A stretch of 64,000 bases of DNA. Source: an uncultured Methanosarcinales archaeon (GTDB lineage Archaea; Nanobdellota; Nanobdellia; Woesearchaeales; DSVV01). Below the pieces are notes generated by a model that did no database searches, was not told where the DNA came from, and saw nothing but the letters and a program-made list of their open reading frames with translations. Both the position numbers and the translations under genes were made by a program. This document shows positions 1-64,000 of the stretch, one piece after another; within the stretch, counting starts at the first letter, position 1; each line of letters starts with the position of its first letter. The DNA lies in assembly GCA_964453185.1 (NCBI GenBank), contig CAYVNN010000002.1:55843-119842 (forward strand), read 5' to 3'.

Positions 1-1462
1 GTCTATCAACTTGTTTATCAATATTAACAACACCAGTCTTAAGATGTCTTTTAAGATGTCTACCAACATGTTTATCAAATTGTCCAACACTCTTATTCAA
101 TCCACCCTTTACCTCAAAAATAATTCCAGAAATAGGTCTAACTGCAACCAACTTAATAAATAAATCAGTTGTATCTGATGGTTTTACTCTTCTCATTTCT
201 TTTAAAACAGGCATATAAAACCACATTGCCAGAAATCTAAAAAAACCAGACACAAAAAATACAACTTGATACCGAGACATTAAAAAAGAAGGTGCAATAG
301 CATTATTAGCAATAAAACTTCCAATCAATGCAGCAACAAAAACTAACAAACCCATTAAAACATTATGATAAGCAATTGCTCTTGTTCTATTCTTTGGTGT
401 TACAGCATCAAAATGATAATTACTTGTACTTAAATTAAAACCAGCCCACACAAATCCAGATAACATCTGTATAATAAACAAATATACAATACTTGTTGTC
501 CAAGGAACTAACCATAAAAAAGGGACACAAACAATAACCCACCCAGTTATTGCCATTATTTTTTTATTACCAAAAATATCAATATGTCTACCCCAATAAA
601 TCATTGTTAGTAATGTTGCTAATGAAGCAGCAGTATATACAATCATCAAACTAAGATAATTAAAACCCATGTCATACAACATAAAGGCTGAATAAAAAGG
701 AGATGAAACTGAAACTGCAAATCTAAATAATGAATGATACACAACATATCTACCATAATGAGTGTGTCTAAGTTTACTTACAAAATCAGAAAAATTAAAA
801 TTAGCTTTTTGTTTAACTTTATGCCTAGGATCATGCATTTTATATAAGTAACAAAAAGAGATTAATCTTCCAACCATAGAAATAAAGAAAATTATACCAA
901 AACCTACCCAAACATTAATTCCTTCATAAAGAAATAAGATGATCCCTGCAATAATTAAAGTAAGTGTAGCAACTACACCAATTGCTTTATTTCTCTTACC
1001 AAAATAAGTTCCTCTCTCATCTTCCTTAACAATATCTCCCATCAAACTATTCCACGCTGGAGCAATAAATTCCCCTAATACTATATATAATGTAAAAAAT
1101 GTAATCAAAAAAGGTAGACTAAAACTCTTAAAAATAAAAGGTAAAATAAACAATGGAAACCAACATAATGCCTGTAACAATACCCCTAATAAAATTAATT
1201 TCTTTCTATTCTTAAACCTCTGAACAACATCTGCAGTAAAAAGTTGCATAAGAGAACTTAATAATCTTGGCATTGATGATAAAAAAGCAATTTGAGTATT
1301 TGTTGCTTTTAAGGCAATTGCAAATGGAGTAACATAGGTATTCGCCACTGAAGTTGAAATAGAAGCTGCAGAACCATCATATATAGAATAGATCAGATTC
1401 TTTTTTCTAATTCTCTCATTAATTCTTTTCACTCTTTGTCTAAGTTTTTTATTTAGAAGCAT
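1..1462 (-). CDS. MFS-type transporter, C-terminus cut by the window start
   Basis: Minus-strand ORF starting at the ATG at 1460-1462 (MLLNKKLRQRVKRINERI...) and remaining open to position 1. It has many hydrophobic segments and MFS-like loop motifs. It is absent from the ORF track only because it runs off the edge. Confidence 0.55.
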   Translation of the reverse strand, partial: MLLNKKLRQRVKRINERIRKKNLIYSIYDGSAASISTSVANTYVTPFAIALKATNTQIAFLSSMPRLLSSLMQLFTADVVQRFKNRKKLILLGVLLQALCWFPLFILPFIFKSFSLPFLITFFTLYIVLGEFIAPAWNSLMGDIVKEDERGTYFGKRNKAIGVVATLTLIIAGIILFLYEGINVWVGFGIIFFISMVGRLISFCYLYKMHDPRHKVKQKANFNFSDFVSKLRHTHYGRYVVYHSLFRFAVSVSSPFYSAFMLYDMGFNYLSLMIVYTAASLATLLTMIYWGRHIDIFGNKKIMAITGWVIVCVPFLWLVPWTTSIVYLFIIQMLSGFVWAGFNLSTSNYHFDAVTPKNRTRAIAYHNVLMGLLVFVAALIGSFIANNAIAPSFLMSRYQVVFFVSGFFRFLAMWFYMPVLKEMRRVKPSDTTDLFIKLVAVRPISGIIFEVKGGLNKSVGQFDKHVGRHLKRHLKTGVVNIDKQVDR

Positions 1463-1646
1463 GTAAAAAAACAATAAGAACTGGTTTATAAAGTTTATTT
1501 ATTTAGAAAATGATTAGAATTGCTATTGCCTTAAGGTCAAAATTTATTAGAAAAACACATAAAGTTCGTTATGTGGGGTTGCGCCCTACAGGCACATAGA
1601 ACTATAATATTCTAATAATGAAAATTTTGAAGGCATTATAGCAATT

Positions 1647-2639
1647 CTACATATTCTTATTTAGAGATTTCAGATAAGAATGTAATTTCTCTTTAACTTT
1701 TATTTTCAACTCTTGACCAATATCAAGAATATCAATCTCATTATCCCAATCAATATCAGGCAAAGTATTAATCTCACTAACTAGATTACGTCCTGCTAAG
1801 TTAGTTTGTTTATCTATCTCTTCTGTATATTTTGAACCAAATTGTTTAATTATTGGAAATTTGCTTACTGAATTAGCTCCAGCTTTAAACAACTCTGAGA
1901 CCCATTCAACCCTATCTGTCCATATTCCTGCCTCAATATCAATCTTTGGAAAAGCTATTCTTGTTGATGCAATCCATTTACAATAATAATCTAATTTAGG
2001 TGGTTCTTTATCTTCAAAATAAGTACCTTTTTGTGGATTTAATGAATAAAAATGAATCTTATCAATATTATGTTTTTCAATAAACTTTTTTAATAATTCA
2101 AAATCTTCAAAAGTTTCTCCTAAACCAATTATGATAGTAATTGCTTTCTTTAATCCAAGTTTTTCAGCAGTTTTAAGCATTTCTTCAAACGGCTTTATTG
2201 GTTTACTTGGACAAACAAAGTCATGTAATTTTGGTTCAACAGTTTCAATAGCTGCAACAACACCTTTGATATAAGGTTTGTATTCAAGAAGTTCATGTTC
2301 TGACAAAGGTCCAACATTAATATAGAACTTATCTCCATATATTATATAGATTAATTCTAACAATTTCTTAAATTCAACTTGAGAATAAGCCTTATGTCCA
2401 CCTGATAAAAAACCAAAGTCCCATTTTAACTTTTTACAAAGAATAGCTTCTGCTAACATACTTTCAGTTGTTCTTCTTGCTAATTTTCCTTTATTATGTT
2501 TACTTTGTACAGACATATAACAATACTTACAATCACCTATTTCACAATACCAACTAAAAAAAATAGCTCTTTCAAAATAAACATCTTTACTAAAGTTCCT
2601 TAGAAATATTTCATCTGCTTTCTGTATGTAGTTGTCCAT
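1647..2639 (-). CDS. radical SAM protein, biotin-synthase-like (BioB/ThiH/HydE/CofG group), with a non-canonical Cx4Cx2C cluster motif
   Basis: The translation contains WYCEIGDCKYCYMS; DCKYC matches the BioB-type motif but the first Cys is spaced one residue further away than usual. FLSGGH resembles a glycine-rich SAM-binding motif. Size 330 aa. Confidence 0.5.
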   Translation of the reverse strand: MDNYIQKADEIFLRNFSKDVYFERAIFFSWYCEIGDCKYCYMSVQSKHNKGKLARRTTESMLAEAILCKKLKWDFGFLSGGHKAYSQVEFKKLLELIYIIYGDKFYINVGPLSEHELLEYKPYIKGVVAAIETVEPKLHDFVCPSKPIKPFEEMLKTAEKLGLKKAITIIIGLGETFEDFELLKKFIEKHNIDKIHFYSLNPQKGTYFEDKEPPKLDYYCKWIASTRIAFPKIDIEAGIWTDRVEWVSELFKAGANSVSKFPIIKQFGSKYTEEIDKQTNLAGRNLVSEINTLPDIDWDNEIDILDIGQELKIKVKEKLHSYLKSLNKNM

Positions 2640-2871
2640 CTGGTCTCCCCCTAACTCTCACTAGTTCATGCTCTGCATTATGATAATTACATCCTGGACA
2701 AACTTGATATTTATGACCAGACATAAATACACCTACAACCTTATTTCCACTATATCCTGGACCGTCCTTAAATTGACTTCTCCTATAAACCCCATCACAC
2801 TCCAAACACTGCAGTCTCGGATCTCTAATGTCCCTAAAAAGCCTTGAAACCTTTATTCCTAGCATAATCAT
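2611..2871 (-). CDS. small double zinc-ribbon protein (hypothetical), immediately upstream of and overlapping the radical SAM gene
   Basis: 86-aa ORF with CLEC...C and CPGC Cys pairs. It overlaps the downstream gene start by 29 nt, so the true start could be internal (MSGHKYQVCPGC). Confidence 0.3.
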   Translation of the reverse strand: MIMLGIKVSRLFRDIRDPRLQCLECDGVYRRSQFKDGPGYSGNKVVGVFMSGHKYQVCPGCNYHNAEHELVRVRGRPDGQLHTESR

Positions 2872-2899
2872 ATAGAATAAGATATTTGTTTATAAAGGT

Positions 2900-3796
2900 T
2901 TAGGCAGCTAAATATCTAAACCTATCAATAACCTGTCTCACTTCTTCTTCAGACTTAGAATGAACATGAATCTGTGTTACATCTTGGTTATCTGCAAGAA
3001 CTCCCCTATATGCTGCTTCATTTGGAGCAATAATATAAATATCATCTAAATGTCTAAGTGAACCATTCATTAAATCAAGACCACCACCAATCACAAATAA
3101 ATCAGGAATTACTATTCCTGCATATGTTGGATAAACAATTTCAGTAGGTAATTCAATTACATTACCATTAGCAAACCTAGTAAGATCAGGAACATAATCA
3201 CCTTCACCACATCCACTTAAATACTCCCCCAACCTTTGTGCCGATGTTTCTAAATCCTTTCCACCTCTAAAAAATCCTCTTGGTTTAACCAATGCACTCA
3301 ATACTTTTAATTCACTTGGATTTTTCCTTAACATATCTGTATGAAAAGATTCAACCAATACAACTCCTCTGTCAATAATATCTTCAATAATAATAAGTGG
3401 CTCACCTGCAATATTTGCTCCATCAAAATCAGAAGGAGTTTTTAATGATGTTCCTGCCTCTGTCCCATGATATGTTGCTCTTTTATAAGTAAATTGAACA
3501 TAATCTAAATCAGGATCAAGATGTCTTTGTAAAACTCTAAAAACAGCATTTGCTCCTTCAGCAAATACCACAAAATTAACTTTTTTTCCTTTATAATCTT
3601 CAGAAATTCGTTCAGCAAGCGCTTTATAAGCCTCTTCAAGTTGTTCTTGATAAACTAAAGCAGTTGCATAATTAAATCCTTCAAGGAGATTTGCAGAAAT
3701 ACTTTGTCTGACTCCCAAAGAAATCCTACGACCAGAAGGTGCCAATAATAATGAATCCAAACCTTGAGCCAATTCTACTCTCGCCATACAATACAA
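2900..3796 (-). CDS. HPRT-like type I phosphoribosyltransferase domain protein with a C-terminal extension
   Basis: GEPLIIIEDIIDRGVVL matches the PRPP-binding motif of hypoxanthine/guanine PRTases (VLIVEDIIDTGKT). It is preceded by the FVVFAEGANAVFRVL flexible-loop region. 298 aa. Confidence 0.55.
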   Translation of the reverse strand: MYCMARVELAQGLDSLLLAPSGRRISLGVRQSISANLLEGFNYATALVYQEQLEEAYKALAERISEDYKGKKVNFVVFAEGANAVFRVLQRHLDPDLDYVQFTYKRATYHGTEAGTSLKTPSDFDGANIAGEPLIIIEDIIDRGVVLVESFHTDMLRKNPSELKVLSALVKPRGFFRGGKDLETSAQRLGEYLSGCGEGDYVPDLTRFANGNVIELPTEIVYPTYAGIVIPDLFVIGGGLDLMNGSLRHLDDIYIIAPNEAAYRGVLADNQDVTQIHVHSKSEEEVRQVIDRFRYLAA

Positions 3797-3841
3797 AGAT
3801 CTTCATTATTTATTAATATTATTATACTTAAAAATATTGAT

Positions 3842-4723
3842 TCAAAGAGTTATCAATACAACACCAATGATTAAAATAATTGTTGCTAACAAATTACTCC
3901 AAAAATTATGTTTTTCTTTAAATATAAAATAAGCCATAATCACTGAAAATATAATCCCAGCTCTTTTTATGGCAATTACAAAAGCAGTATAAGTTAGTTC
4001 TAAAGCAAAAAACTGTGGTACAATTACTGCAAACTGTATTAGTGCAATCAACAATAACCCTTTACACGAAGATAAAAAGACTTTCTTTGTATTAATAATA
4101 AATCTCTTTTTATCTTTAAACAATAAAAATAATGTATAAATAAAAATTACAAAAAAAGGATAAAAAAATAATTGAGTAATAACATTCGAATTATTAATAA
4201 TAAATTTATTAAGAACAGATCCAAATCCATAAATTATTGCAACTATTAAAAAATACCTAGAAGGTTTAAAATCATACAATGCTTTAAATGGTGCCAAAAA
4301 ACCAAGATTATTTTTTTCTACATTAAGTAAATAAACACCAATAACCATCAGGACAACACCAACAATACCAAATAAACTTGGAAGCTCTCCTAACCAAACC
4401 AATGCAATAATTAAAGTAATTAAAGGAGTTAGTGCCAATAATGGTGTTGTCTTTGAAATATCTCCATGTTTAAATCCTTTCATTGTTAAAGCCTGAGCAA
4501 TTGTAACAATCAAACTCATAACAAATAATGAAATAATTATATTAAGATTAATAACAAACTTATCCCAAAGAATTATAATAAAAGGTAATGATAACAATGA
4601 AACATAAACATATTTTAAATAAGCTAGATAAATAGGATCAACATCCCTTACAACCTTTTTTGTAACAATATGCGAAATAGCAAATGCCAAACCACAAATT
4701 ATTCCTAATATTAACCACAACAT
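3842..4723 (-). CDS. DMT/EamA-family membrane transporter
   Basis: 293 aa with about 10 predicted TM helices in two halves, typical of EamA-like permeases. Confidence 0.55.
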   Translation of the reverse strand: MLWLILGIICGLAFAISHIVTKKVVRDVDPIYLAYLKYVYVSLLSLPFIIILWDKFVINLNIIISLFVMSLIVTIAQALTMKGFKHGDISKTTPLLALTPLITLIIALVWLGELPSLFGIVGVVLMVIGVYLLNVEKNNLGFLAPFKALYDFKPSRYFLIVAIIYGFGSVLNKFIINNSNVITQLFFYPFFVIFIYTLFLLFKDKKRFIINTKKVFLSSCKGLLLIALIQFAVIVPQFFALELTYTAFVIAIKRAGIIFSVIMAYFIFKEKHNFWSNLLATIILIIGVVLITL

Positions 4724-4758
4724 AAATAAATAAAAAGAAAAGAAGTATTTAAGAGTTG

Positions 4759-4917
4759 TTAAATATTCTTCAACATCTCTTGTTTATCATTATTAAACTT
4801 ACTCTGACACTCAAAACACACTAAATGCTTCTTACCTTTCTCATCCTTAATGTAGGTACCTATTACTTTCTTCAAAAAGGTTTCATTAATCTTTTTCTTA
4901 CATATTTCACATTTCAT
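4759..4917 (-). CDS. small zinc-ribbon protein (52 aa), not in the ORF track
   Basis: Reverse-strand translation MKCEICKKKINETFLKKVIGTYIKDEKGKKHLVCFECQSKFNNDKQEMLKNI, with CxxC...CxxC. Confidence 0.35.
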   Translation of the reverse strand: MKCEICKKKINETFLKKVIGTYIKDEKGKKHLVCFECQSKFNNDKQEMLKNI

Positions 4918-4959
4918 AAAAATAAGTTAACATCAATTGTTTAAAAAAGTTACTAAAAT

Positions 4960-5060
4960 AATGCCACCGCCTTGGCTCACTATTATAAATAATTTACAAT
5001 AGCGTCAGAATAAGATACGTACATAAAATAAATTTATAATGCCAGAGCCGCTGTGGCATT
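4960..5060. repeat. structured inverted-repeat element, copy A (ATAATGCCACCGCCTTGGCTCACTAT ... AATGCCAGAGCCGCTGTGGCATTAT)
   Basis: Terminal 10-bp stem ATAATGCCAC/GTGGCATTAT plus inner stem GGCTC/GAGCC. It shares the core with the copies at 17652, 23767, 28321, 43741 and 46133. It lies 3' of the minus-strand gene 5084..5956. Confidence 0.75.
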
Positions 5061-5083
5061 ATTAAAAAAATAAAATAAAAGAA

Positions 5084-5956
5084 TTATTTAAAATAATTCT
5101 TCTTATAATGAACAAAGTAATAAACCAATCCCATAATCACTAAAAGTAATAATACTGCACCAACAACCACTGCAACATTAGATTCTTCTTCAATCTCTGT
5201 TGGAATTGTTTCAGATAAATCTTCTGCAATATCATTTATTGATTTTTCTTCCACTTCCTCTAATTCTTCTTCAGAAGTATCTTCCTCTGGTTCTTCTGGT
5301 TCTTCTTCAAGAATTTCTTCTTCCTCTTCTACATCTTCTGTATCCTCTGTATCCTCTGTACTTTCTTCTGCTTCTTCAACATATTCTCGTAATTCTAAAT
5401 AAACCATTGTACTTGATGATCTTTCAAAATAAACAGATAAATCATTATCTCCATCTTGATCTAAATCAATATATCTTGTTTCCCCTTTCTCAATTGTTAA
5501 TGTCTGTGGATCACTTTCAATTGTTATTGTTGCAATTCGTTCCACAGTATCATAATCATCAACAGTTAATGTATGTGAATAATCATTATACTTAAAACGT
5601 GTATATTGGGTTGGTTTAAGATTTACAGTCTTTGATGTAGATGAAAGTGTAAATAATGTAGATGAACTACCGCCGCCACCTCCACCACTTGATGAAGTTG
5701 TTGTACTAGAATCATCTTCACTACTTGTTGTGCTTGAACTTGAAAAACTAGCAGTAAACTCATAACTAGCAGAAGTTGCACCACCTGAAGCTGATGATGA
5801 TGATGATGTATCTCCTTCATAAGTAGCAGATGACAAATCTCCAGCTACAGTCCCTGAACTAGTTGATTCAGCCTCATAACTATCTGAACTTACATCAGCC
5901 CCAAATACAAAAGGCAATGTAAACAAAATAACTAAAAAAACAATTAATTTTTTCAT
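5084..5956 (-). CDS. secreted acidic Ser/Thr/Gly-rich surface protein with a C-terminal TM anchor
   Basis: N-terminal signal peptide (MKKLIVFLVILFTLPFVFGA), a long S/T/G low-complexity region, an acidic E/D-rich tail and a C-terminal hydrophobic anchor followed by a KKNYFK tail. Confidence 0.5.
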   Translation of the reverse strand: MKKLIVFLVILFTLPFVFGADVSSDSYEAESTSSGTVAGDLSSATYEGDTSSSSSASGGATSASYEFTASFSSSSTTSSEDDSSTTTSSSGGGGGGSSSTLFTLSSTSKTVNLKPTQYTRFKYNDYSHTLTVDDYDTVERIATITIESDPQTLTIEKGETRYIDLDQDGDNDLSVYFERSSSTMVYLELREYVEEAEESTEDTEDTEDVEEEEEILEEEPEEPEEDTSEEELEEVEEKSINDIAEDLSETIPTEIEEESNVAVVVGAVLLLLVIMGLVYYFVHYKKNYFK

Positions 5957-5969
5957 TTTTTCACCTTAA

Positions 5970-7121
5970 TTAATGGAATGCTTTCCAACTAGATCCATCA
6001 CAACCATAAAATGTATTATCAGTCATATTAAAAAAGATAGTACCTGCATCTGTTGGGCCACATGTTGCTAAAGCCACAGGTGATGTTCTTAATGTACCAT
6101 CAGCACTAATATTTCCAGCAACCTCTAACATTACTCCTGGATCATCTGTTCCAATACCAACTCTACCGTCATTAACAATTCTCATTAATTCACCTTCTGT
6201 TGAATTCTGAAAAGAAATATTAGCGGACTCTGACTGAACTGTGTTTGCTACCAATGAATTACCAGATGCAGCAATAGAACCAACAACTTCTAAAGTATAA
6301 AAAGGATTAGTCACTCCAATACCCACTTTTCCTGCTTGCGTTATTCTCATTACCTCTGCAGGCGTTGAATTTATAAATGTAATATTTTGTCCAATAGGAA
6401 AATCAAGATTATTAACAATCAAACTATTAGAAGCTTTAATACTACCAACAACATCTAAAACCTGAGCAGGAGTTGTTGTTCCTATTCCCACATTTCCAGC
6501 ATCTGTTATCCTAATTATTTCATTAGATGTTGAATTATAAAATGAAATAGCACTTGTTGATGAAGGAATCTTTAAAGCACCAGTAGCTACACTAGTAGCA
6601 ACAAGTGTTCCATTAACATCTAGAATACTAGTAGGATTATTTGTTCCTATACCAACCCTATTATTATCATAATCAATATGTAACGTACTATTATCAGAAT
6701 TAAAAGTAAAATTAGCACTTTCAAGATCTCCTGAACCTACATCTCCCAAAGGAGAATAAAATATTCTTCTATCAACATTATCTCCAGTTAAATTTGTAAA
6801 ATTAGCATCTTCATTATTAATATAATAATTTTTATAATAAGCATCACCATAATTCAAACTTAAAGCATTAGAACTATTTTCCCCTAATAAAACATTCCAT
6901 GAACCATTACTAATTGCATTAGTAAAGTTCTCTGCATACTGTAATGTTCCACCAGATGCAGCATCCCATATTTCAACTGTTAAATTTCCTGTACTTAACA
7001 ATGTCCCTGTCGAACTCGTCTTAACACCACTACCACTATCAGACATTACAAATCCACTTGCTGCACTTACACTAAAACTTAACATAACTAGAACCATAAC
7101 ATAAACTAATACTTTTTTCAT
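5970..7121 (-). CDS. secreted repeat protein with phage-tail-fibre-like G-x-VGIGT-x-x-P repeats
   Basis: Signal peptide, then four repeats of the type (M/I)RIT(D/Q)AG(N/K)VGIGTTTPAQVL(D/E)VVGSI and a C-terminal YGCDGSSWKAF. Confidence 0.55.
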   Translation of the reverse strand: MKKVLVYVMVLVMLSFSVSAASGFVMSDSGSGVKTSSTGTLLSTGNLTVEIWDAASGGTLQYAENFTNAISNGSWNVLLGENSSNALSLNYGDAYYKNYYINNEDANFTNLTGDNVDRRIFYSPLGDVGSGDLESANFTFNSDNSTLHIDYDNNRVGIGTNNPTSILDVNGTLVATSVATGALKIPSSTSAISFYNSTSNEIIRITDAGNVGIGTTTPAQVLDVVGSIKASNSLIVNNLDFPIGQNITFINSTPAEVMRITQAGKVGIGVTNPFYTLEVVGSIAASGNSLVANTVQSESANISFQNSTEGELMRIVNDGRVGIGTDDPGVMLEVAGNISADGTLRTSPVALATCGPTDAGTIFFNMTDNTFYGCDGSSWKAFH

Positions 7122-7181
7122 ACTAACCCACCTCTTTTAATAATAATTTATATTTAATTAATTAAGAATATATAAACCTTT

Positions 7182-7799
7182 CTATATAAACAACTTAGTC
7201 CCAATCCTTACCATATTACTTCCTTCATCTATTGCTATATTATAATCATTACTCATACCCATGGAAAGATATTTTAATTTTAACCTAGAATTAATCTTCT
7301 TCATCTTTCTAAAATATTTCCTTGTTTCTTCTGCTTCAACAAAAGGAGCCATACACATTAACCCAATAACTTCAATATTCTTCAATTTCCTAATTTTATC
7401 ATAAGCATCAATTACTTCATCAACTAAAAAGCCATATTTTTGTTCTTCAAATTTTATCTCTAACATTATTGGCATTTTCTTTACACTTCTTTTATCTATC
7501 TCCAAAGCCAACCTTAAAGAATCAACAGATTGAATGCAATCAAACAATTCAACAGCTTTCTTTACTTTATTAGTCTGTAAGTGACCAATCATATGCTTTT
7601 CCACATTTTCTATATGCTTAAACTTTTCTTCTGCTTCATTTACCCTATTTTCACCAATTACTTTAACACCACATCTAATTAACTCATTGATTTCATCTAC
7701 ATTCCTTCCTTTTGTTACAGCGATTAACTTAACATCCCCTATTTCCTTTTTAATTTTCTCTAAATTATCTTTAATCATATATCCAACAATATCATCCAA
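7182..7799 (-). CDS. yggS: YggS/PROSC-family PLP-binding protein
   Basis: LIAVTKGRNVDEI...IGHLQTNKVK...IEVIGLMCMAPF...MGMSNDY is the characteristic UPF0001 alanine-racemase-N-like fold signature. 205 aa. Confidence 0.8.
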   Translation of the reverse strand: MDDIVGYMIKDNLEKIKKEIGDVKLIAVTKGRNVDEINELIRCGVKVIGENRVNEAEEKFKHIENVEKHMIGHLQTNKVKKAVELFDCIQSVDSLRLALEIDKRSVKKMPIMLEIKFEEQKYGFLVDEVIDAYDKIRKLKNIEVIGLMCMAPFVEAEETRKYFRKMKKINSRLKLKYLSMGMSNDYNIAIDEGSNMVRIGTKLFI

Positions 7800-7954
7800 A
7801 TATATAAGGATTACGCATAAAATGTGTAACTAAGTAGGAATATAATTTAATATATGTGTATATATGTGTATAAATACCATAGAAAACTTTAAATACAACT
7901 TAAGACCCAGAAAAACATAGATAATAATTGAGTTTTATTAAAGAGGGGATATTC

Positions 7955-8218
7955 ATGGCTGAAGAAGATAAAAAATTTTCAAAACAATTAGTAGGAAAGA
8001 CCGTTGTAAGTAAAACAGGAAAGAGATTTGGTGAAGTTGGAGACATTATCTTTGAAACAAGATCAGGAGAATTAATCCATTTAGTATTGGCAAATCCTAC
8101 TTCTTACACAGAAAAACTAGAATTAGAAAGAGATAAGGAAAATAACATATTAATTCCATTCTCAGCAGTAATCGCTATTGGCGACTTCATGGTAATCGCT
8201 GAGGAAGATATCATCTGA
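7955..8218 (+). CDS. PRC-barrel domain protein
   Basis: GKTVVSKTGKRFGEVGDIIFETRSGELIHLVL is typical of PRC barrels. The start is placed at the ATG at 7955, preceded by the AGAGGGG RBS; the longer track ORF would include the RBS in the coding sequence. Confidence 0.6.
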   Translation: MAEEDKKFSKQLVGKTVVSKTGKRFGEVGDIIFETRSGELIHLVLANPTSYTEKLELERDKENNILIPFSAVIAIGDFMVIAEEDII

Positions 8219-8312
8219 TATCTGACGAACGCGATCTTAAAAATTTCTAATTTTTATTGATAGCCGAAGAGGATATCATTTAAATAAAAAAATAATTTTT
8301 ACTTATTTTTCT

Positions 8313-11300
8313 TTATGTTGTACTTGGAGGATTCAACAATGCTTCTACTTGAGATTTATTATAATACTCAAATTGATTTCTACTATTAATATGAACTAAA
8401 AACAGATCATCATTAGATGTTGGAACAACAACAAAATCAACATTTTCTTGTGTGGTTAATCCATTTAATTCAATAGCTGAACCATCTTCCACTTTAACAA
8501 CTGTTTGATCATTCAAAACTCTAACTTCAACATCTGTTCCAGCACTATCTTTAACAATATGTGGTTGAGTTAATTCTTCAAATCCAAGAACTGTATGATC
8601 AGTTAAACTTGCATAATCATGACTTGAACATCCACATGATTCAAATGCAACCTTAAACTCAGCTCCATTTCTTTCAGAATGTGCAAAGATATCAACAGCT
8701 GTTCCATTTAAATCTTGTGAAGTTGTATAAACTAAATTGTTTGGATCAAATCCATATCTACCTACAATAGGATCTTGACCAACTAAAAACATTGTTCCAT
8801 TATGATTAACTGCAGCTCTATCTGTTGTTGTTAATCCTGCTAATACTGGTGCAGGTAATGGACCTGGTACTGGATCTGGTGTTGGTGCAACAGGACTTGG
8901 TGCTTCCATTGGTTTTGCAATATAAAGATGCTCTGCTCTATGACCATCAAAGTCATAATTAGGATCATTAACTAATGTCTTCACACCAACCATAAATTCA
9001 TCATCTAATGTATTCTCAAAAACACCAACATGTGCAAACTCTAATTCTCCCTCTTTATCAAACACAAGTTGTGTTGGTGTAGTATCACCATCACTCATAC
9101 CAAATATACCTTCAAAATTAGATAACAATTGATCATCAGTAGCAAGAACAACAGGTGTACCCTCATCTGAAGCAAATCTCCCACCATCTATATAATCCTC
9201 TCCTGGAGTAATATCTAATTCAATATTAACAAAATTCACATCAGCTGGATTAAAATTTCCTGCATTAGCAAAATTATAAACTGAATCTGCTGCTTGATTA
9301 AATTCTGCTTCTGTATCTAATGAAATTAAATTAACAACAGTAGGTTTATTATTTCCAACATCTTGAATAGTATCAAGAATACCTGTTGAACCTAATTCAG
9401 TCAGAGTTCCATATGATAAAACCTCTGATAATGTATAATTTGGAATAGTTAATCCACTAACTGCAGGTGCTGTTGGAAGAGGTGTTCTTCCTGCACATAA
9501 TGCTCTAACAGAGTTTTCAATCTCAGATGCAGAATCATTACCATACCAATGTTGTACTAAATTTCCTTCTTTATTAAACAATAAATTAATTGGTGTATCT
9601 CCACCATTAGCAATACCTGAACTTTCTAATGCTGTCCATGCTTCTGCGTCTGAAAAATCAACAACATCGTATGCTGGATTATATCCTTCATCTTTTAAAT
9701 CTTCAACAACTGAATTAATATAAGGTAAGTCTGCTTCAGGACTTGATCTATTCCCTAATTCTGCTACAACAACATCAAATTCCTTATCAGAATATCTACC
9801 ATATAAGTCATCAGCAACAGCTAATGCTCCATTTGGATTATCTAATGTTGTATCTGTTGGATCATCAACACCAAACATTGTAACTAATAAAGCATTTGTC
9901 TCATCTGTTAATTGAGCATTGATATCATAAACATCTCCACCTAAACCAGTCATTGGAACATTAGATAAATCATTTAATGTCATCTGTGGTACAACAGGAG
10001 GATCTACCGGTCCTGGAACTACTGGGTCAGGTGTCACAGGTTGTGGTCCTGGTTGAACTGGGTCAGGTACAACTGGTTGTGGTCCTGGAACTACTGGTCC
10101 AGGTTGAGTAGGTGTTGTTCCTGGTCCTGGAATAACAATAGGATCTGAAACAGGACGATAAACATTATCATTATAAGGCATCATTGGTGCATCATTACTT
10201 GTATCAATTGTATTAATATTACATGCATTAGTTTGAGGAGTATGTTGTCGCCCAATTAAAGGATGATATTGTTCCTGTCCTTGTCCTCTACATGGACAAT
10301 CATCTGACGGTTGTACTGGATCAGGTTGAACTATTGGATCAGGTGTACTTGGATCAGTAGGAACCACTGGATCTGCACCATGATCTACTCTAAACTTAAA
10401 GTCAACAACAGTATCATCACCAAAACCTAATGCTCTTGAATAACTATTTCCAGAATTAACTGAATCTAAATAATCATTGTCTGATACGGAAACTTGTACT
10501 GTATGAACTTCCTCAGGATTTAAATGTGAAACATCAAATCCATTTGTAACTTCTGCATTTCTTGGAACCCATCCTTCTCTATGGACATGATCTCCATCAA
10601 TATAAAAATCAATATGATCAATTCCACTTCCTGTAAACCAATTTACAATACCAGTAGAATTTTCTTGAACTCTAAAACTTAAATTTAATTCTCCATCTGT
10701 AATAGGATCAGCAAATACTCTTGTTCCACCCTCAACAACTGTTGAATTTGAAACCCATTCTCTTGTTTCCATATGTACTTCATAAAGATTAGGATCTTCT
10801 GTACTCATTTTATCATGAGCAACACCAAATTCATGATCACCAAATCCTGCTGCTCTATTTCCATGAAAAATACATTCACAATTAATATCTAAATCATTTG
10901 AATCTAAAGAATGTGTACTCCAACTATCTACATGTTGAGCTTGTCCACTTCCATCATAAATCCATGCATCCTCGTCGTGAATACCATTTAGTGTAAAATC
11001 ATCTGAAATACTAAATTCACCACCTTCAATAGTAATTGCTCCTGCTTGAACTCCTTTAATTACAACATCAGTAATATTATTATCAAAAACAATTTTTCCT
11101 TCATTGTTCTCAACAACAGTATGTCCATTTTCTGTTGAAACTTCATATCCATTAACAACAACATCATCTAATGTTGCTGCATGTGCAGTTGCCGGTGCAA
11201 ATGCTCCAACTAAACCTGCTACCGGAACAATACCAATTGCAGCAATATCTGAAATCTTTGATAATAATGAACCATTATTTCTAGTTCCTTCATCTGCTGA

Positions 11301-12197
11301 TTTACTCATTTTTGCAGCTGCATATCTTAATCCATAATTAGCTGCTAATGCTCCCCCTACAACTCCTAATGCAAGTGGACCACCAAATGCAGCACTCTTC
11401 ATAGTAATCGCTGCTAATCCTGCTAATCCTGCCCCTAATTGTGTTGCTTCTTGAGAAACTTTATCTTTTAAAACATAACCAGCTAAATCTGCTGCTGGCT
11501 TTGCAACAATCTGACTTCCAACTAATGAAGCTGCAACATAACCTGCTGCTCCTAAAGTCATTGCACCAACTCCTAAATAACTAGCTGCTAATGGCGCAGC
11601 AATTAATGCAGCTGGTGTCAAAGCTGCTCTCTGCATCTTTGTTAATTTAAATCCTCTATCAATATGATCTCTCTCAGCATAACCTAATTCTGCAAAAGCA
11701 TCATGTAATGTTCTTGCCATATCTCCTGATTGAGCTTGATTAACATAACTTGTTAATGTTCTTGTATGTCCTCTTTGCTCTCTAGCTCTCGATAATACTT
11801 GTGTAACATAACCTACTTCTTGATCTGATAATCCTGTTGAAAAGTAAGTTTTAACTGGTGCAGTCATAACATTTGCAATATATTTAGCAACTCTTCCTAA
11901 TCTTGTTGCTGGTTGTGATTCATTTTTAACTAATAAATTTCCTTGACCTTGTTCAAGAACATAATCTAAACCTTGTACTGATAATTTTCCATTTTTCATA
12001 TAGCCTTGAATATTAGCTTGTGTAGTAGCATCTACTGTAGCTAAATTCTCTTGTAAATTAGCGCTTGCTTTAGCTAAATAACTATCAGCATAACCTTTTT
12101 CAGAACCTGTTAACATACATTTTACTCTATCAACTAATGAAACTCTTTCTTGTGAAATTCCTGCATTTGCAGTCATTGTAGTAGCATAATTACTCAT
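8313..12197 (-). CDS. giant (about 1294 aa) membrane-anchored surface protein with a Pro-rich linker and large ectodomain
   Basis: Start at the ATG at 12197, preceded by GGGGG. The first ~190 aa are hydrophilic, followed by 3-4 hydrophobic helices (aa ~200-345). A long extracellular region then contains PVQPGPQPVTPDPVVPGPVDPP linkers. Confidence 0.55.
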   Translation of the reverse strand: MSNYATTMTANAGISQERVSLVDRVKCMLTGSEKGYADSYLAKASANLQENLATVDATTQANIQGYMKNGKLSVQGLDYVLEQGQGNLLVKNESQPATRLGRVAKYIANVMTAPVKTYFSTGLSDQEVGYVTQVLSRAREQRGHTRTLTSYVNQAQSGDMARTLHDAFAELGYAERDHIDRGFKLTKMQRAALTPAALIAAPLAASYLGVGAMTLGAAGYVAASLVGSQIVAKPAADLAGYVLKDKVSQEATQLGAGLAGLAAITMKSAAFGGPLALGVVGGALAANYGLRYAAAKMSKSADEGTRNNGSLLSKISDIAAIGIVPVAGLVGAFAPATAHAATLDDVVVNGYEVSTENGHTVVENNEGKIVFDNNITDVVIKGVQAGAITIEGGEFSISDDFTLNGIHDEDAWIYDGSGQAQHVDSWSTHSLDSNDLDINCECIFHGNRAAGFGDHEFGVAHDKMSTEDPNLYEVHMETREWVSNSTVVEGGTRVFADPITDGELNLSFRVQENSTGIVNWFTGSGIDHIDFYIDGDHVHREGWVPRNAEVTNGFDVSHLNPEEVHTVQVSVSDNDYLDSVNSGNSYSRALGFGDDTVVDFKFRVDHGADPVVPTDPSTPDPIVQPDPVQPSDDCPCRGQGQEQYHPLIGRQHTPQTNACNINTIDTSNDAPMMPYNDNVYRPVSDPIVIPGPGTTPTQPGPVVPGPQPVVPDPVQPGPQPVTPDPVVPGPVDPPVVPQMTLNDLSNVPMTGLGGDVYDINAQLTDETNALLVTMFGVDDPTDTTLDNPNGALAVADDLYGRYSDKEFDVVVAELGNRSSPEADLPYINSVVEDLKDEGYNPAYDVVDFSDAEAWTALESSGIANGGDTPINLLFNKEGNLVQHWYGNDSASEIENSVRALCAGRTPLPTAPAVSGLTIPNYTLSEVLSYGTLTELGSTGILDTIQDVGNNKPTVVNLISLDTEAEFNQAADSVYNFANAGNFNPADVNFVNIELDITPGEDYIDGGRFASDEGTPVVLATDDQLLSNFEGIFGMSDGDTTPTQLVFDKEGELEFAHVGVFENTLDDEFMVGVKTLVNDPNYDFDGHRAEHLYIAKPMEAPSPVAPTPDPVPGPLPAPVLAGLTTTDRAAVNHNGTMFLVGQDPIVGRYGFDPNNLVYTTSQDLNGTAVDIFAHSERNGAEFKVAFESCGCSSHDYASLTDHTVLGFEELTQPHIVKDSAGTDVEVRVLNDQTVVKVEDGSAIELNGLTTQENVDFVVVPTSNDDLFLVHINSRNQFEYYNKSQVEALLNPPSTT

Positions 12198-12335
12198 TTT
12201 ATATCCCCCACACCCCTTTAACACCACTTAGGAGTGATGATTTCTTTATAAAGGTTTTGATTTTATATATAATAAGACAGCATTTTCCCTAAAAATCCAA
12301 TAATTTTATAAAATACCAACTAATCTAAATTAGCT

Positions 12336-14909
12336 ATGAAACATAGTATTTGGACAGAAAAATATAGACCTTCAACATTTGAAGAGATAAAAGGTCAAAA
12401 AGACGCAATTTCTAAGGTTAAAGCATTTGTTGAGCAAAAAAACATGCCGCACTTAATGTTTGCAGGTCCAGCTGGCGTTGGTAAAAGTACAACTGCTTTA
12501 GTTATAGCAAAACAATTATTTGGCAAAGAATGGAGAAATAATTTCCTTGAACTTAATGCATCTGACGAGAGAGGAATTGATGTAATCAGAGTAAAAGTTA
12601 AAGATTTTGCAAGGACAAGAGCCATAGGTGATGTACCATTTAAAATCATCTTCCTTGACGAGTGTTTAGATTATAATTCTAAAATTATTGTACAATCAAA
12701 CTATGGCATTGAAGAAGTTTCTATTGGTAATTTCGTTGAAAATTTTGATTTTCAAAATTATAAAATCATGTCTGTAGATGATAGTGGAGACATGATTTAT
12801 TCAAAAATTACCAAAACTATGAAGCTTCCTCATAATGCTAGTCATGGATACTACAAAATTAAAGTACATGATAAAGAAATAATTGTAACAGGAAATCATG
12901 AATTTTTATCAATTAATGGGTGGAAAAGAGCTGATGAGTTGAAGATAAAAGATCTAGTTCTATGCCCACAAAAAATTCCAATTATTAACAGAATCGAATC
13001 TAATAAACCATTGATATACAATTTAATAGGTTTACCACAGGAGATAAGAAAAAAAGAGAGATATTTACCACAGGAGATAAGAAAAAAAGAGAGATATCTT
13101 CCAAGATCACCTGAAAAACAAATTATTGAATTATTAGGAAAATATCCGGAAGGTTTAACTAGAGAAGAAATAACATTAAAAAGTAAAGTAAGTACTTCAA
13201 AAATAACTTCTATTTTAAGTGATAAAAACAATGTTTATTACATTCCACTAAGAAAACATAAGATCATTAAGAAAAATAAAGACAGATATATTTTAGGAGA
13301 TAATACAGGCAATTCCCTAGACAAGCTTTATAAAATTAAAAGGACACAAAATAATACAAATCAAGAATTCATCTTAACTCAACTTAAATCAAAAGAATTA
13401 TTTCCTATAAAAAGAGAAAATGCAATAATCTGTGCTAGGATTTTAGGGCACCTATTTAGTGATGGTTGTTTAACCCTTAAAAGTAAGCAACTATTTTTCT
13501 CTGGAAAAGAAGAGGATTTAAAAACTATAAAGAAAGATCTTAATAAATTAGGCTATTATTCATTAGGTAATATTAGACATTCAAAATGGAAAAAAGGTGA
13601 ATGTTGGTCTTTTGGAGCTTATAAACTAGAGTTATTAAGCTTATTTTACTCATTAGGTGCCCCAGTAGGAAAAAAGACAGACAATGTAGTAAGAATCCCT
13701 GAATGGATAATGGACAGTGACTTAACTATACAATCAGCATTCTTATCTGCCCTCTTTGGTGGAGATGGTTATGAACCAAAGTTCCAAGGGAGAACAGTCA
13801 AACAAATATTAATAGGAATCTCTAAGCGAGAAGATTTACAAAATAACCTAATTGAGTATCTGAAACAAATACAACAGTTACTTTCCAGATTTAATATAAC
13901 CTCAAGATATAGAATTTGTCCAGGTTATAAATCCACACGGAAAGACAATACAAATACTATTGAAGGCAGAATCTGGATTACTAATTCAATGGAAAATATT
14001 TATAAATTTCTAACTAAGATTGGATATTCATATTGCCAATATAAAGAAAAAACTACAAAAGATGTTATAAAATATTTGGATTGGAAAAAGAGTTTAGGAA
14101 AATTTATTTACACATTTAAACCAGTCCCTTATTTCTATGAATGGAGAGAAAATCTTATGCTTGGTGATTCTTCCTATCATTATGTAACATCTATTGAAAA
14201 AATTAAAGATCCAGATTTTGTATACTGTGTATCTACAGAATCTGGAAGATTTATAGCAAATAATATTGTAGTACATAATTGTGATGCTCTAACAAAAGAA
14301 GCACAACAAGCTCTGAGAAGAACAATGGAAAACTATACATTAACCACAAGATTTGTTTTATCATGTAATTATTCTTCAAAAATCATTGATCCAATCCAAA
14401 GTAGATGTGCAATGTTTAGATTTAAACGTCTACAACAAGATGAAATCATTGATTTAATCAATCATATTGCTACAGCAGAACAATTAAATATCGACGAGGA
14501 TGCAAAAAAAGCATTATACACAGTTTCTGAGGGAGATTGTAGAAAAGCAGAGAATATATTACAATGTTGTACTGCAATTAACAAACACATAACAAAAGAC
14601 CTAATATTTAGTATGGCATCTGTTGCAACACCAACAGAAATCAGAGAAATGCTAGAATTAGCTATTAATAATAAGTTTGTCGACGCTAGAAACAAATTAT
14701 TAGATACAATGTTAAAGTATGGTTTAAGTGGAATTGATATAATCAAACAAATAAACAGAGAAATCTGGAAACTAGATATCGACGACAAAATGAAAGTACA
14801 ACTCATCGACAAATGCGGAGAAACTGAATTCAGAATGACTGAAGGCAGTGATGAGTATTTACAACTTGAAGCATTATTAGCTAATTTTACTCTGTGTAGT
14901 TTGAAATAA
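12336..14909 (+). CDS. rfcS: replication factor C small subunit interrupted by an intein
   Basis: N-terminal EKYRPSTFEEIKGQ...FAGPAGVGKST Walker A, and IIFLDE|C...VVHN|CDALT Walker B split by the intein. C-terminal SRCAMFRFKRL sensor region. Confidence 0.9.
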   Translation: MKHSIWTEKYRPSTFEEIKGQKDAISKVKAFVEQKNMPHLMFAGPAGVGKSTTALVIAKQLFGKEWRNNFLELNASDERGIDVIRVKVKDFARTRAIGDVPFKIIFLDECLDYNSKIIVQSNYGIEEVSIGNFVENFDFQNYKIMSVDDSGDMIYSKITKTMKLPHNASHGYYKIKVHDKEIIVTGNHEFLSINGWKRADELKIKDLVLCPQKIPIINRIESNKPLIYNLIGLPQEIRKKERYLPQEIRKKERYLPRSPEKQIIELLGKYPEGLTREEITLKSKVSTSKITSILSDKNNVYYIPLRKHKIIKKNKDRYILGDNTGNSLDKLYKIKRTQNNTNQEFILTQLKSKELFPIKRENAIICARILGHLFSDGCLTLKSKQLFFSGKEEDLKTIKKDLNKLGYYSLGNIRHSKWKKGECWSFGAYKLELLSLFYSLGAPVGKKTDNVVRIPEWIMDSDLTIQSAFLSALFGGDGYEPKFQGRTVKQILIGISKREDLQNNLIEYLKQIQQLLSRFNITSRYRICPGYKSTRKDNTNTIEGRIWITNSMENIYKFLTKIGYSYCQYKEKTTKDVIKYLDWKKSLGKFIYTFKPVPYFYEWRENLMLGDSSYHYVTSIEKIKDPDFVYCVSTESGRFIANNIVVHNCDALTKEAQQALRRTMENYTLTTRFVLSCNYSSKIIDPIQSRCAMFRFKRLQQDEIIDLINHIATAEQLNIDEDAKKALYTVSEGDCRKAENILQCCTAINKHITKDLIFSMASVATPTEIREMLELAINNKFVDARNKLLDTMLKYGLSGIDIIKQINREIWKLDIDDKMKVQLIDKCGETEFRMTEGSDEYLQLEALLANFTLCSLK
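12663..14279 (+). other. intein (539 aa) with a LAGLIDADG homing endonuclease domain inside rfcS
   Basis: Begins with Cys at the DE|C junction and ends with HN, followed by Cys. Two LAGLIDADG-like motifs: ILGHLFSDGCL and LSALFGGDGY. Confidence 0.8.
13035..13100 (+). repeat. perfect tandem duplication (2 x 33 nt) inside the intein, encoding PQEIRKKERYL twice
   Basis: ccacaggagataagaaaaaaagagagatattta followed by ccacaggagataagaaaaaaagagagatatctt. Confidence 0.9.
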
Positions 14910-14911
14910 TT

Positions 14912-15511
14912 CTAAACAGCAGAAAAATATCTTATTAACAAATCATATGTTTTCCTGTATCTCTCTCTTATTTCTGGCATTATCTTATTCCATCTTCTAT
15001 GAGTAGAAGCAATTAACTCTCCTCTTTTTTCCGGTTCAAAAGTGTTTTCATAATCAATATAAAACCGTTTTCTCATATTCAATGAATCAACAGCATCAGC
15101 ACTTGCAAGAATCCTTGATTCAACTGAATCTCTAAATCGTGTAGTAGAACGATGTTCTCTAATTGAAGTATTAACTAATTCCAGGTTACCTTTGTATCCT
15201 AATTTGACTAATAACTTTGTTGCTTTCTCAGCACTTGTTTCTGCATGAACAGGATGATCCATTTCTCTAGAATAACCTCTAAACAACTGAGTATAATCAT
15301 GCAATAAAGCAGCCAATTCAACAACCTCAACATCTGCTCCAAACTCTTGAGCTAAAGGTACACCAATATCATAAACCCTTTCAATATGAAAATACTGAAA
15401 CCAAATTCTACCTTCTTCATAATCAGATGGTCTCTGTTCCATATCTTTATTATCAGGATTAACTAATCTAAGCAAATGTTCCCTAACTAAATCAACAATT
15501 GAATCTGTCAT
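14912..15511 (-). CDS. HD-domain phosphohydrolase
   Basis: Contains H...HD (LAALLHDY) and a downstream D. 199 aa. Confidence 0.65.
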   Translation of the reverse strand: MTDSIVDLVREHLLRLVNPDNKDMEQRPSDYEEGRIWFQYFHIERVYDIGVPLAQEFGADVEVVELAALLHDYTQLFRGYSREMDHPVHAETSAEKATKLLVKLGYKGNLELVNTSIREHRSTTRFRDSVESRILASADAVDSLNMRKRFYIDYENTFEPEKRGELIASTHRRWNKIMPEIRERYRKTYDLLIRYFSAV

Positions 15512-15711
15512 AATAATATAAAATACAAAACTAATTTAAAAAGGTTTTCATTCTGTGACAACAGACCAGTAGTAAAACCAAGAAGTTTATATACATGTAT
15601 ATCCACGTAGGTACATAGATAGTGAAATATATTACAATAACAAACCCATTATCATAATGGTTCATGCAGCCATACTATAATTATAAAAACTGTTGAGAGG
15701 GGAAAATTAAA

Positions 15712-16023
15712 ATGATGTGTCCAATATGTAAAAAAGGAAAAATGAAAAAAAGAAAAGATGTAATTAAACAAGATGGGGTAGACTTTGAAGCATATAAATG
15801 TGTAAAATGTGGAGAAGAAATAATGACAGTGAAACAACTAAAGTCCTTAGCTAGTAAATATAGAAAATTGAGAACAGCAAAGGAAATAACATTCGCAAAA
15901 TGGGGAAATAGTATTGCTGTAAGAATACCAAGTGATATTGCTGAAGAATTTAATATTACCGTCGGAAAACATGGAATGTTAACAAAAGAGAAAGAAGGCT
16001 TTAAAATAACTCCAGCCATTTAA
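15712..16023 (+). CDS. zinc-ribbon (YgiT/MqsA-like) fused to a SpoVT/AbrB (MazE-like) DNA-binding domain; antitoxin-like regulator with no adjacent toxin
   Basis: N-terminal CPICKKG...CVKCGEE. C-terminal AKWGNSIAVRIPSDIAEEFNI is the AbrB/MazE swapped-hairpin signature. Confidence 0.5.
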   Translation: MMCPICKKGKMKKRKDVIKQDGVDFEAYKCVKCGEEIMTVKQLKSLASKYRKLRTAKEITFAKWGNSIAVRIPSDIAEEFNITVGKHGMLTKEKEGFKITPAI

Positions 16024-16617
16024 TCAAATCCTCTTCATCTTTTCTTTAAACTGTTTAAAATCTTTAAACAAAATTCCCTTAATACCTAATTTCTCTCCTG
16101 CAACAATGTTTTCTTCTTTGTCGTCTATAAACAAACACTCCTCAGCAATTAATCCAGCATCTTTCAGAACATATTCATAAATCCCAGAATCAGGCTTACT
16201 TATCCCAATATCACAAGAAAAATACAATTTATCAAACATACCTCTTAGTTCTTCATAATTTCCTGATTTAACAAGATCAGAGAGATGTTTATTTTGATTT
16301 GACAACATAATAAACCTATAATATCTCTTTAATTCATTTAAATACCTAATCATGTCTTTATCATATACAACTGTTTCCTCCAATAACCCATATACATCAC
16401 GTACATCCATTGCCAAATTAAACAATTGATTTAGTTCATGTGTAAACTGTTGAAAACTTAGTTTATTAACATCAAGCAATTTAATTAATTTAATCACATC
16501 ATCTTTTTTATGTAATAAAGAAAAATGATACTTTTCCTCAAGAAGAGCAAGCCATCTTGGTGTATGTTGACCAATAGTTAAAACACCACCAAAGTCAATC
16601 AATAATGTATCTATCAT
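16024..16617 (-). CDS. HAD-superfamily hydrolase
   Basis: Motif I DFGGVLT at the N-terminus and a C-terminal FIDDKEEN motif (motif IV). Confidence 0.7.
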   Translation of the reverse strand: MIDTLLIDFGGVLTIGQHTPRWLALLEEKYHFSLLHKKDDVIKLIKLLDVNKLSFQQFTHELNQLFNLAMDVRDVYGLLEETVVYDKDMIRYLNELKRYYRFIMLSNQNKHLSDLVKSGNYEELRGMFDKLYFSCDIGISKPDSGIYEYVLKDAGLIAEECLFIDDKEENIVAGEKLGIKGILFKDFKQFKEKMKRI

Positions 16618-16661
16618 TTAAACAAATAAAAAATAAAGAAATATAAAAATTTATTCAATCT

Positions 16662-17570
16662 TTAATCCCAAAGTTCAGGATTTTCATTGATTCTTACAAC
16701 TTCTGCAATGTAGTCTTGGTAATAATATGTTAAAGTCAGATCAACTTGTTTAGTATACAATGCATCTTCTTCTAACTCATCACTTCTACATCTAATAGTT
16801 ATAATGTCTTCTTCTCCAGATCTTGACATTCTTGCAACAGAAGCATCGCCTTTTGCAGTACATGTAAATCCATCTGTGTTTACTTCAAAACCCACTTGAT
16901 CATAGAGATTTGAAAAATCATCACTTAGATAAGCTTTTGCTCTTCCTGCTCCTGCATTATAGACAGGTATTTCTAAATAGATTCTTCCATTACCTGCTGG
17001 TCTTTCTGTTACTCCACCAATTTGTATTGGACCTGCTGAAGCATAGGCTGTCTTTGAACCATACACATCACAATATCGTTCATCCTTAAGATCTTCTTTA
17101 AAACAAACTCTTGGAACTGCAATTTGTGTTGTATAAGGATATGTATATTCTAATAAAATATTTGCATCATAGAATGTTCCAGTCAATCCATCATATTTTA
17201 GATCACCTAAATCTACAACATCATAATCTCCTTCTGGTAAAAATTGTGAAACCTTTTCTAATTCATCATCATTAGTTACTTCAAAACTAATTCCTGAAAA
17301 GTCTGAAGGAGAGATTCCTTTAATTTCCATATAAATTTCATTAGATAATATTGTATGTTCACCTAAATTTTCTAAGATAACAACCAAAGGGAATGTTTCA
17401 TCTTCATAAATTTCATTTGTATCTATTTGAAAACTTGCAACTAATCCATATGTTCCACCATAGTATGGACTAACTACAGCTGCATCTGTCTGTGCAGTAT
17501 TTCCACAACCTGTAGATACAATTAGAATGATAACAGCAAGCATTATTAGTAATAGATTTCTTACACGCAT
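16662..17570 (-). CDS. secreted lipoprotein (paralog 1 of 3)
   Basis: Start at the ATG at 17570 (MRVRNLLLIMLAVIILIVSTGCGN), preceded by a GGAGG RBS. The longer track ORF runs into repeat copy B. The C-terminal region is similar to the two downstream genes. Confidence 0.5.
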   Translation of the reverse strand: MRVRNLLLIMLAVIILIVSTGCGNTAQTDAAVVSPYYGGTYGLVASFQIDTNEIYEDETFPLVVILENLGEHTILSNEIYMEIKGISPSDFSGISFEVTNDDELEKVSQFLPEGDYDVVDLGDLKYDGLTGTFYDANILLEYTYPYTTQIAVPRVCFKEDLKDERYCDVYGSKTAYASAGPIQIGGVTERPAGNGRIYLEIPVYNAGAGRAKAYLSDDFSNLYDQVGFEVNTDGFTCTAKGDASVARMSRSGEEDIITIRCRSDELEEDALYTKQVDLTLTYYYQDYIAEVVRINENPELWD

Positions 17571-17651
17571 AATATATCCCTCCTTAATTATAAGTATATA
17601 CTTAATATACCTCTTTATATAATTTGTGGTAAAAATAACAATACTAGCATT

Positions 17652-17753
17652 AAAACCAGCGCCTTGAGTCACTATCTTATTTCTTCATAACTACGCACTA
17701 AAATATGTTGCGTTAATGAAAATTCCTCATAATGCCAGACTCGCTCTGGTTTT
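17652..17753. repeat. structured inverted-repeat element, copy B (CATTAAAACCAGCGCCTTGAGTCACTAT ... AATGCCAGACTCGCTCTGGTTTTAATG)
   Basis: The terminal stem is changed on both arms (AAAACCAG/CTGGTTTT) and the inner stem is changed on both arms (GAGTC/GACTC) relative to copy A. The core CGCCTTG..CACTAT / AATGCCAGA..CGC is retained. Confidence 0.75.
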
Positions 17754-17774
17754 AATGATTCATTATTGACTTTA

Positions 17775-19112
17775 TCATATCGTAGCAGGTATAAACTTAC
17801 ATATTTCTGAAACACCTGTTCCCTGGATTGTCTTTCCATATATATTCAATGTTTTCAGTGTATCCATTGAAAAAGATCCACCATAAGGACATGAATCAGA
17901 TGGTAATGCACTTAATCCACAATATGGAACTGAATAAGTTGAATCACTATAACCATGAATTTCATAATTAACCAAGTCTCCTTTATTATAATTAATCTGA
18001 TGAACATTTTCACCTGCCCCACAAATATACATATTTCCATCAATATATATACAAATACAACCTTTCCATTTATTTAAATTAGCATCACTACAAGGACAAC
18101 CAGTCCCATAACCACCATCACTACTGCCGCCATCATTCGGATCATCAGTATAAACTGGACTTGATGCTTCATATCTTTCATCATCAAAAACACTTGTTAA
18201 TTCTCCACCAGCTTTATAGACACTAACCTCATGTTGAATTGTTTCAGAATATCCATACTCTAATTTAACTAAAACAGGAGTTTGATAAGCTGATTCTTCT
18301 CTCAATGTAAACTTACATTGAATAACTCCAACACCATTCACTAATTTAACTAAATTATCACCAGGGGTACATTGTGCATCCCCCAATCCTGTAATTTCCA
18401 TACTAACTTTTACATAATTCAAATCATCTTGATCAAAACTATACGGACAATTTTCAAATGCAGTTAAATCCTCTGGCTTGTAAACAATACCATTACCTTT
18501 ATTTTCAATTGTCATGATTAAATTAACTTCATTTCTTAATAATTCTGTTTGCACATTAGTAACTGCAACTGGTGCACCTTGTGAAGATAAATAAACAGGT
18601 TCAGTAGTACAAACTTCTCTCTGTTCATAATCACTATAATCATAAATCAAACAAACAACAGGATTAGCAATAGTTTCATAATTATAACATGTACTAAGTT
18701 GTATTGTTGCATCATAACTTTCTCCTAACTGAACTTCTAATGTTCCGGTCTCTTCAACCTCAACAAACTCAGAACTTCCTTCAGGTAAAAAAGGATCAAT
18801 ACCTTCTAACTCTGGCAAATGAATTTCTTCATCTTTAATTTTAATAACTTCTCTATCAAAACCAGATAATAATATCTTACCTTTTGCATCATCAAATGCC
18901 CCTTTATTACTTATCTCAATTTCTAAATTTAAATAATCATTATCATAAAATAATTCTTGTGTTGTTGCAAACTCTACCTCAATTCCATCTGTTCCAGAAC
19001 GATAATCTTCATCACCATAACCACTATTACTAAAAACACAACCTGTAGAAAATAAAACTACAATAATTAAAACAACATAAACACTTTTTCTAAACAAATT
19101 ATTTATTTTCAT
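17775..19112 (-). CDS. secreted lipoprotein (paralog 2 of 3)
   Basis: Signal peptide with an STGC lipobox-like motif. Shares SQGAPVAVT and LEYGYSETIQHEV blocks with the neighbouring genes. Confidence 0.5.
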   Translation of the reverse strand: MKINNLFRKSVYVVLIIVVLFSTGCVFSNSGYGDEDYRSGTDGIEVEFATTQELFYDNDYLNLEIEISNKGAFDDAKGKILLSGFDREVIKIKDEEIHLPELEGIDPFLPEGSSEFVEVEETGTLEVQLGESYDATIQLSTCYNYETIANPVVCLIYDYSDYEQREVCTTEPVYLSSQGAPVAVTNVQTELLRNEVNLIMTIENKGNGIVYKPEDLTAFENCPYSFDQDDLNYVKVSMEITGLGDAQCTPGDNLVKLVNGVGVIQCKFTLREESAYQTPVLVKLEYGYSETIQHEVSVYKAGGELTSVFDDERYEASSPVYTDDPNDGGSSDGGYGTGCPCSDANLNKWKGCICIYIDGNMYICGAGENVHQINYNKGDLVNYEIHGYSDSTYSVPYCGLSALPSDSCPYGGSFSMDTLKTLNIYGKTIQGTGVSEICKFIPATI

Positions 19113-19113
19113 T

Positions 19114-20385
19114 TTAATTTACATATGACTTCTCAATAACTATTTCTTTTGATATTGAATGCATATATCCATAATCAAATTCCATATAAAGTTGTGTTGA
19201 ATATGATGCTTGATCTTTTTTAATTACACCTTCTTTAACAGTACATCTTATTTTCCCTTCACCATCTGAATCTAACCTAATTGGACTTGATGTACACTCA
19301 ATTGTATCAGGATCATTATCCAATACAAACTCTTTATGAGATGTTGTATTGTATCCATTAAATCTATAGATTATATTTTCATTTGATAAAACTAATTTAT
19401 TCATAACTACCATATCATAATCATATCTATCTAAACCAATAGCTGAACATGCATCTGATGTTTTCTCACTATTAATTATACTTCCTTCTTCCATATTTTT
19501 CACAGTAATAACAAACTGTGGTCTGATATATTCTGTTCCATCTGAATCAGTGAATGGAATAATATTTGTTTCAATCTTTGTTATAGCCAGAGGAGCTCCT
19601 TGACTATTTAACATAATGTCTTCTGTATCACAAACAGGATCAAAAACAGATAAATGTCCAATATCAGTATCAAGACATACTTCTTGTTCCAATTGTGTAC
19701 TATAAGCATAACAAGCTGACGCAATAATTGCTGATTCATGTTTTTCACTTAATTGTCCAGGAGATTTTGCTCTTGCTTTGAATGTTATCATATCAACTCC
19801 ACCAGATGGATTATAAATGGATCTGGGTTCTAACATTAATACTTGTGTTTTCTCAGAGATTGTACCAGATAATAATTTCATTTTTTCCTTTTGAAAAGAA
19901 TTATAAATCCCTTCCAAATATTCCACCCCTTCAAACAATTCTTGTCTTTTATCTGAATCAGTTGTTGTTTCATACTCTTCCATTAATTCATTTATTTCTA
20001 ATTCAATTTCATTTAAATTAGAAGTAATTTGTGTTAATAAACTCAATGTCCCGGCATCATAACTTCCAACATCATCAATATCAAAACAATCATCATTATC
20101 ATCTAAGATACACATAAAATCCTCTTCAATACTTAATGATAAATAACCTGTTAAAAAGTATGCCCCAGCATTGTTAACATCAATTGAAATATCAAACTCA
20201 GTTCCTTCTAAAACTTCATCTGGCGGAACATTTTCAAAGAATTCCATTTCTAAAGAATCTGTCCCTTGAAAATATTCAGCATTTGAAATAATATAACCAT
20301 CTGTTGAACCAAACCCACCTGTACAACCAGTTATAACTAATAAAACCATTACAAACAATAATCCAAAAACAATTTCTTTTTTCAT
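19114..20385 (-). CDS. secreted lipoprotein (paralog 3 of 3)
   Basis: Signal peptide with ITGC. Shares SQGAPLAIT and EFDYGYMHSISKE blocks. Confidence 0.5.
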   Translation of the reverse strand: MKKEIVFGLLFVMVLLVITGCTGGFGSTDGYIISNAEYFQGTDSLEMEFFENVPPDEVLEGTEFDISIDVNNAGAYFLTGYLSLSIEEDFMCILDDNDDCFDIDDVGSYDAGTLSLLTQITSNLNEIELEINELMEEYETTTDSDKRQELFEGVEYLEGIYNSFQKEKMKLLSGTISEKTQVLMLEPRSIYNPSGGVDMITFKARAKSPGQLSEKHESAIIASACYAYSTQLEQEVCLDTDIGHLSVFDPVCDTEDIMLNSQGAPLAITKIETNIIPFTDSDGTEYIRPQFVITVKNMEEGSIINSEKTSDACSAIGLDRYDYDMVVMNKLVLSNENIIYRFNGYNTTSHKEFVLDNDPDTIECTSSPIRLDSDGEGKIRCTVKEGVIKKDQASYSTQLYMEFDYGYMHSISKEIVIEKSYVN

Positions 20386-20394
20386 TCTTTTACC

Positions 20395-23300
20395 TTACGA
20401 AGCCATTGAAGCAAACTGACCCAATGGTACATACTCAAATTGTACCTTTGTGTAATCAGGTAAAACAGTTCCTTCAACAGTATCTCTTTTTCTGACGTAA
20501 AATCCTTGTGAATCTTTTTCATCACACTGTCCCATTACATCATCATCTTCCCATTCAATTGTACAAAATTCTTTAAAATTACCCATATAATCTTTATAAT
20601 AAAGAAATATTTCATCATCTTCATACTTGGTCCAGATAAATCCAGTCCAAACTTCAACCTCATCTGCTCCTTCAATTAAATAATCTGAATTAATAACTGA
20701 ATATGCTAATATTTCATAATTAAAACTCATTAATTTCCCATCCTCTACCACAACATAATAACTAAATGCAGGATTATTATCAATATAAATCCATCTTTCA
20801 GAATATTCTTCTGATGTTGGAATTGTTCCTTCATAAACTGTTTCTGTTTGATTATTCGTGTAAATAAAAATCTTTAATTTCTTTGAATCATCAATACTAA
20901 TTATTAATTTAGTTCCTGATGTGTCTAAATCAATTGTTTCAGAAAAATCTTTTGTTTCACCATTAATTGTAAAACTTCCTTGTACTAAAAAGTTGTCCTC
21001 ATTTGTTTCTGATTTTAATTCTCCACTTTGCACAAGATTAAGCTCTTGAACTTTTTTATAATATGTTTCAACTAACTGAACATATAATCTAACCTGTTCA
21101 TAGTCGTCGTCATACTCACACCAATACCTTTTATCCCCTATACAATCTTGACTATCACAAAATACACCAACATATTCTCCATCTCTAATTCCACAAACAC
21201 CACCATAATATGTTGCTAACAAGTATTCTCTATTTAATTCAGGATCTTCTGAATCAAAAGGAATATTTTCATTATTTAATAAATCATACATTCTCCTTAC
21301 ACCAAACCTAATGTTTGTATCTGGATCAAATAAATCATAATCAACTATTCCCAATTCTGCAGCAATAACTGCAGCATCCTCTTCTGTTATCTGCATTAAT
21401 CCATTTGTTTCACCAAGAGGAGAAGATAATCCCACTGTTGTTGGATCATTCTTAGAACCTGCTGCAATCATTGCAATAACTAATTGTGGATCCATACCAT
21501 ACCTATCAGACCACTCTGAGATACTATTTGGACTTGAAGCATAATAAATAGTATAAATATCACTAACTAATTCATCTGGTTTTCCAGTATAAGATTCTTC
21601 TGATTTTGAATATGATGTTTCCGCATAACCTGCTGCAGTATCTGACTCAATCACCTTAACAGATGTGTCTTCAACAATTTTATAATCATACCTTGCTTTA
21701 ACAAAGAAATACTTTGTAGATATTGGTGTATTTCCTAATAGCTTATGTTCATCAACAATATCTAATCTACAATTGTATGAAACAAAATCTTCAATATCTT
21801 TGTAATGATTGGTGTTTCTTGAAGTGTCTAAATAATATGCATTATATCCATCTAACTCTTCTTGACATTTTAATAATAAGCATGCTCTCATTGTATCATC
21901 TGTAACTGCACCTTCATCTTCACATGCTCTATAGAAAGCAGTTTCATATTCTACATTACTACTTACACATCTATCCTCTGTATATTCTTTAAAATTAGTA
22001 TCTGAACAAGTATCAAGATCAAGTTCCATTGAATCTGGAATTATAACAACAATCTCTTTTATCTCTTCAATCATTCCATCCCAGTTTGTGTCAGCATCTA
22101 ATGTAATTCCTAATCTTGGTTTAACCTGATATGTTGAATCAATTCCTGTTAATGCACTATCTGGACCTATACCTAATCTAATTGGACCATTTGAATATCT
22201 TGCAACAGGATCTTTATCTTCCACTTGATACTGATCTAATAAATCAACACCATCTTTTAATGCAGAATTTAATCTATCTCTACTTGTAAAATATCTTTTA
22301 ACATAACCAATTGTTTCAAAATTAAACTTTGATTCAAATGTAACAGCATGTGAACCAGGACTTAATTTATTTTGAGGAATAGTACAATCAATTTCTTCCT
22401 GCTGCATATCATAAACTTCCATTGTTGCTGGATAAACTTCACCATAAACTTTACTTGTACCTTTTCCAGCATAACATGTTGTATTAATTTGCACCATATC
22501 ATCCAATGTTCTTGCCATTAATATTGCAAACACTGTAACTCTTTCATCTTCATAGAACTTTTCCTTTGAAGCCATAACATCTTCAATATAAACACCAAGC
22601 TGTTCTTCTTCATTCTCCTCAACCTGTCCAACATAATAGGTCGATGTGAGTTGTTTCTTTCTTATTTCCCAAATATCTCCAAACCTTGAAAATGCACCCC
22701 ATGTTGATGTAAATATTTGAGAACCACCTTCAACAAACTTATCCTTTAATACTAGAAATGCATCCCATCTTTCATAATCAGCTGTATCTAATTCTAAATC
22801 AGTAAAACCATACATTTGTCCCATACCATATGAAAGTATGATAAAGACCCACCACATAATAATTAAGAATCTTGATAACCTAATATACCATAACTTTGCT
22901 TCACTTCCTCTATAAACTGCATAGTAAATCCATGTTAACATAATAAATCCATTTGCTACAAACAAACGAATAAAATCAATAGATGCAATCATACTACTTG
23001 ATGCAACCATCCATGGAACAATAACCTCTATACAAAAACATACCAACATAATACGATACGTTTTTCCATTTCTCTCACTAGGATGAAAAATAAATAAGAT
23101 AGGCACAAGAATCATCCAAAATAAATTAAGAAAAATCCTATTTTTAATAGACAACCTTGATCCAATAACAACTGCATGATAAATACAAGCAAAAACAAAG
23201 AACCAAAATATACTAGAATTAGTTCTTCTTTCATCTTCATCTGCTCCACCTTTGAACAGATTAATGATTCCTTTACCACCATAATAAAAAGGAATAGATA

Positions 23301-23739
23301 AACCACGTGTAACAGCATTATGTGTTAAGAATTTACCAAAGCCTTTTGCTCTTTGCCATAATAAACTAGTTAATTGCTTTTTTCTATCTAACTCATCCAT
23401 TCCTTTAGCATGTCTTAATGCTTGAATCTTTGCAGTTAAATCAGAAAGATTAGCTTTATTTTCATTATGAGAATCTTTAAAATCTTTCCAAGGTTGTTGA
23501 AAAGTAGGCTTTACTGCATGTTCTTTCACATGAGGTAAGCCCAAATCTTTAGCCTTAGTCCAATTAGAATGAGCCATATCTACGGCTTCTGTTTTAGCAG
23601 CACCCCATGCCTTACCTGCTCCTGACTTAGTCTTACTCCAAGCAGCACTACTTACAGCTTTAGCTCCTGACTTAGTCTTACTCCAGGCAGCACTACCTAC
23701 AGCTTTAGCTCCTGCCTTAAATCCAGCCCATGATACCAT
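20395..23739 (-). CDS. giant (about 1114 aa) multi-TM protein with a large ectodomain containing an SLT-like (lytic transglycosylase) segment
   Basis: Start at the ATG at 23739 (MVSWAGFKAG), preceded by GAGGT. The longer ORF merely translates repeat copy C. Tandem AKAV(G/S)SAAWSKTKSG repeats are followed by about 6 TM helices. The ectodomain contains IAMIAAGSKNDPTTVGLSSPLGETNGLMQI, which resembles the SLT catalytic region but has Gly where the catalytic Glu is expected. Confidence 0.5.
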   Translation of the reverse strand: MVSWAGFKAGAKAVGSAAWSKTKSGAKAVSSAAWSKTKSGAGKAWGAAKTEAVDMAHSNWTKAKDLGLPHVKEHAVKPTFQQPWKDFKDSHNENKANLSDLTAKIQALRHAKGMDELDRKKQLTSLLWQRAKGFGKFLTHNAVTRGLSIPFYYGGKGIINLFKGGADEDERRTNSSIFWFFVFACIYHAVVIGSRLSIKNRIFLNLFWMILVPILFIFHPSERNGKTYRIMLVCFCIEVIVPWMVASSSMIASIDFIRLFVANGFIMLTWIYYAVYRGSEAKLWYIRLSRFLIIMWWVFIILSYGMGQMYGFTDLELDTADYERWDAFLVLKDKFVEGGSQIFTSTWGAFSRFGDIWEIRKKQLTSTYYVGQVEENEEEQLGVYIEDVMASKEKFYEDERVTVFAILMARTLDDMVQINTTCYAGKGTSKVYGEVYPATMEVYDMQQEEIDCTIPQNKLSPGSHAVTFESKFNFETIGYVKRYFTSRDRLNSALKDGVDLLDQYQVEDKDPVARYSNGPIRLGIGPDSALTGIDSTYQVKPRLGITLDADTNWDGMIEEIKEIVVIIPDSMELDLDTCSDTNFKEYTEDRCVSSNVEYETAFYRACEDEGAVTDDTMRACLLLKCQEELDGYNAYYLDTSRNTNHYKDIEDFVSYNCRLDIVDEHKLLGNTPISTKYFFVKARYDYKIVEDTSVKVIESDTAAGYAETSYSKSEESYTGKPDELVSDIYTIYYASSPNSISEWSDRYGMDPQLVIAMIAAGSKNDPTTVGLSSPLGETNGLMQITEEDAAVIAAELGIVDYDLFDPDTNIRFGVRRMYDLLNNENIPFDSEDPELNREYLLATYYGGVCGIRDGEYVGVFCDSQDCIGDKRYWCEYDDDYEQVRLYVQLVETYYKKVQELNLVQSGELKSETNEDNFLVQGSFTINGETKDFSETIDLDTSGTKLIISIDDSKKLKIFIYTNNQTETVYEGTIPTSEEYSERWIYIDNNPAFSYYVVVEDGKLMSFNYEILAYSVINSDYLIEGADEVEVWTGFIWTKYEDDEIFLYYKDYMGNFKEFCTIEWEDDDVMGQCDEKDSQGFYVRKRDTVEGTVLPDYTKVQFEYVPLGQFASMAS

Positions 23740-23766
23740 TATTAACCTCTTTTTTACAGCTATAAT

Positions 23767-23899
23767 AATGCCACCGCCTTGACTCACTATCTACTATATA
23801 GCGAAGGCGCTAAAAGTCTTTATACGTACAGCAGTGACTTAGTAGCATGCAATGCTACTACCTTCCCTCTACACATCGTGCCAGAGTCGCCGTGGCATT
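23767..23899. repeat. structured inverted-repeat element, copy C
   Basis: AATGCCACCGCCTTGACTCACTAT ... TGCCAGAGTCGCCGTGGCATT. Inner stem GACTC/GAGTC. The internal module TATAGCGAAGGCGCTAAAAGTCTTTATACGTACAG is shared with copy G. Confidence 0.75.
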
Positions 23900-24008
23900 A
23901 TTAACCTCTTTTTTAGTTTTACAACTACCTCAACTTAAATTCTAGAACTTCTTATATATAATATTTATGCATTTATGTATATAATAATTAAAACAAAAAA
24001 AGAAAATC

Positions 24009-25724
24009 TTAATACTCTTCTATCTCAACAACCAATTTTCTAATATCTAATGTTGTTAAATCTGGTTCAATCTTTATTGAATTACTTCCTTCTTCAACAT
24101 AATCAGTTATTGTTCTCATGTAATCATCACTATAAGTATCAACATATGATTTATGTCCATTAATGTAAACATGAGCTGCTTTATGTTCTGTATCATCTGC
24201 AAAATAAAGATATAATACAACTTCATAACCTGGTTTAACCTTCATCACTTCATCATATGAATCACTTCCTGTACTTGGACATTCTGAACTATAACTTCTT
24301 CCATTGCTATAATAAGTGGATGGACAATCATCACACTCATTTTCATTCAATGAAGTTTCACAAACATTTTCTAAACCATAGATTGGAACATCATTACACC
24401 AGAAATTATCTTCGTCTTTTTCAAAACAACAATCTCTGTCATAATACTCACTACACCCAGATGGACAATAATCATCATGATCATCTCCACATCTATCCTC
24501 ACATTCCTCTGGAGCATAACCATTATCATCTTCATAACCTGACACACATCTATCACATTTTGAAGTGTCTGCTTCTGTTACTGAAGCACATCTATCATCT
24601 TCGTCGTCAGGTTCAATGTCACACCAATAATTATTACTTCCTTCGAAGCAACAATCAATATCTAAATCTTCATCACATCCAACCGGACAATAATCATCAA
24701 CATCTCCACATTCTCTTTCTATTAAAAACTGTTCATGTTTGTATTCTTCTGAGAAGTAAAACAATGTTTCTGTTAAATCAAAATAATAAACAGGATAAGT
24801 TTGTTCTTTTAACTCAGTCTCCACCATTATTTGATAAATTAAATACGTTCCTTCATCTGTTTTAAAGATAACAGAATTATCACCTGCTGAAATCACACTT
24901 GGTGAAAACTCAACAATATTAATCTGACCACAATCAGGTATTGATGAATAAATATTTTCATTATTAACATAAATCTTTAAAGCTCCAACACCTCTTGGTG
25001 TACAGTCTGGGAAAAACTTCATTTTAACACTTTCAATATTAAATTTCTCAGTATCTGTAACAGTAAATGTGTTCTTACTTGATTGTTCACTAATATCTGT
25101 AACATCTCCTGTGATCTTAATACCTGTTAATTGATACTCATTTGTTGTCCAAAAAGCAAAACCAACATCACTTACTTCAAATGTTAACAAATTTTCATAT
25201 TCAAGGTTTCTATCTGATAAATCCAAAGGATCCATTATGCCAGTGACCTCATTATCAAATATTTTTTCTCCATTTAGATAAATAGACAATCTTCCTTTTG
25301 CTCTTTCTAAATTAAATGATAATAAAATATTTTCTGTATTTTCTAAGTCATCGATTGTAAAGGTTAAATTTCTAAACAATTTATCAAAAATTCCATTCTT
25401 AATATACAACGACTCTTCTGAAAAGAGTGTTTCTGCTTCTGTTACAGTATAAAGATTAACAGCCGATAATTGATGTTCATACTCACTAAATTTAAGATAA
25501 TCAATTCTTCCAGGTGATTCTTCCATTATTGTTTCATTATAAATAACAACATCACCATAATCAGTTGACCCTGAACTTCCTCCTGATGTAGATATAGATC
25601 CTGTTTCACCTAACAAATCTTGTCTAACATCTGCTGGTAAGAATAAGATATAAAGTATAAGCATACCTGCAACCAATGCAACTAGTGTAGCTGCTCCACT
25701 TGCTGTTTGACCTTTTTTAAACAT
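24009..25724 (-). CDS. pilin-like (class III signal peptide) surface protein with two Cys-rich modules
   Basis: N-terminal MFKKGQTASGAATLVALVAGMLILYILF fits the archaeal prepilin (KG|Q) class III signal. C-terminal duplicated module CGDVDDYCPVGCDEDLDIDCCFEGSNNYWCD / CGDDHDDYCPSGCSEYYDRDCCFEKDEDNFWCND. Confidence 0.55.
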   Translation of the reverse strand: MFKKGQTASGAATLVALVAGMLILYILFLPADVRQDLLGETGSISTSGGSSGSTDYGDVVIYNETIMEESPGRIDYLKFSEYEHQLSAVNLYTVTEAETLFSEESLYIKNGIFDKLFRNLTFTIDDLENTENILLSFNLERAKGRLSIYLNGEKIFDNEVTGIMDPLDLSDRNLEYENLLTFEVSDVGFAFWTTNEYQLTGIKITGDVTDISEQSSKNTFTVTDTEKFNIESVKMKFFPDCTPRGVGALKIYVNNENIYSSIPDCGQINIVEFSPSVISAGDNSVIFKTDEGTYLIYQIMVETELKEQTYPVYYFDLTETLFYFSEEYKHEQFLIERECGDVDDYCPVGCDEDLDIDCCFEGSNNYWCDIEPDDEDDRCASVTEADTSKCDRCVSGYEDDNGYAPEECEDRCGDDHDDYCPSGCSEYYDRDCCFEKDEDNFWCNDVPIYGLENVCETSLNENECDDCPSTYYSNGRSYSSECPSTGSDSYDEVMKVKPGYEVVLYLYFADDTEHKAAHVYINGHKSYVDTYSDDYMRTITDYVEEGSNSIKIEPDLTTLDIRKLVVEIEEY

Positions 25725-26004
25725 AAAATCACCTGTTTTTTATGTGTAAATAACATCCTCAGGTCAAAACACCAACAAAAACAAACATAATGCTCGTTGC
25801 GAGGGGTTGTCCCTCCGGGAACGCAGAGCCTTAATTAACCTTAGCCTGTGTTTTGAAGATGTTATTTACATACCTTTTTTATAGATTATTAAGTATTATA
25901 ATATCTATTTTTAAATATTGATATATATAAGGTTTTCTATTTTAAGAAATGAGATAAACTACCTATCCAATATATCACAGATCCTACTAAAATAAGGATC
26001 ATCT

Positions 26005-26175
26005 GGAAATGTTCTTCTCATAGTCTTAAATCTTGACAAAAGAATCTCTCTCGTCCATAGCTTGCAAAGAACTCATAATACTCTGTACTAAGGCCGCTAA
26101 CCTCTCTGATCTAGCAAGTAATGCAGTATAAAAGGACATAAAACGCTCTTGATCAATTTCTAATTTACTTGACAT
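26005..26175 (-). CDS. possible small ORF (56 aa, MSSKLEIDQERFMSFYTALLARSERLAALVQSIMSSLQAMDERDSFVKI)
   Basis: Open frame in a region that is otherwise non-coding and relatively GC-rich; it could instead be an sRNA. Confidence 0.2.
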
Positions 26176-26265
26176 AAAAACAAGAATAAATTAGCTAATT
26201 ATATAGTTTACGCAGTTAAGTATAAACAAAATTTATATAAAAAGAGTAAATAGAGATTATTTATC

Positions 26266-27327
26266 ATGAAAATTATCCACAAAGACATAAAGAAAGGTAT
26301 TGTTAAGCTAGCTATAAACAATCTTGATGATTTATGGTATCTTAGCAATATTATAGACATGGGAGATTTAGTTAGAGGTAAGACCCAAAGAAAAATCAAA
26401 CTAGGTGGAGAAACAGATAGATCAAATAAAGTAATAACAAAAATAATTACATTATCAATTAATGTTGAAAAGATTGAATTTCATAAATATTCAAATGTAT
26501 TAAGGGTTTCTGGAAAAATTGCTGAAGGTAATGATGATGTTCCAAAAGGTAGTTATCACACAATAAATTTAGAACCAGGAACAACAATAACTATCATAAA
26601 GAACAAATGGTTAAAGTTTCAACTTGATAAATTAAATGAAGCATGTAAAGAAAAGAAAATGAAGATTTTAATCTGTACATTAGACAGAGAAAATGCATTC
26701 TTTGCACAAATGAAAAGATATGGTTATGAAATTTTAGGAGAAATAAAAGGAGATGTAAAAAAGAAAGCAGACATTAAACAAGATAAAAAGAAATCTTTTT
26801 ACACAGAAATCATTAAACAATTGAAAGATTACGACGACAGATTCAAATTAAACAAAATTGTAATTGCAAGTCCTGCTTTCTGGAAAGAATATTTAGCAAA
26901 TGAATTAAAAGGAAATGAGTTACAAAAAAAGATAGTTTATGCAACATGTAATTCAACAGGAGAAGGTGCAATCCAAGAAGTTTTAAAAAGGCCTGAAGTA
27001 ATTTCTGCAATTAAAGATGACTTAATAATTAAAGAAATTAATTTAATTGAAGAAGTAATGGGAGAAATTTCAAAAAATAATTTAGCAGCATATGGTTTTG
27101 ATGAAGTTGAAAAAGCATCAAACCTTGGAGCAATTAAAGATTTACTTGTTGCTGATTCATTAATACATAAAACAAGAGAAGAAGGTACTTATCAAAGATT
27201 AGACAATATTATGAAAACAGTAGATAATTCTAAAGGAGAAATCCACATAATTAGTTCTGAACACGAAGGCGGCCAAAGACTAAATGGTTTAGGTGGAATT
27301 GCCGCAATATTAAGGTATAAAGTATAA
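26266..27327 (+). CDS. pelA: Pelota/Dom34-like mRNA surveillance factor
   Basis: 353 aa. eRF1-like C-terminal domain ending LNGLGGIAAILRYKV; N-terminal beta-rich domain. It is shorter than aRF1 and lacks a NIKS motif. The EGGQ near the C-terminus is not in the aRF1 GGQ position. Confidence 0.65.
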   Translation: MKIIHKDIKKGIVKLAINNLDDLWYLSNIIDMGDLVRGKTQRKIKLGGETDRSNKVITKIITLSINVEKIEFHKYSNVLRVSGKIAEGNDDVPKGSYHTINLEPGTTITIIKNKWLKFQLDKLNEACKEKKMKILICTLDRENAFFAQMKRYGYEILGEIKGDVKKKADIKQDKKKSFYTEIIKQLKDYDDRFKLNKIVIASPAFWKEYLANELKGNELQKKIVYATCNSTGEGAIQEVLKRPEVISAIKDDLIIKEINLIEEVMGEISKNNLAAYGFDEVEKASNLGAIKDLLVADSLIHKTREEGTYQRLDNIMKTVDNSKGEIHIISSEHEGGQRLNGLGGIAAILRYKV

Positions 27328-27347
27328 ACATTGACATATACAATAGT

Positions 27348-27368
27348 ACCACCGCCTTGGCTCACCAT
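27348..27368. repeat. solo 5' half of the structured element (ACCACCGCCTTGGCTCACCAT), 21 nt after the pelA stop
   Basis: Matches the 5' core of copies A-G. No 3' partner within 100 nt. Confidence 0.6.
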
Positions 27369-27418
27369 TTACTTTACATACCATACTTTTATATATACTA
27401 ACTATTTACTTACTATTT

Positions 27419-28306
27419 ATGGATATAAGAAATGTACAAAGAACAGGGAAAATGCACTATGTTTATTTACCTACAACATGGTGTAAAACAAACAATATTA
27501 GTGGAGATTCAAAGATAATTCTTGAGACAAATAGAGATGGAACATTAAAGATATTTCCCCAATTAGTAGAAAGAAAACCAAAAAAACTTAATTTAAAGAT
27601 TAACGAAGACGATGAAGATATTATCCATAAATTAATTATTGCATGTTATATGAGTCCTGCTTCTGCATTTAAAATTCAATTAGAAAAAAACATAGATTAT
27701 ACAAAATTACTAAATCAAAAAAAATTAGTTAGTTTAGAATTAGTTGAATTAAGTAAAGATAAAGTAATCTGTGAATCATCAGTAATTGCAGGAGATACTG
27801 CTTCTCTAATCAGAACAATGATTAGAAAAATTAGAAACCTATTCACAATAATGTTAAAAAACTATGACAAAGAATTAATTGAAAAATATGAAGAAGAAAT
27901 TGATAGAAACAGACTATTAGTTGAGAAGTCAGTTATAGGAAGTTTAACACATTGTAGAACTCACAAATTAAAAAACATTGATTTATATTATATTGGAACA
28001 ATTTCAAGAAATCTAGAAAACATTGTAGACTTAGCAATCCTTCTCGACAAAAAAGAAAATAAATTTATTACAAAACTTACAAAAATAATGGATAATCTTA
28101 AGAAATTAATGAAAGATATAAGTAATGAAGATAATCCATCTCCTAATTATAAAGATGCAATCAAATTCACAAAAGAAGTTTCAAAACTAGAAGATGAAAA
28201 AGTAACAAATGTTTCTACATATATTAAAAAGAGAATTAAAACAGGTTTTTCAGAAATCTCTGAGACAATTATGGATTGGGGCATAACTAAAGAATTAGAA
28301 AAGTAA
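27419..28306 (+). CDS. AbrB-like N-terminal domain + PhoU-like regulator
   Basis: N-terminal IRNVQRTGKMHYVYLPTTW resembles the SpoVT/AbrB N-terminus of archaeal PhoU-family regulators. The rest is helical and repetitive. Confidence 0.45.
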   Translation: MDIRNVQRTGKMHYVYLPTTWCKTNNISGDSKIILETNRDGTLKIFPQLVERKPKKLNLKINEDDEDIIHKLIIACYMSPASAFKIQLEKNIDYTKLLNQKKLVSLELVELSKDKVICESSVIAGDTASLIRTMIRKIRNLFTIMLKNYDKELIEKYEEEIDRNRLLVEKSVIGSLTHCRTHKLKNIDLYYIGTISRNLENIVDLAILLDKKENKFITKLTKIMDNLKKLMKDISNEDNPSPNYKDAIKFTKEVSKLEDEKVTNVSTYIKKRIKTGFSEISETIMDWGITKELEK

Positions 28307-28320
28307 TTCTCAAATACAAT

Positions 28321-28476
28321 AATGCCACCGCCTTGGCTCATTATCCTATCACAACATAGTATAGCGACAGGATATAGCAAAAGCAATTTTTGCTTTCTGC
28401 TTATTACGAAAAGCTTGCTTTGAGTATACGGTTTGTACATTATACATACACATTGAGTCAGAGCCGCAGTGGCATT
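28321..28476. repeat. structured inverted-repeat element, copy E (longest, 156 nt)
   Basis: AATGCCACCGCCTTGGCTCATTAT ... TCAGAGCCGCAGTGGCATTAT. Begins 15 nt after the stop of 27419..28306. Confidence 0.75.
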
Positions 28477-28565
28477 ATCTAGTTCTAACAATATATACAG
28501 TAATATACAAAAAACACACTTCTTCAGGGAAAACTTTAAAAATTAAAAAAAATTCAAGTATTCTA

Positions 28566-28772
28566 ATGGGGAAAAGATGCATAATTTGTAAGGAAGAAGC
28601 TAATTATTTAATTAAAAACACAAACGATTTCTATTGTCAAGAATGTGCTGAAGATAACTTTGGAGATATATCTTATTTGATTACAGTTGAAGAACAAGCA
28701 AAACAACTCAAACAAATGATTGAAGAAAAACATAGAGAAGAAGAAAAAGAAGAAGATTTAGTTGTTGAGTAA
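28566..28772 (+). CDS. small zinc-ribbon protein with an acidic C-terminus
   Basis: CIICKEE...CQEC, then an E/K-rich tail. Confidence 0.4.
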   Translation: MGKRCIICKEEANYLIKNTNDFYCQECAEDNFGDISYLITVEEQAKQLKQMIEEKHREEEKEEDLVVE

Positions 28773-28776
28773 TTAT

Positions 28777-29091
28777 TTATTCTATATCCCCTGTACACAT
28801 CCAATTAATTTCTGCTGTTCTTGTTTCTAAATCAACAACACATGCAGGATTACAACCATCTTTTTCTAGATCCAAATCAATCCACATTGTATTTGTGTTT
28901 TCATTACAAGTATAAATATCATATAAAGCCTTTCCCTCCTCAACACATTCACTGTTTTCTACAGCTTCTATTGCATATTTGTATGGTACTCCATTACATT
29001 TAACTCCCATTTCAATTTTTTCTCCAGGATAATCACATCCAACTATAAACATCAAACTAATTAACATACATATTGTTATTATTCTTTTCAT
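28777..29091 (-). CDS. small secreted Cys-rich lipoprotein
   Basis: Signal peptide followed by IVGC; 8 Cys. Confidence 0.45.
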   Translation of the reverse strand: MKRIITICMLISLMFIVGCDYPGEKIEMGVKCNGVPYKYAIEAVENSECVEEGKALYDIYTCNENTNTMWIDLDLEKDGCNPACVVDLETRTAEINWMCTGDIE

Positions 29092-29103
29092 TGTTAAAAC
29101 CTC

Positions 29104-29520
29104 CTAATCTAAAGATCCATAAAACTCCAAATCAGCTGTTCCTATCATTGGTTCTGATCTAAAATACATTACCCAACACATCTCTTCACCTTCTGGAACA
29201 TCTAAAACAACCCACCTAAATGAAGGATGCCAACCATTAGATGAATTTTCTTCAAAAAGATGTGCAAACTTATTAATTGTTAAACCAGATTCTGCAAAGT
29301 ATTGAATAGCATCTTCTTTTGTAATCTCTTCTTCTATTGATTGATTAAACAAAATATAGATTTGTCCTTGTGCATAAGCATCTTCAGATAAACTATTCCA
29401 AAATTCACTATATTCACCATCAAAAGAACATGTTTTTTCATCAGGAACATGATCTACTTCAGTACAACCTATTATTAACAATATACTTAACATCATTAAA
29501 ATTACAAATATTTCTTTCAT
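29104..29520 (-). CDS. small secreted lipoprotein
   Basis: Signal peptide followed by IIGC. Confidence 0.45.
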   Translation of the reverse strand: MKEIFVILMMLSILLIIGCTEVDHVPDEKTCSFDGEYSEFWNSLSEDAYAQGQIYILFNQSIEEEITKEDAIQYFAESGLTINKFAHLFEENSSNGWHPSFRWVVLDVPEGEEMCWVMYFRSEPMIGTADLEFYGSLD

Positions 29521-29583
29521 ATTATTATACTAAAATAAGCTTATATAAATACATGTCTATGGTTTTAATTAAGATTAAAGCTA

Positions 29584-30234
29584 TTATAATAAATCACTAG
29601 GAACCTTTCTTGTTAATGCATAACCATGTATTCCTCGTTGTAATAAAGAAATCAATTCATAATAAACAGAATGATCTAATTTAGAACCTGTGCTTATTTG
29701 ATCTTTTACACAACTTACTGGATCAATTAAAACTCTTGGATTCCTTCTTTTTTCAAGTAAAAATCCATACACTCTTGCTGCTCTTGCCCCCACACAAGCA
29801 GAAATTACTGCGTATTGTTTACTTGGATCACAACCACCAAAATTTTCTAGATCTGAAGCATCAATTCCATTCAAAGAACGATAACAATAAGAAAGATGCG
29901 TACCTGTATACCTTACATAACCTCCTGAAAATAAAATAACTGGTTCTTCTTTTTCTCCTAAAAGATCAAGTATTTCTCTTCCCCAAATATTTGTTTGATT
30001 TTCATCATATCCTGATTCAGAAAAACAAGGAATATCACCAACCAAATCAGTAAGAACTTCTTCTCCAAAAGCAGAAGAATGAAAAAGTCTAATTGGAACT
30101 TCTTGTTGCCTTAATTCTTTAATTAATTCAACAACTTCTCTAAGTGCTCTTTTTCTCTCATCTCCCTGAACAGTTTCTCCACTCTTCCTCTTATATTCAT
30201 AAGCACCTTCAACTATATGTAAATCTAATTCCAT
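29584..30234 (-). CDS. hypothetical protein (216 aa), downstream gene of a two-gene module
   Basis: No motif recognised. Arg-rich; tightly linked (44-nt gap) to 30279..31133. Confidence 0.4.
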   Translation of the reverse strand: MELDLHIVEGAYEYKRKSGETVQGDERKRALREVVELIKELRQQEVPIRLFHSSAFGEEVLTDLVGDIPCFSESGYDENQTNIWGREILDLLGEKEEPVILFSGGYVRYTGTHLSYCYRSLNGIDASDLENFGGCDPSKQYAVISACVGARAARVYGFLLEKRRNPRVLIDPVSCVKDQISTGSKLDHSVYYELISLLQRGIHGYALTRKVPSDLL

Positions 30235-30278
30235 AATAACCCCAACAAAAAGAAAGAAATGAATATTAATTTAAAAAG

Positions 30279-31133
30279 TTATGGCACAGGAGAATATCTT
30301 TCTGCAAAATTAACTCGAGTTAAATGTTTGTATTGTTCTGCATCAACAACTTGTGGAAAAGCAATTGCATAACCAAAATTAGGAGAACTTGAATCACAAT
30401 TTAAAGGAGGTAAAATTACACTACCATATCCAACACTAACCTCTTCAAAAACCATAGCTAATAAACACCTTTGTTTCCCTTTCCTCTGTCTTAAAACTTC
30501 ACAAGCATAAACATTTAGTAATCCATTCAATACAATGAGCGGTAGATGATAATTCCTTGGATCTTCACGTAAAGCATCATTAACACCAGTTGAACTACCA
30601 AACAATGAATGTTCTAATGGAGTCAAAATTCCATTATGTGTTCTAGGATCATATAATCTTTGTGCTTGCATTGCTTCTTCTAATGACACTGGCCTTTTAT
30701 AAGGGAACATTGTTCTAAGATCATCTCTACCTGTTGCATCATTTAATTCTTCATCAACTAAAACAGGATCTTCTAATGTAGATAAATAAAATGGAGAACT
30801 TTGATCTAAACAAATTGGATTTAAACTCATTACTCCTTTTCCTTGCTTACCAAAATATCTTGTATCAGATCTGTGTTCTCCCATAAGATTTCTTATTCTT
30901 ATACAATCTTCAACAGTTACATTATAATCAAGGCATAAAGGTTTAAATGGATATTGTCCATTAGTCCGCCTCCTAACTTTTTCATCAGCTTGTCTAGGAA
31001 TAATTGCTAATTCAATTTCTTGTGTTGTTAAAAAAAGAGCAACATTAAACCAAAAATCTCTTCTATCAAAATTAGGATGTTCTCTAAAAAATCGTCTAAC
31101 TTCATTATACCAAGGAAACATCTGACTTAACAT
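30279..31133 (-). CDS. hypothetical protein (284 aa), upstream gene of a two-gene module
   Basis: No motif recognised. Composition differs from the neighbours (Arg/Pro-rich). Confidence 0.4.
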   Translation of the reverse strand: MLSQMFPWYNEVRRFFREHPNFDRRDFWFNVALFLTTQEIELAIIPRQADEKVRRRTNGQYPFKPLCLDYNVTVEDCIRIRNLMGEHRSDTRYFGKQGKGVMSLNPICLDQSSPFYLSTLEDPVLVDEELNDATGRDDLRTMFPYKRPVSLEEAMQAQRLYDPRTHNGILTPLEHSLFGSSTGVNDALREDPRNYHLPLIVLNGLLNVYACEVLRQRKGKQRCLLAMVFEEVSVGYGSVILPPLNCDSSSPNFGYAIAFPQVVDAEQYKHLTRVNFAERYSPVP

Positions 31134-31200
31134 AAATTAAGGTAATCAATTAAGATATAAAAATCTAATGCAAATATTTATATATTCTTAACTAAATATT

Positions 31201-32547
31201 TTGATAAAAAGGGGTGAATTAGTGGAATCTATCATAATCTTACAGTTTTTTCTTGCAATAGCACTAGGTGCAGTTATTGGTTTAGAGAGAGAGTTTGAAT
31301 TTCAAAGAAGAAAGGTAAAAGATTTTGGTGGAATAAGAACATTTGTTTTATTAGCTGTATTTGGTGCATTGATTGGTTATGTTTCAAATATACTAATGGG
31401 ATATGAAATTCTTGTCACAGTTGGTTTTATTTCTGTCATTGCTTTAATCATAGCGGGCTATGTTGTTGTTTCTAGAAAAACAGGAAGTATTGGTGCAACA
31501 ACTGAAATCTCTGCAATGATTAGTTTTTTATTAGGAATTTTTGTAATGAAAGGCTTCATCACATTATCTGTTATTGCTGCAATTGTAACTGCTGCAGTCT
31601 TAGCATTTAAACCACAACTTCATTGGTTTGCAAAAAAGATTGAAACAGAAGAACTTTATGCTTCTTTAAAATTTGGAATAATAACATTAGTTGTTCTTCC
31701 ATTACTCCCAAATACTGCTTACGCATTAACAGACATTCCATTATTAAAAGATATCATTAACAGTTTTCCGCAAGCAGCAAGTATTCTCTCAGAAATTGCT
31801 GTTTTTAACCCTTTCAAAATTTGGTTAATGGTTGTTTTTATTACAGGCATTAGTTACGTAGGATATATTTTAATAAAACAGATTGGTGCAGATAAAGGAA
31901 TTGGTTTAACTGGATTTTTAGGAGGACTTGTTTCAAGTACTGCAGTAACTTCATCATTATCATTAGAATCAAAAAGAGTTAAAAAAATAGTAAAACCATT
32001 TGTTGCTGGTGTCATGATTGCATCTTCAACAATGTTTTTAAGAGTTTTATTTGAAGTTTTAGTTATTAACAAATCATTATTAAAGTATTTAATATTTCCA
32101 ATAGGTGCAATGGCTATAACTGGTTTTGCATCTGTAATCTTTATTTATTTAAGTGAGAAAAAACAAAAGAAAGTAAAACAAAAATTAGATTTTGAAACAC
32201 CATTTGCACTTATGCCTGCTATTAAGTTTGGTTTATTCTTTGCATTTGTTTTGTTCATTGCAAAATTATTGCAAGTTTTACTTGGTAATTCAGGGTTATA
32301 CCTTGCAGGATTATTATCAGGTTTAGCAGATGTTGATGCAATCACAATCTCAATGGCATCTTTATCTATGAGTGGAGACATTTCAGCAAAAGCAGCTATC
32401 AGCACAATAACAATAGCTGTTTGCAGTAATACTGTTGTCAAAGGTACAATGGCTTACATGTTTGGTGGAAAAGAATATGGTAAATGGATAGTAAGCATAT
32501 TTGGAATAATATTAATTATTGGACTAATTGTACTATTAATAATTTAA
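31201..32547 (+). CDS. MgtC/SapB-family N-terminal domain fused to a DUF4010-like membrane domain
   Basis: LAIALGAVIGLEREF...FGGIRTFVLLAV is the MgtC signature; about 10 further TM helices. Alternative GTG start at 31222, after a GGGGTG RBS. Confidence 0.6.
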   Translation: MIKRGELVESIIILQFFLAIALGAVIGLEREFEFQRRKVKDFGGIRTFVLLAVFGALIGYVSNILMGYEILVTVGFISVIALIIAGYVVVSRKTGSIGATTEISAMISFLLGIFVMKGFITLSVIAAIVTAAVLAFKPQLHWFAKKIETEELYASLKFGIITLVVLPLLPNTAYALTDIPLLKDIINSFPQAASILSEIAVFNPFKIWLMVVFITGISYVGYILIKQIGADKGIGLTGFLGGLVSSTAVTSSLSLESKRVKKIVKPFVAGVMIASSTMFLRVLFEVLVINKSLLKYLIFPIGAMAITGFASVIFIYLSEKKQKKVKQKLDFETPFALMPAIKFGLFFAFVLFIAKLLQVLLGNSGLYLAGLLSGLADVDAITISMASLSMSGDISAKAAISTITIAVCSNTVVKGTMAYMFGGKEYGKWIVSIFGIILIIGLIVLLII

Positions 32548-33422
32548 TTGGGCCAATAATCATTATAGACATTCCAACAAACATCCTGCTTTGCTTCACA
32601 TAATTGACTTTTAGCAATAATTTCTAACAAACTTTCTTCTGTATGTCCAAATAATGAAACATAATCAAGAAAACCATAACCAAATATTTCTCTATTCCTT
32701 TCATCACAATCTCTATTAACATGTTCATCAAGAAACTTATCTTCTGCCTCTTCCATTGTAAGAAAACCACCTTGAACCTTATCTAAATAAACATCTAAGC
32801 TAACTAAACAAGATTCTTCTGCTGAAGCATAAGCACCACTATAAAAATCCATAGGAATTTTCAACATATAAATAGAAAGATAAGGTAAATCTCTTGTCTG
32901 AATTACTCTTAAAACAATTTCATAATTAGTTCCACCATTATTAAGCAAATAATGAATATGTTTATCATGTTCTGTCAAAGAAAGGGTAAAAACAGCATGA
33001 CATCCTTCATGAGGTATACATTCTGGACCAAAGCCTTCACCAGGATCTAATAAAATACCTTCATCATAAATATCCCCTTTTGGATCTCTGTATTCTACAT
33101 ATAGACAAGATTTTTTATTATTTTCATTAGTATAATAAAGCATGTCACCATCATCAAAATCATCAAAAGTTTGATTACAAGCATTATAATCACCTAAAAA
33201 AACATCACTACCAAATTGTCTACTCTCAATTCCAAACAACATTCTTTGATCAGAAGCTTCAGCTATATCTTCTACAGCTGGTTGTAATAATTCAACAGTT
33301 TCTCTAGCAGCTGCAACTGTTTCATTATGTGATATTCTAAGATATATATCACTAATCCTATCATAATCTGTCTCACTACATGCAGACAATACCAAAACCA
33401 TAGGAAATAATCTATTTATCAT
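32544..33422 (-). CDS. secreted lipoprotein, hypothetical
   Basis: Signal peptide MINRLFPMVLVLSACS; acidic, Cys-containing. Confidence 0.45.
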   Translation of the reverse strand: MINRLFPMVLVLSACSETDYDRISDIYLRISHNETVAAARETVELLQPAVEDIAEASDQRMLFGIESRQFGSDVFLGDYNACNQTFDDFDDGDMLYYTNENNKKSCLYVEYRDPKGDIYDEGILLDPGEGFGPECIPHEGCHAVFTLSLTEHDKHIHYLLNNGGTNYEIVLRVIQTRDLPYLSIYMLKIPMDFYSGAYASAEESCLVSLDVYLDKVQGGFLTMEEAEDKFLDEHVNRDCDERNREIFGYGFLDYVSLFGHTEESLLEIIAKSQLCEAKQDVCWNVYNDYWPN

Positions 33423-33531
33423 TTAAATAGGAAATCTTAAAAGATATATAAATAATACTAAGATTCCAAAACTTATATAAACCACTAATTAATTCTGAGT
33501 ACATATATTTAATAAAACGGAGGGATATAAT

Positions 33532-35520
33532 ATGAACTATGCTATTTTTATACCAATATTCATTGTATTGGGATTGTTATTTGCAGGTTATCTAACTATG
33601 CAGATAAATAGAGAAAAAAGAGGAAATAAGAAAATGATCGAAATTTCCGATGCTATTAAAGAAGGTGCAATGGCTTTCTTAAATAGAGAATATAAAGCTT
33701 TAATTGTTTATGCAATTATTGTAACAATTATTCTTGGAATATTCTTAAATATTCCAACAGCAATTGCATTTGTATGCGGTGCATTCTTATCTGGTTTAGC
33801 TGGATATATTGGAATGAGAATTGCAACATCTGCAAATGTAAGAACAGCAAATGCTGCTCAAACAGGATTAGGAAATGCATTAAAGATTGCATTTTCATCT
33901 GGAGCAGTTATGGGTCTATGTGTAGTAAGCTTAGGTTTACTAGGAATCTTCTTATTATATGCACAATTTCAAGACGTATCAATTTTATTTGGATTTAGTT
34001 TTGGTGCATCATCAATTGCATTGTTCGCAAGAGTTGGAGGTGGAATTTTTACAAAAGCAGCAGATGTTGGTGCTGACTTAGTAGGAAAAGTTGAAGCAGG
34101 TATTCCTGAGGACGATCCAAGAAACCCAGCAGTTATCGCTGATAACGTGGGAGATAATGTTGGAGATGTAGCAGGAATGGGCGCAGACTTGTTTGAAAGT
34201 TATGTTGGAAGTATTATTGCTGCTATGGCAATAGGAGTTGTACTTTATGGAATGGATGGATTATTACTACCATTATTAATTGCAGCATTTGGTATTGGTG
34301 CTTCTATCATTGGTAACTTCTTTGTTAAAGCTAAAGAAGATGGATCAAATATTCAAAGCGCATTAAAATACGGATTATATGTTGCAAGTGCACTTGCAAT
34401 CTTGTGTATGTATTGGTTAACAAGAACATTATTACCACTAGCAGACAGTTTTAATGTTTTCTTAGCACTTGTAGCTGGACTTATTGCAGGTATTTTAATT
34501 GGCTTATTGACAGAGTATTATACATCTGACAAATATGCACCAGTTAAAAAAATCGCAGAAAGTTCAAAAACAGGAAGTGCAACAAACATAATTCAAGGAT
34601 TAGCAGTTGGTTATGAAAGTACAGCATTACCTATTTTAGTAATTGCAATTGCAATCTATATTGCATATAATTTTGCAGGGCTTTACGGAATTGCATTAAG
34701 TGCAGTTGGTATGTTGTCTACTTTAGGAATTTCATTAGCAATTGATGCTTATGGTCCAGTAGCAGACAACGCAGGCGGTATTTCAGAAATGGCTGGACTT
34801 GGTGCACATGTTAGAAAAAGAACAGATATGTTAGATTCAGCAGGTAATACAACAGCAGCAATTGGAAAAGGTTTTGCAATTGGTTCAGCTGCATTAACCG
34901 CATTAGCATTGTTCTCAGCATTTACACAGACAGCTAACCTGTCATCAATTGACATAATGAATCCAATGGTTATAATTGGTTTATTACTAGGTGGAATGTT
35001 ACCATTCTTATTTTCATCAATGAGCATGCAAGCAGTAGGAAGAGCAGCATTCTCAATGATTGAAGAAGTAAGAAGACAATTCAAAAACATCAAAGGATTA
35101 ATGGAAGGTAAAGCAAAAGCAGATTACAAAAAATGTGTTGATATTTCAACAGCAGCTGCATTAAAAGAAATGATAATGCCAGGAGTATTAGCAATCGCAG
35201 CACCATTAATTGTTGGATTTGTTTTAGGACCAATGGGACTAGGAGGAATGTTGGCTGGATCACTAGTTTGTGGAGTAGTATTTGCAATTTCAATGGCTAA
35301 TTCAGGTGGAGCATGGGACAATGCAAAGAAATACATTGAAGCAGGACATTATGGTGGAAAGGGAAGTGATGCACATAAAGCAGCGGTTGTCGGCGACACA
35401 GTAGGTGACCCAAAAAAAGATACAAGTTCTCCGTCAATCAACATATTAATCAAGTTGATGACAATAATATCTTTAGTCTTCTTACCACTAATCCTAAAGT
35501 ACGGAGGACTTTTGGTATAA
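33532..35520 (+). CDS. hppA: membrane-bound proton/sodium-translocating pyrophosphatase
   Basis: [40 protein letters not shown] and the C-terminal [14 protein letters not shown] are diagnostic V-PPase motifs. 662 aa, about 16 TM helices. Confidence 0.9.
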
Positions 35521-36573
35521 AATTTCTTTTTTTATTTTCTTTCTTAATTCTTGCCACAAAGGTTCTACTTGATTCCATAATTTATCTTTATTCTCTAAAA
35601 TAAATTGCATTTTCCTAATTTTTTCACTATGTTTACTTAATGGCAACATTTTTTTAATTAAATTGTGGGTATCTTTTTTTCTATTAAGTGTAACATTATA
35701 GATATTAAAATTAAATTGTCCAGAAGGAGATCTGTCACCGTTCTTATTTTCTAAACGAAATAATGGATGAAATCTTTTTGATTTTAATTTATCTTTAATC
35801 TGTTCCAATATCCTTTTATCTCCTGTCCTTAATCTAAAAACATATCTAAAATGCTTATCATGACTTTTATTTATATTCCAATTAGATTCACAATCTGCAT
35901 ATGCTGTTAAAAATTGGTAAAATAATTCATTATTTTCTAAAATCCAAGAAGGGATTTTATTAGGTTTTTCGACGAGAAAATCAAATGACTCATGTAAATC
36001 AACATAAATAAACCATTCATCATTTCTATCCTTATGTCGAGAATAATATTTCCTAATTTCTCCATATTTCTTAAATGAATCATTCAATAGATCAATTTGA
36101 GCATTATGTGTCGTACTAGTCTGTATTCTAATAGATTTTCTTGCCCGTTTTGCATAAAAATCTCCTGCTCTTAATCCCAATAAAAATGCTTTTTTGTTAA
36201 GATCACCACAAAATGGTTTTTTAAATTTTTTAGTTAATGCCTGAGAAACAGTTTTTCTTTTTATTCCATAATTTTCTAACTTTTTTCTAACAGTTCTACC
36301 AAATTTAATACCAAATTTCTTTGCAATCTCTCTTGAACTTAATCTTTTATTCCAATATAGATCTTCCAAAACAGTTTTTGGAATATGAATTTTCTTTCTA
36401 TAAGCAGGTCTTCTCTTAATATCAAACTTACATAACCAATAGTGTATGTTTGAACCATTACAACCAAATTTCTTTCCAATCTGATTTAATGATAGTTTTT
36501 TGTCTATGTAAAGCTCTTTCAATTTTTCTTTAGTAAATTTTAATCCTTTTTTCATTTTAATCATTTCACTCAA
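35494..36573 (-). CDS. free-standing homing-endonuclease-like protein: two NUMOD1-type HTH repeats + LAGLIDADG domain
   Basis: Repeats [20 protein letters not shown] and [20 protein letters not shown] (NUMOD1-like). LAGLIDADG-like [14 protein letters not shown] and [13 protein letters not shown]. Its 3' end overlaps the 3' end of hppA by 27 nt on the opposite strand. Confidence 0.55.
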
Positions 36574-36710
36574 AGAACATAGATGATTAAAATAATAGAA
36601 AAATACAAGGATTAATAAAACTTATGATTAGAAAGATACATCCGGACAAACTACCAATAAAATCAGAATATTTCCGGAATTTACTTTAAACCCTTATTTT
36701 TTATTTCTTT

Positions 36711-36756
36711 TTATTTACCACCAAAAAGTAATGTCAAAACAAAACATTTATAAATG
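36711..36756 (+). promoter_or_regulatory. conserved upstream element + BRE/TATA (TTATTTACCACCAAAAAGTAATGTCAAAACAAAACATTTATAAATG) for the SLT gene
   Basis: About 88% identical to 45361..45406, upstream of the cyclase gene. TTTATAA TATA box at 36747-36754, roughly 40 nt before the ATG. Confidence 0.5.
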
Positions 36757-36791
36757 AAATTCTATTACCTTACTCAATCGAGGGACAATAT

Positions 36792-38159
36792 ATGAACAGA
36801 AGAACATTATTAGGATTATTAGGAGGAGCTGCATTAAGCTTAGCTGTACCAAGAATGGGCCTAGGTTCTGATCCACAAGATTTCACAATCAATTATGGAA
36901 CATTTGGTTTACATGACAGACAAACAGCTTTCTCATTATGTGATATGATTCAAGCAGAAGGTTCTGATTTTGATGATATAAAAGTTATTGAATGGGAACA
37001 AGGAAGTGAAAAAAGATACTCTGTCGCAATAGATGTAACTGGAACATTTACAGATGTTAGAGACAGAACAAATAATGACGAAGAATCATTAGCACAATTA
37101 ATTGACATGCACAATCCAGAAGGACATGACTTAAGTTTTTTACCTAGTTCTAGATATGATGGAAGAGACGTATACAAAGATGGAAGAGAAATAGTTAGTG
37201 ATTTACAACCAGTACCAACAAGACCACCAACAGGAAGAGTTCTTTACACAGATTTTAGAGATCCAGAATTCGAAAGACAAGTAGAACAAAGATTAACAAA
37301 CATTAGACCAGGTGGATCAAGACATGAAAAAATTACAAAAGGTATCAAAAGAGGATGGAAATATAAAGCATTAATCAGAGATACTGTTATTGCAAAAGGA
37401 CTTGATCCAGAATATGCTGATTTATTTTTCGCATTAATGATTCAAGAATCACTAGGAAATACAAGAGCAAGATCAAGAGCAGGTGCTGCAGGATTATTTC
37501 AAATCATGCCTGGCACAGGAAAAAAGGATCTTGGAATGACTATGAACCAATTCGTAGATTTAAGATATTCAATCAGAACATCAATAGAAAAAGGAATTCA
37601 ATATTTAGAAAAACCATGCCTTACACAAGCACAAGGAGATATAAGAATCGCTCTTGCTGGATATAATGGTGGCCCATATGGACTTGGCGATAAAATAAAA
37701 GATTTTAGAAGAAGAGGAAAATCAATATCATACAATAGCATAATGGCTGGAAGAAATAGTGAAAATAGTGGATACGCACCAGGAATTTATGCAATTCAAG
37801 CATATGTTACAGAACTAAGTTTACCTGATGAAAATGAAGTTGACTTCAGAAAAACTTGGGAAATAGCTACTATAACTCCAGGAAGTAGAGGATTAAAAAT
37901 GAGACTACCAGATGGAACAGAAGTTAATTTTACAGACAGAGCAGGAACAACAAATCTAGACAGATTAGCACAATCATACAATGCTCATGTCAAAAATGAA
38001 ACAGGTTTTGACATGAATACATCATATTTTAATGGAACAATTGGAAGAGAATTTAAAGACATGAATGCCCATGTTAAAAAAGATGGCACATTAGTTTCAG
38101 GAGTACCATATGTAATTTGGGTTCCTAAACCAGATGCTATTCAACAATTAACTAGATAA
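36792..38159 (+). CDS. Tat-secreted lytic transglycosylase (SLT domain) protein
   Basis: Tat-like signal MNRRTLLGLLGGAALSLAVP. ALMIQESLGNTRARSRAGAAGLFQIMPGTG is the SLT catalytic ES...GLxQ signature. The catalytic domain also carries GYNGGPYGL. Confidence 0.75.
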   Translation: MNRRTLLGLLGGAALSLAVPRMGLGSDPQDFTINYGTFGLHDRQTAFSLCDMIQAEGSDFDDIKVIEWEQGSEKRYSVAIDVTGTFTDVRDRTNNDEESLAQLIDMHNPEGHDLSFLPSSRYDGRDVYKDGREIVSDLQPVPTRPPTGRVLYTDFRDPEFERQVEQRLTNIRPGGSRHEKITKGIKRGWKYKALIRDTVIAKGLDPEYADLFFALMIQESLGNTRARSRAGAAGLFQIMPGTGKKDLGMTMNQFVDLRYSIRTSIEKGIQYLEKPCLTQAQGDIRIALAGYNGGPYGLGDKIKDFRRRGKSISYNSIMAGRNSENSGYAPGIYAIQAYVTELSLPDENEVDFRKTWEIATITPGSRGLKMRLPDGTEVNFTDRAGTTNLDRLAQSYNAHVKNETGFDMNTSYFNGTIGREFKDMNAHVKKDGTLVSGVPYVIWVPKPDAIQQLTR

Positions 38160-39260
38160 CTATTTAACTAACTTTAAAACATCTCTAGCTATCATTAATT
38201 CTTCGTTTGTATTGATAACCATTGCTTTAACTTTTGATTCTGGTGTTGTTATAAACAATTTATTCTGTTTATTATTTTTCTTATCTATCTCTAAACCTAA
38301 ATATTCAAAGTTCTTTAACACAGTATCTCTAATATACCATGCATTCTCTCCAATACCTGCTGTAAAAACAATAACATCAACACCACCAAGAACTGCAATA
38401 TATGCACCAATATATTTTATCAACCTATGACAATAAACCTTCATTGCTAATCTTGCATTCTTATCCTTACACCCATCCAATTCTCTCATATCATTACTTA
38501 TTCCAGAAATTCCTTTTAATCCTGAATCAAAATTTAACATATCAATTACTTCATTAACATCTTTTTTCTCTTGTTTAACTAAGTATTGAATTATTCCAGC
38601 ATCAATATCTCCACTTCTTGTTCCCATTACTAAACCTTCTACAGGTGTAAACCCCATTGATGTTTCTCTTGACTTACAACTATCAATTGCACAAACACTA
38701 CTTCCATTACCTAAATGACAACATACTACTTTTAATTTCTCATCACCTAATATCCTCACAATCTCACTAACAATATATCTATAACTAATTCCATGAAAAC
38801 CATATCTTTTAATCTTATGTTTTTCACTTAATTCAAAAGGAATTGCATAAGTACTTGCTTCTTTTTTAATTGAAGTATGAAATGAAGTATCAAAAACAGC
38901 AACTTGTTTTATATTTGGTAATAACTCAATACATGCTTTTATTCCAGTTAAATTATGTGGATTATGAAGAGGAGCCAATGGAACACAATCTTCAATCTTC
39001 TTAATAACATCATCTTTAATAATAACAGACTTAGTTATATCTCCACCATGAACAACCCTGTGTCCGATAGCATTAATATCTTCTAAACATTTCAACTTTT
39101 TACTTTGAATTAATTTATCTAAAGCCATTTGAATAGCTACTTTATGATTCTTAACTTTTTCTCCAACTCTTTCAATTAATCCTCTAACTACTTCTTTATC
39201 ATATCTAAATAAAGCATATTTTAAAGAACTTGAACCACAATTTAAAACTAAAATTTCCAT
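38160..39260 (-). CDS. ackA: acetate (or short-chain acyl) kinase
   Basis: LVLNCGSSSLKY, VVHGG, FDTSFH, HLGNGSS, GTRSGDID motifs. Its start overlaps the pta stop (TAATG). Confidence 0.8.
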   Translation of the reverse strand: MEILVLNCGSSSLKYALFRYDKEVVRGLIERVGEKVKNHKVAIQMALDKLIQSKKLKCLEDINAIGHRVVHGGDITKSVIIKDDVIKKIEDCVPLAPLHNPHNLTGIKACIELLPNIKQVAVFDTSFHTSIKKEASTYAIPFELSEKHKIKRYGFHGISYRYIVSEIVRILGDEKLKVVCCHLGNGSSVCAIDSCKSRETSMGFTPVEGLVMGTRSGDIDAGIIQYLVKQEKKDVNEVIDMLNFDSGLKGISGISNDMRELDGCKDKNARLAMKVYCHRLIKYIGAYIAVLGGVDVIVFTAGIGENAWYIRDTVLKNFEYLGLEIDKKNNKQNKLFITTPESKVKAMVINTNEELMIARDVLKLVK

Positions 39261-40243
39261 TAAAAATCACCTTGTGCTTGTACAGTTGTAATTGCAACAA
39301 GATCAACAATATCTTGTACATCACAACCACGACTTAAATCATTAATTGGTTTTCTTAAACCTTGTAAAATTGGACCAACAGCTCTTGCTTTTGCTAATCT
39401 TTGCACTAACTTATACGCAACATTACCAGAATTAAGATCAGGAAAGATTAACACATTTGCTTTTCCCATGATTTTACTTTTAGGAAACTTAATCTTACAA
39501 ACTTCAGGTACTAATGCGGCATCAACCTGCATCTCTCCTTCTATCAATAGTTTCGGATTCAAGTGTTTCGCAATCTCTGTTGCTTCTTTTACTTTATCAA
39601 CTAAAGGATGCTTAGCCGATCCGGCTGTTGAAAAAGATAACATTGCAATCTTTGGTTTAATTCCAAAAGCCTTTGCTGTATTTGCTGTGTCTAAAGCAAT
39701 ATCAGCCAAGTCTTTTGCATCAGGTTCAATAACAACTGCAGAATCTGCAAAGATTAAAAATCTATCATGTAAACCCATTAAAAATAATCCACTAACTTTT
39801 CTAAACATCTTCTTTGTTCCAATAATTTGAACAGCTGCTCTGATTGTATCTGCAGTTGGATGGGTTGCTCCAGCAACTAAACCATCTGCAACATTATTTT
39901 TGACAAGCATTGTTCCAAAATAAATAGGATCAACCATTACTTGTTTAGCTTTTTTCAATGTCATACCTTTTGCTTTCCTTAATTCATAATATTCCTTAAC
40001 ATACTTATCAAAATCAACATATTCCTTTGGATTAAGGATAATAACATTATCTAAACAAATCTTATTCTTCTTAACATTCTTCAAAATATCATCTGCTTTT
40101 CCAATAAGAATAACCTTTGCTATCTTTTGTTTAGTAATCTTAACAGCAGCTTTCAATATCCTTAGATCATTAGACTCAGGCAAAACAATAGTCTTAACAT
40201 CTTTCTTAGCTTTATCCTTAATTTCTTTTAATAACTTTAACAT
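39260..40243 (-). CDS. pta: phosphate acetyltransferase (PTA_PTB family)
   Basis: C-terminal QGLRKPINDLSRGCDVQDIVDLVAITTVQAQ and GPILQG-type motifs; pta-ackA gene order. Confidence 0.8.
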   Translation of the reverse strand: MLKLLKEIKDKAKKDVKTIVLPESNDLRILKAAVKITKQKIAKVILIGKADDILKNVKKNKICLDNVIILNPKEYVDFDKYVKEYYELRKAKGMTLKKAKQVMVDPIYFGTMLVKNNVADGLVAGATHPTADTIRAAVQIIGTKKMFRKVSGLFLMGLHDRFLIFADSAVVIEPDAKDLADIALDTANTAKAFGIKPKIAMLSFSTAGSAKHPLVDKVKEATEIAKHLNPKLLIEGEMQVDAALVPEVCKIKFPKSKIMGKANVLIFPDLNSGNVAYKLVQRLAKARAVGPILQGLRKPINDLSRGCDVQDIVDLVAITTVQAQGDF

Positions 40244-40298
40244 ATAATCACCACATACGAATAAAATTAGAAATATATACTTATAAAGGTTATGGAAT

Positions 40299-41333
40299 TC
40301 ACAATTGACTCTTTAAATTCTCTATAAACCTATCAAAATCATTCAACTTAATACATGCACCGCATGCATGCATATGTCCACCACCATAACCTTCAACATC
40401 TTTCAATGCACTTTCAATCAATGGCGGAATATCTAAATCTGAAGATCTTAAACTACATTTCATTTCTCCTGACTTTTCTCTACCTATAATAATTAACTTA
40501 CCAGGATATTTATACAATAATTCATTTGATAGATCAGAAGTAAATGACATTGTTTTTTCAGTATATGTAAACATAACAATATTTCCCTTAACATTATCTT
40601 CACCTATTGAATTTATCAAAGGTTCATATTCATTATTAACTTTCTTAAAACGTTTATACAAATACTTTCCTTGTGATGTGGTTTTCTCCATAATTTCCAT
40701 TGGATCTTTTATTCTTGTCAAAACCTTTACACAAGACAAAACATCTTTTGTACTTCCCTTCAAAACAAAAGAAAAAATTCTGCATAATTTTCCTAATGGA
40801 CTGTTATACAAAAGTTCTTCTGGTTTTTTAGAAACCTTTGGTAATAATTTAGGATATTTTTTCTTAAACTCATCAATAAATTCTGGAACAAACCAATCTG
40901 AAACACAACCAACAGTTGAAATCCACATTTCTTCTTCATCTTTTATAACTTTATATGCCCAATAAGAAGTTGGTCTATTATCTTCATCATCTTTAAGTCT
41001 AGGATTAAAATATTCAACCCTCTCAACATCCTGTGGTTGATGATGATCTAACCATACAATTGGTAAATTAATTGCATCAATAAAATCCTGATTAATCCTT
41101 GGCTTATCTAAAACAAATATTTTATCCGGTTCATAACTTTCAACAGACCTAACAAACATCTTACTTAATTCAGGTGTTGATTTAACTACAACACCCCTTC
41201 CTTCTTGTTTATTTCTATAAAATAATAAGAATGAACATAATCCATCTGGATCATCATCAAAGAAATATATTGGTCTGGCACAATTATCAAGATGATCTTT
41301 AATTTTCATTAAATTCTTAGTCAATATTGCCAT
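40299..41333 (-). CDS. DHH/DHHA1 phosphoesterase (RecJ/NrnA-like)
   Basis: DxD motif FFDDDPDG, DHH motif WLDHHQP and DHHA1 GGGHMHACGA. Confidence 0.65.
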   Translation of the reverse strand: MAILTKNLMKIKDHLDNCARPIYFFDDDPDGLCSFLLFYRNKQEGRGVVVKSTPELSKMFVRSVESYEPDKIFVLDKPRINQDFIDAINLPIVWLDHHQPQDVERVEYFNPRLKDDEDNRPTSYWAYKVIKDEEEMWISTVGCVSDWFVPEFIDEFKKKYPKLLPKVSKKPEELLYNSPLGKLCRIFSFVLKGSTKDVLSCVKVLTRIKDPMEIMEKTTSQGKYLYKRFKKVNNEYEPLINSIGEDNVKGNIVMFTYTEKTMSFTSDLSNELLYKYPGKLIIIGREKSGEMKCSLRSSDLDIPPLIESALKDVEGYGGGHMHACGACIKLNDFDRFIENLKSQL

Positions 41334-41416
41334 TAAACAACGATATAAACAACTCCTTAAAAAGGTTGTGATTTAAAACTAATAAACTATTTAACCAAAC
41401 AAACCTTCCCATTTTC

Positions 41417-42610
41417 ATGAATATACAATGTGTTAAATGTAAAGGTAGAAAGCTTTGCGGTAGATCATTCTGTCCGATTCAAACAAAACTAGCTTCTCAG
41501 AAACAATCAAACACAAAGTTTAAACAAGACTTTTTTGGAGACACGCCTAATGTATTTGTTGGGCACTATGGATATCCTAATATCAATGTTGGATTATTAG
41601 CTACAGAAGAATACAATAATCATGATAACCCAAAAGAATGGTCAAAAGAAAATTACACAATTCCAAAAATAATTAATCTAAGAACAGAAATGATTAATTC
41701 AAATTTTAAAACAAACATTAAGTCATTCAAAGATCGTTTTATGGAACTTAGCCAAGAAGTCTCATTATCTACAAAACCAGTTGATATGGAAATTAATTTA
41801 GAAAGAAAACCACAATTCAAACTAACACTTAACCAAGACACTGCACCACACGGACCAAATGTAAAATTAAAAAAAGCACAGATAACTGAAAACCCAAAAA
41901 TACCACACAAAGTAGACAAAATTGTAAGTGATTATGATATAAAAGCAGCAGGTGCAATAGACACATTATACAAAAAAGGTTTTGATGAACAATACTTAAC
42001 AAAAATAATCAGTGTAGGAAATTTAGGTGTTAAAACACAAAGAATTCTTGTTCCAACTAGATGGAGTTTAACAGCTGTCGACGACATAATTGGAAAAAAA
42101 TTAATTGAAAAAATAAAAACATTTGATACTTCACCATACAAAACTTTCTTCGGAGGATTCCTAGGTAATTACTACCTTATCCTAATGTTTGAATCAGAAT
42201 GGAACTATGAACTATTTGAAACAGTTATGGGAGAAAAGATAAGCTTTGCAACAGACTTTGAAAGTTATAGAGGAAGAAAAAACTATGCATCACAAACAGC
42301 AGGAGGATATTATGCTTGTCGATTAGCAATATTAGAAAAACTAAAACAGATAAAAAAACAATCTGGTGTCTTAGCATTAAGATTTATTAATCCAAAAGAA
42401 TATGTAGCTCCGCTTGGTGTGTGGGTATGTAGAGAAGCAACAAGAAAATCATTAGAATCAAAAGCAATTGAATTTTCATCTAAAGAATTAATGTTAACAT
42501 ATGCAAAGCATTTAATTAAGAAAAAGTTTAACATTGACATAAACATATTATTAAAAAACAGTAAATTATTAGATCAAATAAAAAATCAGAAAAGATTAAC
42601 TGAATTCTAA
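41417..42610 (+). CDS. NreA-like (archaeal Nre family) DNA-repair-associated protein
   Basis: N-terminal Cys cluster CVKCKGRKLCGRSFCP, then PNVFVGHYGYPNINVG. The overall 397-aa architecture resembles Nre_N/Nre_C. Confidence 0.45.
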   Translation: MNIQCVKCKGRKLCGRSFCPIQTKLASQKQSNTKFKQDFFGDTPNVFVGHYGYPNINVGLLATEEYNNHDNPKEWSKENYTIPKIINLRTEMINSNFKTNIKSFKDRFMELSQEVSLSTKPVDMEINLERKPQFKLTLNQDTAPHGPNVKLKKAQITENPKIPHKVDKIVSDYDIKAAGAIDTLYKKGFDEQYLTKIISVGNLGVKTQRILVPTRWSLTAVDDIIGKKLIEKIKTFDTSPYKTFFGGFLGNYYLILMFESEWNYELFETVMGEKISFATDFESYRGRKNYASQTAGGYYACRLAILEKLKQIKKQSGVLALRFINPKEYVAPLGVWVCREATRKSLESKAIEFSSKELMLTYAKHLIKKKFNIDINILLKNSKLLDQIKNQKRLTEF

Positions 42611-42652
42611 AAACAATTACATTTATATACCACAAACTATTCTTTCGAGGAT

Positions 42653-43738
42653 ATGAAAGGATTAGGTATAACAATCAAAGGTTTTGAAGAAATCAGCTCT
42701 AAAGAAGTCAAAGAATTGATCAAAACAGACTGTAAAATAGAAGAACATATTGTAATCTTTGAAACTAAACAAAAAGATCTTTGTAAATTAGCATACATGT
42801 CACAAAGTTTAATTAAAGTTATAGAATTATTAAAACAATTCAAAATAACAGATAATATAAAAGAAAAAGTTCAAAAAATTGATTGGAAGAAAATAATTAA
42901 AGACAAATCATTCAAAGTTAGATGTAAAAGACTTGGTAAACATGACTTTACAAGTCAAGAAATGCAAGGACAAATTGGCGAATATGTTTTAGACAAACAT
43001 AAAGCAAAAGTTTGCATGGATTCTCCTGATTTAATCATTTATTTATTCATAAACAATGAAAATTGTTATTTAGGTATTGATTATTGTGGATTTGATCTAA
43101 GTAAAAGAGATTATAAAATATTTAGTCATGCATGTTCACTAAATGGTGCAGTTGCATATGGATTAATAAAATATACAGGATACAATAAAAAAGGTTTTGT
43201 ACTTGATCCATTCTCAGGAATTGGAACAATACCTATTGAAACTGCATTCTTTTCATTAAACAAAAGCATTAATTTCTATAAAAAAGATAAATTTGCATTT
43301 AATAACTTTGTTGACATTGATTTATCTAAATTTGACAAAGAAAACAAACACAAAGATAAAATAATTGGTTATGATATATTATTAAGAAATATAGCAGCTT
43401 CAAAGAAAAATGCAAAGATTGGTGGTGTTAATAAAACAGTGGGTTTTTCTAGAATTGAAGTCGAATGGCTAGATACTAAATTTAAAGAACATGAGGTTGA
43501 TTTTATAATAACACATCCTCCAATTGATTCAAAAATAATTTCTGAAAAAGAAATTGAAAAAATATACAAAGAATTCTTTTACCAAGCAGACTATGTTCTC
43601 TCAAAAGGAGGAAGAATTGGAATATTATCAACAAAAGATAAACTCCTTAAGAAATGCACAGACAAATTTAAACTTGAAAAAGAAACAGAAGTAATGCAAG
43701 GCAAACAGAAGTTAAAGGTTTTAGTTTTTAAAAGATAA
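42653..43738 (+). CDS. THUMP-domain class I SAM-dependent tRNA (guanine-N2) methyltransferase (Trm14/TrmN-like)
   Basis: N-terminal ferredoxin-like/THUMP region, then the VLDPFSGIGTIPIE SAM-binding motif and a DPPY-like ITHPPID motif. Confidence 0.65.
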   Translation: MKGLGITIKGFEEISSKEVKELIKTDCKIEEHIVIFETKQKDLCKLAYMSQSLIKVIELLKQFKITDNIKEKVQKIDWKKIIKDKSFKVRCKRLGKHDFTSQEMQGQIGEYVLDKHKAKVCMDSPDLIIYLFINNENCYLGIDYCGFDLSKRDYKIFSHACSLNGAVAYGLIKYTGYNKKGFVLDPFSGIGTIPIETAFFSLNKSINFYKKDKFAFNNFVDIDLSKFDKENKHKDKIIGYDILLRNIAASKKNAKIGGVNKTVGFSRIEVEWLDTKFKEHEVDFIITHPPIDSKIISEKEIEKIYKEFFYQADYVLSKGGRIGILSTKDKLLKKCTDKFKLEKETEVMQGKQKLKVLVFKR

Positions 43739-43740
43739 TA

Positions 43741-43847
43741 TTAACACCACCACCTTGACTCTGTATTGGATAATCCACAAGATCGCACTAAAAGTCGCGT
43801 TGCGTTATTCTAACTTTACTAAGAGCTAGAGTCGCTGTTGGCGTTAA
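43741..43847. repeat. structured inverted-repeat element, copy F
   Basis: TTAACACCACCACCTTGACTCTGTAT ... CTAGAGTCGCTGTTGGCGTTAA. Begins 3 nt after the stop of 42653..43738. The terminal stem pairs better when read from the minus strand (G-U instead of A-C). Confidence 0.65.
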
Positions 43848-43859
43848 TTTAAAGAAATC

Positions 43860-44580
43860 TTAAGCAGCATATCTTCTAACATGTTCTAATGCCTTAGGTA
43901 AATGATCTACAATATCTGCTTTTTGATATGTTCTAACAGCATTTCTCTCAAAACTAGGTGTACTTGGTTTTGCTGCTAACATAATTCGCATTCCTATCTG
44001 AGCAGGCAATGCTAAATCCATCTCATAAATATCTCCAATAACAAGAACATTATGTGGCTTAAGTCCTTTTTTTCTCATTAATCTAGTCAAAGTATTCCAA
44101 TATAATTTTCGTCTTAAATAAACATCTCTTTCATAACCAACAGGCCGGATAGATTCATCAACACCATACCAACCTAGATCTAAAGCATTTTTTCTTGCAT
44201 TTCCTACAACAGGAATACTTGTATACTTATCACCTAACATAGCTAATTTTCTTTCCACACCTGCTATTCTAGAATTTGTAACAATAACAACATCATGCAG
44301 GAACAACAATTCTTCCATGCTCTTTCCAACCATAATTAAAAGGATTCTCTCTAACAATCCTTTCCATTCTGCTCCATCTTTGATCAAACTCTTGTTGACT
44401 TATTCCTAATGCTTCTTTAAAATCATCTTTAAAAGCAGGAACATAAGGAGCTGTTTCCTTAAAAACATCAGTCAAAGTTCCATCAAAATCAAGAACAACT
44501 AATCTAATTCCCTCAACAGAACCTACTATCGGAACTCCTCTTCTCAATCTAGCATCCATTAATCTTGTTAATCTACTCAT
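43860..44580 (-). pseudogene. HAD-family hydrolase split by a frameshift into two overlapping ORFs (44293..44580 and 43860..44387)
   Basis: The upstream ORF carries motif I VVLDFDGTLTD. The downstream ORF carries motif IV VLVIGDIYEMDLALPAQIGMRIML. The two frames overlap by about 95 nt. Confidence 0.55.
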
Positions 44581-44632
44581 ATTAAGAAAGAGTTCTAGTT
44601 TAGTTTAAAAAAATTGTTAAAAAAAGAAAAAA

Positions 44633-45175
44633 TTAAAGTTGGAAATCACTTGGACCAATTACTATTTGTCTCTGTGCAACTCCATCATCTGGTGAAGTTA
44701 CTATATTATTTAGTGTATATCCAATCCAGTTATCCATTGAATTAACATCTGCTGAACCAACACCAACAGTATCACTACTATACCCTGATCTGTAACATTT
44801 TCCAGACGCATCTAATGATGTAAAATATCTTCCATCACCTGGAAGATCTAATACTACTACATCATCTGATGTAACACCATTATTATGCCAGTCTATATAA
44901 GCAACCTGTGCTAATCTTCCTTCAACAACTTTTGTTTCCTTTGCTACATACGGACTAAACTTACCCTCAGGAACATCAATACCATAGTCTTTCTTGATTT
45001 GATCTGGTGACATATATACTTTTAGACCTGAATCCTCAGCATATTGAGCTAATTCTGTTTTTGCTCCATAATCCATTGTAGGCTCTTCTGCTGCCCATCC
45101 ATCCATAGGCATTATAACTCTCGCAACTGTTCCTAAAACAACCGCTCCTTTTTTTAATTTTAATTCTAAACTCAT
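44633..45175 (-). CDS. hypothetical beta-rich protein (180 aa)
   Basis: No recognisable motif; weakly hydrophobic N-terminus. Confidence 0.35.
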   Translation of the reverse strand: MSLELKLKKGAVVLGTVARVIMPMDGWAAEEPTMDYGAKTELAQYAEDSGLKVYMSPDQIKKDYGIDVPEGKFSPYVAKETKVVEGRLAQVAYIDWHNNGVTSDDVVVLDLPGDGRYFTSLDASGKCYRSGYSSDTVGVGSADVNSMDNWIGYTLNNIVTSPDDGVAQRQIVIGPSDFQL

Positions 45176-45360
45176 TTTATATCAATCCTCCAAGATTTGT
45201 TTTTTGATTATCAACTCTTTTTGTCATATCAATAAGTATAACCGCCAGAGATATAAAACTACCCAATTAAAATCCGGTCAAATCTAAAAAAGAAGGCAAA
45301 TTAATCTAAATAAGTAGCAGAAATAACAAATTAAACTAACACTTGCAACAATCACAAATA

Positions 45361-45406
45361 TTATTTACCACTTAAAAGTAACGTAAAAAACAAAACATTT
45401 ATAACT
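45361..45406 (+). promoter_or_regulatory. conserved upstream element + BRE/TATA (TTATTTACCACTTAAAAGTAACGTAAAAAACAAAACATTTATAACT) for the cyclase gene
   Basis: Paralogous to 36711..36756. The TATA box lies about 22 nt before the ATG at 45428, which implies a leaderless transcript. Confidence 0.5.
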
Positions 45407-45427
45407 AGAAAACCATCTCCAACACAT

Positions 45428-46120
45428 ATGAACACTAAAACAGATGAAAATACTAAGACAAAAGTCGTTATGTTTGTAGATATTACTAATTATTCTAAAA
45501 AAACATCAAATATAAGCAAACAAGACCTAATCGAATTACATGACATATTTGATGGCTTCTGTATACCTAATTTTGAAGCATTTACAGGCAGAATCATCAA
45601 GAAAATAGGAGATGCATTCTTAGTAACCTTTGAGAATCCAACAGACGCAGTAATGTGCGGAATTGAATTACAGAAATCATTTCACAATCACAATAAAAAA
45701 ATAAGAAGAACAAGACCTAAAAATCAAATCAGAGTTAGAGTCGCACTCCACATGGGAGAAGTTACATATAGAAAAGGAGATATCTATGGTGACACAGTTA
45801 ACACTACAGCTCGTCTAGAAGCCTTATGTAAACCAGGACAAGTAGTATTTAGTGGATCAGTATATTCTGCAATGGAAAGAAACGGAATAGGTATTGTCCA
45901 TTTAGGTTTAAGAAAATTAAAAGGAATGAAATATCCAGTACAAGCATTTAGAATCAGAACCAAAGTAGACGACAGAATCATCAAGATTAAGAAAAGAAAG
46001 AAATCATATACAAAATTTAAACAAAGAATCAGTGCCAGTATATTATTACTTATTTCACTAATAGCTGGAGCAGCTTCTGTTGCTATTATTCTATATTATC
46101 TATTTAGTACAGTTTTATAA
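45428..46120 (+). CDS. class III nucleotidyl (adenylate/guanylate-type) cyclase with a C-terminal TM anchor
   Basis: VVMFVDITNYS (metal-binding Asp), IGDAFLVTF, GDTVNTTARLE and a C-terminal ILLLISLIAGAASVAIILYYLF helix. Confidence 0.7.
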   Translation: MNTKTDENTKTKVVMFVDITNYSKKTSNISKQDLIELHDIFDGFCIPNFEAFTGRIIKKIGDAFLVTFENPTDAVMCGIELQKSFHNHNKKIRRTRPKNQIRVRVALHMGEVTYRKGDIYGDTVNTTARLEALCKPGQVVFSGSVYSAMERNGIGIVHLGLRKLKGMKYPVQAFRIRTKVDDRIIKIKKRKKSYTKFKQRISASILLLISLIAGAASVAIILYYLFSTVL

Positions 46121-46132
46121 GCAAATAATTTG

Positions 46133-46242
46133 GCATTTGTACTAGCACCTTGACTCACTATTAAATAATACAGCGAAAGCGCTAAAAGTCTTATACGTAC
46201 AGAAAAACATACATTGTATCAGAGTCGTCCTAGTACAAATGC
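46133..46242. repeat. structured inverted-repeat element, copy G
   Basis: GCATTTGTACTAGCACCTTGACTCACTAT ... TATCAGAGTCGTCCTAGTACAAATGC. The terminal stem is a perfect 13-bp helix with a sequence unrelated to the other copies. Begins 13 nt after the cyclase stop. Confidence 0.75.
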
Positions 46243-46325
46243 AATTTATAACCAAGGCAGCAGCATTACTACATTAGTAGATAATATAGGAAAAATTAAT
46301 AAACTTTGTATAATTATTTACATTA

Positions 46326-47351
46326 ATGAAGTTTAAATCAGACAAAGAATCAAAACCAATCAAACTTGATCTAAAAGATAAAAGAATTCTAAAATTACTT
46401 GACTTAAATTCTAAACAAAGTTATTCTGCAATTGCAAAAAAAGTTGGATTATCTAAAGAAAGTATTAGATATAGAATAAAACAACTAGAAGACAAAGGAG
46501 TAATACAAGGATACAGACTTGTAGTTGATATGCAGAAATTAGGATTCATTGTTAATCATATTTTTATGACACTAAGCAAACCAGACCTAAAGATTGAAGC
46601 AGATTACTTAGATAAACTAATCAAACTACCCTTTGTCAGAGCAATAATTAAATTTAATGGAGATTATGATTATGAAATTGCAATGGTTGCAAAGAATGTT
46701 GAAGAGATTGATAATAATCTAAACACATTACTTGAAGATGTAAGTCAATTCATAAAAAAACAAGAATTATTTATTGTTGTTAAATATTACGTAAAAAAAG
46801 GATTACCAAATAGTTTTTTACCAGAATCTCAAGCAGGATTTAAGAAAGTAACAAATGAGACGACAAAAGAACCAAATATTGATGAAAAAGATTTAAAGAT
46901 AATTGATGCAATGAAAGGACAAGCAAATAAACCAATCTATCAAATTGCAGAAGAAACAGGATATTCTTCAGAAGTTGTTTCTTACAGACTTAAAAAGATG
47001 GAAAAATCTGGCTTTATATCTAATTATACAATTGCACTTAATTATTATGCATTTAATTATCAAGTCTATGTAATATTACTTAATGTCCATAGTTTACATG
47101 GTGAAACTGAACAAAAACTAGCTAGTTTCTTAGAAAATGATAATAATGTTATTTGGGCAGTTAAAACAATTGGTAAATATAATGTTATTGCATATGTCTG
47201 CACAAAAAGCATTAATGAATTACATGAAACCATAGATAAAATAAGAAGAAACTTTGGAGATAACCTTCAAGATCACAAAACATTAATTGCTTATGAAAAC
47301 AATAAGTTTACTTATGTACCTGATGTTGCACTAAGTGAAGAAGCAGAGTAA
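46326..47351 (+). CDS. tandem (double) Lrp/AsnC-family transcriptional regulator
   Basis: Two HTH_AsnC-like segments (KDKRILKLLDLNSKQSYSAIAKKVGLSKESIRYRIKQLEDKGVIQGY and DLKIIDAMKGQANKPIYQIAEETGYSSEVVSYRLKKMEKSGFI), each followed by a RAM-like domain. Confidence 0.65.
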   Translation: MKFKSDKESKPIKLDLKDKRILKLLDLNSKQSYSAIAKKVGLSKESIRYRIKQLEDKGVIQGYRLVVDMQKLGFIVNHIFMTLSKPDLKIEADYLDKLIKLPFVRAIIKFNGDYDYEIAMVAKNVEEIDNNLNTLLEDVSQFIKKQELFIVVKYYVKKGLPNSFLPESQAGFKKVTNETTKEPNIDEKDLKIIDAMKGQANKPIYQIAEETGYSSEVVSYRLKKMEKSGFISNYTIALNYYAFNYQVYVILLNVHSLHGETEQKLASFLENDNNVIWAVKTIGKYNVIAYVCTKSINELHETIDKIRRNFGDNLQDHKTLIAYENNKFTYVPDVALSEEAE

Positions 47352-47358
47352 TCATTAT

Positions 47359-47379
47359 CACCACTGCCTTGGTTCATTA
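47359..47379. repeat. solo 5' half of the structured element (ACCACTGCCTTGGTTCATTAT), 8 nt after the Lrp gene stop
   Basis: Matches the 5' core with 2 substitutions; no 3' partner. Confidence 0.5.
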
Positions 47380-47421
47380 TTCCAAAAACTTTAAAAACCA
47401 GTAAACTAAGAATCTTATACA

Positions 47422-47760
47422 ATGGTAAAAAAAGAGGTATTTATTAATAGAACTCCTAGTTTATTTGAGTTAATATTATTATTAGCTGGATTGGGTGTTA
47501 CTATTCTTGGTTTTTATCTCATTCATCAACAATACATACTTGATGGAGCAATATTATCATGGAATTTACTAATTAGCGTATTCTTATGGTTACTCCTAAT
47601 CATTGGAATAATATTAGTAGCATTGTTAGAAGATGTTAAAATGGAGCTTTCTACTGTAATAAAAGAACATGTTGAAGAAATTCGACTATTACAAGATGAA
47701 GATAAACTTCTTAAGAAAATAGCTAAAAATAGTAAAAAACCAAGGAAAAAGAGAAAGTAA
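47422..47760 (+). CDS. small membrane protein with 2 TM helices and a basic C-terminal tail
   Basis: Two hydrophobic helices, then KNSKKPRKKRK. Confidence 0.4.
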   Translation: MVKKEVFINRTPSLFELILLLAGLGVTILGFYLIHQQYILDGAILSWNLLISVFLWLLLIIGIILVALLEDVKMELSTVIKEHVEEIRLLQDEDKLLKKIAKNSKKPRKKRK

Positions 47761-47786
47761 TTTAAATATAGGTTTAATTCTGAGGT

Positions 47787-48111
47787 ATTGTAGGGAAGTA
47801 CTTAACTATCGGTGTAAACTGAGGAAAGTCCGTCCACCGTGAAAGACCAGTCTTGGAAGGGACATGGAGAAATTCATGGCAACCACTCAGAAACGAAACC
47901 ACTTGTACTGGGAATGATAGAGTGAAGCAAATGGCGACATTTGTTAGTATCCTCTTGACTATCTTTACAAGAAAGGATGAAACGGTGAGCCCTGGTTGGT
48001 GCAAGGCAGTAACTTTATGTTACATCAGTCCGCTAAGTTAAATGTTAAGGGGTCTGTTTGCATTCAAGGTGCATAGACTCAACAGAAGACGGCTTACCTC
48101 TTCTCTACAAT
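47787..48111 (+). ncRNA. rnpB: RNase P RNA (archaeal type A-like)
   Basis: GAGGAAAGTCCG (P4 5' strand / CR-I) near the 5' end and CAACAGAAGACGGCTTACC (CR-V / P4 3' strand) near the 3' end. P1 pairing of ATTGTAGGGAAG (47787-47798) with CTTCTCTACAAT (48100-48111). Length about 325 nt. Confidence 0.85.
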
Positions 48112-48131
48112 CTATATTAAGGTGAAAAATA

Positions 48132-48344
48132 ATGTCAACAAGATTATGTACAAGAGTAAAAAGAAAATGGGATATTACAACAAGCATTAGTCACGGCGCA
48201 AGAAAAAAAACCAAGAAAAAAGGTGACAGAACATTTACATCAAAAGAATCTGCAGAAAAATACGCAAAAGAAACTAGAAAATTAAAAGCATTCTCAATTG
48301 TATCTGCAAAAAAAAGTAAAAGATTCAAAATTATAGTTGAATAA
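48132..48344 (+). CDS. small basic protein (70 aa), hypothetical
   Basis: K/R-rich, preceded by a GGTG RBS. Immediately downstream of rnpB. Confidence 0.35.
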   Translation: MSTRLCTRVKRKWDITTSISHGARKKTKKKGDRTFTSKESAEKYAKETRKLKAFSIVSAKKSKRFKIIVE

Positions 48345-48400
48345 TTTTTTCTATTCTTATTTTACAAAGTATTATAAGCAATAATTAGATAGATAGAACA

Positions 48401-49741
48401 ATGAAACAAAATAAAACTGCAGAATTCATTAAAAATCCAAAGAAATCTTTCTACAAACTAGCTTTGCCTATGTTTGTTGCTTTAATTGTTCAAACATTAT
48501 ACAATATCACAGACACTGCTTTTGTTGGTAGGTTAGGAGCAGAATCAATTGCTGCATTAACTTTTGCATTTCCATTCTTTTTTGTATTCATAGCAGTCAA
48601 TGCAGGAATCAATATTGGAATGGGTTCAAAGATATCTAGATTATTAGGAAAGAAAAAGAAAATAGAAGCAGAAAACACAGCAATGCATGGTTTGTTCATG
48701 TCATTATTAGCTGCATTAATAATATTTATTATATCTATATTTTCATTAAGAACCATATTTTCAATGTTTGGTGCAGAAGGAGTTGTATTAGAATTAGCAG
48801 TAAGTTATATGACAATTATATTATTGGGAATATTCTTAATGTTTCCTGCATTTACATTTGGAACAATCTTTTCTTCACAAGGAGATACAACAACTCCAAT
48901 GAAAATACAAATCATTGCACTAGTCACAAACATAATATTAGATCCAATCTTTATTTATGTATTAGGATATGGTGTTAAAGGAGCAGCAATTGCAACAGTG
49001 ATTGCATTTTCAGTTGGAGTAATGATTGGATTATATTATATTATTAAAAAATCTTATTTGAAAATTCATATTAGTTCTTTTAAATTTTCTTTTGATATTA
49101 TTAAAGACATATTATATGTAGGGGTTCCTGCAAGTTTAACAACCTTAATGATTGCAGTATATATTATGATAATGAACAAATTCATGGCTTACTATGGAAC
49201 AGATTATATTGCTGCAATGGGAATTGCTACAAGATTAGAAAGTGTTGCAATTATGCCAATAATGGCTGCAGGAATGGCACTTGTTACTTTAGTTGGAATG
49301 TTCCACGGAGCTAAGAAATATAAATTAATGAAAGAGATAATATGGTATGGAACAAAAGTAACTGCATTTGCAACTGCAATAATAGGAATAGTTACATTTG
49401 CTATTCCTGAATTACTTCTTAGAATATTCACACCAGATTCTAATTTAATTAATATTGGAATTGGTTATTTAAGAATTAATGTCTTTACATATCCACTTAT
49501 GGCAATTATTGTTCTTATTAGTAGATCTATACAAGGAATGGGATATGGAATGCCTGCATTGTTTATCTATGCATTAAGGTTTTTTATTTTAGTAATACCT
49601 TTTGCTTATGTGTTTGTTTATGTAATGAAATTAAGTTATTTATCAATTGCATTAGCAATGGTTTTAGGAGCAGTAGTTGCAAGTATAGTTGCAATAGTTT
49701 GGTTAAATGTTAAGGTTGGAGAGTGTGAGAATAATTGTTAA
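48401..49741 (+). CDS. MATE-family efflux transporter
   Basis: 12 TM helices. N-terminal LALPMFVALIVQTLYNITDTAFVGRLG is the MATE signature. Confidence 0.75.
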   Translation: MKQNKTAEFIKNPKKSFYKLALPMFVALIVQTLYNITDTAFVGRLGAESIAALTFAFPFFFVFIAVNAGINIGMGSKISRLLGKKKKIEAENTAMHGLFMSLLAALIIFIISIFSLRTIFSMFGAEGVVLELAVSYMTIILLGIFLMFPAFTFGTIFSSQGDTTTPMKIQIIALVTNIILDPIFIYVLGYGVKGAAIATVIAFSVGVMIGLYYIIKKSYLKIHISSFKFSFDIIKDILYVGVPASLTTLMIAVYIMIMNKFMAYYGTDYIAAMGIATRLESVAIMPIMAAGMALVTLVGMFHGAKKYKLMKEIIWYGTKVTAFATAIIGIVTFAIPELLLRIFTPDSNLINIGIGYLRINVFTYPLMAIIVLISRSIQGMGYGMPALFIYALRFFILVIPFAYVFVYVMKLSYLSIALAMVLGAVVASIVAIVWLNVKVGECENNC

Positions 49742-50571
49742 TTTAGAATAAAAGAACTAAAATCATAACCATTATCAACAGCTCTATCCAATTCTCTTTG
49801 ATGTTCTCTCTGCCCCAATTCAACTAAAACAGGAGTTCCGATTTCAACTAAATTATCTAAAACATATTGTGCTCCATGTTTTTCTTCTGCCTCTAAAAGA
49901 GCATCATAAACCATAATAATTCCAGGTTTATTAGAATAAAAATTATCATCATCAATATCAGCAATTAATTCACGTCTAACACTTGGATGACTATGTCCAA
50001 CAACTACACCATTAAACCATCTTGCAAAACCTTCTTCAAATCTTCTTGAAGAATTACTATACAATGCTTCATGGAATTCTCCAACTTGAACTGCTTCTCT
50101 AACTAAATCATCCCTATAAACATTTTTAAAAACATGATGTCCATATTCATGTGCAACAATATCTTCTACTAAATGCCGCATCTGAGCCACTTGACTTAAT
50201 TTATTTCTATCTTCAAAATTAGATGCAAAATGATTATTCATAAATAAGTCAAAATAAAAACTTGCACGAAATAATGCTTCACCTGTCTGATCAGTATACA
50301 CAGGATTAACAAGAATCTCACCTTGAAAATACTTTCCATAAGCATCCAATATCTCTTCCGGCCTTCCTTCTCTTACAGTAATTCTATCTAAAGAAATCCC
50401 TAAGCCATTTATTCTAGAAACAATGTCGTCATTAACTTCATCCAAAGTAAATTGTCTAACTCCTTGTATAGGATCAGCAAATCTACTATAGCCCTTATCC
50501 CCATATCCATTAGATCTAGCAAGATCCCTTTTAAGATCCAGCAACCCATCCAAATCACAAAGTTCATACAT
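49738..50571 (-). CDS. HExxH zinc metalloprotease-like protein
   Basis: VAHEYGHHVF zincin motif; no signal peptide seen. Confidence 0.45.
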   Translation of the reverse strand: MYELCDLDGLLDLKRDLARSNGYGDKGYSRFADPIQGVRQFTLDEVNDDIVSRINGLGISLDRITVREGRPEEILDAYGKYFQGEILVNPVYTDQTGEALFRASFYFDLFMNNHFASNFEDRNKLSQVAQMRHLVEDIVAHEYGHHVFKNVYRDDLVREAVQVGEFHEALYSNSSRRFEEGFARWFNGVVVGHSHPSVRRELIADIDDDNFYSNKPGIIMVYDALLEAEEKHGAQYVLDNLVEIGTPVLVELGQREHQRELDRAVDNGYDFSSFILN

Positions 50572-50673
50572 AGTAATGTATTAATAGAACTTCTCCTTTA
50601 TAAATGTTTCGAGTTGTTGCTACTGATTAGAAGGTACAAAACCATTAAATATCCATGTTCTATACCCTAAACA

Positions 50674-50976
50674 ATGAAACAAACTAAACTTAAAGGAATT
50701 GCACATGATTTAGCTAATCATTTAGATTTTCAAATATGGTTTGGTCATTATAAAGATATTAAGAACCAATCAACAAATGCTATTGAAAATAAGAATTCTT
50801 TTGACAAAATGTGTATAGCCTTTTTCAAAGAAAGATTACCTAAATCTTTTGAATTTAATAGAATCAAAGAATTAAACATAGAAATAAACAGAACAATGAC
50901 TTCTTTAAACATTAAAGTAGAAGTTAAAATTGATGATCAAGAGTTTAGTTATAAGCATAAGTCATTTATGAGTTAA
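50674..50976 (+). CDS. hypothetical protein (100 aa)
   Basis: ORF only. Confidence 0.3.
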   Translation: MKQTKLKGIAHDLANHLDFQIWFGHYKDIKNQSTNAIENKNSFDKMCIAFFKERLPKSFEFNRIKELNIEINRTMTSLNIKVEVKIDDQEFSYKHKSFMS

Positions 50977-51019
50977 CCATAACAATCTTTATAAAATAAA
51001 TTCTAATACCTAATATTAA

Positions 51020-51739
51020 ATGATATATTCTCAACATAAAGATATGGCAGACTATTGGAAAACAATTATAAGAGAAGGAAGAGATGCTTTTAGAACATAT
51101 GTTTCTGATCCTGCTCTATTTGAAAGATTAGATACATTAGATGAAAATTCAAGAATCTTAGATGCAGGTTGTGGAGAAGGCTATGTTTCAAGGAGATTAA
51201 CAAAACAAGGACATGAAGTTATTGGTATTGATTTATCTGAACCATTAATTGAACATGCAAGAGAACTCGCAACAACAGAAACATATCAAGTTTGTGATGT
51301 TCTTACTTTACCATTTGATGAACAAACATTTGATGTAGTCGTAGCAAACTTCTTATTGATGGAATTTGAACACCCAGAGTTAGCAATACAAAGGCTTGCC
51401 AAAGTTCTCAGACATGGTGGAAGATTTATTTTTCAGATACTAAATCCAAGAATGAATACTTCTCTTTCAGGTGTAATGAAAGGAGAAGAAGATAGATATC
51501 ATGAAACCCAGAGACTTGAAGAAAGATTTGTTGTTGATGGAACAGTATCACCAAGAGCAGCTGTATATTTCCATCATCCTTTTGAAAGATATGAACAAGC
51601 CTTAGCTGAACATGGATTTAGAAGAATATACCGGGCCATCCCTGAACCAATTGCTGAAACCCCAACTGATCATGCCATGATTAAAACGCTAAAACAACCA
51701 TGGTTTGTTTTAATGGATTATGAAAAGGTTCAATCATAA
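51020..51739 (+). CDS. class I SAM-dependent methyltransferase
   Basis: Motif I ILDAGCGEGYVSRRL, with an acidic residue after beta2 (IDLSE). Confidence 0.65.
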   Translation: MIYSQHKDMADYWKTIIREGRDAFRTYVSDPALFERLDTLDENSRILDAGCGEGYVSRRLTKQGHEVIGIDLSEPLIEHARELATTETYQVCDVLTLPFDEQTFDVVVANFLLMEFEHPELAIQRLAKVLRHGGRFIFQILNPRMNTSLSGVMKGEEDRYHETQRLEERFVVDGTVSPRAAVYFHHPFERYEQALAEHGFRRIYRAIPEPIAETPTDHAMIKTLKQPWFVLMDYEKVQS

Positions 51740-52734
51740 GAAAGTAATTTCTCCCTCTCTAACTTTTTCAAAGGATAAGGATCATAAATTAAATCATTCT
51801 CAAACATCACTATGAATTCTACATTCTTAATTATGTCATTAAACTCAATTCTTAACTTTGATATTTCTTTTTGTAATTCTTCTTGAGATTCAACTTCTAT
51901 TGTTATCTCAAAATTCCATTTTCCTACTGTCTCTATGGCGAGGACCATTCTTGGATTTGAATAAGCATAAGAGAAAAGACTGCTTCTTACTTTCTCTTCC
52001 ATATTCTGTAAATTAAATAACAACCTATAACTTTGCATACCATAATTCTGGGATCTAATGTAAGTAGTGTGTGCTTGAATGATTCCTCTTTTTTCTAAAT
52101 GTTTAATTCTTAACGAAATTGTGCTAGCTGGTTTTTTGATAATCTGGGCAAGTTTTATTATACTCATACGGGCATTGTTTGACATTAGTGACAAGATTGT
52201 AGAATCTAACTCATCTAATTCTTCTATATCTGGTTTTTTTCCAAAGTAAGGTGGTTGGAATGATTTAGGTATATTTCCTGTTAAGTAATCTCTTTTATTT
52301 TGTCTTAATTCTGTTCTTATGGTTACACTATTGTCAACTAAATAATTTCCATATTTTGTAAGAATTTGATAATAAATTGTATTAAATTCATAAACACTTT
52401 TTGCCATAATCCCAAAGACTATATCAAATTTCCCTCCGATTGTAGCAATCCAGTAAAGTTCAGGAATACTACCTAGGTATTCAATCATTTCATTCTTTAA
52501 TTTCTCATCAACATTTTGAAACCTACTGTAAACACCAAATCCAGTATATCCCAATTTAGCGAAATTTACTAAAGTTGTATATCTTTCTATTATCCCTCTC
52601 TTTTCAAGATTTTTAATTCTATAAATAACAGTCTCTTTTGATAATCTTACTTTCTTCCCTATCTCTTGAAATGTTGCCCTGGCATTAAGATCCAGTTCTG
52701 CTAATATCTTTCTATCCTTAATATCTAACTGCAT
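51730..52734 (-). CDS. tandem (double) Lrp/AsnC-family regulator, paralog of 46326..47351
   Basis: Start at the ATG at 52734 (MQLDIKDRKILAELDLNARATFQEIGKKVRLSKETVIYRIKNLEKRGII), with a second HTH_AsnC in the C-terminal half. The 5' extension of the track ORF overlaps the divergent gene and lacks features. Confidence 0.6.
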   Translation of the reverse strand: MQLDIKDRKILAELDLNARATFQEIGKKVRLSKETVIYRIKNLEKRGIIERYTTLVNFAKLGYTGFGVYSRFQNVDEKLKNEMIEYLGSIPELYWIATIGGKFDIVFGIMAKSVYEFNTIYYQILTKYGNYLVDNSVTIRTELRQNKRDYLTGNIPKSFQPPYFGKKPDIEELDELDSTILSLMSNNARMSIIKLAQIIKKPASTISLRIKHLEKRGIIQAHTTYIRSQNYGMQSYRLLFNLQNMEEKVRSSLFSYAYSNPRMVLAIETVGKWNFEITIEVESQEELQKEISKLRIEFNDIIKNVEFIVMFENDLIYDPYPLKKLEREKLLSYD

Positions 52735-52840
52735 ATTATAACAAATAACATAATTAGCTAATAAATGTTGTGTTTTATTAAAAAAATAAGAAATTATTCT
52801 AATATATGATAGAAGATCACCACATTTAAGGAATAAAAGA

Positions 52841-53992
52841 ATGAAACTAATAATACCTGATAATAATGATCCAGAATTATTAAAGGTTGTCCAAAGACTT
52901 GTAAATAAAGAGTCTGCACATAAAATTACAGGCATATATGGAAAGCCCACAAAGAATGAATACTTAGGGTCAGGAAGAACAAATAAAATAGACCATACAC
53001 GAAAAGAAGCAGAAGAAAGAGTTTCTAATTTCAGAGCAATGGGAATTTCATATGAATGGTCAATCAACGATATTGTTCCAAGATTTGATTTTTTAGATTG
53101 TAGAGAAAAAATAATTAAAGAATTAGAATGGTTAGAAAGTTCAAGTATTCCATCACTCACTGTTGCTAGTTATGGATTAGCAAGATTAGCAGAAAGATAT
53201 TGTCCTAATAAAGATATAACTGTTTCATTTTTTGCAGGAGTCTCTTCTAAGAAGAAATTAATTCAATGGGCAAAATTACCAAATGTTAGAACTGTTGTTC
53301 TAGATGGATCAACTTTGAGAAACCTTCACGCACTAGAGGAATTAGTAAGGATTGGAGAAAGATATGATGCAAGAATAAGAGTAATAGCAAATCTTGGATG
53401 TATGTCTGACTGTATACAAACTAGAGGGCATGCCATAATAAAATCATATGCATCTATTAACGCGTCAAGATTACATTGTAGACCTTTTACATATTACTGT
53501 CTAAAACATTTACTTGAGAACCCAAGAGAGTTATTACAATTACCCATAATTAGACCAGAAGATTTAAAGAGATATGAAGAGATAGGAGTTGATACAGTAA
53601 AACTTGTAGATAGATCTAGACCCACTCAATGGATTGAAGAAGTTGTTGGACATTATCTTAATGGAACCTATCATGGAAACATCCTTGACTTAACTAGTAA
53701 TTTTTCTACACTTGATATTAGACCAATAAGTACTGATGAAGTTTCTAGAATAAGTGTAGCTGAGTTAAATAGATTAACAGAAGCAGAAAAAAGAGAATGG
53801 ATAAGAAGATATAGGGAGAGATTACCAGAATTTATAGGAGTTAGTATTAATCCAGATTATGATTTATTAGCTTGTGATAATACATGTGAAGAATGTAATT
53901 GTGATCCTTCTGCTCTTAGATATGATCCTGAGAGAAGAAGAATAGTATTAGCTCAATTAAATGAAATAGAAAGGATGTATTTGTTCAGGTAA
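52841..53992 (+). CDS. possible peptidase-U32-family (TIM-barrel) protein with a Cys-rich C-terminus
   Basis: GVDTVKLVDRSRPTQWIEEVVGHY resembles the U32 GVDAFKIEGRMKSPEYV segment. C-terminal CDNTCEECNCD cluster. Confidence 0.3.
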   Translation: MKLIIPDNNDPELLKVVQRLVNKESAHKITGIYGKPTKNEYLGSGRTNKIDHTRKEAEERVSNFRAMGISYEWSINDIVPRFDFLDCREKIIKELEWLESSSIPSLTVASYGLARLAERYCPNKDITVSFFAGVSSKKKLIQWAKLPNVRTVVLDGSTLRNLHALEELVRIGERYDARIRVIANLGCMSDCIQTRGHAIIKSYASINASRLHCRPFTYYCLKHLLENPRELLQLPIIRPEDLKRYEEIGVDTVKLVDRSRPTQWIEEVVGHYLNGTYHGNILDLTSNFSTLDIRPISTDEVSRISVAELNRLTEAEKREWIRRYRERLPEFIGVSINPDYDLLACDNTCEECNCDPSALRYDPERRRIVLAQLNEIERMYLFR

Positions 53993-54085
53993 TATAATTA
54001 GCACATTCTTAACAAAAAACCAAAAAATATTTATATAAGTTCATATATATAACTATATAAGTTCATATAAATAAAAGAGGCAAAG

Positions 54086-54364
54086 GTGGGTCAAATGGCA
54101 AGAGCACAAATGGAAATAATCCATTATCCAAGTTTGAAAACTGTACTTATGGTGGAAGAAACATTGAAAAAAGAAAATGATTTGATAACAAGAGAGAAAT
54201 TAAAAAAGAAACTACCACGTAAAGTTATGCACCAAACACTAAATATTATTTTAGAATATTTAGAAGATAGTGGAAAAATATTAGATGGTAGGAAAGGAAT
54301 TTTATGGATATATAATCCAAGTCCTAAACTAAATAAAGCAATAAAAGAAGGTATAGAATTATGA
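54086..54364 (+). CDS. putative antitoxin (small wHTH-like protein) of a RelE-type TA pair
   Basis: 92 aa. Its stop overlaps the start of the downstream toxin gene (ATGA). Confidence 0.4.
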   Translation: MGQMARAQMEIIHYPSLKTVLMVEETLKKENDLITREKLKKKLPRKVMHQTLNIILEYLEDSGKILDGRKGILWIYNPSPKLNKAIKEGIEL

Positions 54365-54741
54365 CATTTAAAGGAAAACCAGTTAAAGTAATTATAACTG
54401 GAAACGCAATTGATGCATTTAATGATCTAAACAAAGTTGTCGGAAAGGAAATTGCAAAAGGAATTACTGGAAGTGAACATCAAACACTTTTTAATTCAAT
54501 AAAACAAAAAATTGATTTTCTAAAACAAAATCCAGAATATGGAAGACACATTCCAAAGAATAGAATTCCAAAAGAATACGTTAAAAATTATGATGTAAAT
54601 AATTTATGGAAAGTTAATTTATCTGGTGCTTGGAGAATGATATACACAATTAGAGGAAGTGAAGTAGATATTATTTCTTTAATATTAGACATAATGAATC
54701 ATAGAGATTATGAAAAAAAGTTTAAATATAAAAAAAGCTAA
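54361..54741 (+). CDS. RelE/ParE-family toxin
   Basis: NLWKVNLSGAWRMIYTIRGSEVDIISLILDIMNHRDYEKKF fits the RelE/ParE core (GxYRxIY...V.IL.I..H.DY). N-terminal QNPEYGRHIP fits too. Confidence 0.5.
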   Translation: MTFKGKPVKVIITGNAIDAFNDLNKVVGKEIAKGITGSEHQTLFNSIKQKIDFLKQNPEYGRHIPKNRIPKEYVKNYDVNNLWKVNLSGAWRMIYTIRGSEVDIISLILDIMNHRDYEKKFKYKKS

Positions 54742-56495
54742 CCATAATAATACTTACCTTTACTCTTCTGTTCTCTATCCTTAACACTGTTTTCTTTATT
54801 GATTCTTGGTCTATGTGAATGTTCATCTCTTCTTAAAGTTATTTTCAACAATTCTAACAAAGAATTCATTCCTGTTTCCATTTCAAACGGACCTTTTACC
54901 AAACCATTAACAGCTGGTTCACCTTCAAAAACTAATAATCTATTAGAAATATAATCTAAGAATAATAAATCATGATCAACAACCAACGCAGAATTTCCTT
55001 TTACATCAACAAAGTTTCTTATCATCTTAGAAACTATTAATCTTTGTTCAACATCTAAGTATGCAGAAGGTTCATCTAATAAAACTAACTTACTCTTCTT
55101 ACCTAATGCAGAAGCAATTGCAACTCTCTGCAATTCACCACCAGACAAATTACATATTTTTTTCATAAACAATGGTTTAATATTAAGTGGAGTAATAATA
55201 TCATTTGTATGTTTTTGTATAACCTTTGATAAAACATTAACAACTAATTCTTCAGACGAAGAATCAATATATTGAGGTTTATAAGACACAGTAATATCTT
55301 CATCAACTTTTCCATCATCTGGCTTAACAACTCCTGCTAACATTTTAACAAAACTAGTTTTACCAATTCCATTCTCTCCCAAAACACCAACAACCTCATG
55401 TTTTGCTATTATTCCTGGCTCAGCTTTTAAACTAAACACACCTAACTTAACACTTAACTCCGGCCATTCTGTTAACATATGCTCTTTAACCTTCTCAGGA
55501 GGGGCTTTTACTTCAAACTTAATTTTATTATTTCTAAATCTAATATTTTCTTCTTTAAGATAACCTTCTAAATAAACATTAATCCCTGCTTTAGTAACCT
55601 TAGGTAAAGAAACAATACCATAACATCCTTCCTTACCATACATAATATGCACAAGATCTGTCATAAAATCTAATGCAATTAAATCATGCTCAATAACAAG
55701 AACAGCAGTTTCTTCATTAGCTAATTCTCTAATAATTTTAGAAACATTTAATCTTTGTTTAATATCTAAGTATGATGTTGGTTCATCAAAAATATACAAG
55801 TTAGCTTTTTTCAATAATGTTGCAGCAATTGCAACCCTTTGCAATTCTCCACCAGAAATAGTAGCAACATCATTATCAAATATTCTTTTAATATCTAATT
55901 TTTCACTTATTTCATTCACTAAACCACGTTCATCTACTTTTTCTAATAAATCTTTAACCTTACCTTTGGTATTCTTAGGAATAAGATCAACATTCTGTGG
56001 TTTATATGAAACTTTAATTTCTCCTTGATCTAATTTTTCAAAAAATGTCTGTGCTTCTGTTCCTTTAAAGAACTGAACTAGATCACTATAATTAGCTTCA
56101 TAATCTTCTTTATTCAAATTAGGTTTTAACACACCTGCAATGATCTTAATAGCTGTAGACTTACCAATTCCATTCCTTCCTAAAATTCCAACAACCTTAC
56201 CAAAAGATGGTGTTGGTAATGAATATAATGAAAACTCATTCTTACCAAATCTATGGATAGGATCTTGTTTTAATGCTTCAGGAAGATTAATTATATTTAT
56301 ACATTCAACTGGACATTTATGTGGACATATTCCACAACCTACACAAAGCTCTTCATTGATTATGGGCTTATTATCCTCTCCCAAGATAATACATTCTTTC
56401 CCAGTTCTGTTAACAGGACATGCACCTCCACAAATAAAAGTACAACCATCTCCATTAACACATAAATGCTTCTTTAACACAGCTATTCGAGTCAT
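54738..56495 (-). CDS. abce1: ABCE1/RLI ribosome-recycling ATPase
   Basis: N-terminal Fe-S domains (CVNGDGCTFICGGACP...CVGCGICPHKCPVECI) followed by two ABC cassettes (GRNGIGKST...LSGGELQRV...IFDEPTSYLD, and GENGIGKTS...LSGGELQRV...LLDEPSAYLD). Confidence 0.9.
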   Translation of the reverse strand: MTRIAVLKKHLCVNGDGCTFICGGACPVNRTGKECIILGEDNKPIINEELCVGCGICPHKCPVECINIINLPEALKQDPIHRFGKNEFSLYSLPTPSFGKVVGILGRNGIGKSTAIKIIAGVLKPNLNKEDYEANYSDLVQFFKGTEAQTFFEKLDQGEIKVSYKPQNVDLIPKNTKGKVKDLLEKVDERGLVNEISEKLDIKRIFDNDVATISGGELQRVAIAATLLKKANLYIFDEPTSYLDIKQRLNVSKIIRELANEETAVLVIEHDLIALDFMTDLVHIMYGKEGCYGIVSLPKVTKAGINVYLEGYLKEENIRFRNNKIKFEVKAPPEKVKEHMLTEWPELSVKLGVFSLKAEPGIIAKHEVVGVLGENGIGKTSFVKMLAGVVKPDDGKVDEDITVSYKPQYIDSSSEELVVNVLSKVIQKHTNDIITPLNIKPLFMKKICNLSGGELQRVAIASALGKKSKLVLLDEPSAYLDVEQRLIVSKMIRNFVDVKGNSALVVDHDLLFLDYISNRLLVFEGEPAVNGLVKGPFEMETGMNSLLELLKITLRRDEHSHRPRINKENSVKDREQKSKGKYYYG

Positions 56496-56573
56496 AATAT
56501 AGCAAGATCGAATGGCATTATATATATTTTACTATCCATAACACATTAAAATAACACTCAATTACCTTATCAA

Positions 56574-57596
56574 ATGAGTAGATATAGACATATTCTTGAC
56601 ATACCTGGAGAAGAAGATGATTTAGATACAGAAGGTGGTAGATTTCTAAGTGAATTAGAACAATTAGTTGTATTCAAACCCGGTATCCATCCCATATGTA
56701 CTGGTCCAATTGCTTCTGTAATAGATCTTACCAATACAAGAGACACAAACATTACATGGGTTGAACTTGTTTCCACTGCAACATTAGATGCGTTAGAACA
56801 ATTACTTCAAAGAACAGGTCTTACTTATTTCAAAAATCCCCAAAACTACAGATTATGTTGTGATGCAGCAACAAAAGAATCCCGAGCATTATTATTTTCC
56901 AATTGGTATAATGAAGGTGTTTTATTAATTGCTTCACCAAGACAATTATATCATGTAGAAGCAACTGCTTTTATTCCAGAATTTACTCAAGAGGATGAAA
57001 GATTCGAAATAGCATATATAAGAGATCAAATTGCAAATGGAAATACTTCATATAAAATATTTAATTCAGAAGAAGAAGCAAGACAATACATGCAAGAAAA
57101 CTTAGAAAGATTATTTCAAAAACACCGCCAACCATTCATGGGAGATGGACCAAACGCAGATGCAGTAATTATATCTGATTTTAATACAAAAGATGTTCAT
57201 ACATTTCCAGAAGGAATAAAAGTTAGTGATGAAATGGTTGTTCATAAAGTAAGCATGAGTTTACCTTACATAGCAAGAACTTATTCAGATGGAAAAGTAC
57301 TAGTCACAGATCAAAGTTTCATTTCACCCTTTTTTAAATATTTCAAACCAGAAGAAGGGATCGAACAATATGATTATCAATGTGTATGTGATGCATGTGA
57401 AGCAAATTTAGTTGATAAGATCAGACCCGAAGCAAAATTAGAAATGTGGGAATCATATGCCTATGCTGATTTAAGGGCCATATTAGAAAGAGAAGGATAT
57501 GAAATAGATCCAAATAGAATTACATTAAATGTAAAAAAGAGAAAACCAATTGAAATTGATTTAGTAAGAGTTAGAAGATATCAAGCAGAAGAATAA
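56574..57596 (+). CDS. hypothetical protein (340 aa)
   Basis: No motif recognised; CVCDAC pair near the C-terminus. Confidence 0.35.
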   Translation: MSRYRHILDIPGEEDDLDTEGGRFLSELEQLVVFKPGIHPICTGPIASVIDLTNTRDTNITWVELVSTATLDALEQLLQRTGLTYFKNPQNYRLCCDAATKESRALLFSNWYNEGVLLIASPRQLYHVEATAFIPEFTQEDERFEIAYIRDQIANGNTSYKIFNSEEEARQYMQENLERLFQKHRQPFMGDGPNADAVIISDFNTKDVHTFPEGIKVSDEMVVHKVSMSLPYIARTYSDGKVLVTDQSFISPFFKYFKPEEGIEQYDYQCVCDACEANLVDKIRPEAKLEMWESYAYADLRAILEREGYEIDPNRITLNVKKRKPIEIDLVRVRRYQAEE

Positions 57597-57627
57597 ATTT
57601 ATATAAATTAACAACTAAAACAAATCA

Positions 57628-58041
57628 ATGTTAATAAACAAACTAAAAGAATGGGTTAAAAGATATGGTACTGCAGAAGTAATTGGTTTAATCTTTGCTG
57701 TTCTTGGTGCAAATGTCTCATTCATTCTAACTAAAAATATTATACTCTCTGCATTCATCGGAACATGGACAGAAAACATTGGTTTCTACGGAACAATAGC
57801 TTACAATGACTTAAAAAATAAAAAAAACAAACCATATCTTAAACAAACATTACATATGATAATTGAATTTGGTCCTGCAGAATACATTGATAGTTTTCTT
57901 ATCAGACCATTATACTTATCATTCTTTCCATACATTATCACAAACTATTCATTAGCAATATTAGTCGCAACAATACTAGCTAACATAACATATTACATAC
58001 CAACAATTATTTCATATGAAATAAAAAAGAAACTTACTTAA
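57628..58041 (+). CDS. small membrane protein (4 TM), hypothetical
   Basis: Hydrophobicity pattern. Confidence 0.4.
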   Translation: MLINKLKEWVKRYGTAEVIGLIFAVLGANVSFILTKNIILSAFIGTWTENIGFYGTIAYNDLKNKKNKPYLKQTLHMIIEFGPAEYIDSFLIRPLYLSFFPYIITNYSLAILVATILANITYYIPTIISYEIKKKLT

Positions 58042-58990
58042 CTATCCAATCATTTAACTTAACTTTAACTATTCTAAATGATCTAAAAACAGTAATTATT
58101 TTCTTCTTCTCCAAACTTATCAACAACCGAGATAATGTTGTCCTTGGAATTCCAAGTTCATGTCTTATTTTTGATTGTAACTCTGTATAATTCTCTCTTC
58201 CTTTTAACAAATTAACAATCTTACTTTCTTTTCTATTTAATGTTTTCAAAACACTACCTAATTTATCACTTTCTTTTTCTTTAACTTTCTTAAATAAAGA
58301 ATAATTTCTAAAAACAAAATAAATAACAATTCCAAAAACAAAAAGTAGAAAAAATATTAATAGAATAAGATAACTTCCAGATTCCCTTTCCTGTTCATAA
58401 ACAATACTATTATCTAACTTAACCTCAACATCTGCTATATCTCCTTTTTTCAAATCAACCAAACTAAAACCAACATAATCTCCATAAGAAGCAAATACCT
58501 TACATTCTCCTGCAGACAACCCTTCAACAAAAAAACTTCCAAATTCATCCGTTGATTCAGGTAAAACCAAACTAGAATCTGCACATTCAAACTTTAACTT
58601 TGCATTACTCACAATATTATCTAATTCATCTTTAACAACCCCTCTTAAAGATGAAGCAGGTTTTAATAATACTGTATTAGCATCAACAATATCAACAGAA
58701 TCTAACTCAATAAGACTAACAGATGCATAATAATCAACACCTGAAGTATTTATATCATCAACTATAATAAATAGATTCTCATCATCTTCTATTGAAAGAA
58801 CAACATAATCATTCTCATAAATATATTTATTTGTAACATAGTTATCAAAATAAAAATACACAACAGCATCAGAAATCTGTTTATGACTTTCAACAGAAGT
58901 AAAATCAAACCCATATTCTAAAGCATAAACAGGCATAGCCAAAGCAATAAGTAATAAAATAATCAATGAAATCCTTGATAAACTAACCAT
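58034..58990 (-). CDS. membrane protein with an N-terminal signal/TM, an extracellular beta-rich domain, a second TM and a cytoplasmic C-terminal winged-helix domain
   Basis: Start placed at the ATG at 58990 (MVSLSRISLIILLLIALAMPVYA). TM YLILLIFFLLFVFGIVIYFVF. C-terminal ...NYTELQSKIRHELGIPRTTLSRLLISLEKKKII is wHTH-like. Confidence 0.45.
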   Translation of the reverse strand: MVSLSRISLIILLLIALAMPVYALEYGFDFTSVESHKQISDAVVYFYFDNYVTNKYIYENDYVVLSIEDDENLFIIVDDINTSGVDYYASVSLIELDSVDIVDANTVLLKPASSLRGVVKDELDNIVSNAKLKFECADSSLVLPESTDEFGSFFVEGLSAGECKVFASYGDYVGFSLVDLKKGDIADVEVKLDNSIVYEQERESGSYLILLIFFLLFVFGIVIYFVFRNYSLFKKVKEKESDKLGSVLKTLNRKESKIVNLLKGRENYTELQSKIRHELGIPRTTLSRLLISLEKKKIITVFRSFRIVKVKLNDWIVK

Positions 58991-59045
58991 TAATATCACT
59001 TGTTGTCTTTTAAGTTTAAAAAAGTTATTAAAAAAAATTAAAAAA

Positions 59046-60800
59046 TTAACTAAAAAGACCAGATAACCACTCATAAATCTTTTCTAGCATTGAATTAGTT
59101 TCTTCAAGCTGTGATATTAGATCTTCACATTGTCCACTTAAACAAGAATTACTAACACATTCAAAACTATTTTGACATGCTTTTCCTTCTGTTTTTTGTT
59201 CAAGTAAATCTCCTGTCCAATCACAATACATAGGAACACCGCTTTCTAACATTCTTAGACCAACATCAACACAACTTCCCTCTAATTCACAAGTTCCATC
59301 TTCACAATCTTCCTCTTCTTCGACAATTACTTCAACCGGTTCTTCTACTATTTCCTCTTTCTCATCTTCTTCTTTGTTATAATCATCTTCTAAGTAATCA
59401 TCTGTTGCATCTTCCATGTCATCAACAATTTCATCATACTGTCCATCAATGTAATTGTAAAAGTCTTTTACTTCATCATATAATTCATCTGCTAATTCCT
59501 CTGCTTCATCAAATAATTCATCTTCAATATGATCCTCAGTGTCATCTAAAACATCCTCAATTAATTCACTGATATCTTCAAGATCTTGACCCAAATCACC
59601 AATATCTCTTTCAATATCTTCTGCATCATCTTCATCCATTTTATCTTCATAATAATCAAACAGTTCAAATATTTCTGCATAGACCTCTTCAGACTTTGAA
59701 TAAAAGTATTCTGCATCATCAATTCTATTGTAAATCTGTATTGTATCATAATCATCTAAAACAATAACAACTTCATCTTCTTCAACAATTTCCCCTTCTT
59801 CACAAACATAACCATCTCTTACACTATACAGAACAAATGCAACATAACCATCCTCATTACAATAATATTCACCTAAGTCCTCATCTGATCTACAGTAATC
59901 TTCATACTCTACCTCTTCACCATCATAATAATAAATTCCACTTGTTTCTCCTTTTTCATAATAATCTTCTCCATCATCACTTTCTGTACAAACAATCTCA
60001 GCTACTTCATCACTTTCAACAATTTCTCCGTCTACACAATCATAGCCCCCAACAGGAGTATAATAATGACGATCAACAAATCCATTATCATTACAATAAT
60101 ATTCACCTAACAACCCACCAGATGTACAAAAATCTTCATACTCTACTTCTTCATCAGTTGAATCATATATGCCCCTTGTCTTTCCTCTTTCATATATCTC
60201 TTTTCCACTATCTGAATCTGAACAAGTAATTATCTCAACTTCCTCACTAACAAACTCTCCATCTTCACAAACATAGCCTTCTGGTGGACTTACATAAATT
60301 ACATATAAGTAATCTCTACCGTCATGTTCCTTTATAAAAAATTCGCCTAGTTTTCCACTGCCACTACAATAATCTTGACTTTCTTGGTATAATCCTGTAA
60401 CATAATAAATTCCAGTGCCATATCCCGCAGTGTAATAATCCTTTCCACCATCTGAATCAAAAGGTTGTACATAATCATCATCAGATTCAACACATTCTCC
60501 TCCTTCACATTGGTATCCTTCACCACATTCTAATTCCACAATTTCTACATAACCATCTCCATTACAAAAGATTTCACCAACTAATTCTGTACCTACACAA
60601 TAATCTTCAAACTCTCCCCAATCCTCATTAGAAAACCAATTTCCTTCTGCATATCCTTTAGTATAGATATCTTCTCCATCAGTATCTGAACAAGTAATTG
60701 TTTCAACAACCTCATTAGCACTAACTGCCCCTGCAAACGCAGTCAAAACAACCAATGCAACAACAATATATAATATCAAATTTTTAAACTTCATTTTCAT
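59046..60800 (-). CDS. secreted protein with about 5 Cys-containing tandem modules and a highly acidic C-terminal half
   Basis: Signal peptide, repeated modules of the form C(S/T)(D/E)(S/T)D.GE(D/E)(I/Y)Y.KG......Y......E(V/F)E(Y/D)(E/Y)(D/C)(F/Y)C......GE(Y/I)(Y/F)CN..G(Y/F)V, then a D/E-rich region and a C-terminal Cys cluster. Confidence 0.5.
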   Translation of the reverse strand: MKMKFKNLILYIVVALVVLTAFAGAVSANEVVETITCSDTDGEDIYTKGYAEGNWFSNEDWGEFEDYCVGTELVGEIFCNGDGYVEIVELECGEGYQCEGGECVESDDDYVQPFDSDGGKDYYTAGYGTGIYYVTGLYQESQDYCSGSGKLGEFFIKEHDGRDYLYVIYVSPPEGYVCEDGEFVSEEVEIITCSDSDSGKEIYERGKTRGIYDSTDEEVEYEDFCTSGGLLGEYYCNDNGFVDRHYYTPVGGYDCVDGEIVESDEVAEIVCTESDDGEDYYEKGETSGIYYYDGEEVEYEDYCRSDEDLGEYYCNEDGYVAFVLYSVRDGYVCEEGEIVEEDEVVIVLDDYDTIQIYNRIDDAEYFYSKSEEVYAEIFELFDYYEDKMDEDDAEDIERDIGDLGQDLEDISELIEDVLDDTEDHIEDELFDEAEELADELYDEVKDFYNYIDGQYDEIVDDMEDATDDYLEDDYNKEEDEKEEIVEEPVEVIVEEEEDCEDGTCELEGSCVDVGLRMLESGVPMYCDWTGDLLEQKTEGKACQNSFECVSNSCLSGQCEDLISQLEETNSMLEKIYEWLSGLFS

Positions 60801-60938
60801 TAACCTCCAAAAATATCATAGAACTAGGAAAGTGAAACAAGTATATAAGTCTTGAGCGGGAATCAATAGAAAAACAAGACCAAAGAGCTAATAAAAACAC
60901 AAAAGAAAGTATATTTAATACCCAAACAACAAAATAAC

Positions 60939-62801
60939 CTAGCTCTTCTTCTTATTAACATAATAAGCACCTACAGTCCCACAAAACAATAGCACAATAT
61001 AAACTAACAATATCCCTATATCACCATACTGTTGCAATAAACCAATATCAAAGAAGATTATCTTTCTAAAAATATTTTCACCTATTAACAAAGGATTTAG
61101 ATTAGCAAAGAATGCTGCAGTCTTCGGCATTATTTCAACGGGAAATATAACATCTGAAAACAAGAACACACCTAAAGCAAAGAATGTACATACTAATATT
61201 GATGTCTGCTTTATTCTAATTAAATATGCAAAGAACATACCTATCAAAACAAACACTGTTGTAACTAACAACACAGCTATCATTAAACTAAAGAACACAG
61301 ACATAATATCTATTCCAAAATTAAAATATGAAACTAACAACAAAACAGCTATCTGTATCAGTACAACAATCATATTAGTAATAAACAATCCAACGATATA
61401 ATACAAATTATTAATTGGAACTAAAAAATTTCTAAAAAAAGCAGGTGAATGAATTTCATTCAACACAACCATATTAGATAATAAAATACTAATAAACGTA
61501 ATAATAAACACTAACAAAATTGGAAATATCAAATAAATCTTAGCTAAGTCTCCTAATATAGGTTCAAACTCCGCATTTATTGGATTAATCAACATCTCTG
61601 CTTGATCTTGATCAATACCTGACAATTGTTCAATACTTTCATTTAATTCAATAGAAATCCTATCTATCTCAATAATTGCATCATCAATCTTAACAATATT
61701 TTCATTAATATTTTTGATACTATTATTAATTAAATCATTGACAGCATCAATATCAACAATCAATAAATCTAATTCTTCTTTCAACTCTTCAATATCATCA
61801 ATTGTTGAATCAATAAACATATTCGTATTATTAATCTTAGCAATTGCATCATTAGCTAATTCTTGTGAAGAATCTAATGAATCCAATGTTCTATCCAACA
61901 AACTATGATTTAATTTTATTTTATCTAAATCTATAGTCATTGGTAAACTTAAATTAAGAACATAAGATTTTAAGACATCAACAGCATCATTATACAAAAC
62001 AATAGTATCATTAATTTCAGTATACGAAGCATTAAGATAATAATAACTAGTATCTAATGATCCATTTAGTAAAGTCAATGCATTAACCATTTTTTCACTA
62101 TCTTCTTCAGAAAATGTCAATGCCTCTAATGTTTCAATACTATCATTAAGCTTACCTTGCAATTCTTTAATCTGTTCATACCTTGGATCAAATTGTTTCT
62201 TTACAGTTAAAAGCTGATCCCTCATTTCAACAAGATCAGATCTAACAATCATTGCTTCTGTCTTTAGTTCACCAAGTTGTTTTTGTGTATTAACCATCAA
62301 TCCAACAAACTCTTGAACATCATTAATTATCTGTTCACTTGCTTGCAAACTTATTTCTTCACTTGTAATATCTATTTTTTCTTTAAGATAATCAAGAATA
62401 AATCTAATTAAATTATATCTAGAATTATCATAATAAAATGTAATTGTTCCATCCATCTCTCCCGACGCTGGATCTGAGTTAAAATTTTCATCAAACTCTG
62501 CACAGAGATGCACAAAACTATGATTCATTGACCAAATACAAAAATCCAAACGTTTAAACATAACAACCCTAACTTCATCAGACGCAATATTTTCAAGAAC
62601 AGGTTGAATCTCTTGCATATCCTTTGCATAAACACCCATATTAATATCATGAAGATCATCACCATTAAAAGCAAAACCCAATATTAAGATGAGAATCATA
62701 GGTCCTAAGATTAATAATAAAATAGAAGTCCAGCTTCTAAAAACTATCTTAAGGTTTTTTAAAACTATAAATAATATTCTTCTGAAGCCGAATTTAGTCA
62801 T
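60939..62801 (-). CDS. ABC-2-type exporter permease with a large coiled-coil extracellular loop (YhgE/Pip-like)
   Basis: N-terminal TM, then a ~380-aa hydrophilic loop rich in heptad-like segments, then 5 C-terminal TM helices. Confidence 0.6.
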   Translation of the reverse strand: MTKFGFRRILFIVLKNLKIVFRSWTSILLLILGPMILILILGFAFNGDDLHDINMGVYAKDMQEIQPVLENIASDEVRVVMFKRLDFCIWSMNHSFVHLCAEFDENFNSDPASGEMDGTITFYYDNSRYNLIRFILDYLKEKIDITSEEISLQASEQIINDVQEFVGLMVNTQKQLGELKTEAMIVRSDLVEMRDQLLTVKKQFDPRYEQIKELQGKLNDSIETLEALTFSEEDSEKMVNALTLLNGSLDTSYYYLNASYTEINDTIVLYNDAVDVLKSYVLNLSLPMTIDLDKIKLNHSLLDRTLDSLDSSQELANDAIAKINNTNMFIDSTIDDIEELKEELDLLIVDIDAVNDLINNSIKNINENIVKIDDAIIEIDRISIELNESIEQLSGIDQDQAEMLINPINAEFEPILGDLAKIYLIFPILLVFIITFISILLSNMVVLNEIHSPAFFRNFLVPINNLYYIVGLFITNMIVVLIQIAVLLLVSYFNFGIDIMSVFFSLMIAVLLVTTVFVLIGMFFAYLIRIKQTSILVCTFFALGVFLFSDVIFPVEIMPKTAAFFANLNPLLIGENIFRKIIFFDIGLLQQYGDIGILLVYIVLLFCGTVGAYYVNKKKS

Positions 62802-62812
62802 TTAATCACCAA

Positions 62813-62931
62813 TTTATTTACTGCCTCTGCCTTAAGGTGAACAAAGCATTTGTCATGCTTGCACAATACGGTACCAAATTCCTTAGTTAAATTATAATGA
62901 ATTTGGTGTAGTGAACGGCATGGCAGTAAAT
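62813..62931. mobile_element. ~119-bp insertion with 10-bp terminal inverted repeats (ATTTACTGCC / GGCAGTAAAT) flanked by 15-20-bp direct repeats (TCATTTAATCACCAAYTTAT at 62798-62817 and 62932-62951)
   Basis: The direct repeat consists of the last 6 codons plus the stop of the ABC ATPase gene and the ATG of the permease (ATGA overlap). The inserted segment carries the internal palindromes CCTTAAGG, AAGCATTTGTCATGCTT and GGTACC. Confidence 0.6.
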
Positions 62932-63699
62932 TCATTTAATCACCAACTTATCATTCTTAACAATCTTTTCAAAAACTTTACCAAATGTTTTTTCTTTTGG
63001 ATATAATGAAGATAATTTATTTGGAGTATTAACTTTAATCATCCTACCAAAATTTAATATCCCAATTCTATTACAATGTTTCTCAATAAAATCTAATAAA
63101 TGTGATGTAACAATTATAGTTTTGCCAGACTTATTTATTTTAGTAATCAAATTCCATATATTATCTCTAATAATTGGATCTAAGCCAGTAGTTGGTTCAT
63201 CCAATATTAATATTTCAGGATCATGTATTAATGTTATAGCAAAGTCTAATCTTCTTTTCATACCACCAGAGATTCTACCTGACAAAGTATTTTGATGTCT
63301 TTCTAAATCAACAAGATTAAGAAGATATTTAACCTGTTTTGTTAATTTCTTTGGATTTAAACAATACAACCGTCCAAAATATTGTAAATTTTCTCTAATA
63401 GTAAGTTCAGGGTAAAAAGAATTCTCTTGCGTACAAAACCCAACAATATTTCTTATAATGTGTGGTTTTTTTGTAATATTATGGCCTTTATAGATTACTT
63501 TTCCTGAATCAACTTTATAAAAACCCATTAAAACCCTAAGTAAAGTAGTTTTCCCTGCACCACTCGTCCCAATAAAACCAAAGATCTCATTGTCATATAT
63601 CTTTAAATCAAGGTTTTTTATTACTTTTATCTCACCAAATCCTTTGTTAACCTTTTGAAAATCTATTAATTCCTTTGACATTATATAAATTATTAACAT
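62932..63699 (-). CDS. ABC transporter ATP-binding protein
   Basis: Walker A GTSGAGKTT, signature LSGGMKRRLDFA, Walker B ILILDEPTTGLD. Confidence 0.85.
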   Translation of the reverse strand: MLIIYIMSKELIDFQKVNKGFGEIKVIKNLDLKIYDNEIFGFIGTSGAGKTTLLRVLMGFYKVDSGKVIYKGHNITKKPHIIRNIVGFCTQENSFYPELTIRENLQYFGRLYCLNPKKLTKQVKYLLNLVDLERHQNTLSGRISGGMKRRLDFAITLIHDPEILILDEPTTGLDPIIRDNIWNLITKINKSGKTIIVTSHLLDFIEKHCNRIGILNFGRMIKVNTPNKLSSLYPKEKTFGKVFEKIVKNDKLVIK

Positions 63700-63736
63700 A
63701 AGATTAATATAAAAGTTATGTTTAGGATATTAAATA

Positions 63737-64000
63737 ATGGCATCAGGCACAAGTAAAGCAGTATATGTTGCATTAGCAGGAAATTTCTTTATTGCAATCT
63801 TCAAATTCATAGCTGCATTCTTTTCAGGTAGTTCATCTATGCTAGCTGAAGGATATCACAGTATATCAGATACATTAAATCAAGTATTCTTATTAGTAGG
63901 AATAAGCAAAAGTAAACAACCCCCAAACAAACTACATCCATATGGACATGGTAAAGAACAATTCTTTTGGGCATTTGTAGTTTCAATGATGATTTTTGGA
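63737..64000 (+). CDS. cation diffusion facilitator (CDF) transporter, N-terminal part (continues past the window end)
   Basis: MASGTSKAVYVALAGNFFIAIFKF...AEGYHSISDTLNQVFLLVG...LHPYGHGKEQFFWAF matches the CDF TM1-TM3 signatures (HSxxD; YGHGK.E). Confidence 0.6.
   Translation, partial: MASGTSKAVYVALAGNFFIAIFKFIAAFFSGSSSMLAEGYHSISDTLNQVFLLVGISKSKQPPNKLHPYGHGKEQFFWAFVVSMMIFG

Follow-up and report, generated by a model that had tools for sequence, protein, structure and literature searches.

What are the short hairpin repeats that recur in a 64,000-nucleotide stretch of DNA (the window) from an uncultured Woesearchaeota-like (DPANN) archaeon of about 30% GC? A sequence-only reading of the window had claimed six full copies and two 5' halves of one structured inverted-repeat family, and had offered two explanations for it: a non-autonomous mobile element or a 3'-UTR RNA motif. 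Each interval was read, and all eight copies are present:

E1, 4958-5062, + strand: full copy with outer stem ATAATGCCAC ... GTGGCATTAT; covariance model 113 bits
E2, 17648-17757, + strand: full copy with the outer stem altered to CATTAAAACCAG/CTGGTTTTAATG, compensation complete; 111 bits
E3, 23765-23901, + strand: full copy; covariance model 99 bits
E4, 28319-28478, + strand: full copy with the longest interior; covariance model 101 bits
E5, 43740-43848, + strand: most diverged full copy, two A.C mismatches in its stems, beginning 2 nt past the Trm14 stop codon; 66 bits
E6, 46133-46242, + strand: full copy whose 13-bp outer stem is unrelated in sequence; 80 bits
H1, about 27346-27368, + strand: solitary 5' half, an outer-arm remnant and CGCCTTGGCTCACCAT, no 3' partner
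H2, about 47357-47380, + strand: solitary 5' half, CACCAC-TGCCTTGGTTCATTAT

The E elements are about 105-160 bp long and non-coding. They hold no conserved ORF, and a short ATG-CCA-CCG frame ends after 4-33 codons, at differing places. Searching for the 5' core CGCCTTGRSTCAYTAT with up to three mismatches gives nine matches (1.27 expected; none of 100 shuffles reached nine), eight of which are the claimed copies, all on the + strand. The 3' core YCAGASYCGC marks the six full copies, and a pattern combining both cores was found twice where none was expected. The cores hold as proposed, although not letter for letter: E5 and E6 open with CACC and H2 with TGCC rather than CGCC, and TCA precedes the inner stem in E4 and E6, whereas E1-E3 have CCA and E5 has CTA. 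The proposed GC of the 3' core is found in every full copy but E6, which has GT; this GT compensates the CACC of the same copy, turning a G-C pair of the 2-bp helix into A-T. The copies also share interior motifs, which argues for common descent as a repeat family; the interiors of E3 and E6 are 94% identical across 32 nt.

Every full copy folds into the same hairpin, consisting of an outer stem, a 1x1 mismatch, two base pairs, a 3-nt bulge and a 5-bp helix (z-scores -1.8 to -4.9), followed by a 2x3 internal loop (AC/CCA). The 5-bp inner stem and the mismatch are thus as first described, whereas the bulge is better given as three nucleotides (CTT) than as TT. Pairing runs between the 5' and 3' cores rather than within either of them, and by inspection GCCA...TGGC self-pairing occurs only in E1, E4 and H1. 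When the six copies are aligned, 94.7% of stem cells are paired, and slid controls give 29-48% pairing. Both sides have changed in 10-11 of 18-19 pairs (11 of 19 in the six-copy alignment), and there are no one-sided changes; none of 500 shuffles attains this result. The outer arms differ between copies at 4-6 of 10 positions and are compensated every time. Stem variation without compensation, which the sequence-only reading had named as evidence against itself, is therefore not seen, and RNAalifold recovers the same hairpin independently. With the covariance model, the six copies score 66-113 bits on the + strand against 13-32 bits on the - strand, and no other full copy turns up in the window.

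Three further matters go beyond the earlier reading: a second hairpin family (X), target duplications, and a link between element orientation and strand skew. The X family has three copies of the same strand polarity as E:

X1, 1510-1652, + strand: core GCCTTAAGGTCAAAA ... TTTTGAAGGCA; the 3' arm holds the stop codon of a radical-SAM gene
X2, 25742-25871, + strand: homologue of X1 with compensatory changes in the interior helices
X3, 62816-62931, + strand: hairpin with the core GCCTTAAGGTGAAC, inserted between ABC ATPase and permease genes

Direct repeats flank one E copy and all three X copies, with lengths of 20 (E3), 15 (X3), 10 (X2) and 9 nt (X1). The longer two are as follows:

23737-23756, no strand: E3 left direct repeat, 20 nt, CATTATTAACCTCTTTTTTA; holds the working RBS and ATG of a - strand SLT-domain gene
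23896-23915, no strand: E3 right direct repeat, 20 nt, CATTATTAACCTCTTTTTTA; overlaps the end of the E3 3' arm by its first 6-7 nt
62798-62812, no strand: X3 left TSD copy, 15 bp, TCATTTAATCACCAA; carries the permease ATG
62932-62946, no strand: X3 right TSD copy, 15 bp, TCATTTAATCACCAA; carries the ATPase TGA stop

The E3 repeat is exact and duplicates the RBS and ATG of the next gene; it can be read as 20 bp, or as 13 bp with 7 nt of microhomology. At X3, a syntenic relative provides the comparison. There, the junction of the ABC ATPase and permease genes is uninterrupted and the genes overlap by ATGA, whereas in the window this junction is duplicated as an exact 15-bp TSD around X3. The permease N-termini are homologous (MTKYGFRRILF versus MTKFGFRRILF), and the two loci form a clean filled-versus-empty site. 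This empty-site proof belongs to X3 and not to any E copy. The repeats at X2 (p about 0.02) and X1 (p about 0.08) are shorter, and an in-frame stop codon is regained when X1 is taken out together with one of its repeat copies. A search of the flanks detected no target duplication at E1, E2, E4, E5 and E6, that is, at five of the six full E copies. The duplications are accompanied by 2-22 nt of filler, at one junction only. We know of no transposase that makes duplications of variable length with such filler, and this combination might instead be the trace of capture mediated by repair or replication.

All eight E and three X copies lie on the + strand, whereas the flanking genes run in both directions: E1-E3 lie behind - strand genes, E6, H1 and H2 behind + strand genes, and two copies between convergent genes. 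With one chromosomal orientation and upstream genes on either strand, the transcribed strand must differ among copies. At four-fold sites the + strand is C/A-rich under genes of either orientation (+ genes have a coding-strand GC3 skew of -0.56, - genes one of +0.38), so the whole window lies in one replichore. Element orientation tracks this strong replication-type strand skew and not gene direction.

About 22 kb of the same genome past both window ends contains no further E copy, and all eight lie within 42 kb of the roughly 86 kb readable from this genome, so the earlier estimate of several hundred copies genome-wide is unsupported. The nearest relatives (47-52% identity) lack the E family, 21 kb of the syntenic relative included, and phage, plasmid and viral collections gave no match to the elements. 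Presence/absence polymorphism was not found, all metagenome contigs of the organism being 100% identical. As stated before, the repeats are neither CRISPR nor tRNA, and no Rfam family overlaps any E element even at E<=10; the sole Rfam match in the window is archaeal RNase P (47790-48108).

The search for a mobilising enzyme found no transposase, integrase, HUH enzyme (RAYT of the Y1 type included), Cas1 (Cas1-solo casposase included), reverse transcriptase or tyrosine recombinase in the roughly 86 kb, in line with the earlier remark that the window has no transposase. The only nearby transposase gene, single-copy and of the IS6/IS240 type, lies 1.8 kb beyond the window, and no inverted repeats like the element ends surround it.

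We favour, with a probability of about 0.6, the reading that the E elements, and likewise the X elements, are lineage-specific families of non-coding, non-autonomous mobile DNA, each a long imperfect hairpin. Between the two explanations first offered, the duplications at E3 and X3, the empty site of X3, the truncated copies and the absence from relatives speak for the mobile element, and fixed orientation against mixed gene direction speaks against the 3'-UTR motif. Under the mobile-element reading, a protein encoded elsewhere would recognise, on one strand of the DNA, the folded junction formed by the outer stem, the C.N mismatch, the two G-C pairs, the CTT bulge, the 5-bp helix and the ACTAT/YCA internal loop. 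It would then copy or move the element into the A/T-rich spacers where genes end. Opening of the target would leave a long, variable stagger, the repair of which would duplicate 9-20 bp. Recognition of shape and not of sequence would account for covarying stems with fixed bulge and loop bases, and uniform polarity relative to the strand skew would follow if the protein acted on single-stranded DNA at the replication fork. We infer the single-stranded intermediate, the trans-acting enzyme and the type of that enzyme. The intact covarying stems of old copies could, however, just as well reflect selection for some host function.

The E family of bulged-hairpin elements is new as a family, but it falls within the known world of MITE- and REP-like repeats. 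Like MITEs (Correia/NEMIS of Neisseria, RUP of Streptococcus pneumoniae, SM1-4 of Sulfolobus), E elements are non-coding units of 100-160 bp with inverted ends that form a long hairpin, and they are multi-copy, intergenic and beside gene ends, with target duplications at some copies. Unlike in MITEs, the outer arms covary rather than conserve sequence, and the conserved part is an asymmetric internal junction. Furthermore, neither E nor X has a known parent IS, each has a single polarity, and duplications vary from 9 to 20 bp, whereas those of MITEs have a fixed length of 2-10 bp. Long and variable duplications, filler at one junction and a conserved asymmetric junction are unusual for MITEs. 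As candidates for MITEs of a DDE-transposase IS, the repeats are short, non-coding and multi-copy but lack sequence-conserved TIRs shared with an IS and a TSD of fixed length. REP/REPIN sequences, which RAYT (Y1 HUH) transposases mobilise, are also extragenic hairpin repeats near gene 3' ends, with a unit of about 100 nt made of two inverted halves and with solitary halves as remnants, and recognition of folded single-stranded DNA would be common to both. In contrast, the E halves are not palindromic themselves and carry no conserved 5' GTAG-type tetranucleotide, no RAYT was found in the roughly 86 kb, and REPs make no target duplication. RAYTs are essentially bacterial. IS200/IS605-derived PATEs share strand-specific orientation relative to replication and DNA hairpin recognition, but each PATE end has its own subterminal hairpin, the two in direct orientation, and no target duplication is formed, whereas the E ends are reverse-complementary and duplications exist.

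The X3 duplication has the length made by the casposase of Aciduliprofundum boonei, which produces a 15-bp TSD (occasionally 16 or 22 bp), integrates beside a gene 3' end and accepts mini-casposons with TIRs only (PMC5137440). Against a casposon TSD of 14-15 bp (PMC5137440), X3 has exactly 15 bp, E3 has 20 bp (or 13 bp and 7 nt of microhomology) and X1 and X2 have 9-10 bp. The elements also differ from casposons in the filler, and no Cas1 or PolB-containing element was found in the roughly 86 kb. Two archaeal RNA motifs were considered as candidates and rejected. The bulge-helix-bulge has two 3-nt bulges on opposite strands exactly 4 bp apart, whereas E has one CUU bulge, 5 bp and a 2x3 loop. 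The C/D-box sRNA or K-turn (C box RUGAUGA, D box CUGA, tandem sheared G.A by a 3-nt bulge) does not fit, since neither strand has a C box and Watson-Crick pairs follow the bulge; by inspection, CUGA occurs on the - strand of E4 and E6 only.

It is unlikely, although the best of the alternatives, that the repeats form one family of genes for small structured RNAs, or of RNA genes within mobile inverted repeats, in which a protein-bound RNA hairpin has paralogues spread by retroposition of the RNA. Covarying stems with conserved unpaired bases are the classic pattern of an RNA family, and the interior helices of X1 and X2 are preserved by compensatory changes around a G+C-rich apical hairpin. 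Target-primed retroposition is resembled by the variable-length duplications, by filler at one junction only with 6-7 nt of microhomology at E3's other junction, and by truncated copies that always retain the same end. An archaeal precedent exists in the MITE-like C/D-box sRNA elements of Pyrobaculum calidifontis, which are multi-copy, restricted to one species and, as in E, made of imperfect inverted repeats around a small structured core (PMC6009581). Their inverted repeats are highly sequence-conserved and they lie 322 nt from genes on average (PMC6009581), and E, unlike them, has no C or D boxes. Further against RNA genes, Rfam has no match, inspection found no K-turn or canonical bulge-helix-bulge, the 114 + strand stem cells contain no G-U pair, which is unusual for RNA helices, and the stability difference between the two strands does not exceed the genomic background. 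Moreover, the relatives lack the elements, no reverse transcriptase was found in the readable part of the genome, and a promoter is not assignable in such A/T-rich DNA.

Structure-specific recombination sites like integron attC, at which a recombinase reads folded single strands and which border exchangeable gene blocks, are quite improbable here. The architecture follows attC logic, with arms that vary in sequence yet pair, fixed extrahelical bases, a mismatch, a variable terminal structure (40-100 nt) and one orientation, where attC function is strand-dependent. In the relative, RNase P RNA directly follows Trm14, whereas in the window a block of about 4 kb, bounded and subdivided by E5, E6 and H2, separates them, and the pairs H1-E4 and E6-H2 each enclose a single gene. 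On the other hand, the earlier denial of attC was correct: by inspection, four of the six copies (E1, E3, E4 and E6) lack R''/R' boxes (RYYYAAC/GTTRRRY), having no AAC/GTT at the stem base, and E2 and E5 have partial matches only. There is no array of mostly promoterless cassettes with intI and attI; segments of 1-15 kb between copies carry housekeeping genes on both strands (RFC, pelota, pyrophosphatase, Ack-Pta), and no integrase or other tyrosine recombinase was found in the roughly 86 kb. Target duplications flank elements here, and attC x attI recombination makes none.

Least probable are cis-acting RNA hairpins of 3'-UTRs or intercistronic regions, selected locus by locus as terminators, mRNA stabilisers or processing sites. 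A stop codon does lie within about 2-22 nt on at least one side of every copy except E3 (108 nt), and compensation preserves the stems even in old, diverged copies, but polarity is independent of upstream gene direction, so that transcription would turn the conserved asymmetric features into different RNAs at different copies. In addition, no consistent T-tract follows the hairpin in the flanks inspected, the elements are missing at the syntenic genes of the relative, and X3 lies between two genes whose translation is coupled, a place where its presence is more likely tolerated than required. If the elements are mobile DNA, the inserted hairpins will probably come to lie within mRNAs, in their 3' or intercistronic parts, but as a side effect.

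The E family comprises six full copies of a hairpin element of about 105-160 bp (E1, 4958-5062; E2, 17648-17757; E3, 23765-23901; E4, 28319-28478; E5, 43740-43848; E6, 46133-46242) and two 5'-half copies (H1, ~27346-27368; H2, ~47357-47380). This is the count proposed by the sequence-only reading, and it was borne out when the intervals were read: the architecture is present, and all copies lie on the + strand. The 5' core CGCCTTGRSTCAYTAT with up to three mismatches has nine matches in the window, eight of which are the E and H copies, all on the + strand (1.27 expected by chance; nine matches in 0 of 100 shuffles), and the 3' core YCAGASYCGC is a marker of the six full copies. All six fold alike. 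The outer stem (10-13 bp) is followed by a 1x1 mismatch (C opposite N), a two-pair helix (GC/GC; AC/GT in E6) and a CTT bulge of 3 nt; next come a GRSTC/GASYC helix of 5 bp, an internal loop with AC and YCA on opposite sides and, beyond it, an interior of 40-110 nt. The mismatch, 5-bp inner helix and paired outer stem described earlier are thereby retained, and the bulge is corrected from TT to CTT. The interiors of E3 and E6 have 30 of 32 nt in common (TAGCGAAGGCGCTAAAAGTCTTTATACGTACAG), those of E2 and E5 share CGCACTAAAA...GTTGCGT, and TAGCG...ATACGTACA is kept in E1. The interiors are therefore non-random and have motifs in common, so that the E elements are copies of one common ancestor.

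The stems of the E elements are conserved as pairs. In a MAFFT alignment of the six full copies annotated with the structure, standard pairs occupy 94.7% of cells; both sides change in 11 of the 19 pairs, and one side alone in none of the 19. These pairing and covariation values were reached by 0 of 500 shuffles, and sliding the partner by 1-3 columns gave pairing of 29-48%. RNAalifold, given the alignment as sole input, arrived at the same structure (18 pairs), with compensatory changes in 10. For instance, the outer arm differs from that of E1, E3 and E4 at 4 of 10 positions in E2 and at 6 of 10 in E6, and the opposite arm matches every change. Within the 10-bp outer-stem core and the two inner helices of the six copies, the only cells departing from Watson-Crick pairing are two A.C pairs, both in E5, and there is no G-T pair. 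Uncompensated stem variation, which the sequence-only reading had named as the sign of simple inverted-repeat decay, was not seen: both the alignment test and RNAalifold find changes matched on both arms.

A second hairpin family, X, was traced from weak matches to the E model and has three copies in the window:
X1: 1510-1652, + strand
X2: 25742-25871, + strand
X3: 62816-62931, + strand
The family core is GCCTTAAGGTSAA ... TTTTGAAGGCA. X1 and X2 are clear homologues that have in common the core CCT(T/C)A(A)GGTCAAAA ... TTTTGAAG and a G+C-rich apical hairpin, GGGGTTG(C/T)(G)CCC, and their interior helices are kept by compensation (e.g., GTTC/GAAC versus GCTC/GAGC). X3 has GCCTTAAGGTGAAC in common with both. 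The X design is that of the E family: the outer stem varies and is followed by a short helix, a bulge on the 5' strand and a further helix.

Signs of insertion were sought as direct repeats in the 50-nt flanks of each element, with shuffled controls. X3 is flanked by the exact 15-mer TCATTTAATCACCAA (62798-62812 and 62932-62946), which reads TTGGTGATTAAATGA on the - strand; the right copy ends an ABC ATPase gene (…LVIK stop), and the left copy gives a permease gene its ATG. In a syntenic relative of 52% identity, nothing separates these two ABC genes, which share an ATGA overlap, and the permeases are homologous at the N-terminus (MTKYGFRRILF versus MTKFGFRRILF). By this comparison, the window has the filled X3 site, bounded by a target-site duplication of 15 bp, and the relative has the empty one. 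E3 is flanked by the exact 20-mer CATTATTAACCTCTTTTTTA (23737-23756 and 23896-23915), which occurs only twice in the window and on the - strand, as TAAAAAAGAGGTTAATAATG, holds the ribosome-binding site and start codon of an SLT-domain gene; the real start (MVSWAGFK) uses the left copy, and the right one continues into the element. The flanking repeats of X2 and X1 are 10 nt (p about 0.02) and 9 nt (p about 0.08), respectively, and removing X1 together with one repeat copy restores an in-frame TAA, turning the C-terminus …KSLNKNM into …KSLNK. For E3, X1, X2 and X3, repeat and element meet exactly or within 4 nt at the right junction of the + strand (in E3 they overlap by 6-7 nt), and 2-22 nt of additional sequence lie at the left junction. 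The 50-nt flanks of E1, E2, E4, E5 and E6 hold no duplication, perhaps because these copies may be older, their interiors being much more diverged; there is also no target duplication around H1 or H2. Insertions are observed only where genes were spared. Through the duplications of 15 and 20 nt, a stop codon, a ribosome-binding site and a start codon are restored, and survivorship is therefore a probable influence on where insertions lie and how long the duplications are. A target duplication of 15-20 bp suffices to leave both neighbour genes intact.

The window (29-35% G+C) is carried on a 405-kb contig, and its genes include those for pelota, Trm14, a membrane pyrophosphatase and an intein-containing RFC small subunit. 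Two of its features are as follows:
12336-14909, + strand: replication factor C small subunit, intein with LAGLIDADG domain
47790-48108, + strand: archaeal RNase P RNA (127.6 bits)
The named homologues of Trm14 belong to Woesearchaeota and Nanoarchaeota (DPANN), the nearest being 52% identical. DPANN archaea have tiny, tightly packed genomes, and their mobile DNA is little known. Other metagenome contigs over the window are 100% identical, save one 5.4-kb contig with 3 mismatches, and strain polymorphism is therefore unusable. A 383-aa repeat protein (5970-7121, - strand) matches phage tail-fibre PHROGs (best E 1e-21); the adjoining 1304-aa and 290-aa proteins have no known domains, and all three probably act at the cell surface or in contact with a host.

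E1-E3 each sit behind a - strand gene; for E6, H1 and H2 that gene is on the + strand, and E4 and E5 are placed between convergent genes, with a stop codon 2-22 nt from each copy on at least one side (108 nt for the exception, E3). All eight copies are on the + strand while the flanking genes run both ways, and their orientation is therefore independent of transcription; what it does track is strand composition. Coding-strand skews at four-fold degenerate sites are -0.56 (GC) and +0.24 (AT) for + strand genes, against +0.38 and -0.05, respectively, for - strand genes. Enrichment of the + strand in C and A thus holds for genes of both orientations, and the - strand carries 68% of coding sequence. 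The asymmetry at these sites is very strong and unusually marked for an archaeon. Under the skew rules of bacteria and archaea, the window would be part of a single replichore with leading-strand composition on the - strand, and the elements would thus have one polarity with respect to replication.

The E and X families are most likely non-autonomous mobile hairpin elements. The sequence-only reading had offered either a new non-autonomous mobile element or a new 3'-UTR RNA motif; the insertion signatures support the first, and orientation disfavours the second. A family of RNA genes, possibly retroposed, is an unlikely alternative with a precedent in a MITE-like sRNA element known in Pyrobaculum (PMC6009581). 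That the copies are attC-like recombination sites is quite improbable. Such sites would find support in a ~4-kb block of five genes with E5, E6 and H2, bounded by these copies, between Trm14 and the RNase P RNA; the relative is without the block, and there the RNase P RNA (contig L116, ~11100-11420) directly follows Trm14. However, R boxes are absent, no integrase was found in the ~86 kb of this genome, and housekeeping genes in both directions lie between the copies, in line with the earlier rejection of attC sites. A 3'-UTR hairpin selected at each locus is highly improbable given the orientation data.

Other readings were rejected as well. Neither a CRISPR repeat nor a tRNA fits, as proposed at the outset, and a tRNA search found none. 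A bulge-helix-bulge motif is contradicted by the 5-bp length of the central helix and by a 2x3 loop in place of the second bulge; on inspection, the defining boxes and sheared G.A pairs of a K-turn or C/D-box RNA are absent, and an H/ACA RNA was rejected likewise. A terminator is contradicted by the lack of a consistent T-tract after the hairpin, a T7-type phage promoter (the core has GACTCACTAT) by the covariation of the GRSTC positions with the 3' arm, and an ssoA-like origin has nothing beyond the interior TAGCG motif in its support. The folding strand cannot be read from stability: the - strand is stabler for 9 of 9 elements, but also for 75% of random windows. The 295-aa gene between H1 and E4 was considered as a transposase and has no Pfam, NCBIfam, PHROG or PDB match; by eye, the N-terminus of its protein resembles the AbrB/SpoVT fold of PhoU-type regulators. 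Nor are the elements ends of the neighbouring IS6-type element, as inverted repeats like the element ends are absent around its gene. This transposase is single-copy, and its homologues lie in virus- or plasmid-like contigs that hold no E copy. On contig L110 (14399-15785, 1.8-3.1 kb left of the window start), a 164-174-aa PolB-exonuclease-like protein and an IS240/IS6-type DDE protein form a two-gene module that adjoins AAA/NACHT and nucleotidyltransferase genes and is possibly in an integrated element. The module is conserved in four virus- or plasmid-like contigs (L124-L127) full of tiny ORFs, which also carry integrase, resolvase, HNH and Dam genes.

With filters off, a covariance model scored the six full E copies at 66-113 bits on the + strand and 13-32 bits on the reverse strand, and it found no further full copy in the window. 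The ~22 kb of the same genome past both window ends hold no E copy, so the local density is uneven, and none was found in 21 kb of the syntenic relative or in two relatives of 47% identity. The several hundred genome-wide copies estimated in the sequence-only reading gain no support from these results. The E elements have no match in Rfam, even at E<=10, in blastn against phages and plasmids, or in a viral collection scan; two metagenome scans with two-core patterns gave none in a collection apparently without the E6-bearing JGI contig L107. Among the matches listed, a 16-mer scan of genome contigs gave chance matches in bacteria. One 106-nt intergenic hairpin in the syntenic relative (17437-17542; arms TGGTGGCATTACTAC / GTAGTAATGCCAACA) includes TAATGCCACC of the E outer arm and has a weakly E6-like interior (model 15 bits, E about 0.2); a very distant kinship with the E family is possible. 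A bacterial repeat in the Mariprofundus MAGs JALUWF01 and JALUYG01 (at least eight copies, on L008, L009, L020, L021, L041, L052, L059 and L061; no Rfam family matches) contains the exact 16-mer CGCCTTGACTCACTAT, which there is the loop of a different G+C-rich hairpin and was judged a coincidence.

The E family is new. Its covarying arms, the asymmetric junction that stays fixed, target duplications that are both long and variable, and strict polarity mark it as an unusual member of the MITE/REP group but do not set up a new category. The first three of these features, with arms conserved in shape and variable in sequence, also point to an insertion enzyme or pathway so far undescribed for archaeal MITEs. 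A trans-acting enzyme would recognise the folded asymmetric junction on one strand, and selection for mobility would preserve pairing and the bulge and loop bases while arm sequences drift. IS200/IS605 elements, attC sites and group II intron retrotransposition acquire strand polarity through single-stranded DNA at the replication fork; the uniform polarity relative to skew suggests that such DNA is the substrate or the target here. The long duplications would imply a widely staggered opening of the target. To our knowledge, the casposase is the only well-characterised archaeal integrase with a duplication of about 15 bp. Casposase gives occasional 16- or 22-bp duplications and accepts TIR-only mini-elements (PMC5137440). 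Target-primed reverse transcription or replicative template switching would fit equally, with variable length, filler, microhomology and one-sided truncation. The specific proposal, that a long-stagger Cas1/casposase-type integrase or a fork-associated reverse transcriptase mobilises the elements through the folded bulged hairpin and not its sequence, is tentative, with a probability of roughly 10%; no candidate enzyme was found in ~86 kb of this genome. If true, these would be 'mini-casposon-like' or SINE-like elements of a DPANN archaeon that duplicate 15-20 bp of target. The free-living hairpin repeats would then be a possible living analogue of the first spread of palindromic CRISPR repeats, and the enzyme would bear on CRISPR repeat origin if Cas1-type, or on archaeal retroposition if a reverse transcriptase. 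The window holds at least two small hairpin families that insert precisely at gene junctions with strict polarity relative to replication.

Some copies show further detail. In E1 (5033-5065) and E2 (17729-17757), the ancestral 5' arm ATAATGCCA is repeated just before the 3' core; the E1 3' arm thus has two possible partners, the distant 5' arm or this nearby repeat, the latter giving a small hairpin whose loop is 8 nt, and E2 retains ATAATGCCA despite changed arms of its own. Directly beyond E6, the fragment GCTGCCTTGGTTATAAAT (46245-46262), whose first 10 core bases are those of H2, is the sole E-like piece on the - strand. The end of a cyclase gene pairs with sequence past E6 as an outer 17-nt inverted repeat (46086-46102 / 46278-46294), and E6 therefore lies inside a larger palindrome. 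GTG codons at 17672 (in E2) and 23787 (in E3) start the longest ORFs of two - strand genes (VTQGAGF... and VSQGGGI...), of which the real starts are the downstream ATGs of MRVRNLL... (lipobox-like signal peptide) and MVSWAGFK. E2 and E3 thus pull two called ORFs too long, and masking the elements would give better annotation.

What the first reader, a model, noticed from the sequence alone, without database searches (positions are those of the whole stretch)
16662..25724. Surface-protein island: three tandem paralogous lipoproteins, a 1114-aa TM/SLT-like protein and a class-III-signal Cys-rich protein
Five consecutive minus-strand genes all encode exported proteins. The three lipoproteins (about 300-445 aa) share C-terminal blocks (SQGAP[VL]A[VI]T, [LE][EF][YD]YGY). 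The giant downstream protein has N-terminal 15-aa tandem repeats, 6 TM helices and an ~800-aa ectodomain. The final gene has an archaeal type IV pilin-like signal. Two repeat elements (B and C) lie within the island. In a reduced-genome archaeon this looks like a dedicated attachment or host-interaction apparatus, and none of its components has a recognisable described family.
Basis: inference. Interest (0 to 1): 0.65.

Follow-up and report, generated by a model that had tools for sequence, protein, structure and literature searches.

The report
Conserved Woesearchaeal surface operon with dead transglycosylase
Five neighbouring genes encode a membrane-anchored cell-surface complex that is conserved in the same order and place across Woesearchaeota-type archaea, and whose largest subunit carries a bacterial-cell-wall (murein) module that has lost its catalytic residue in this genome; it is a candidate device for gripping bacterial cell walls.

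Summary
Five co-oriented genes (24009-25724, 20395-23739, 19114-20385, 17775-19112, 16662-17570, minus strand) encode a protein with a class-III-like signal, a 1114-aa polytopic protein with a Pfam SLT domain, and three lipobox paralogs.

It is not a variable island. The order Pelota(-) | g5-g4-lipo1-lipo2-lipo3 | RFC(-) recurs in most of about 80 species-level Woesearchaeota/Nanoarchaeia loci. The three lipoproteins are ancient, position-specific orthologous groups. g5 evolves about as slowly as Pelota and RFC.

Structure models show all-beta Ig/CARDB/macroglobulin-like sandwiches, not substrate-binding proteins.

The g4 family has 1044 representatives. Every catalytic Pfam domain found fused to its conserved core is a murein hydrolase: SLT in 20 of 49 sampled, plus one amidase_2 and one phage-tail lysozyme. 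In this genome and its close relatives the SLT catalytic Glu is replaced (G761) and motif III is degenerate, so the module is probably a binding pseudo-enzyme. A separate canonical secreted SLT lies at 36792-38159.

Best reading (inference): a heteromeric surface complex that docks on bacterial peptidoglycan. Large SLT proteins of Woesearchaeota were already noted in the literature. I found no description of the operon, its conservation or the catalytic loss.

The parts
24009..25724 (-). g5: 571-aa acidic surface protein. It has a class-III (prepilin-like) signal and N-terminal hydrophobic helix, beta-rich domains (aa ~60-322 and ~489-571), and a Cys-rich double repeat (CG.vDg.CP.GCdeD.D.DCCF...WCD...RC, aa ~339-470) that is a lineage-specific insert.
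   Evidence: ORF. More than 322 homologs at 40-69% identity, all Woesearchaeota/Nanoarchaeota, none with a Pfam domain. Conserved K[GA]Q motif and invariant Cys pattern. The short ~390-aa form in other lineages lacks aa ~323-488. It evolves at about the rate of Pelota and RFC.
23748..23908 (-). MITE-like repeat element inserted in the g5-g4 spacer. Its ends (TAATAATGCCAC.GCG.CTCTGGCA ... GTGAG.CAAGGCGGTGGCATTATT) pair as a stem. It is flanked by a 19-nt duplication of g4's RBS+ATG (AAAAAAGAGGTTAATAATG).
   Evidence: Repeat families D6/D7, sequence, alignment of 5 copies, fold z=-2.6. It is absent from all related loci. The g5-g4 gap is 269 nt here against ~105 nt in L001 and L007.
20395..23739 (-). 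g4: 1114-aa polytopic membrane protein (ATG start). It comprises a cytoplasmic N-terminal region, 5 TM helices, a stalk helix, a conserved beta-sandwich ectodomain core, an SLT-like module and a C-terminal beta domain.
   Evidence: ORF, Pfam SLT, AF2 model with pLDDT 66, hydropathy, homologs.
23618..23707 (-). Two tandem 45-nt (15-aa) repeats, KAV[GS]SAAWSKTKSGA, in the N-terminal cytoplasmic region of g4. They are genome-specific.
   Evidence: D12, 96% identity. Absent from homologs in A1.
22810..23229 (-). g4 transmembrane region (aa 171-310, five hydrophobic helices). Among close homologs it has conserved H188, N205, E222-R223 (SERNG loop), E238, P242 and W270-Y272-Y273-R277.
   Evidence: The TM profile does not detect distant orthologs, whereas the ectodomain profile does.
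21640..22644 (-). g4 conserved ectodomain core (aa 366-700): tandem Ig-like beta sandwiches with conserved Cys. This is the universal signature of the family.
21190..21534 (-). g4 SLT-like (GH23 lysozyme-fold) module, aa 736-850. Motif I is A-G-S instead of E-S (G761 at the catalytic Glu position). Motif II GLMQ is kept. Motif III is TYYGG instead of AYNxG.
   Evidence: Pfam, alignment to MltC, family alignments, profile against PDB E~2e-5.
20398..21024 (-). g4 C-terminal beta domain (aa 906-1114). It is confidently modelled and fast-evolving.
   Evidence: pLDDT 80-88. 18-26% identity among close homologs.
19114..20385 (-). g3 (lipo1): 423-aa lipobox lipoprotein, a paralog with a helical insert (aa ~100-175). 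There is a 9-nt gap after g4.
17775..19112 (-). g2 (lipo2): 445-aa lipobox lipoprotein with two CARDB/MG-like beta sandwiches (aa 40-155 and 180-299), a linker and a Cys-rich C-terminal beta domain (340-445). There is a 1-nt gap after g3.
16662..17570 (-). g1 (lipo3): 302-aa lipobox lipoprotein (ATG start), the minimal two-sandwich paralog. It is the best-conserved of the three.
   Evidence: 73%, 61% and 48% identity to L007, L001 and L005.
17640..17775 (-). Degenerate copy of the same repeat element in the g2-g1 spacer. It causes the spurious GTG-extended ORF to 17672.
25738..25875 (-). Unique 138-nt long-stem hairpin immediately upstream of the g5 start, in an unusually long (541-nt) Pelota-g5 spacer. 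It may be a 5' leader structure or a solo insertion.
   Evidence: MFE -44.7 kcal/mol, z=-4.3. No other copy in the window or in the related loci. No Rfam family at gathering score.

Best explanation
The five genes form one conserved operon of Woesearchaeota-type archaea. They encode a heteromeric complex anchored on the outer face of the cytoplasmic membrane by five anchors: one prepilin-like N-terminal helix (g5), one five-helix bundle (g4) and three lipid anchors (g3, g2, g1). The ectodomains are stacks of disulfide-stabilised Ig/CARDB/macroglobulin-like beta sandwiches. g5, the g4 core and lipo3 form the slowly evolving base. The distal parts of g4 are modular and fast-evolving. Across the family, the module carried there is, whenever a catalytic Pfam domain is recognisable, a murein hydrolase (SLT, amidase_2 or phage-tail lysozyme). 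I therefore propose that the complex docks the archaeon onto bacterial peptidoglycan: a living host or prey cell, or wall debris. In Glu-bearing relatives it would also cut the glycan strands locally. In this genome the SLT module has lost the catalytic Glu (G761) and the YN of motif III, so it would act as a glycan-binding lectin-like head. Cleavage, if any, would be left to the separate secreted canonical SLT at 36792-38159. Shown: gene set, signals, paralogy, synteny, orthology of the three paralogs, folds, domain fusions, loss of catalytic residues. Inferred: that the five proteins assemble together, the topology, the murein target, and the division of labour with the second SLT.
For: Operon: same strand, with gaps of 9 nt (g4-g3) and 1 nt (g3-g2); g4 and lipo1 overlap in L001, L003, L007 and L011. 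Conservation: of 66 loci with >=1.5 kb downstream of g5, 55 have a g4-like gene next. Of 47 loci with >=8 kb downstream, 40 have g4, 33 have >=3 lipoproteins and 34 have RFC(-). Of 65 loci with upstream sequence, 49 have a divergent Pelota. Position-specific orthology of the three paralogs holds across 35 loci (95%, 87% and 95% same-position best hits), as expected for non-redundant subunits. g5 identity tracks that of Pelota and RFC. Folds are all-beta sandwiches. Murein link: SLT Pfam hit in g4 and in distant orthologs L024, L061 and L044. Census of 49 family representatives: SLT 20, Amidase_2 1 (1.4e-24), Phage_lysozyme2 1 (4.9e-20); the other hits were non-catalytic (fn3 in 3, beta/gamma-crystallin in 1) or marginal (Gaa1, E=7e-4). 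Catalytic position: Glu in 46 of 73 SLT-bearing members and non-Glu in 22, including all close relatives of the window protein. Canonical secreted SLT elsewhere in the window with E-S, GLFQ and AGYNGG motifs. Literature: murein and pseudomurein are not reported for this lineage, and SLT proteins of Woesearchaeota are read as anti-bacterial or attachment factors (PMC8204110, PMC9723730, PMC11915815).
Against: More than half of the g4 family has no recognisable murein-hydrolase module (29 of 49 by Pfam; 85 of 158 by my profile). The shortest orthologs are only TM + core (L006, 490 aa). So the core function does not require such a module in cis. Strict synteny with housekeeping genes and the slow evolution of g5 and lipo3 fit a housekeeping envelope structure better than an arms-race adhesin. 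The cluster is also present in a 1.84-Mb Woesearchaeota chromosome (L005/L020), which is not an extremely reduced genome. No physical interaction, expression or localisation data exist. The g4 model is only moderately confident (pLDDT 66, pTM 0.36), especially in the SLT region. Absence of a murein-like polymer in these archaea was not tested here. GH23-fold proteins can also act on chitin-type glycans (own knowledge).
Confidence: 0.45

Rival explanations
1. Housekeeping envelope scaffold. The five proteins build the archaeon's own surface layer or pseudo-periplasmic lattice (an S-layer-like or S-layer-anchoring structure). The murein-hydrolase modules are optional add-ons in some lineages and are not the purpose of the complex.
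For: The cluster is near-universal and sits at a fixed chromosomal position between Pelota and RFC. g5 and lipo3 are as conserved as housekeeping proteins. The three ancient paralogs are kept in fixed order. The ectodomains are acidic Ig-like sandwiches, as in many archaeal surface-layer proteins (the comparison is from own knowledge). Many family members lack any hydrolase module.
Against: It does not explain why every catalytic Pfam domain found fused to the core is a murein hydrolase, in organisms not known to make murein. None of the five has a recognisable S-layer domain. S-layer proteins usually evolve fast, whereas g5 does not.
Confidence: 0.33
2. Part of a type IV pilus-like, pseudopilus or secretion machine. 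g5 would be a large pilin-like subunit processed by a prepilin peptidase, and g4 would be its membrane platform with a wall-piercing transglycosylase, analogous to the VirB1/PrgK-type specialised transglycosylases of bacterial machines.
For: A conserved class-III-like motif and hydrophobic N-terminal helix in g5. An SLT module attached to a polytopic membrane protein.
Against: No secretion or pilus ATPase, PilC/FlaJ-like platform or prepilin peptidase lies in or next to the cluster in any of ~80 loci, and none was found among the window ORFs scanned. g5 is 390-570 aa, far larger than known pilins. The g4 TM region is not conserved in distant orthologs, which argues for an anchor rather than a channel or platform.
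Confidence: 0.08
3. The three lipoproteins are substrate-binding proteins of a transporter, and the cluster is a nutrient-uptake locus.
For: Lipid-anchored extracytoplasmic proteins in tandem are typical of ABC uptake systems (own knowledge). Class III signals occur on Sulfolobus sugar-binding proteins (own knowledge).
Confidence: 0.02
4. A horizontally acquired or virus-derived island (for example a prophage lysis or adsorption module).
For: SLT domains are bacterial or phage-typical. There are weak PHROG hits to the SLT part. One family member carries a phage-tail lysozyme domain. A MITE-like element sits inside the cluster.
Against: Composition is native. Chromosomal synteny is conserved across the lineage. 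There are no relatives on 2.9 million viral contigs. The other four proteins give no PHROG hits.
Confidence: 0.02

Closest known systems
Large extracellular SLT-domain proteins of Woesearchaeota/Pacearchaeota (protein family fam00969 of Castelle et al. 2021, PMC8204110; GH23 proteins of Vigneron et al. 2022, PMC9723730)
   Same: Same lineage. Large membrane-bound or extracellular proteins with a murein-type lytic transglycosylase domain, already proposed to bind or degrade bacterial cell walls.
   Different: Whether g4 belongs to fam00969 was not tested. I did not find in those papers the conserved TM + Ig-like core, the five-gene operon, its fixed Pelota/RFC context, or the fact that a whole clade, including this genome, lacks the catalytic Glu.
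Bacterial family-1 lytic transglycosylases (Slt70, MltC, EmtA; Pfam PF01464, CAZy GH23)
   Same: Sequence-detectable homology of aa ~740-850 (Pfam E=3e-10; profile against PDB E~2e-5), with motif II GLMQ retained.
   Different: The catalytic Glu of motif I is replaced by Gly, and motif III is TYYGG instead of AYNxG. The module is fused behind a 5-TM anchor and a ~335-aa Ig-like core. The host is an archaeon.
Specialised transglycosylases attached to envelope-spanning machines (VirB1/PrgK/FlgJ type; own knowledge)
   Same: A lysozyme-fold module is tethered to a membrane-embedded multiprotein assembly rather than acting as a free enzyme.
   Different: The cluster has no ATPase, channel or filament components. 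The wall to be breached would belong to another organism.
CARDB and macroglobulin-type beta-sandwich surface proteins (PF1109 CARDB domain 3idu; bacterial alpha-2-macroglobulin lipoprotein 4u48)
   Different: No sequence match to the Pfam CARDB or MG models. Only 2-3 domains. No thioester motif. The resemblance is at the level of a very common fold.
Archaeal class III signal-peptide proteins (type IV pilins; Sulfolobus bindosome binding proteins; own knowledge)
   Same: An N-terminal [KR]-[GA]-Q motif followed by a ~20-residue hydrophobic helix and a Pro.
   Different: 390-570 aa. No adjacent assembly genes. Processing was not shown. It could simply be a signal anchor.

Membership tests
SLT / GH23 family-1 lytic transglycosylase (PF01464) | Significant match to the family model above the curated cut-off | tested here: met
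   40.1 bits against a cut-off of 21.3, E=3e-10, aa 740-844. Profile against PDB LTs E~2e-5.
SLT / GH23 family-1 lytic transglycosylase (PF01464) | Catalytic glutamate in motif I (E-S) | tested here: not met
   G761 aligns with the MltC catalytic Glu. All 12 close homologs also lack Glu. Glu is present in 46 of 73 SLT-bearing family members, in other clades.
SLT / GH23 family-1 lytic transglycosylase (PF01464) | Motif II (G-L-M-Q) and motif III (A-Y-N-x-G) | tested here: inconclusive
   GLMQI is present. Motif III reads TYYGG (N replaced by Y), whereas Glu-bearing orthologs keep YN.G.
SLT / GH23 family-1 lytic transglycosylase (PF01464) | Cleavage of the MurNAc-GlcNAc bond with 1,6-anhydro product | not testable with these tools
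   Needs an enzyme assay.
Lipobox lipoproteins | N-terminal positive n-region, hydrophobic h-region and [LVI..][AST..][GAS]-C lipobox | tested here: met
   g1 LIVSTGC, g2 VLFSTGC, g3 LLVITGC. The Cys is invariant in 30 homologs. Only 5 ORFs in the window have the pattern.
Lipobox lipoproteins | Actual lipid modification and signal cleavage | not testable with these tools
   Needs mass spectrometry.
Archaeal class III signal / type IV pilin-like proteins | [KR]-[GA]-[small/Q] cleavage motif followed by a hydrophobic helix | tested here: met
   KGQ/TASGAATLVALVAGMLILYILF, conserved across the 37 sequences of A3.
Archaeal class III signal / type IV pilin-like proteins | Associated assembly ATPase, membrane platform or prepilin peptidase | tested here: not met
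   None in the cluster in ~80 loci or among the window ORFs scanned. The rest of the genome was not examined.
ABC-transporter substrate-binding proteins | Two-lobed alpha/beta fold and a family model match | tested here: not met
ABC-transporter substrate-binding proteins | Adjacent permease and ATPase genes | tested here: not met
   The conserved neighbours are Pelota, RFC, and HD and HAD hydrolases.
CARDB domain (PF07705) | Match to the family model | tested here: not met
fam00969 (Castelle et al. 2021) large SLT proteins of Woese-/Pacearchaeota | Membership in that protein cluster | not tested
   The family's sequences were not retrieved. Lineage, SLT domain and size class agree (PMC8204110).

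The most novel reading that the evidence does not exclude
The operon encodes a lineage-defining archaeal machine for gripping and breaching bacterial cell walls. It would have a conserved five-anchor base (g5, g4 core, three lipoproteins) with an exchangeable 'head' on g4: active SLT, amidase, phage-type lysozyme, or, as here, a catalytically dead SLT used as a murein lectin. This would be the first defined molecular apparatus for archaeon-on-bacterium episymbiosis or predation. It would also be a genomic marker (head type and catalytic state) for predicting the lifestyle of uncultured Woesearchaeota.
Probability: 0.3. Interest if true: 0.8.

Novelty: new variant of a known kind. Interest (0 to 1): 0.55.

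Why it matters
Woesearchaeota are among the most widespread uncultured archaea, and whether they live on bacterial hosts is an open question. The literature infers 'murein-degrading' or 'vampiristic' lifestyles from the mere presence of SLT domains.

This analysis makes three points. First, the SLT protein is one subunit of a five-gene surface module conserved across the lineage. Second, the module's catalytic fusions point consistently to murein. Third, in a whole clade the catalytic residues are gone, so presence of the domain cannot be equated with wall degradation.

It also yields concrete, testable reagents: Glu-bearing against Glu-less heads, and five ectodomains for pull-downs and antibodies. 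These could be used on enrichment cultures and in binding assays.

Tried and rejected
- Sequence searches of the lipoprotein and g5 profiles against PDB sequences gave nothing useful.
- NCBIfam gave no hits except weak SLT-type matches for g4.
- PHROGs gave only SLT-related hits for g4.
- hhalign between the three families (g5, g4, lipoproteins) showed no detectable relationship. The idea that the g4 ectodomain is a further paralog of the lipoproteins is not supported at sequence level, although all are Ig-like sandwiches.
- The afdb50 library was unavailable.
- The first attempt at a genome scan with the 37-sequence g5 alignment failed because it was too diverse. A 12-sequence alignment worked.
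- The viral-contig scan for the g4 core gave no relatives.
- Rfam at gathering threshold gave nothing for the repeat element or the upstream hairpin.
- BLAST of the hairpin and the g5 upstream spacer against all fetched loci showed no conservation.
- An attempt to translate a possible small ORF in that spacer used the wrong frame and was not pursued.
- A search for type IV pilus or secretion machinery among the window ORFs found none.
- Cluster-member look-up gave no organism or protein names.

Full report
**1. What is in the sequence.**

The region holds five consecutive minus-strand ORFs:
- g5: 24009-25724, 571 aa.
- g4: 20395-23739, 1114 aa from the ATG.
- g3: 19114-20385, 423 aa.
- g2: 17775-19112, 445 aa.
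- g1: 16662-17570, 302 aa from the ATG.

The gaps are 269 nt (g5-g4), 9 nt (g4-g3), 1 nt (g3-g2) and 204 nt (g2-g1). GC content is 0.30-0.33, like the rest of the window.

g5 starts MFKKGQ/TASGAATLVALVAGMLILYILFLP. The K-[GA]-Q motif, the hydrophobic helix and the following Pro are conserved in 37 aligned homologs.

g1-g3 have lipobox signals. The lipobox Cys is invariant in a 30-member family alignment. Only five ORFs in the whole window carry such a signal.

The three lipoproteins are paralogs: g2-g3 E=1e-12 and g1-g2 E=5e-9.

g4 has these parts:
- a Lys-rich N-terminal region with two 15-aa tandem repeats;
- five hydrophobic helices (aa 174-310);
- a long helix;
- about 800 further residues.

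With positively charged loops at 218-229 and 278-287, five spans place the C-terminal part outside the cell.

g4 aa 740-844 match Pfam SLT above the curated threshold (E=3e-10). No other Pfam or NCBIfam family matches any of the five proteins.

**2. The 'repeat elements'.**

The two repeats inside the region are the two ends of one element. Its consensus ends are TAATAATGCCAC.GCG.CTCTGGCA ... GTGAGCCAAGGCGGTGGCATTATT, around a variable interior.

There are five copies or partial copies in the window, all in one orientation. The copy at 23748-23908 lies between g5 and g4. It is flanked by a 19-nt duplication of g4's ribosome-binding site and ATG.

Without this copy the g5-g4 spacer would be about 105 nt, as in relatives. 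The element is absent from all related loci and matches no Rfam family.

It explains the spurious GTG-extended ORFs 'MSQGGGII...' and 'MTQGAGF...'. I read it as a genome-specific MITE-like insertion, not as part of the apparatus.

**3. Conservation.**

g4 has homologs of about 1000 aa at 31-49% identity. g5 has more than 322 homologs at 40-69% identity. The lipoproteins have 28. Where named, all come from Woesearchaeota or Nanoarchaeota metagenome bins.

The contigs carrying these homologs show the same arrangement as the window: Pelota (divergent) | g5 | g4 | three lipoproteins | ... RFC small subunit (convergent).

A scan of one genome per GTDB species with a g5 alignment returned 80 loci. 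Some record titles say 'Methanosarcinales'. I take these as mislabels, because the loci share the Woesearchaeota synteny.

I searched the ORFs of these loci with profile HMMs built here:
- Of 66 loci with at least 1.5 kb downstream of g5, 55 have a g4-like gene next.
- Of 47 loci with at least 8 kb downstream, 40 have g4, 33 have three or more lipoproteins and 34 have RFC on the opposite strand.
- Of 65 loci with upstream sequence, 49 have a divergent Pelota.

These counts are lower bounds, because my profiles come from close relatives. One clade (L012, L013, L015, L017, L030) has a rearranged cluster.

Across 35 loci with exactly three lipoproteins, best cross-genome hits are position-specific: 95%, 87% and 95% for positions 1, 2 and 3. 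The triplication is therefore ancient and each paralog is retained as a distinct subunit.

Identity to the window proteins, for L007 / L001 / L005:

| Protein | L007 | L001 | L005 |
|---|---|---|---|
| g5 | 69% | 57% | 49% |
| Pelota | 71% | 56% | 55% |
| lipo3 (g1) | 73% | 61% | 48% |
| g4 | 43% | 34% | 28% |
| lipo1 (g3) | 49% | 37% | 31% |
| lipo2 (g2) | 48% | 39% | 36% |

g5 is thus about as conserved as Pelota, and lipo3 is similarly conserved. g4, lipo1 and lipo2 evolve faster.

This is a vertically inherited core operon, not an island. No relatives of the g4 core were found on viral contigs.

**4. Folds.**

The g2 model is confident (pLDDT 85.8) and all-beta. It has two sandwiches (aa 40-155 and 180-299), a disordered linker and a C-terminal beta domain.

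- macroglobulin domains of C3, C4, C5 and alpha-2-macroglobulin, including the Salmonella alpha-2-macroglobulin lipoprotein;
- RbmA and other Ig-like modules.

Profile-profile comparison finds no sequence relationship between g5, g4 and the lipoproteins.

Comparison with the ~390-aa form in other lineages shows that the Cys-rich double repeat (aa ~323-488) is a lineage-specific insert.

**5. The g4 family and its murein link.**

The universal part of g4 is the ectodomain core, aa 366-700. It is 46-60% identical among close homologs. The corresponding figures are 27-43% for the TM region, about 25% for the SLT-like part and about 22% for the C-terminal domain.

A profile of this core finds 1044 cluster representatives among 1.84 billion proteins, 480 of them at E<=1e-30. 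Orthologs range from 439 to 1383 aa. The shortest are just TM + core (L006).

Pfam scans of distant long orthologs again find SLT (L024, L061, L044; weakly L066 and L049).

In an every-third sample of 49 representatives:
- 20 have SLT;
- one has N-acetylmuramoyl-L-alanine amidase (1.4e-24);
- one has a phage-tail lysozyme (4.9e-20);
- three have fn3, one has a beta/gamma-crystallin domain, and one has a marginal Gaa1 match (E=7e-4).

Leaving the marginal Gaa1 match aside, every catalytic domain found fused to the core is a murein hydrolase. This is the main evidence for what the complex engages.

**6. Loss of the catalytic residue here.**

Aligned to MltC, the catalytic Glu of motif I (E-S) corresponds to G761. 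All 12 close homologs also lack Glu, carrying G, L, T, K or I instead.

Over 158 family members, 73 have an SLT-like region. The catalytic position is Glu in 46, another residue in 22, and unaligned in 5.

Glu-bearing orthologs (L005, L019, L021, L024, L032, L073) also keep the YN.G of motif III. The Glu-less clade has YY.G or similar instead. Loss in both motifs together indicates a pseudo-enzyme that may still bind glycan strands, since GLMQ is retained.

The same window encodes a separate 455-aa protein (36792-38159, plus strand). It has an RR-type signal and fully canonical motifs MIQES, GLFQIMP and AGYNGGP (Pfam SLT 7.9e-17). It could supply cleavage in trans; this is inference.

**7. Interpretation.**

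Shown: the gene set, the signals, the folds, the conservation and the fusions.

Inferred: the five proteins form one heteromeric complex on the outer face of the membrane. It would have a slowly evolving base (g5, g4 core, lipo3) and a modular, faster-evolving distal part on g4 that binds murein and, in many lineages, cuts it.

Murein and pseudomurein are not reported for this lineage (PMC8204110; PMC11915815 restricts pseudomurein to two methanogen orders). The target would therefore be bacterial wall: a host, prey or debris.

The main rival is a housekeeping envelope scaffold to which hydrolase heads are optional. It is favoured by the universality, the fixed genomic context, the slow evolution of g5, and the many head-less family members. 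I put the murein-docking reading at about 0.45 and the scaffold reading at about 0.33. The two are not fully exclusive.

Pilus or secretion, transporter and mobile-island readings are poorly supported (see rival explanations).

**8. Relation to the literature.**

Large SLT-domain proteins of Woesearchaeota and Pacearchaeota have been noted and interpreted as wall-binding or wall-degrading factors (PMC8204110; PMC9723730; cited in PMC12352652).

In five full-text searches I found no description of:
- the five-gene operon;
- the class-III protein and the three orthologous lipoprotein subunits;
- the fixed Pelota/RFC context;
- the clade-wide loss of the catalytic residues.

I therefore rate it a new variant of a known kind. 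It carries a caution for annotation-based 'murein-degrading' lifestyle calls.

**9. Limits.**

- There are no expression, localisation or interaction data.
- Topology rests on hydropathy and the positive-inside rule.
- The g4 model is of moderate quality.
- g5 is unmodelled.
- Synteny counts depend on profiles built from close relatives.
- Absence of wall synthesis genes and of pilus machinery was checked only in the window and the cluster flanks, not genome-wide.

Noticed in passing
window 36792-38159 (+): A second SLT protein (455 aa) with an RR-type signal peptide and fully canonical lytic-transglycosylase motifs (MIQES, GLFQIMP, AGYNGGP). Pfam SLT E=7.9e-17; best PDB match is a LysM/LT protein, 1.3e-7. 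It contrasts with the Glu-less SLT module of g4 and could be the active enzyme of the pair.
   Followed up: partly
window 4930-5080, 17640-17775, 23748-23908, 27315-27480, 28295-28495 (all minus orientation): A genome-specific MITE-like repeat with conserved stem-forming ends and a variable interior of 50-110 nt. It is absent from 87 related loci and has no Rfam match. The 23748-23908 copy is flanked by a 19-nt duplication of g4's RBS+ATG, which creates a decoy start. The element generates spurious GTG-extended ORFs.
   Followed up: partly
window 25738-25875 (-): A unique 138-nt long-stem hairpin (MFE -44.7 kcal/mol, z=-4.3) with a GC-rich interior, immediately upstream of the g5 start. It lies in a 541-nt Pelota-g5 spacer that is only ~140 nt in relatives. 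It is not repeated, not conserved in the fetched loci, and has no Rfam family.
   Followed up: partly
window 12336-14909 (+): The RFC small subunit is 857 aa here against ~320 aa in relatives. The extra ~530 aa interrupting the AAA+ domain looks like an intein. It contains an exact 33-nt tandem duplication (13031-13096, LPQEIRKKERY x2).
   Followed up: no
window 28777-29091 and 29104-29520 (-): Two small adjacent ORFs (104 and 138 aa) carry the only other lipobox signals in the window (..FIVGC, ..LIIGC). Neither has a Pfam family.
   Followed up: no
window 8313-12227 (-): A 1304-aa ORF with Gly/Pro-rich short-period repeats (around 10009-10125) and no Pfam hit. It has no obvious N-terminal signal. 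It may be another large structural protein.
   Followed up: no
window 47790-48108 (+): Archaeal RNase P RNA (Rfam RF00373, 127.6 bits). No tRNA genes were detected anywhere in the 64-kb window by ARAGORN.
   Followed up: no
loci L007, L008, L011, L021, L025 and others (genome contigs): Many GTDB-representative records carrying this Woesearchaeota-type cluster are titled 'uncultured Methanosarcinales archaeon'. This is apparently a taxonomic mislabel in the deposited TPA assemblies.
   Followed up: no
L012, L013, L015, L017, L030: In one clade (g5 ~51% identical) g5 is not followed by a detectable g4. In L013 the lipoprotein genes lie inverted beyond RFC, so the cluster has been rearranged there.
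   Followed up: no
window 45428-46120 (+), 33532-35520 (+), 38160-40243 (-): Context genes include an adenylate/guanylate cyclase domain protein, a membrane H+-pyrophosphatase, and acetate kinase with phosphotransacetylase. This is consistent with a fermentative DPANN-type metabolism.
   Followed up: no

What the first reader, a model, noticed from the sequence alone, without database searches (positions are those of the whole stretch)
23797..23831. Conserved internal module with a tetraloop hairpin shared by copies C and G of the repeat element
Copy C has TATAGCGAAGGCGCTAAAAGTCTTTATACGTACAG (23797-23831). Copy G has ATACAGCGAAAGCGCTAAAAGTCTTATACGTACAG (46168-46202). They are about 90% identical although their terminal stems differ completely. 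The module contains AGCG-AARG-CGCT, a 4-bp stem with a GNRA-like loop, again with an A/G difference confined to the loop. Copy A retains only ...ATACGTACA, and copies E and F have different interiors. So the interior is modular and evolves separately from the ends. That is expected for a family of RNAs sharing a scaffold, or for MITEs derived from a common parent.
Basis: seen in the sequence. Interest (0 to 1): 0.5.

Follow-up and report, generated by a model that had tools for sequence, protein, structure and literature searches.

The report
Hairpin repeat family in DPANN archaeon
The flagged 35-base match is real, and it is the best-preserved interior piece of a small, previously undescribed family of 105-160-bp hairpin-forming intergenic repeats in an uncultured DPANN archaeon; these are most likely selfish foldback DNA of the REPIN/MITE kind rather than an RNA gene family.

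Summary
In detail: 23797-23831 and 46168-46202 read exactly as quoted. The best local alignment is 33/36 identical (P<0.001 by shuffling).

The two segments lie inside copies C and G of a family with six complete copies (A, B, C, E, F, G) and two solo 5' arms (D, H). All eight have the same polarity on one DNA strand.

Every complete copy has the same base:
- a variable 10-13-bp outer stem
- a conserved C-versus-non-G mismatch
- 2 bp
- a CTT bulge
- a 5-bp helix, GRNTC/GANYC

The stems are 97% paired. Eleven of 19 pairs show changes on both sides.

Similarity is mosaic. Interiors group as C+G and B+F. Outer arms group as A+C+E(+F) and B+G.

The AGCG-AARG-CGCT hairpin is not a GNRA tetraloop and is not conserved across the family.

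No Rfam family matches. No copy occurs in syntenic DNA of the closest relatives (Pelota 71%, 61% and 60% identical). No protein-coding parent element or transposase lies in the window.

Best reading: structure-maintained, non-autonomous foldback DNA resembling REPINs. It is not a demonstrated member of that class. The rest of the genome could not be reached.

The parts
4957..5063 (+). Copy A, complete. Outer stem AATAATGCCAC/GTGGCATTATT, core GGCTC/GAGCC. The interior keeps ATAGCG and ATACGTACA. It ends 20 nt from the stop codon of minus-strand gene 5084-5956.
   Evidence: 111 bits
17648..17757 (+). Copy B, complete. Outer stem CATTAAAACCAG/CTGGTTTTAATG, core GAGTC/GACTC (a change on both sides relative to C). 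The interior resembles F. It ends 17 nt from the stop codon of minus-strand gene 17775-19112.
23763..23903 (+). Copy C, complete. The outer stem is the same type as A and E; core GACTC/GAGTC. It carries an extra 9-bp hairpin, GTAGTAGCA..TGCTACTAC. It sits in the 5' leader of the minus-strand SLT-domain gene.
23797..23831 (+). The flagged module in copy C: TATAGCGAAGGCGCTAAAAGTCTTTATACGTACAG.
46168..46202 (+). The matching module in copy G: ATACAGCGAAAGCGCTAAAAGTCTTATACGTACAG.
23737..23756 (.). Left copy of the 20-bp direct repeat CATTATTAACCTCTTTTTTA. It is the ribosome-binding site plus ATG of gene 20395-23742, read on the other strand.
   Evidence: 0 of 2000 shuffles
23896..23915 (.). Right copy of the same 20-bp direct repeat. 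Its first 7-8 nt overlap the right end of copy C.
27341..27368 (+). Solo 5' arm D: outer arm plus CCTTGGCTCACCAT, with no 3' partner. It starts 13 nt after the Pelota stop codon.
28319..28478 (+). Copy E, complete and the longest. The outer stem is the same type as A and C; core GGCTC/GAGCC. It starts 12 nt after the stop codon of plus-strand gene 27419-28306.
43740..43848 (+). Copy F, complete but degraded (two A.C mismatches on this strand; z-score only -1.4). The interior resembles B. It lies between two convergent stop codons, 1 nt and 11 nt away.
46133..46242 (+). Copy G, complete. Outer stem GCATTTGTACTAG/CTAGTACAAATGC, core GACTC/GAGTC. The 2-bp step is AC/GT, a change on both sides relative to GC/GC. 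It starts 12 nt after the stop codon of plus-strand gene 45428-46120.
47353..47380 (+). Solo 5' arm H: outer arm plus CCTTGGTTCATTAT, with no 3' partner. It starts 1 nt after the stop codon of plus-strand gene 46326-47351.

Best explanation
The module belongs to a lineage-specific family of non-autonomous foldback DNA repeats, 105-160 bp long, in an uncultured Woesearchaeota/Nanoarchaeota-type archaeon.

Shown:
- Each copy is one long imperfect palindrome.
- Its base is invariant in shape: outer stem, a C opposite a non-G, 2 bp, a 3-nt CTT bulge on one arm only, then a 5-bp helix.
- The stem sequences vary and stay complementary.
- All copies point the same way on the chromosome, whatever the direction of the neighbouring genes.
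- Seven of the eight lie within 20 nt of a stop codon.
- At least one copy (C) is an insertion relative to related genomes.

Inferred:
- What is recognised, copied or maintained is the folded single-stranded hairpin with its extrahelical bases, not a fixed terminal sequence. This is how REPINs are thought to be handled by RAYT (Y1/HUH) transposases, and how IS200/IS605 ends and integron attC sites are recognised.
- The single polarity would then reflect use of one strand at the replication fork.
- Solo arms D and H are decayed remnants.
- The strong C/G similarity, set against different outer arms, comes from common descent of all interiors plus recombination or gene conversion between copies. 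This gives chimeras such as G, with B-like arms and a C-like interior.
- The small AGCG/CGCT hairpin is incidental.
For: Architecture and its significance:
- The terminal hairpin is recovered for all six copies with RNA parameters, and for the five tested (A, B, C, F, G) with DNA parameters. z-scores run from about -3.7 to -5.6, except for degraded copy F (-0.7 to -2.1).
- Of 19 stem pairs, 97.4% of cells are paired and 11 pairs show changes on both sides. The covariation score is 0.516 against 0.225 for shuffles (0 of 500 reach it). Sliding the pairing register gives 28-44% paired.

DNA-like pairing: by my tally of the pair counts, 108 of 114 cells are Watson-Crick. Only 3 are G.U, and 3 are unpaired at the outermost column.

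Polarity and location:
- All eight copies have one polarity, while the flanking genes lie on both strands.
- GC skew has one sign across the whole window.

Lineage restriction and insertion:
- No copy was found in 59 kb of syntenic DNA from relatives with Pelota 71%, 61% and 60% identical. This held for the descriptor scan and for the covariance model with filters off.
- The SLT-gene leader in relatives runs about 60 nt from TATA box to ATG. In the window the same leader is interrupted by copy C and bracketed by a 20-bp duplication.

Remnants: D and H have no 3' partner.

Mosaicism: C-G and B-F interiors are significantly similar. Outer arms group A/C/E/F and, less tightly, B/G.

Precedent: REPINs are about 100-bp extragenic hairpins with a variable spacer, frequent compensatory changes and defunct singlets (PMC3116915).

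No match to any Rfam family.
Against: - No transposase, HUH protein or recombinase is encoded in the window (Pfam).
- The only transposase within about 86 kb is an IS6-family DDE enzyme, and its candidate inverted repeats are unrelated to these ends.
- Only six complete copies were seen, and no presence/absence polymorphism. All public contigs of this organism that were retrieved and compared are 100% identical to the window.
- The arms lack the internal REP palindrome that defines a REPIN.
- Conserved core with variable outer stem is the reverse of most mobile elements and is typical of structured RNAs.
- Covariation alone cannot separate an RNA structure from an ssDNA structure.
- All three non-Watson-Crick pairs in the stems are G.U on the minus strand. 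This is weakly what an RNA from that strand would show.
- Five of six copies have no target-site duplication, and C's 20-bp duplication fits no known transposition chemistry well.
Confidence: 0.5

Rival explanations
1. A family of structured non-coding RNAs, or cis-acting RNA elements in intergenic or 3'-untranslated regions, with a conserved protein-binding base (mismatch, 3-nt bulge, 5-bp helix), a variable closing stem and a variable apical region. It would probably be transcribed from the minus strand.
For: - The strong compensatory covariation and the pattern of conserved unpaired nucleotides with variable stems are what RNA families show.
- The minus strand gives the lower free energy for all six copies.
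- The only non-Watson-Crick stem pairs are three G.U on the minus strand.
- Copies A, B and C lie between co-directional minus-strand genes, and E and F lie downstream of minus-strand genes, so they would be co-transcribed.
Against: - There is no Rfam match even at E<=10.
- Copies are absent from syntenic regions of relatives.
- Relative to shuffles, the plus strand is at least as structured as the minus strand in four of the five copies tested.
- G, D and H sit between plus-strand genes, so they would be antisense to those genes.
- G.U pairs are rare, about 3% of cells.
- Interior hairpins are not conserved: C/G and B/F pair differently.
- Truncated solo arms and one degraded copy look like decay.
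- No conserved promoter or terminator spacing stood out when I read the flanks by eye. This was not tested formally.
Confidence: 0.25
2. A classical MITE, cut and pasted by a DDE transposase encoded elsewhere in the genome. The 18-21-bp imperfect terminal inverted repeats would be the transposase binding sites.
For: - Small size, AT-rich intergenic location, terminal inverted repeats and no coding capacity.
- An IS6-family transposase gene lies a few kb from the window.
- A second, unrelated foldback family is present in the same window.
Against: - Five of six copies have no significant flanking direct repeat.
- The outer parts of the inverted repeats differ between copies in one genome yet remain complementary. 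A single sequence-specific transposase would not tolerate or produce this.
- The candidate ends of the IS6 are unrelated.
- Uniform polarity in 8 of 8 copies is not expected for symmetric cut-and-paste elements.
Confidence: 0.1
3. Only the conserved core is mobile, and it inserts into the centre of pre-existing host palindromes. Alternatively, part of the outer stem is derived from the target at insertion. Either would explain variable but perfectly paired outer stems.
For: In copy C the last 7-8 nt of the right outer arm (CATTATT(A)) coincide with the start of the duplicated native sequence (RBS plus ATG). Outer stems diverge much faster than the C/G interior.
Against: - A, C and E share the same outer stem in three unrelated contexts, so the stem travels with the element.
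- No empty palindrome of either stem type exists in the window.
- The core helix itself covaries.
Confidence: 0.07

Closest known systems
REPINs (REP doublets forming hairpins) mobilised by RAYT Y1 transposases, in bacteria
   Same: About 100-bp extragenic elements that fold into one long hairpin. Conserved sequence near both ends, a variable middle, and frequent compensatory changes across the hairpin. Solo halves occur as decayed remnants. They are non-coding and non-autonomous (PMC3116915; 10.1101/2021.07.10.451892).
   Different: - Each REP arm of a REPIN contains its own short palindrome (about 14 bp) and usually a GTAG/CGTC tag. The arms here have neither.
- Here the outermost stem is the variable part and the inner core is the conserved part.
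- No RAYT gene could be linked to this genome.
[quoted passage not shown]
- Copy number here is unknown beyond six complete copies.
MITEs (miniature inverted-repeat transposable elements)
   Same: Small, non-coding and intergenic, with terminal inverted repeats and a foldback potential. Several families can share one genome.
   Different: Five of six copies have no target-site duplication. The inverted-repeat sequence is not conserved between copies. All copies share one polarity. No parent IS with matching ends was found.
Integron attC sites
   Same: Imperfect palindromes of 57-141 bp whose structure, not sequence, is conserved. Extrahelical bases on one strand give polarity. All sites in an array share one orientation and lie between genes (established knowledge).
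   Different: - The RYYYAAC...GTTRRRY core sites are absent.
- In attC the conserved part is at the outer ends, not the inside.
- The genes between copies here are housekeeping genes on both strands (RFC, Pelota, RNase P RNA), not cassettes.
- No integrase is present.
IS200/IS605-derived small elements (PATEs) and their TnpA hairpin recognition
   Same: No target duplication, recognition of imperfect DNA hairpins with extrahelical bases, and an orientation bias tied to replication (established knowledge; PMC6006769 abstract).
   Different: Those elements have separate subterminal hairpins at each end and no end-to-end pairing. No conserved target tetranucleotide was seen next to these copies on inspection of the flanks.
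ERIC / IRU-type enterobacterial intergenic imperfect palindromes
   Same: Imperfect palindromes of about 127 bp in intergenic, often co-transcribed, positions. Size variants arise from internal insertions and deletions (established knowledge).
   Different: There is no sequence relationship. ERIC copies occur in both orientations and keep a conserved sequence along the whole palindrome.

Membership tests
REPIN/RAYT system | Element folds into a single long hairpin formed by two inverted conserved ends around a variable spacer | tested here: met
   Folds for all six copies with RNA parameters and for five with DNA parameters. 97.4% of stem cells are paired. The interior varies from 58 to 114 nt.
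REPIN/RAYT system | Each arm is a REP: it contains its own short palindrome of about 14 bp (usually with a GTAG/CGTC tag) | tested here: not met
   The arms read ATAATGCCACCGCCTTGRCTCA. A 4-bp GCCA/TGGC self-pairing exists only in A, D and E and is lost in C, F and G. The core covaries with the opposite arm, not within an arm.
REPIN/RAYT system | A single-copy RAYT (Y1/HUH) gene in the same genome, typically flanked by the repeats | not testable with these tools
   None in the window; no element copy and no Y1_Tnp call in about 22 kb of flanking DNA. Y1_Tnp genes exist in related Woesearchaeota, but none could be tied to this organism. The rest of the genome could not be reached.
REPIN/RAYT system | Tens to hundreds of copies per genome | not testable with these tools
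   Six complete copies plus two solo arms in about 86 kb. The collection scans did not recover this organism.
MITE | Terminal inverted repeats | tested here: met
   18-21 nt of imperfect inverted repeat at the ends of all six copies.
MITE | Short target-site duplication flanking each copy | tested here: not met
   Only C has a significant flanking direct repeat (20 bp). For A, B, E, F and G the longest repeats are 5-8 bp, with shuffle P of 0.09-0.89.
MITE | Ends match those of an autonomous IS in the genome | tested here: inconclusive
   The nearby IS6 has unrelated candidate ends. The rest of the genome was not available.
Integron attC | R''/R' core sites RYYYAAC ... GTTRRRY at the outer ends, and an adjacent integron integrase or cassette array | tested here: not met
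   The ends are ATAATGCCAC, CATTAAAACCAG or GCATTTGTACTAG. No attC match in Rfam. Intervening genes are housekeeping genes on both strands.
Any described RNA family (Rfam 15) | Covariance-model match at the gathering score, or any suggestive sub-threshold match | tested here: not met
   The only gathering-level hit in the window is RNase P RNA. Copies C and G searched alone at E<=10 gave nothing or chance microRNA hits at E>3.
GNRA tetraloop hairpin | Four-base loop of the form G-N-R-A closed by a helix, conserved across homologues | tested here: not met
   The loops are AAGG and AAAG (CCUU and CUUU on the other strand). The hairpin exists only in C and G; B and F pair the homologous segment differently.

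The most novel reading that the evidence does not exclude
These are the first REPIN-like replicators seen in Archaea. They would be hairpin DNA elements kept foldable by selection for mobilisation through a single-stranded intermediate, recognised by shape (C mismatch plus CTT bulge) by a Y1/HUH-type or still unknown enzyme. Their strict single polarity would record coupling to one strand of the replication fork. A second foldback family with the same layout and polarity (1512-1652, 25741-25875) would then use the same machinery.
Probability: 0.25. Interest if true: 0.65.

Novelty: new variant of a known kind. Interest (0 to 1): 0.4.

Why it matters
[quoted passage not shown] DPANN archaea have small, compact genomes in which persistent selfish repeats are unexpected.

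This family has a conserved asymmetric hairpin foot, compensated stem evolution, one polarity and a mosaic interior. It would give a tractable case for asking how structure-specific DNA or RNA recognition works in these organisms. It would also provide a marker for replication direction and for strain-level rearrangement in metagenome-assembled genomes.

If the elements turn out to be RNAs instead, they would be a new multi-copy archaeal RNA class. In either case the specific C/G module is a minor detail of the family.

Tried and rejected
Collection scans:
- Genome contigs, with the two-motif pattern.
- Metagenome contigs, with a specific two-gap pattern. It gave zero hits and did not even recover the window's own copies. 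So that collection probably lacks this organism, and the absence says nothing about rarity.
- Metagenome contigs, second scan. It hit only a glycine-rich coding sequence of gut bacteria.
- Viral contigs: 59 chance hits, none with the structure.
- BLAST of copy C against plasmids and phages: no match.

Look-ups and protein searches:
- Two look-ups were wasted by trimming the wrong end of minus-strand ORFs.
- I extended the genome 12.6 kb to the left and 9.7 kb to the right. No more copies were found.
- I used the IS6 transposase to sample other loci, but it is on record at only one locus.
- I searched for homologues of the Y1 transposase from a relative. None could be tied to this organism.

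Ideas rejected on reading the sequence:
- K-turn: the bases after the bulge form Watson-Crick pairs that covary.
- Bulge-helix-bulge splice site: there is no opposing 3-nt bulge.
- Hairpin, hammerhead or twister ribozymes, and group II intron domain 5: core sequences are absent, and there is no Rfam hit.
- tRNA-like: ARAGORN finds none.
- Small ORFs: the reading frames are not conserved between copies.
- D plus E as the two ends of an ORF-carrying parent: the ORF is a host gene.

Choosing the RNA strand by folding energy is inconclusive. The minus strand has the lower free energy, but the plus strand has equal or better z-scores in four of the five copies tested.

Full report
**Observation**

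The two strings are present exactly as quoted, at 23797-23831 and 46168-46202. A local alignment of the two element interiors gives 36 columns with 33 identities, 2 mismatches and 1 gap. No shuffle out of 1000 reached that score. One mismatch is the A/G in the four-base loop between AGCG and CGCT, as stated.

**Host and context**

- The window is 30% G+C.
- It carries an archaeal RNase P RNA at 47790-48108, Pelota, an intein-containing RFC, Nre, a THUMP methyltransferase, an H+-pyrophosphatase (precomputed Pfam call on the public contig), SLT-domain proteins and many orphan proteins.
- Named Pelota homologues are from Woesearchaeota and Nanoarchaeota, so this is an uncultured DPANN archaeon.
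- Contigs of the same organism occur in several public metagenomes; those retrieved and compared are 100% identical to the window. No strain polymorphism could therefore be used.

**The family**

The motif CCTTGRNTCAYYAT occurs eight times, always on the plus strand.

Six occurrences are complete elements:
- A, 4957-5063
- B, 17648-17757
- C, 23763-23903
- E, 28319-28478
- F, 43740-43848
- G, 46133-46242

Two are solo 5' arms with no 3' partner anywhere in the window:
- D, 27341-27368
- H, 47353-47380

Every complete copy folds into one long hairpin with the same base. Read on the plus strand, it has:
- an outer stem of 10-13 bp
- a C opposite U, C or A, and never G
- 2 bp (RC/GY)
- a three-base CTT bulge on the 5' arm only
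- a 5-bp helix, GRNTC/GANYC
- a small internal loop, then a variable interior of 58-114 nt

The same base folds with DNA parameters in the five copies tested.

A covariance model built from the six copies finds only those six. It was run over the window, over about 22 kb of additional flanking DNA from this genome, and over 59 kb from relatives, with filters off for the window and the relatives.

**Is the structure more than chance?**

- z-scores against dinucleotide shuffles run from about -3.7 to -5.6. Degraded copy F is the exception.
- Over 19 stem pairs, 97.4% of cells are standard pairs, against 83% for shuffles.
- 11 pairs show changes on both sides.
- The covariation score is 0.516 against 0.225. 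No shuffle out of 500 reaches any of these values.
- Sliding the pairing register drops pairing to 28-44%.
- The core helix has three compensated states: GGCTC/GAGCC, GACTC/GAGTC and GAGTC/GACTC.
- By my reading of the arm sequences, B and G differ at four positions of the paired outer stem, and all four are matched by complementary changes in the other arm.

Pairing has therefore been actively maintained. That could be by selection on a single-stranded fold or by hairpin-templated correction.

**Interior versus ends**

- Interiors are significantly similar only for C-G and for B-F (24 columns). Both have P<0.001.
- Outer arms group differently. A, C and E are 79-93% identical to each other, and F is 60-77% identical to them. 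B and G are 57-69% identical to each other. C versus G is only 36-38%.

Recombination or conversion between copies is the economical explanation.

However, all six interiors keep traces of one ancestral interior: ATAGCG in A, C and E (ACAGCG in G), CGC(A)CTAAAAGTC in B, C, F and G, and ATACGTACA in A, C and G. The 'module' is therefore simply the best-preserved stretch.

The AGCG-AARG-CGCT hairpin is not a GNRA tetraloop. It occurs only in C and G. The homologous CGCA of B and F pairs downstream with TGCG instead. It is not a conserved structural unit.

**DNA element or RNA?**

For DNA:
- The stems are almost purely Watson-Crick. By my tally of the pair counts, 108 of 114 cells are Watson-Crick and only three are G.U.
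- All eight copies share one chromosomal polarity, although the flanking genes lie on both strands. GC skew keeps one sign across the window.
- Seven of the eight lie within 1-20 nt of a stop codon, in either orientation relative to that gene.
- Relatives with Pelota 71%, 61% and 60% identical keep the SLT / 565-aa / Pelota synteny but have no copy.
- In relatives the SLT-gene leader runs about 60 nt from TATA box to ATG. In the window the same leader is interrupted by copy C, which is bracketed by a 20-bp duplication of the ribosome-binding site plus ATG.
- There are solo arms and one decaying copy.

For RNA:
- A conserved core with variable stems is typical of RNA families.
- The minus strand folds with the lower free energy in all six copies.
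- The three wobble pairs are all G.U on the minus strand.

But z-scores do not favour the minus strand. No Rfam family matches. G, D and H would be antisense to the plus-strand genes on either side.

I therefore favour selfish foldback DNA maintained through its hairpin (confidence 0.5) over an RNA family (0.25).

**Mechanism (inferred)**

Recognition of a folded single strand by its extrahelical bases is known for three systems: IS200/IS605 TnpA, RAYT acting on REP sequences, and IntI acting on attC (established knowledge). REPINs share several features with this family. They form a hairpin of about 100 bp, have a variable middle, show common compensatory changes, and leave singlet remnants (PMC3116915). 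[quoted passage not shown]

Membership is not established, for three reasons:
- The arms lack the internal REP palindrome (tested, not met).
- No Y1/HUH gene could be tied to this genome.
- Copy number is unknown.

Classical MITE status fails on target-site duplications. Only C has one; the others have shuffle P of 0.09-0.89. It also fails on the non-conserved inverted-repeat sequence. The only nearby transposase is IS6-family and has unrelated candidate ends. attC status fails on the core sites and on the cassette context.

**Parent element**

None was found. The 295-aa ORF between D and E is a host gene, 53% identical to the one in a relative that lacks the repeats. No transposase or recombinase is encoded in the window.

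**Limits**

The evidence therefore rests on six complete copies in about 86 kb.

**Verdict**

This is a real, previously undescribed hairpin repeat family. The flagged module is genuine but is a minor feature of it. The family is a new variant of a known kind, of moderate interest.

Noticed in passing
window 1512-1652 and 25741-25875 (+): A second foldback family, unrelated in sequence, with two copies in the same polarity as the first. It has a variable outer stem, a 5'-arm bulge, an inner helix AGGTCAAAA...TTTTGAAG and a conserved GC-rich centre (GYTCGTT..GGGGTTG..CCCT..AGARC) with compensated pairs. z-scores are -6.4 and -4.8. There is no Rfam match. The orthologous gap in relative L214 is too short to hold a copy (about 100 nt). 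It could be a small RNA gene with a processing stem, or another repeat class.
   Followed up: partly
window 23737-23756 and 23896-23915: A 20-bp direct repeat (RBS plus ATG of the SLT-domain gene) brackets copy C. Its right copy overlaps the last 7-8 nt of the element. No other copy has a significant flanking repeat. The length fits no usual target-site duplication, and the overlap hints at homology between the element end and its target.
   Followed up: partly
window 47790-48108 (+): Archaeal RNase P RNA, 127.6 bits, with two sizeable insertions relative to the Rfam consensus. It lies about 400 nt downstream of solo arm H.
   Followed up: no
window 12336-14909 (+): The replication factor C gene is interrupted by an intein with a LAGLIDADG homing-endonuclease domain. 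The orthologue in relative L214 is 319 aa and has no intein.
   Followed up: no
L277 10001-10870 (about 2-3 kb left of the window): An IS6-family DDE transposase (289 aa) lies next to an RNase H-like / PolB-exonuclease fragment. It is on record at only one locus. Its candidate inverted repeats are unrelated to the hairpin family.
   Followed up: partly
L215 14584-15136 and 16352-16373: A related Woesearchaeote (Pelota 60% identical) carries a Y1_Tnp (IS200/IS605-type) gene. REP-like repeats of the form ...CCCTAAAGGRCGG lie at both ends of the gene, and a third, weaker copy lies 1.2 kb away. So hairpin-recognising Y1 enzymes exist in this lineage.
   Followed up: partly
window 1-64000: ARAGORN detects no tRNA gene in 64 kb. 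GC skew is negative along the whole plus strand, including stretches of plus-strand genes.
   Followed up: no
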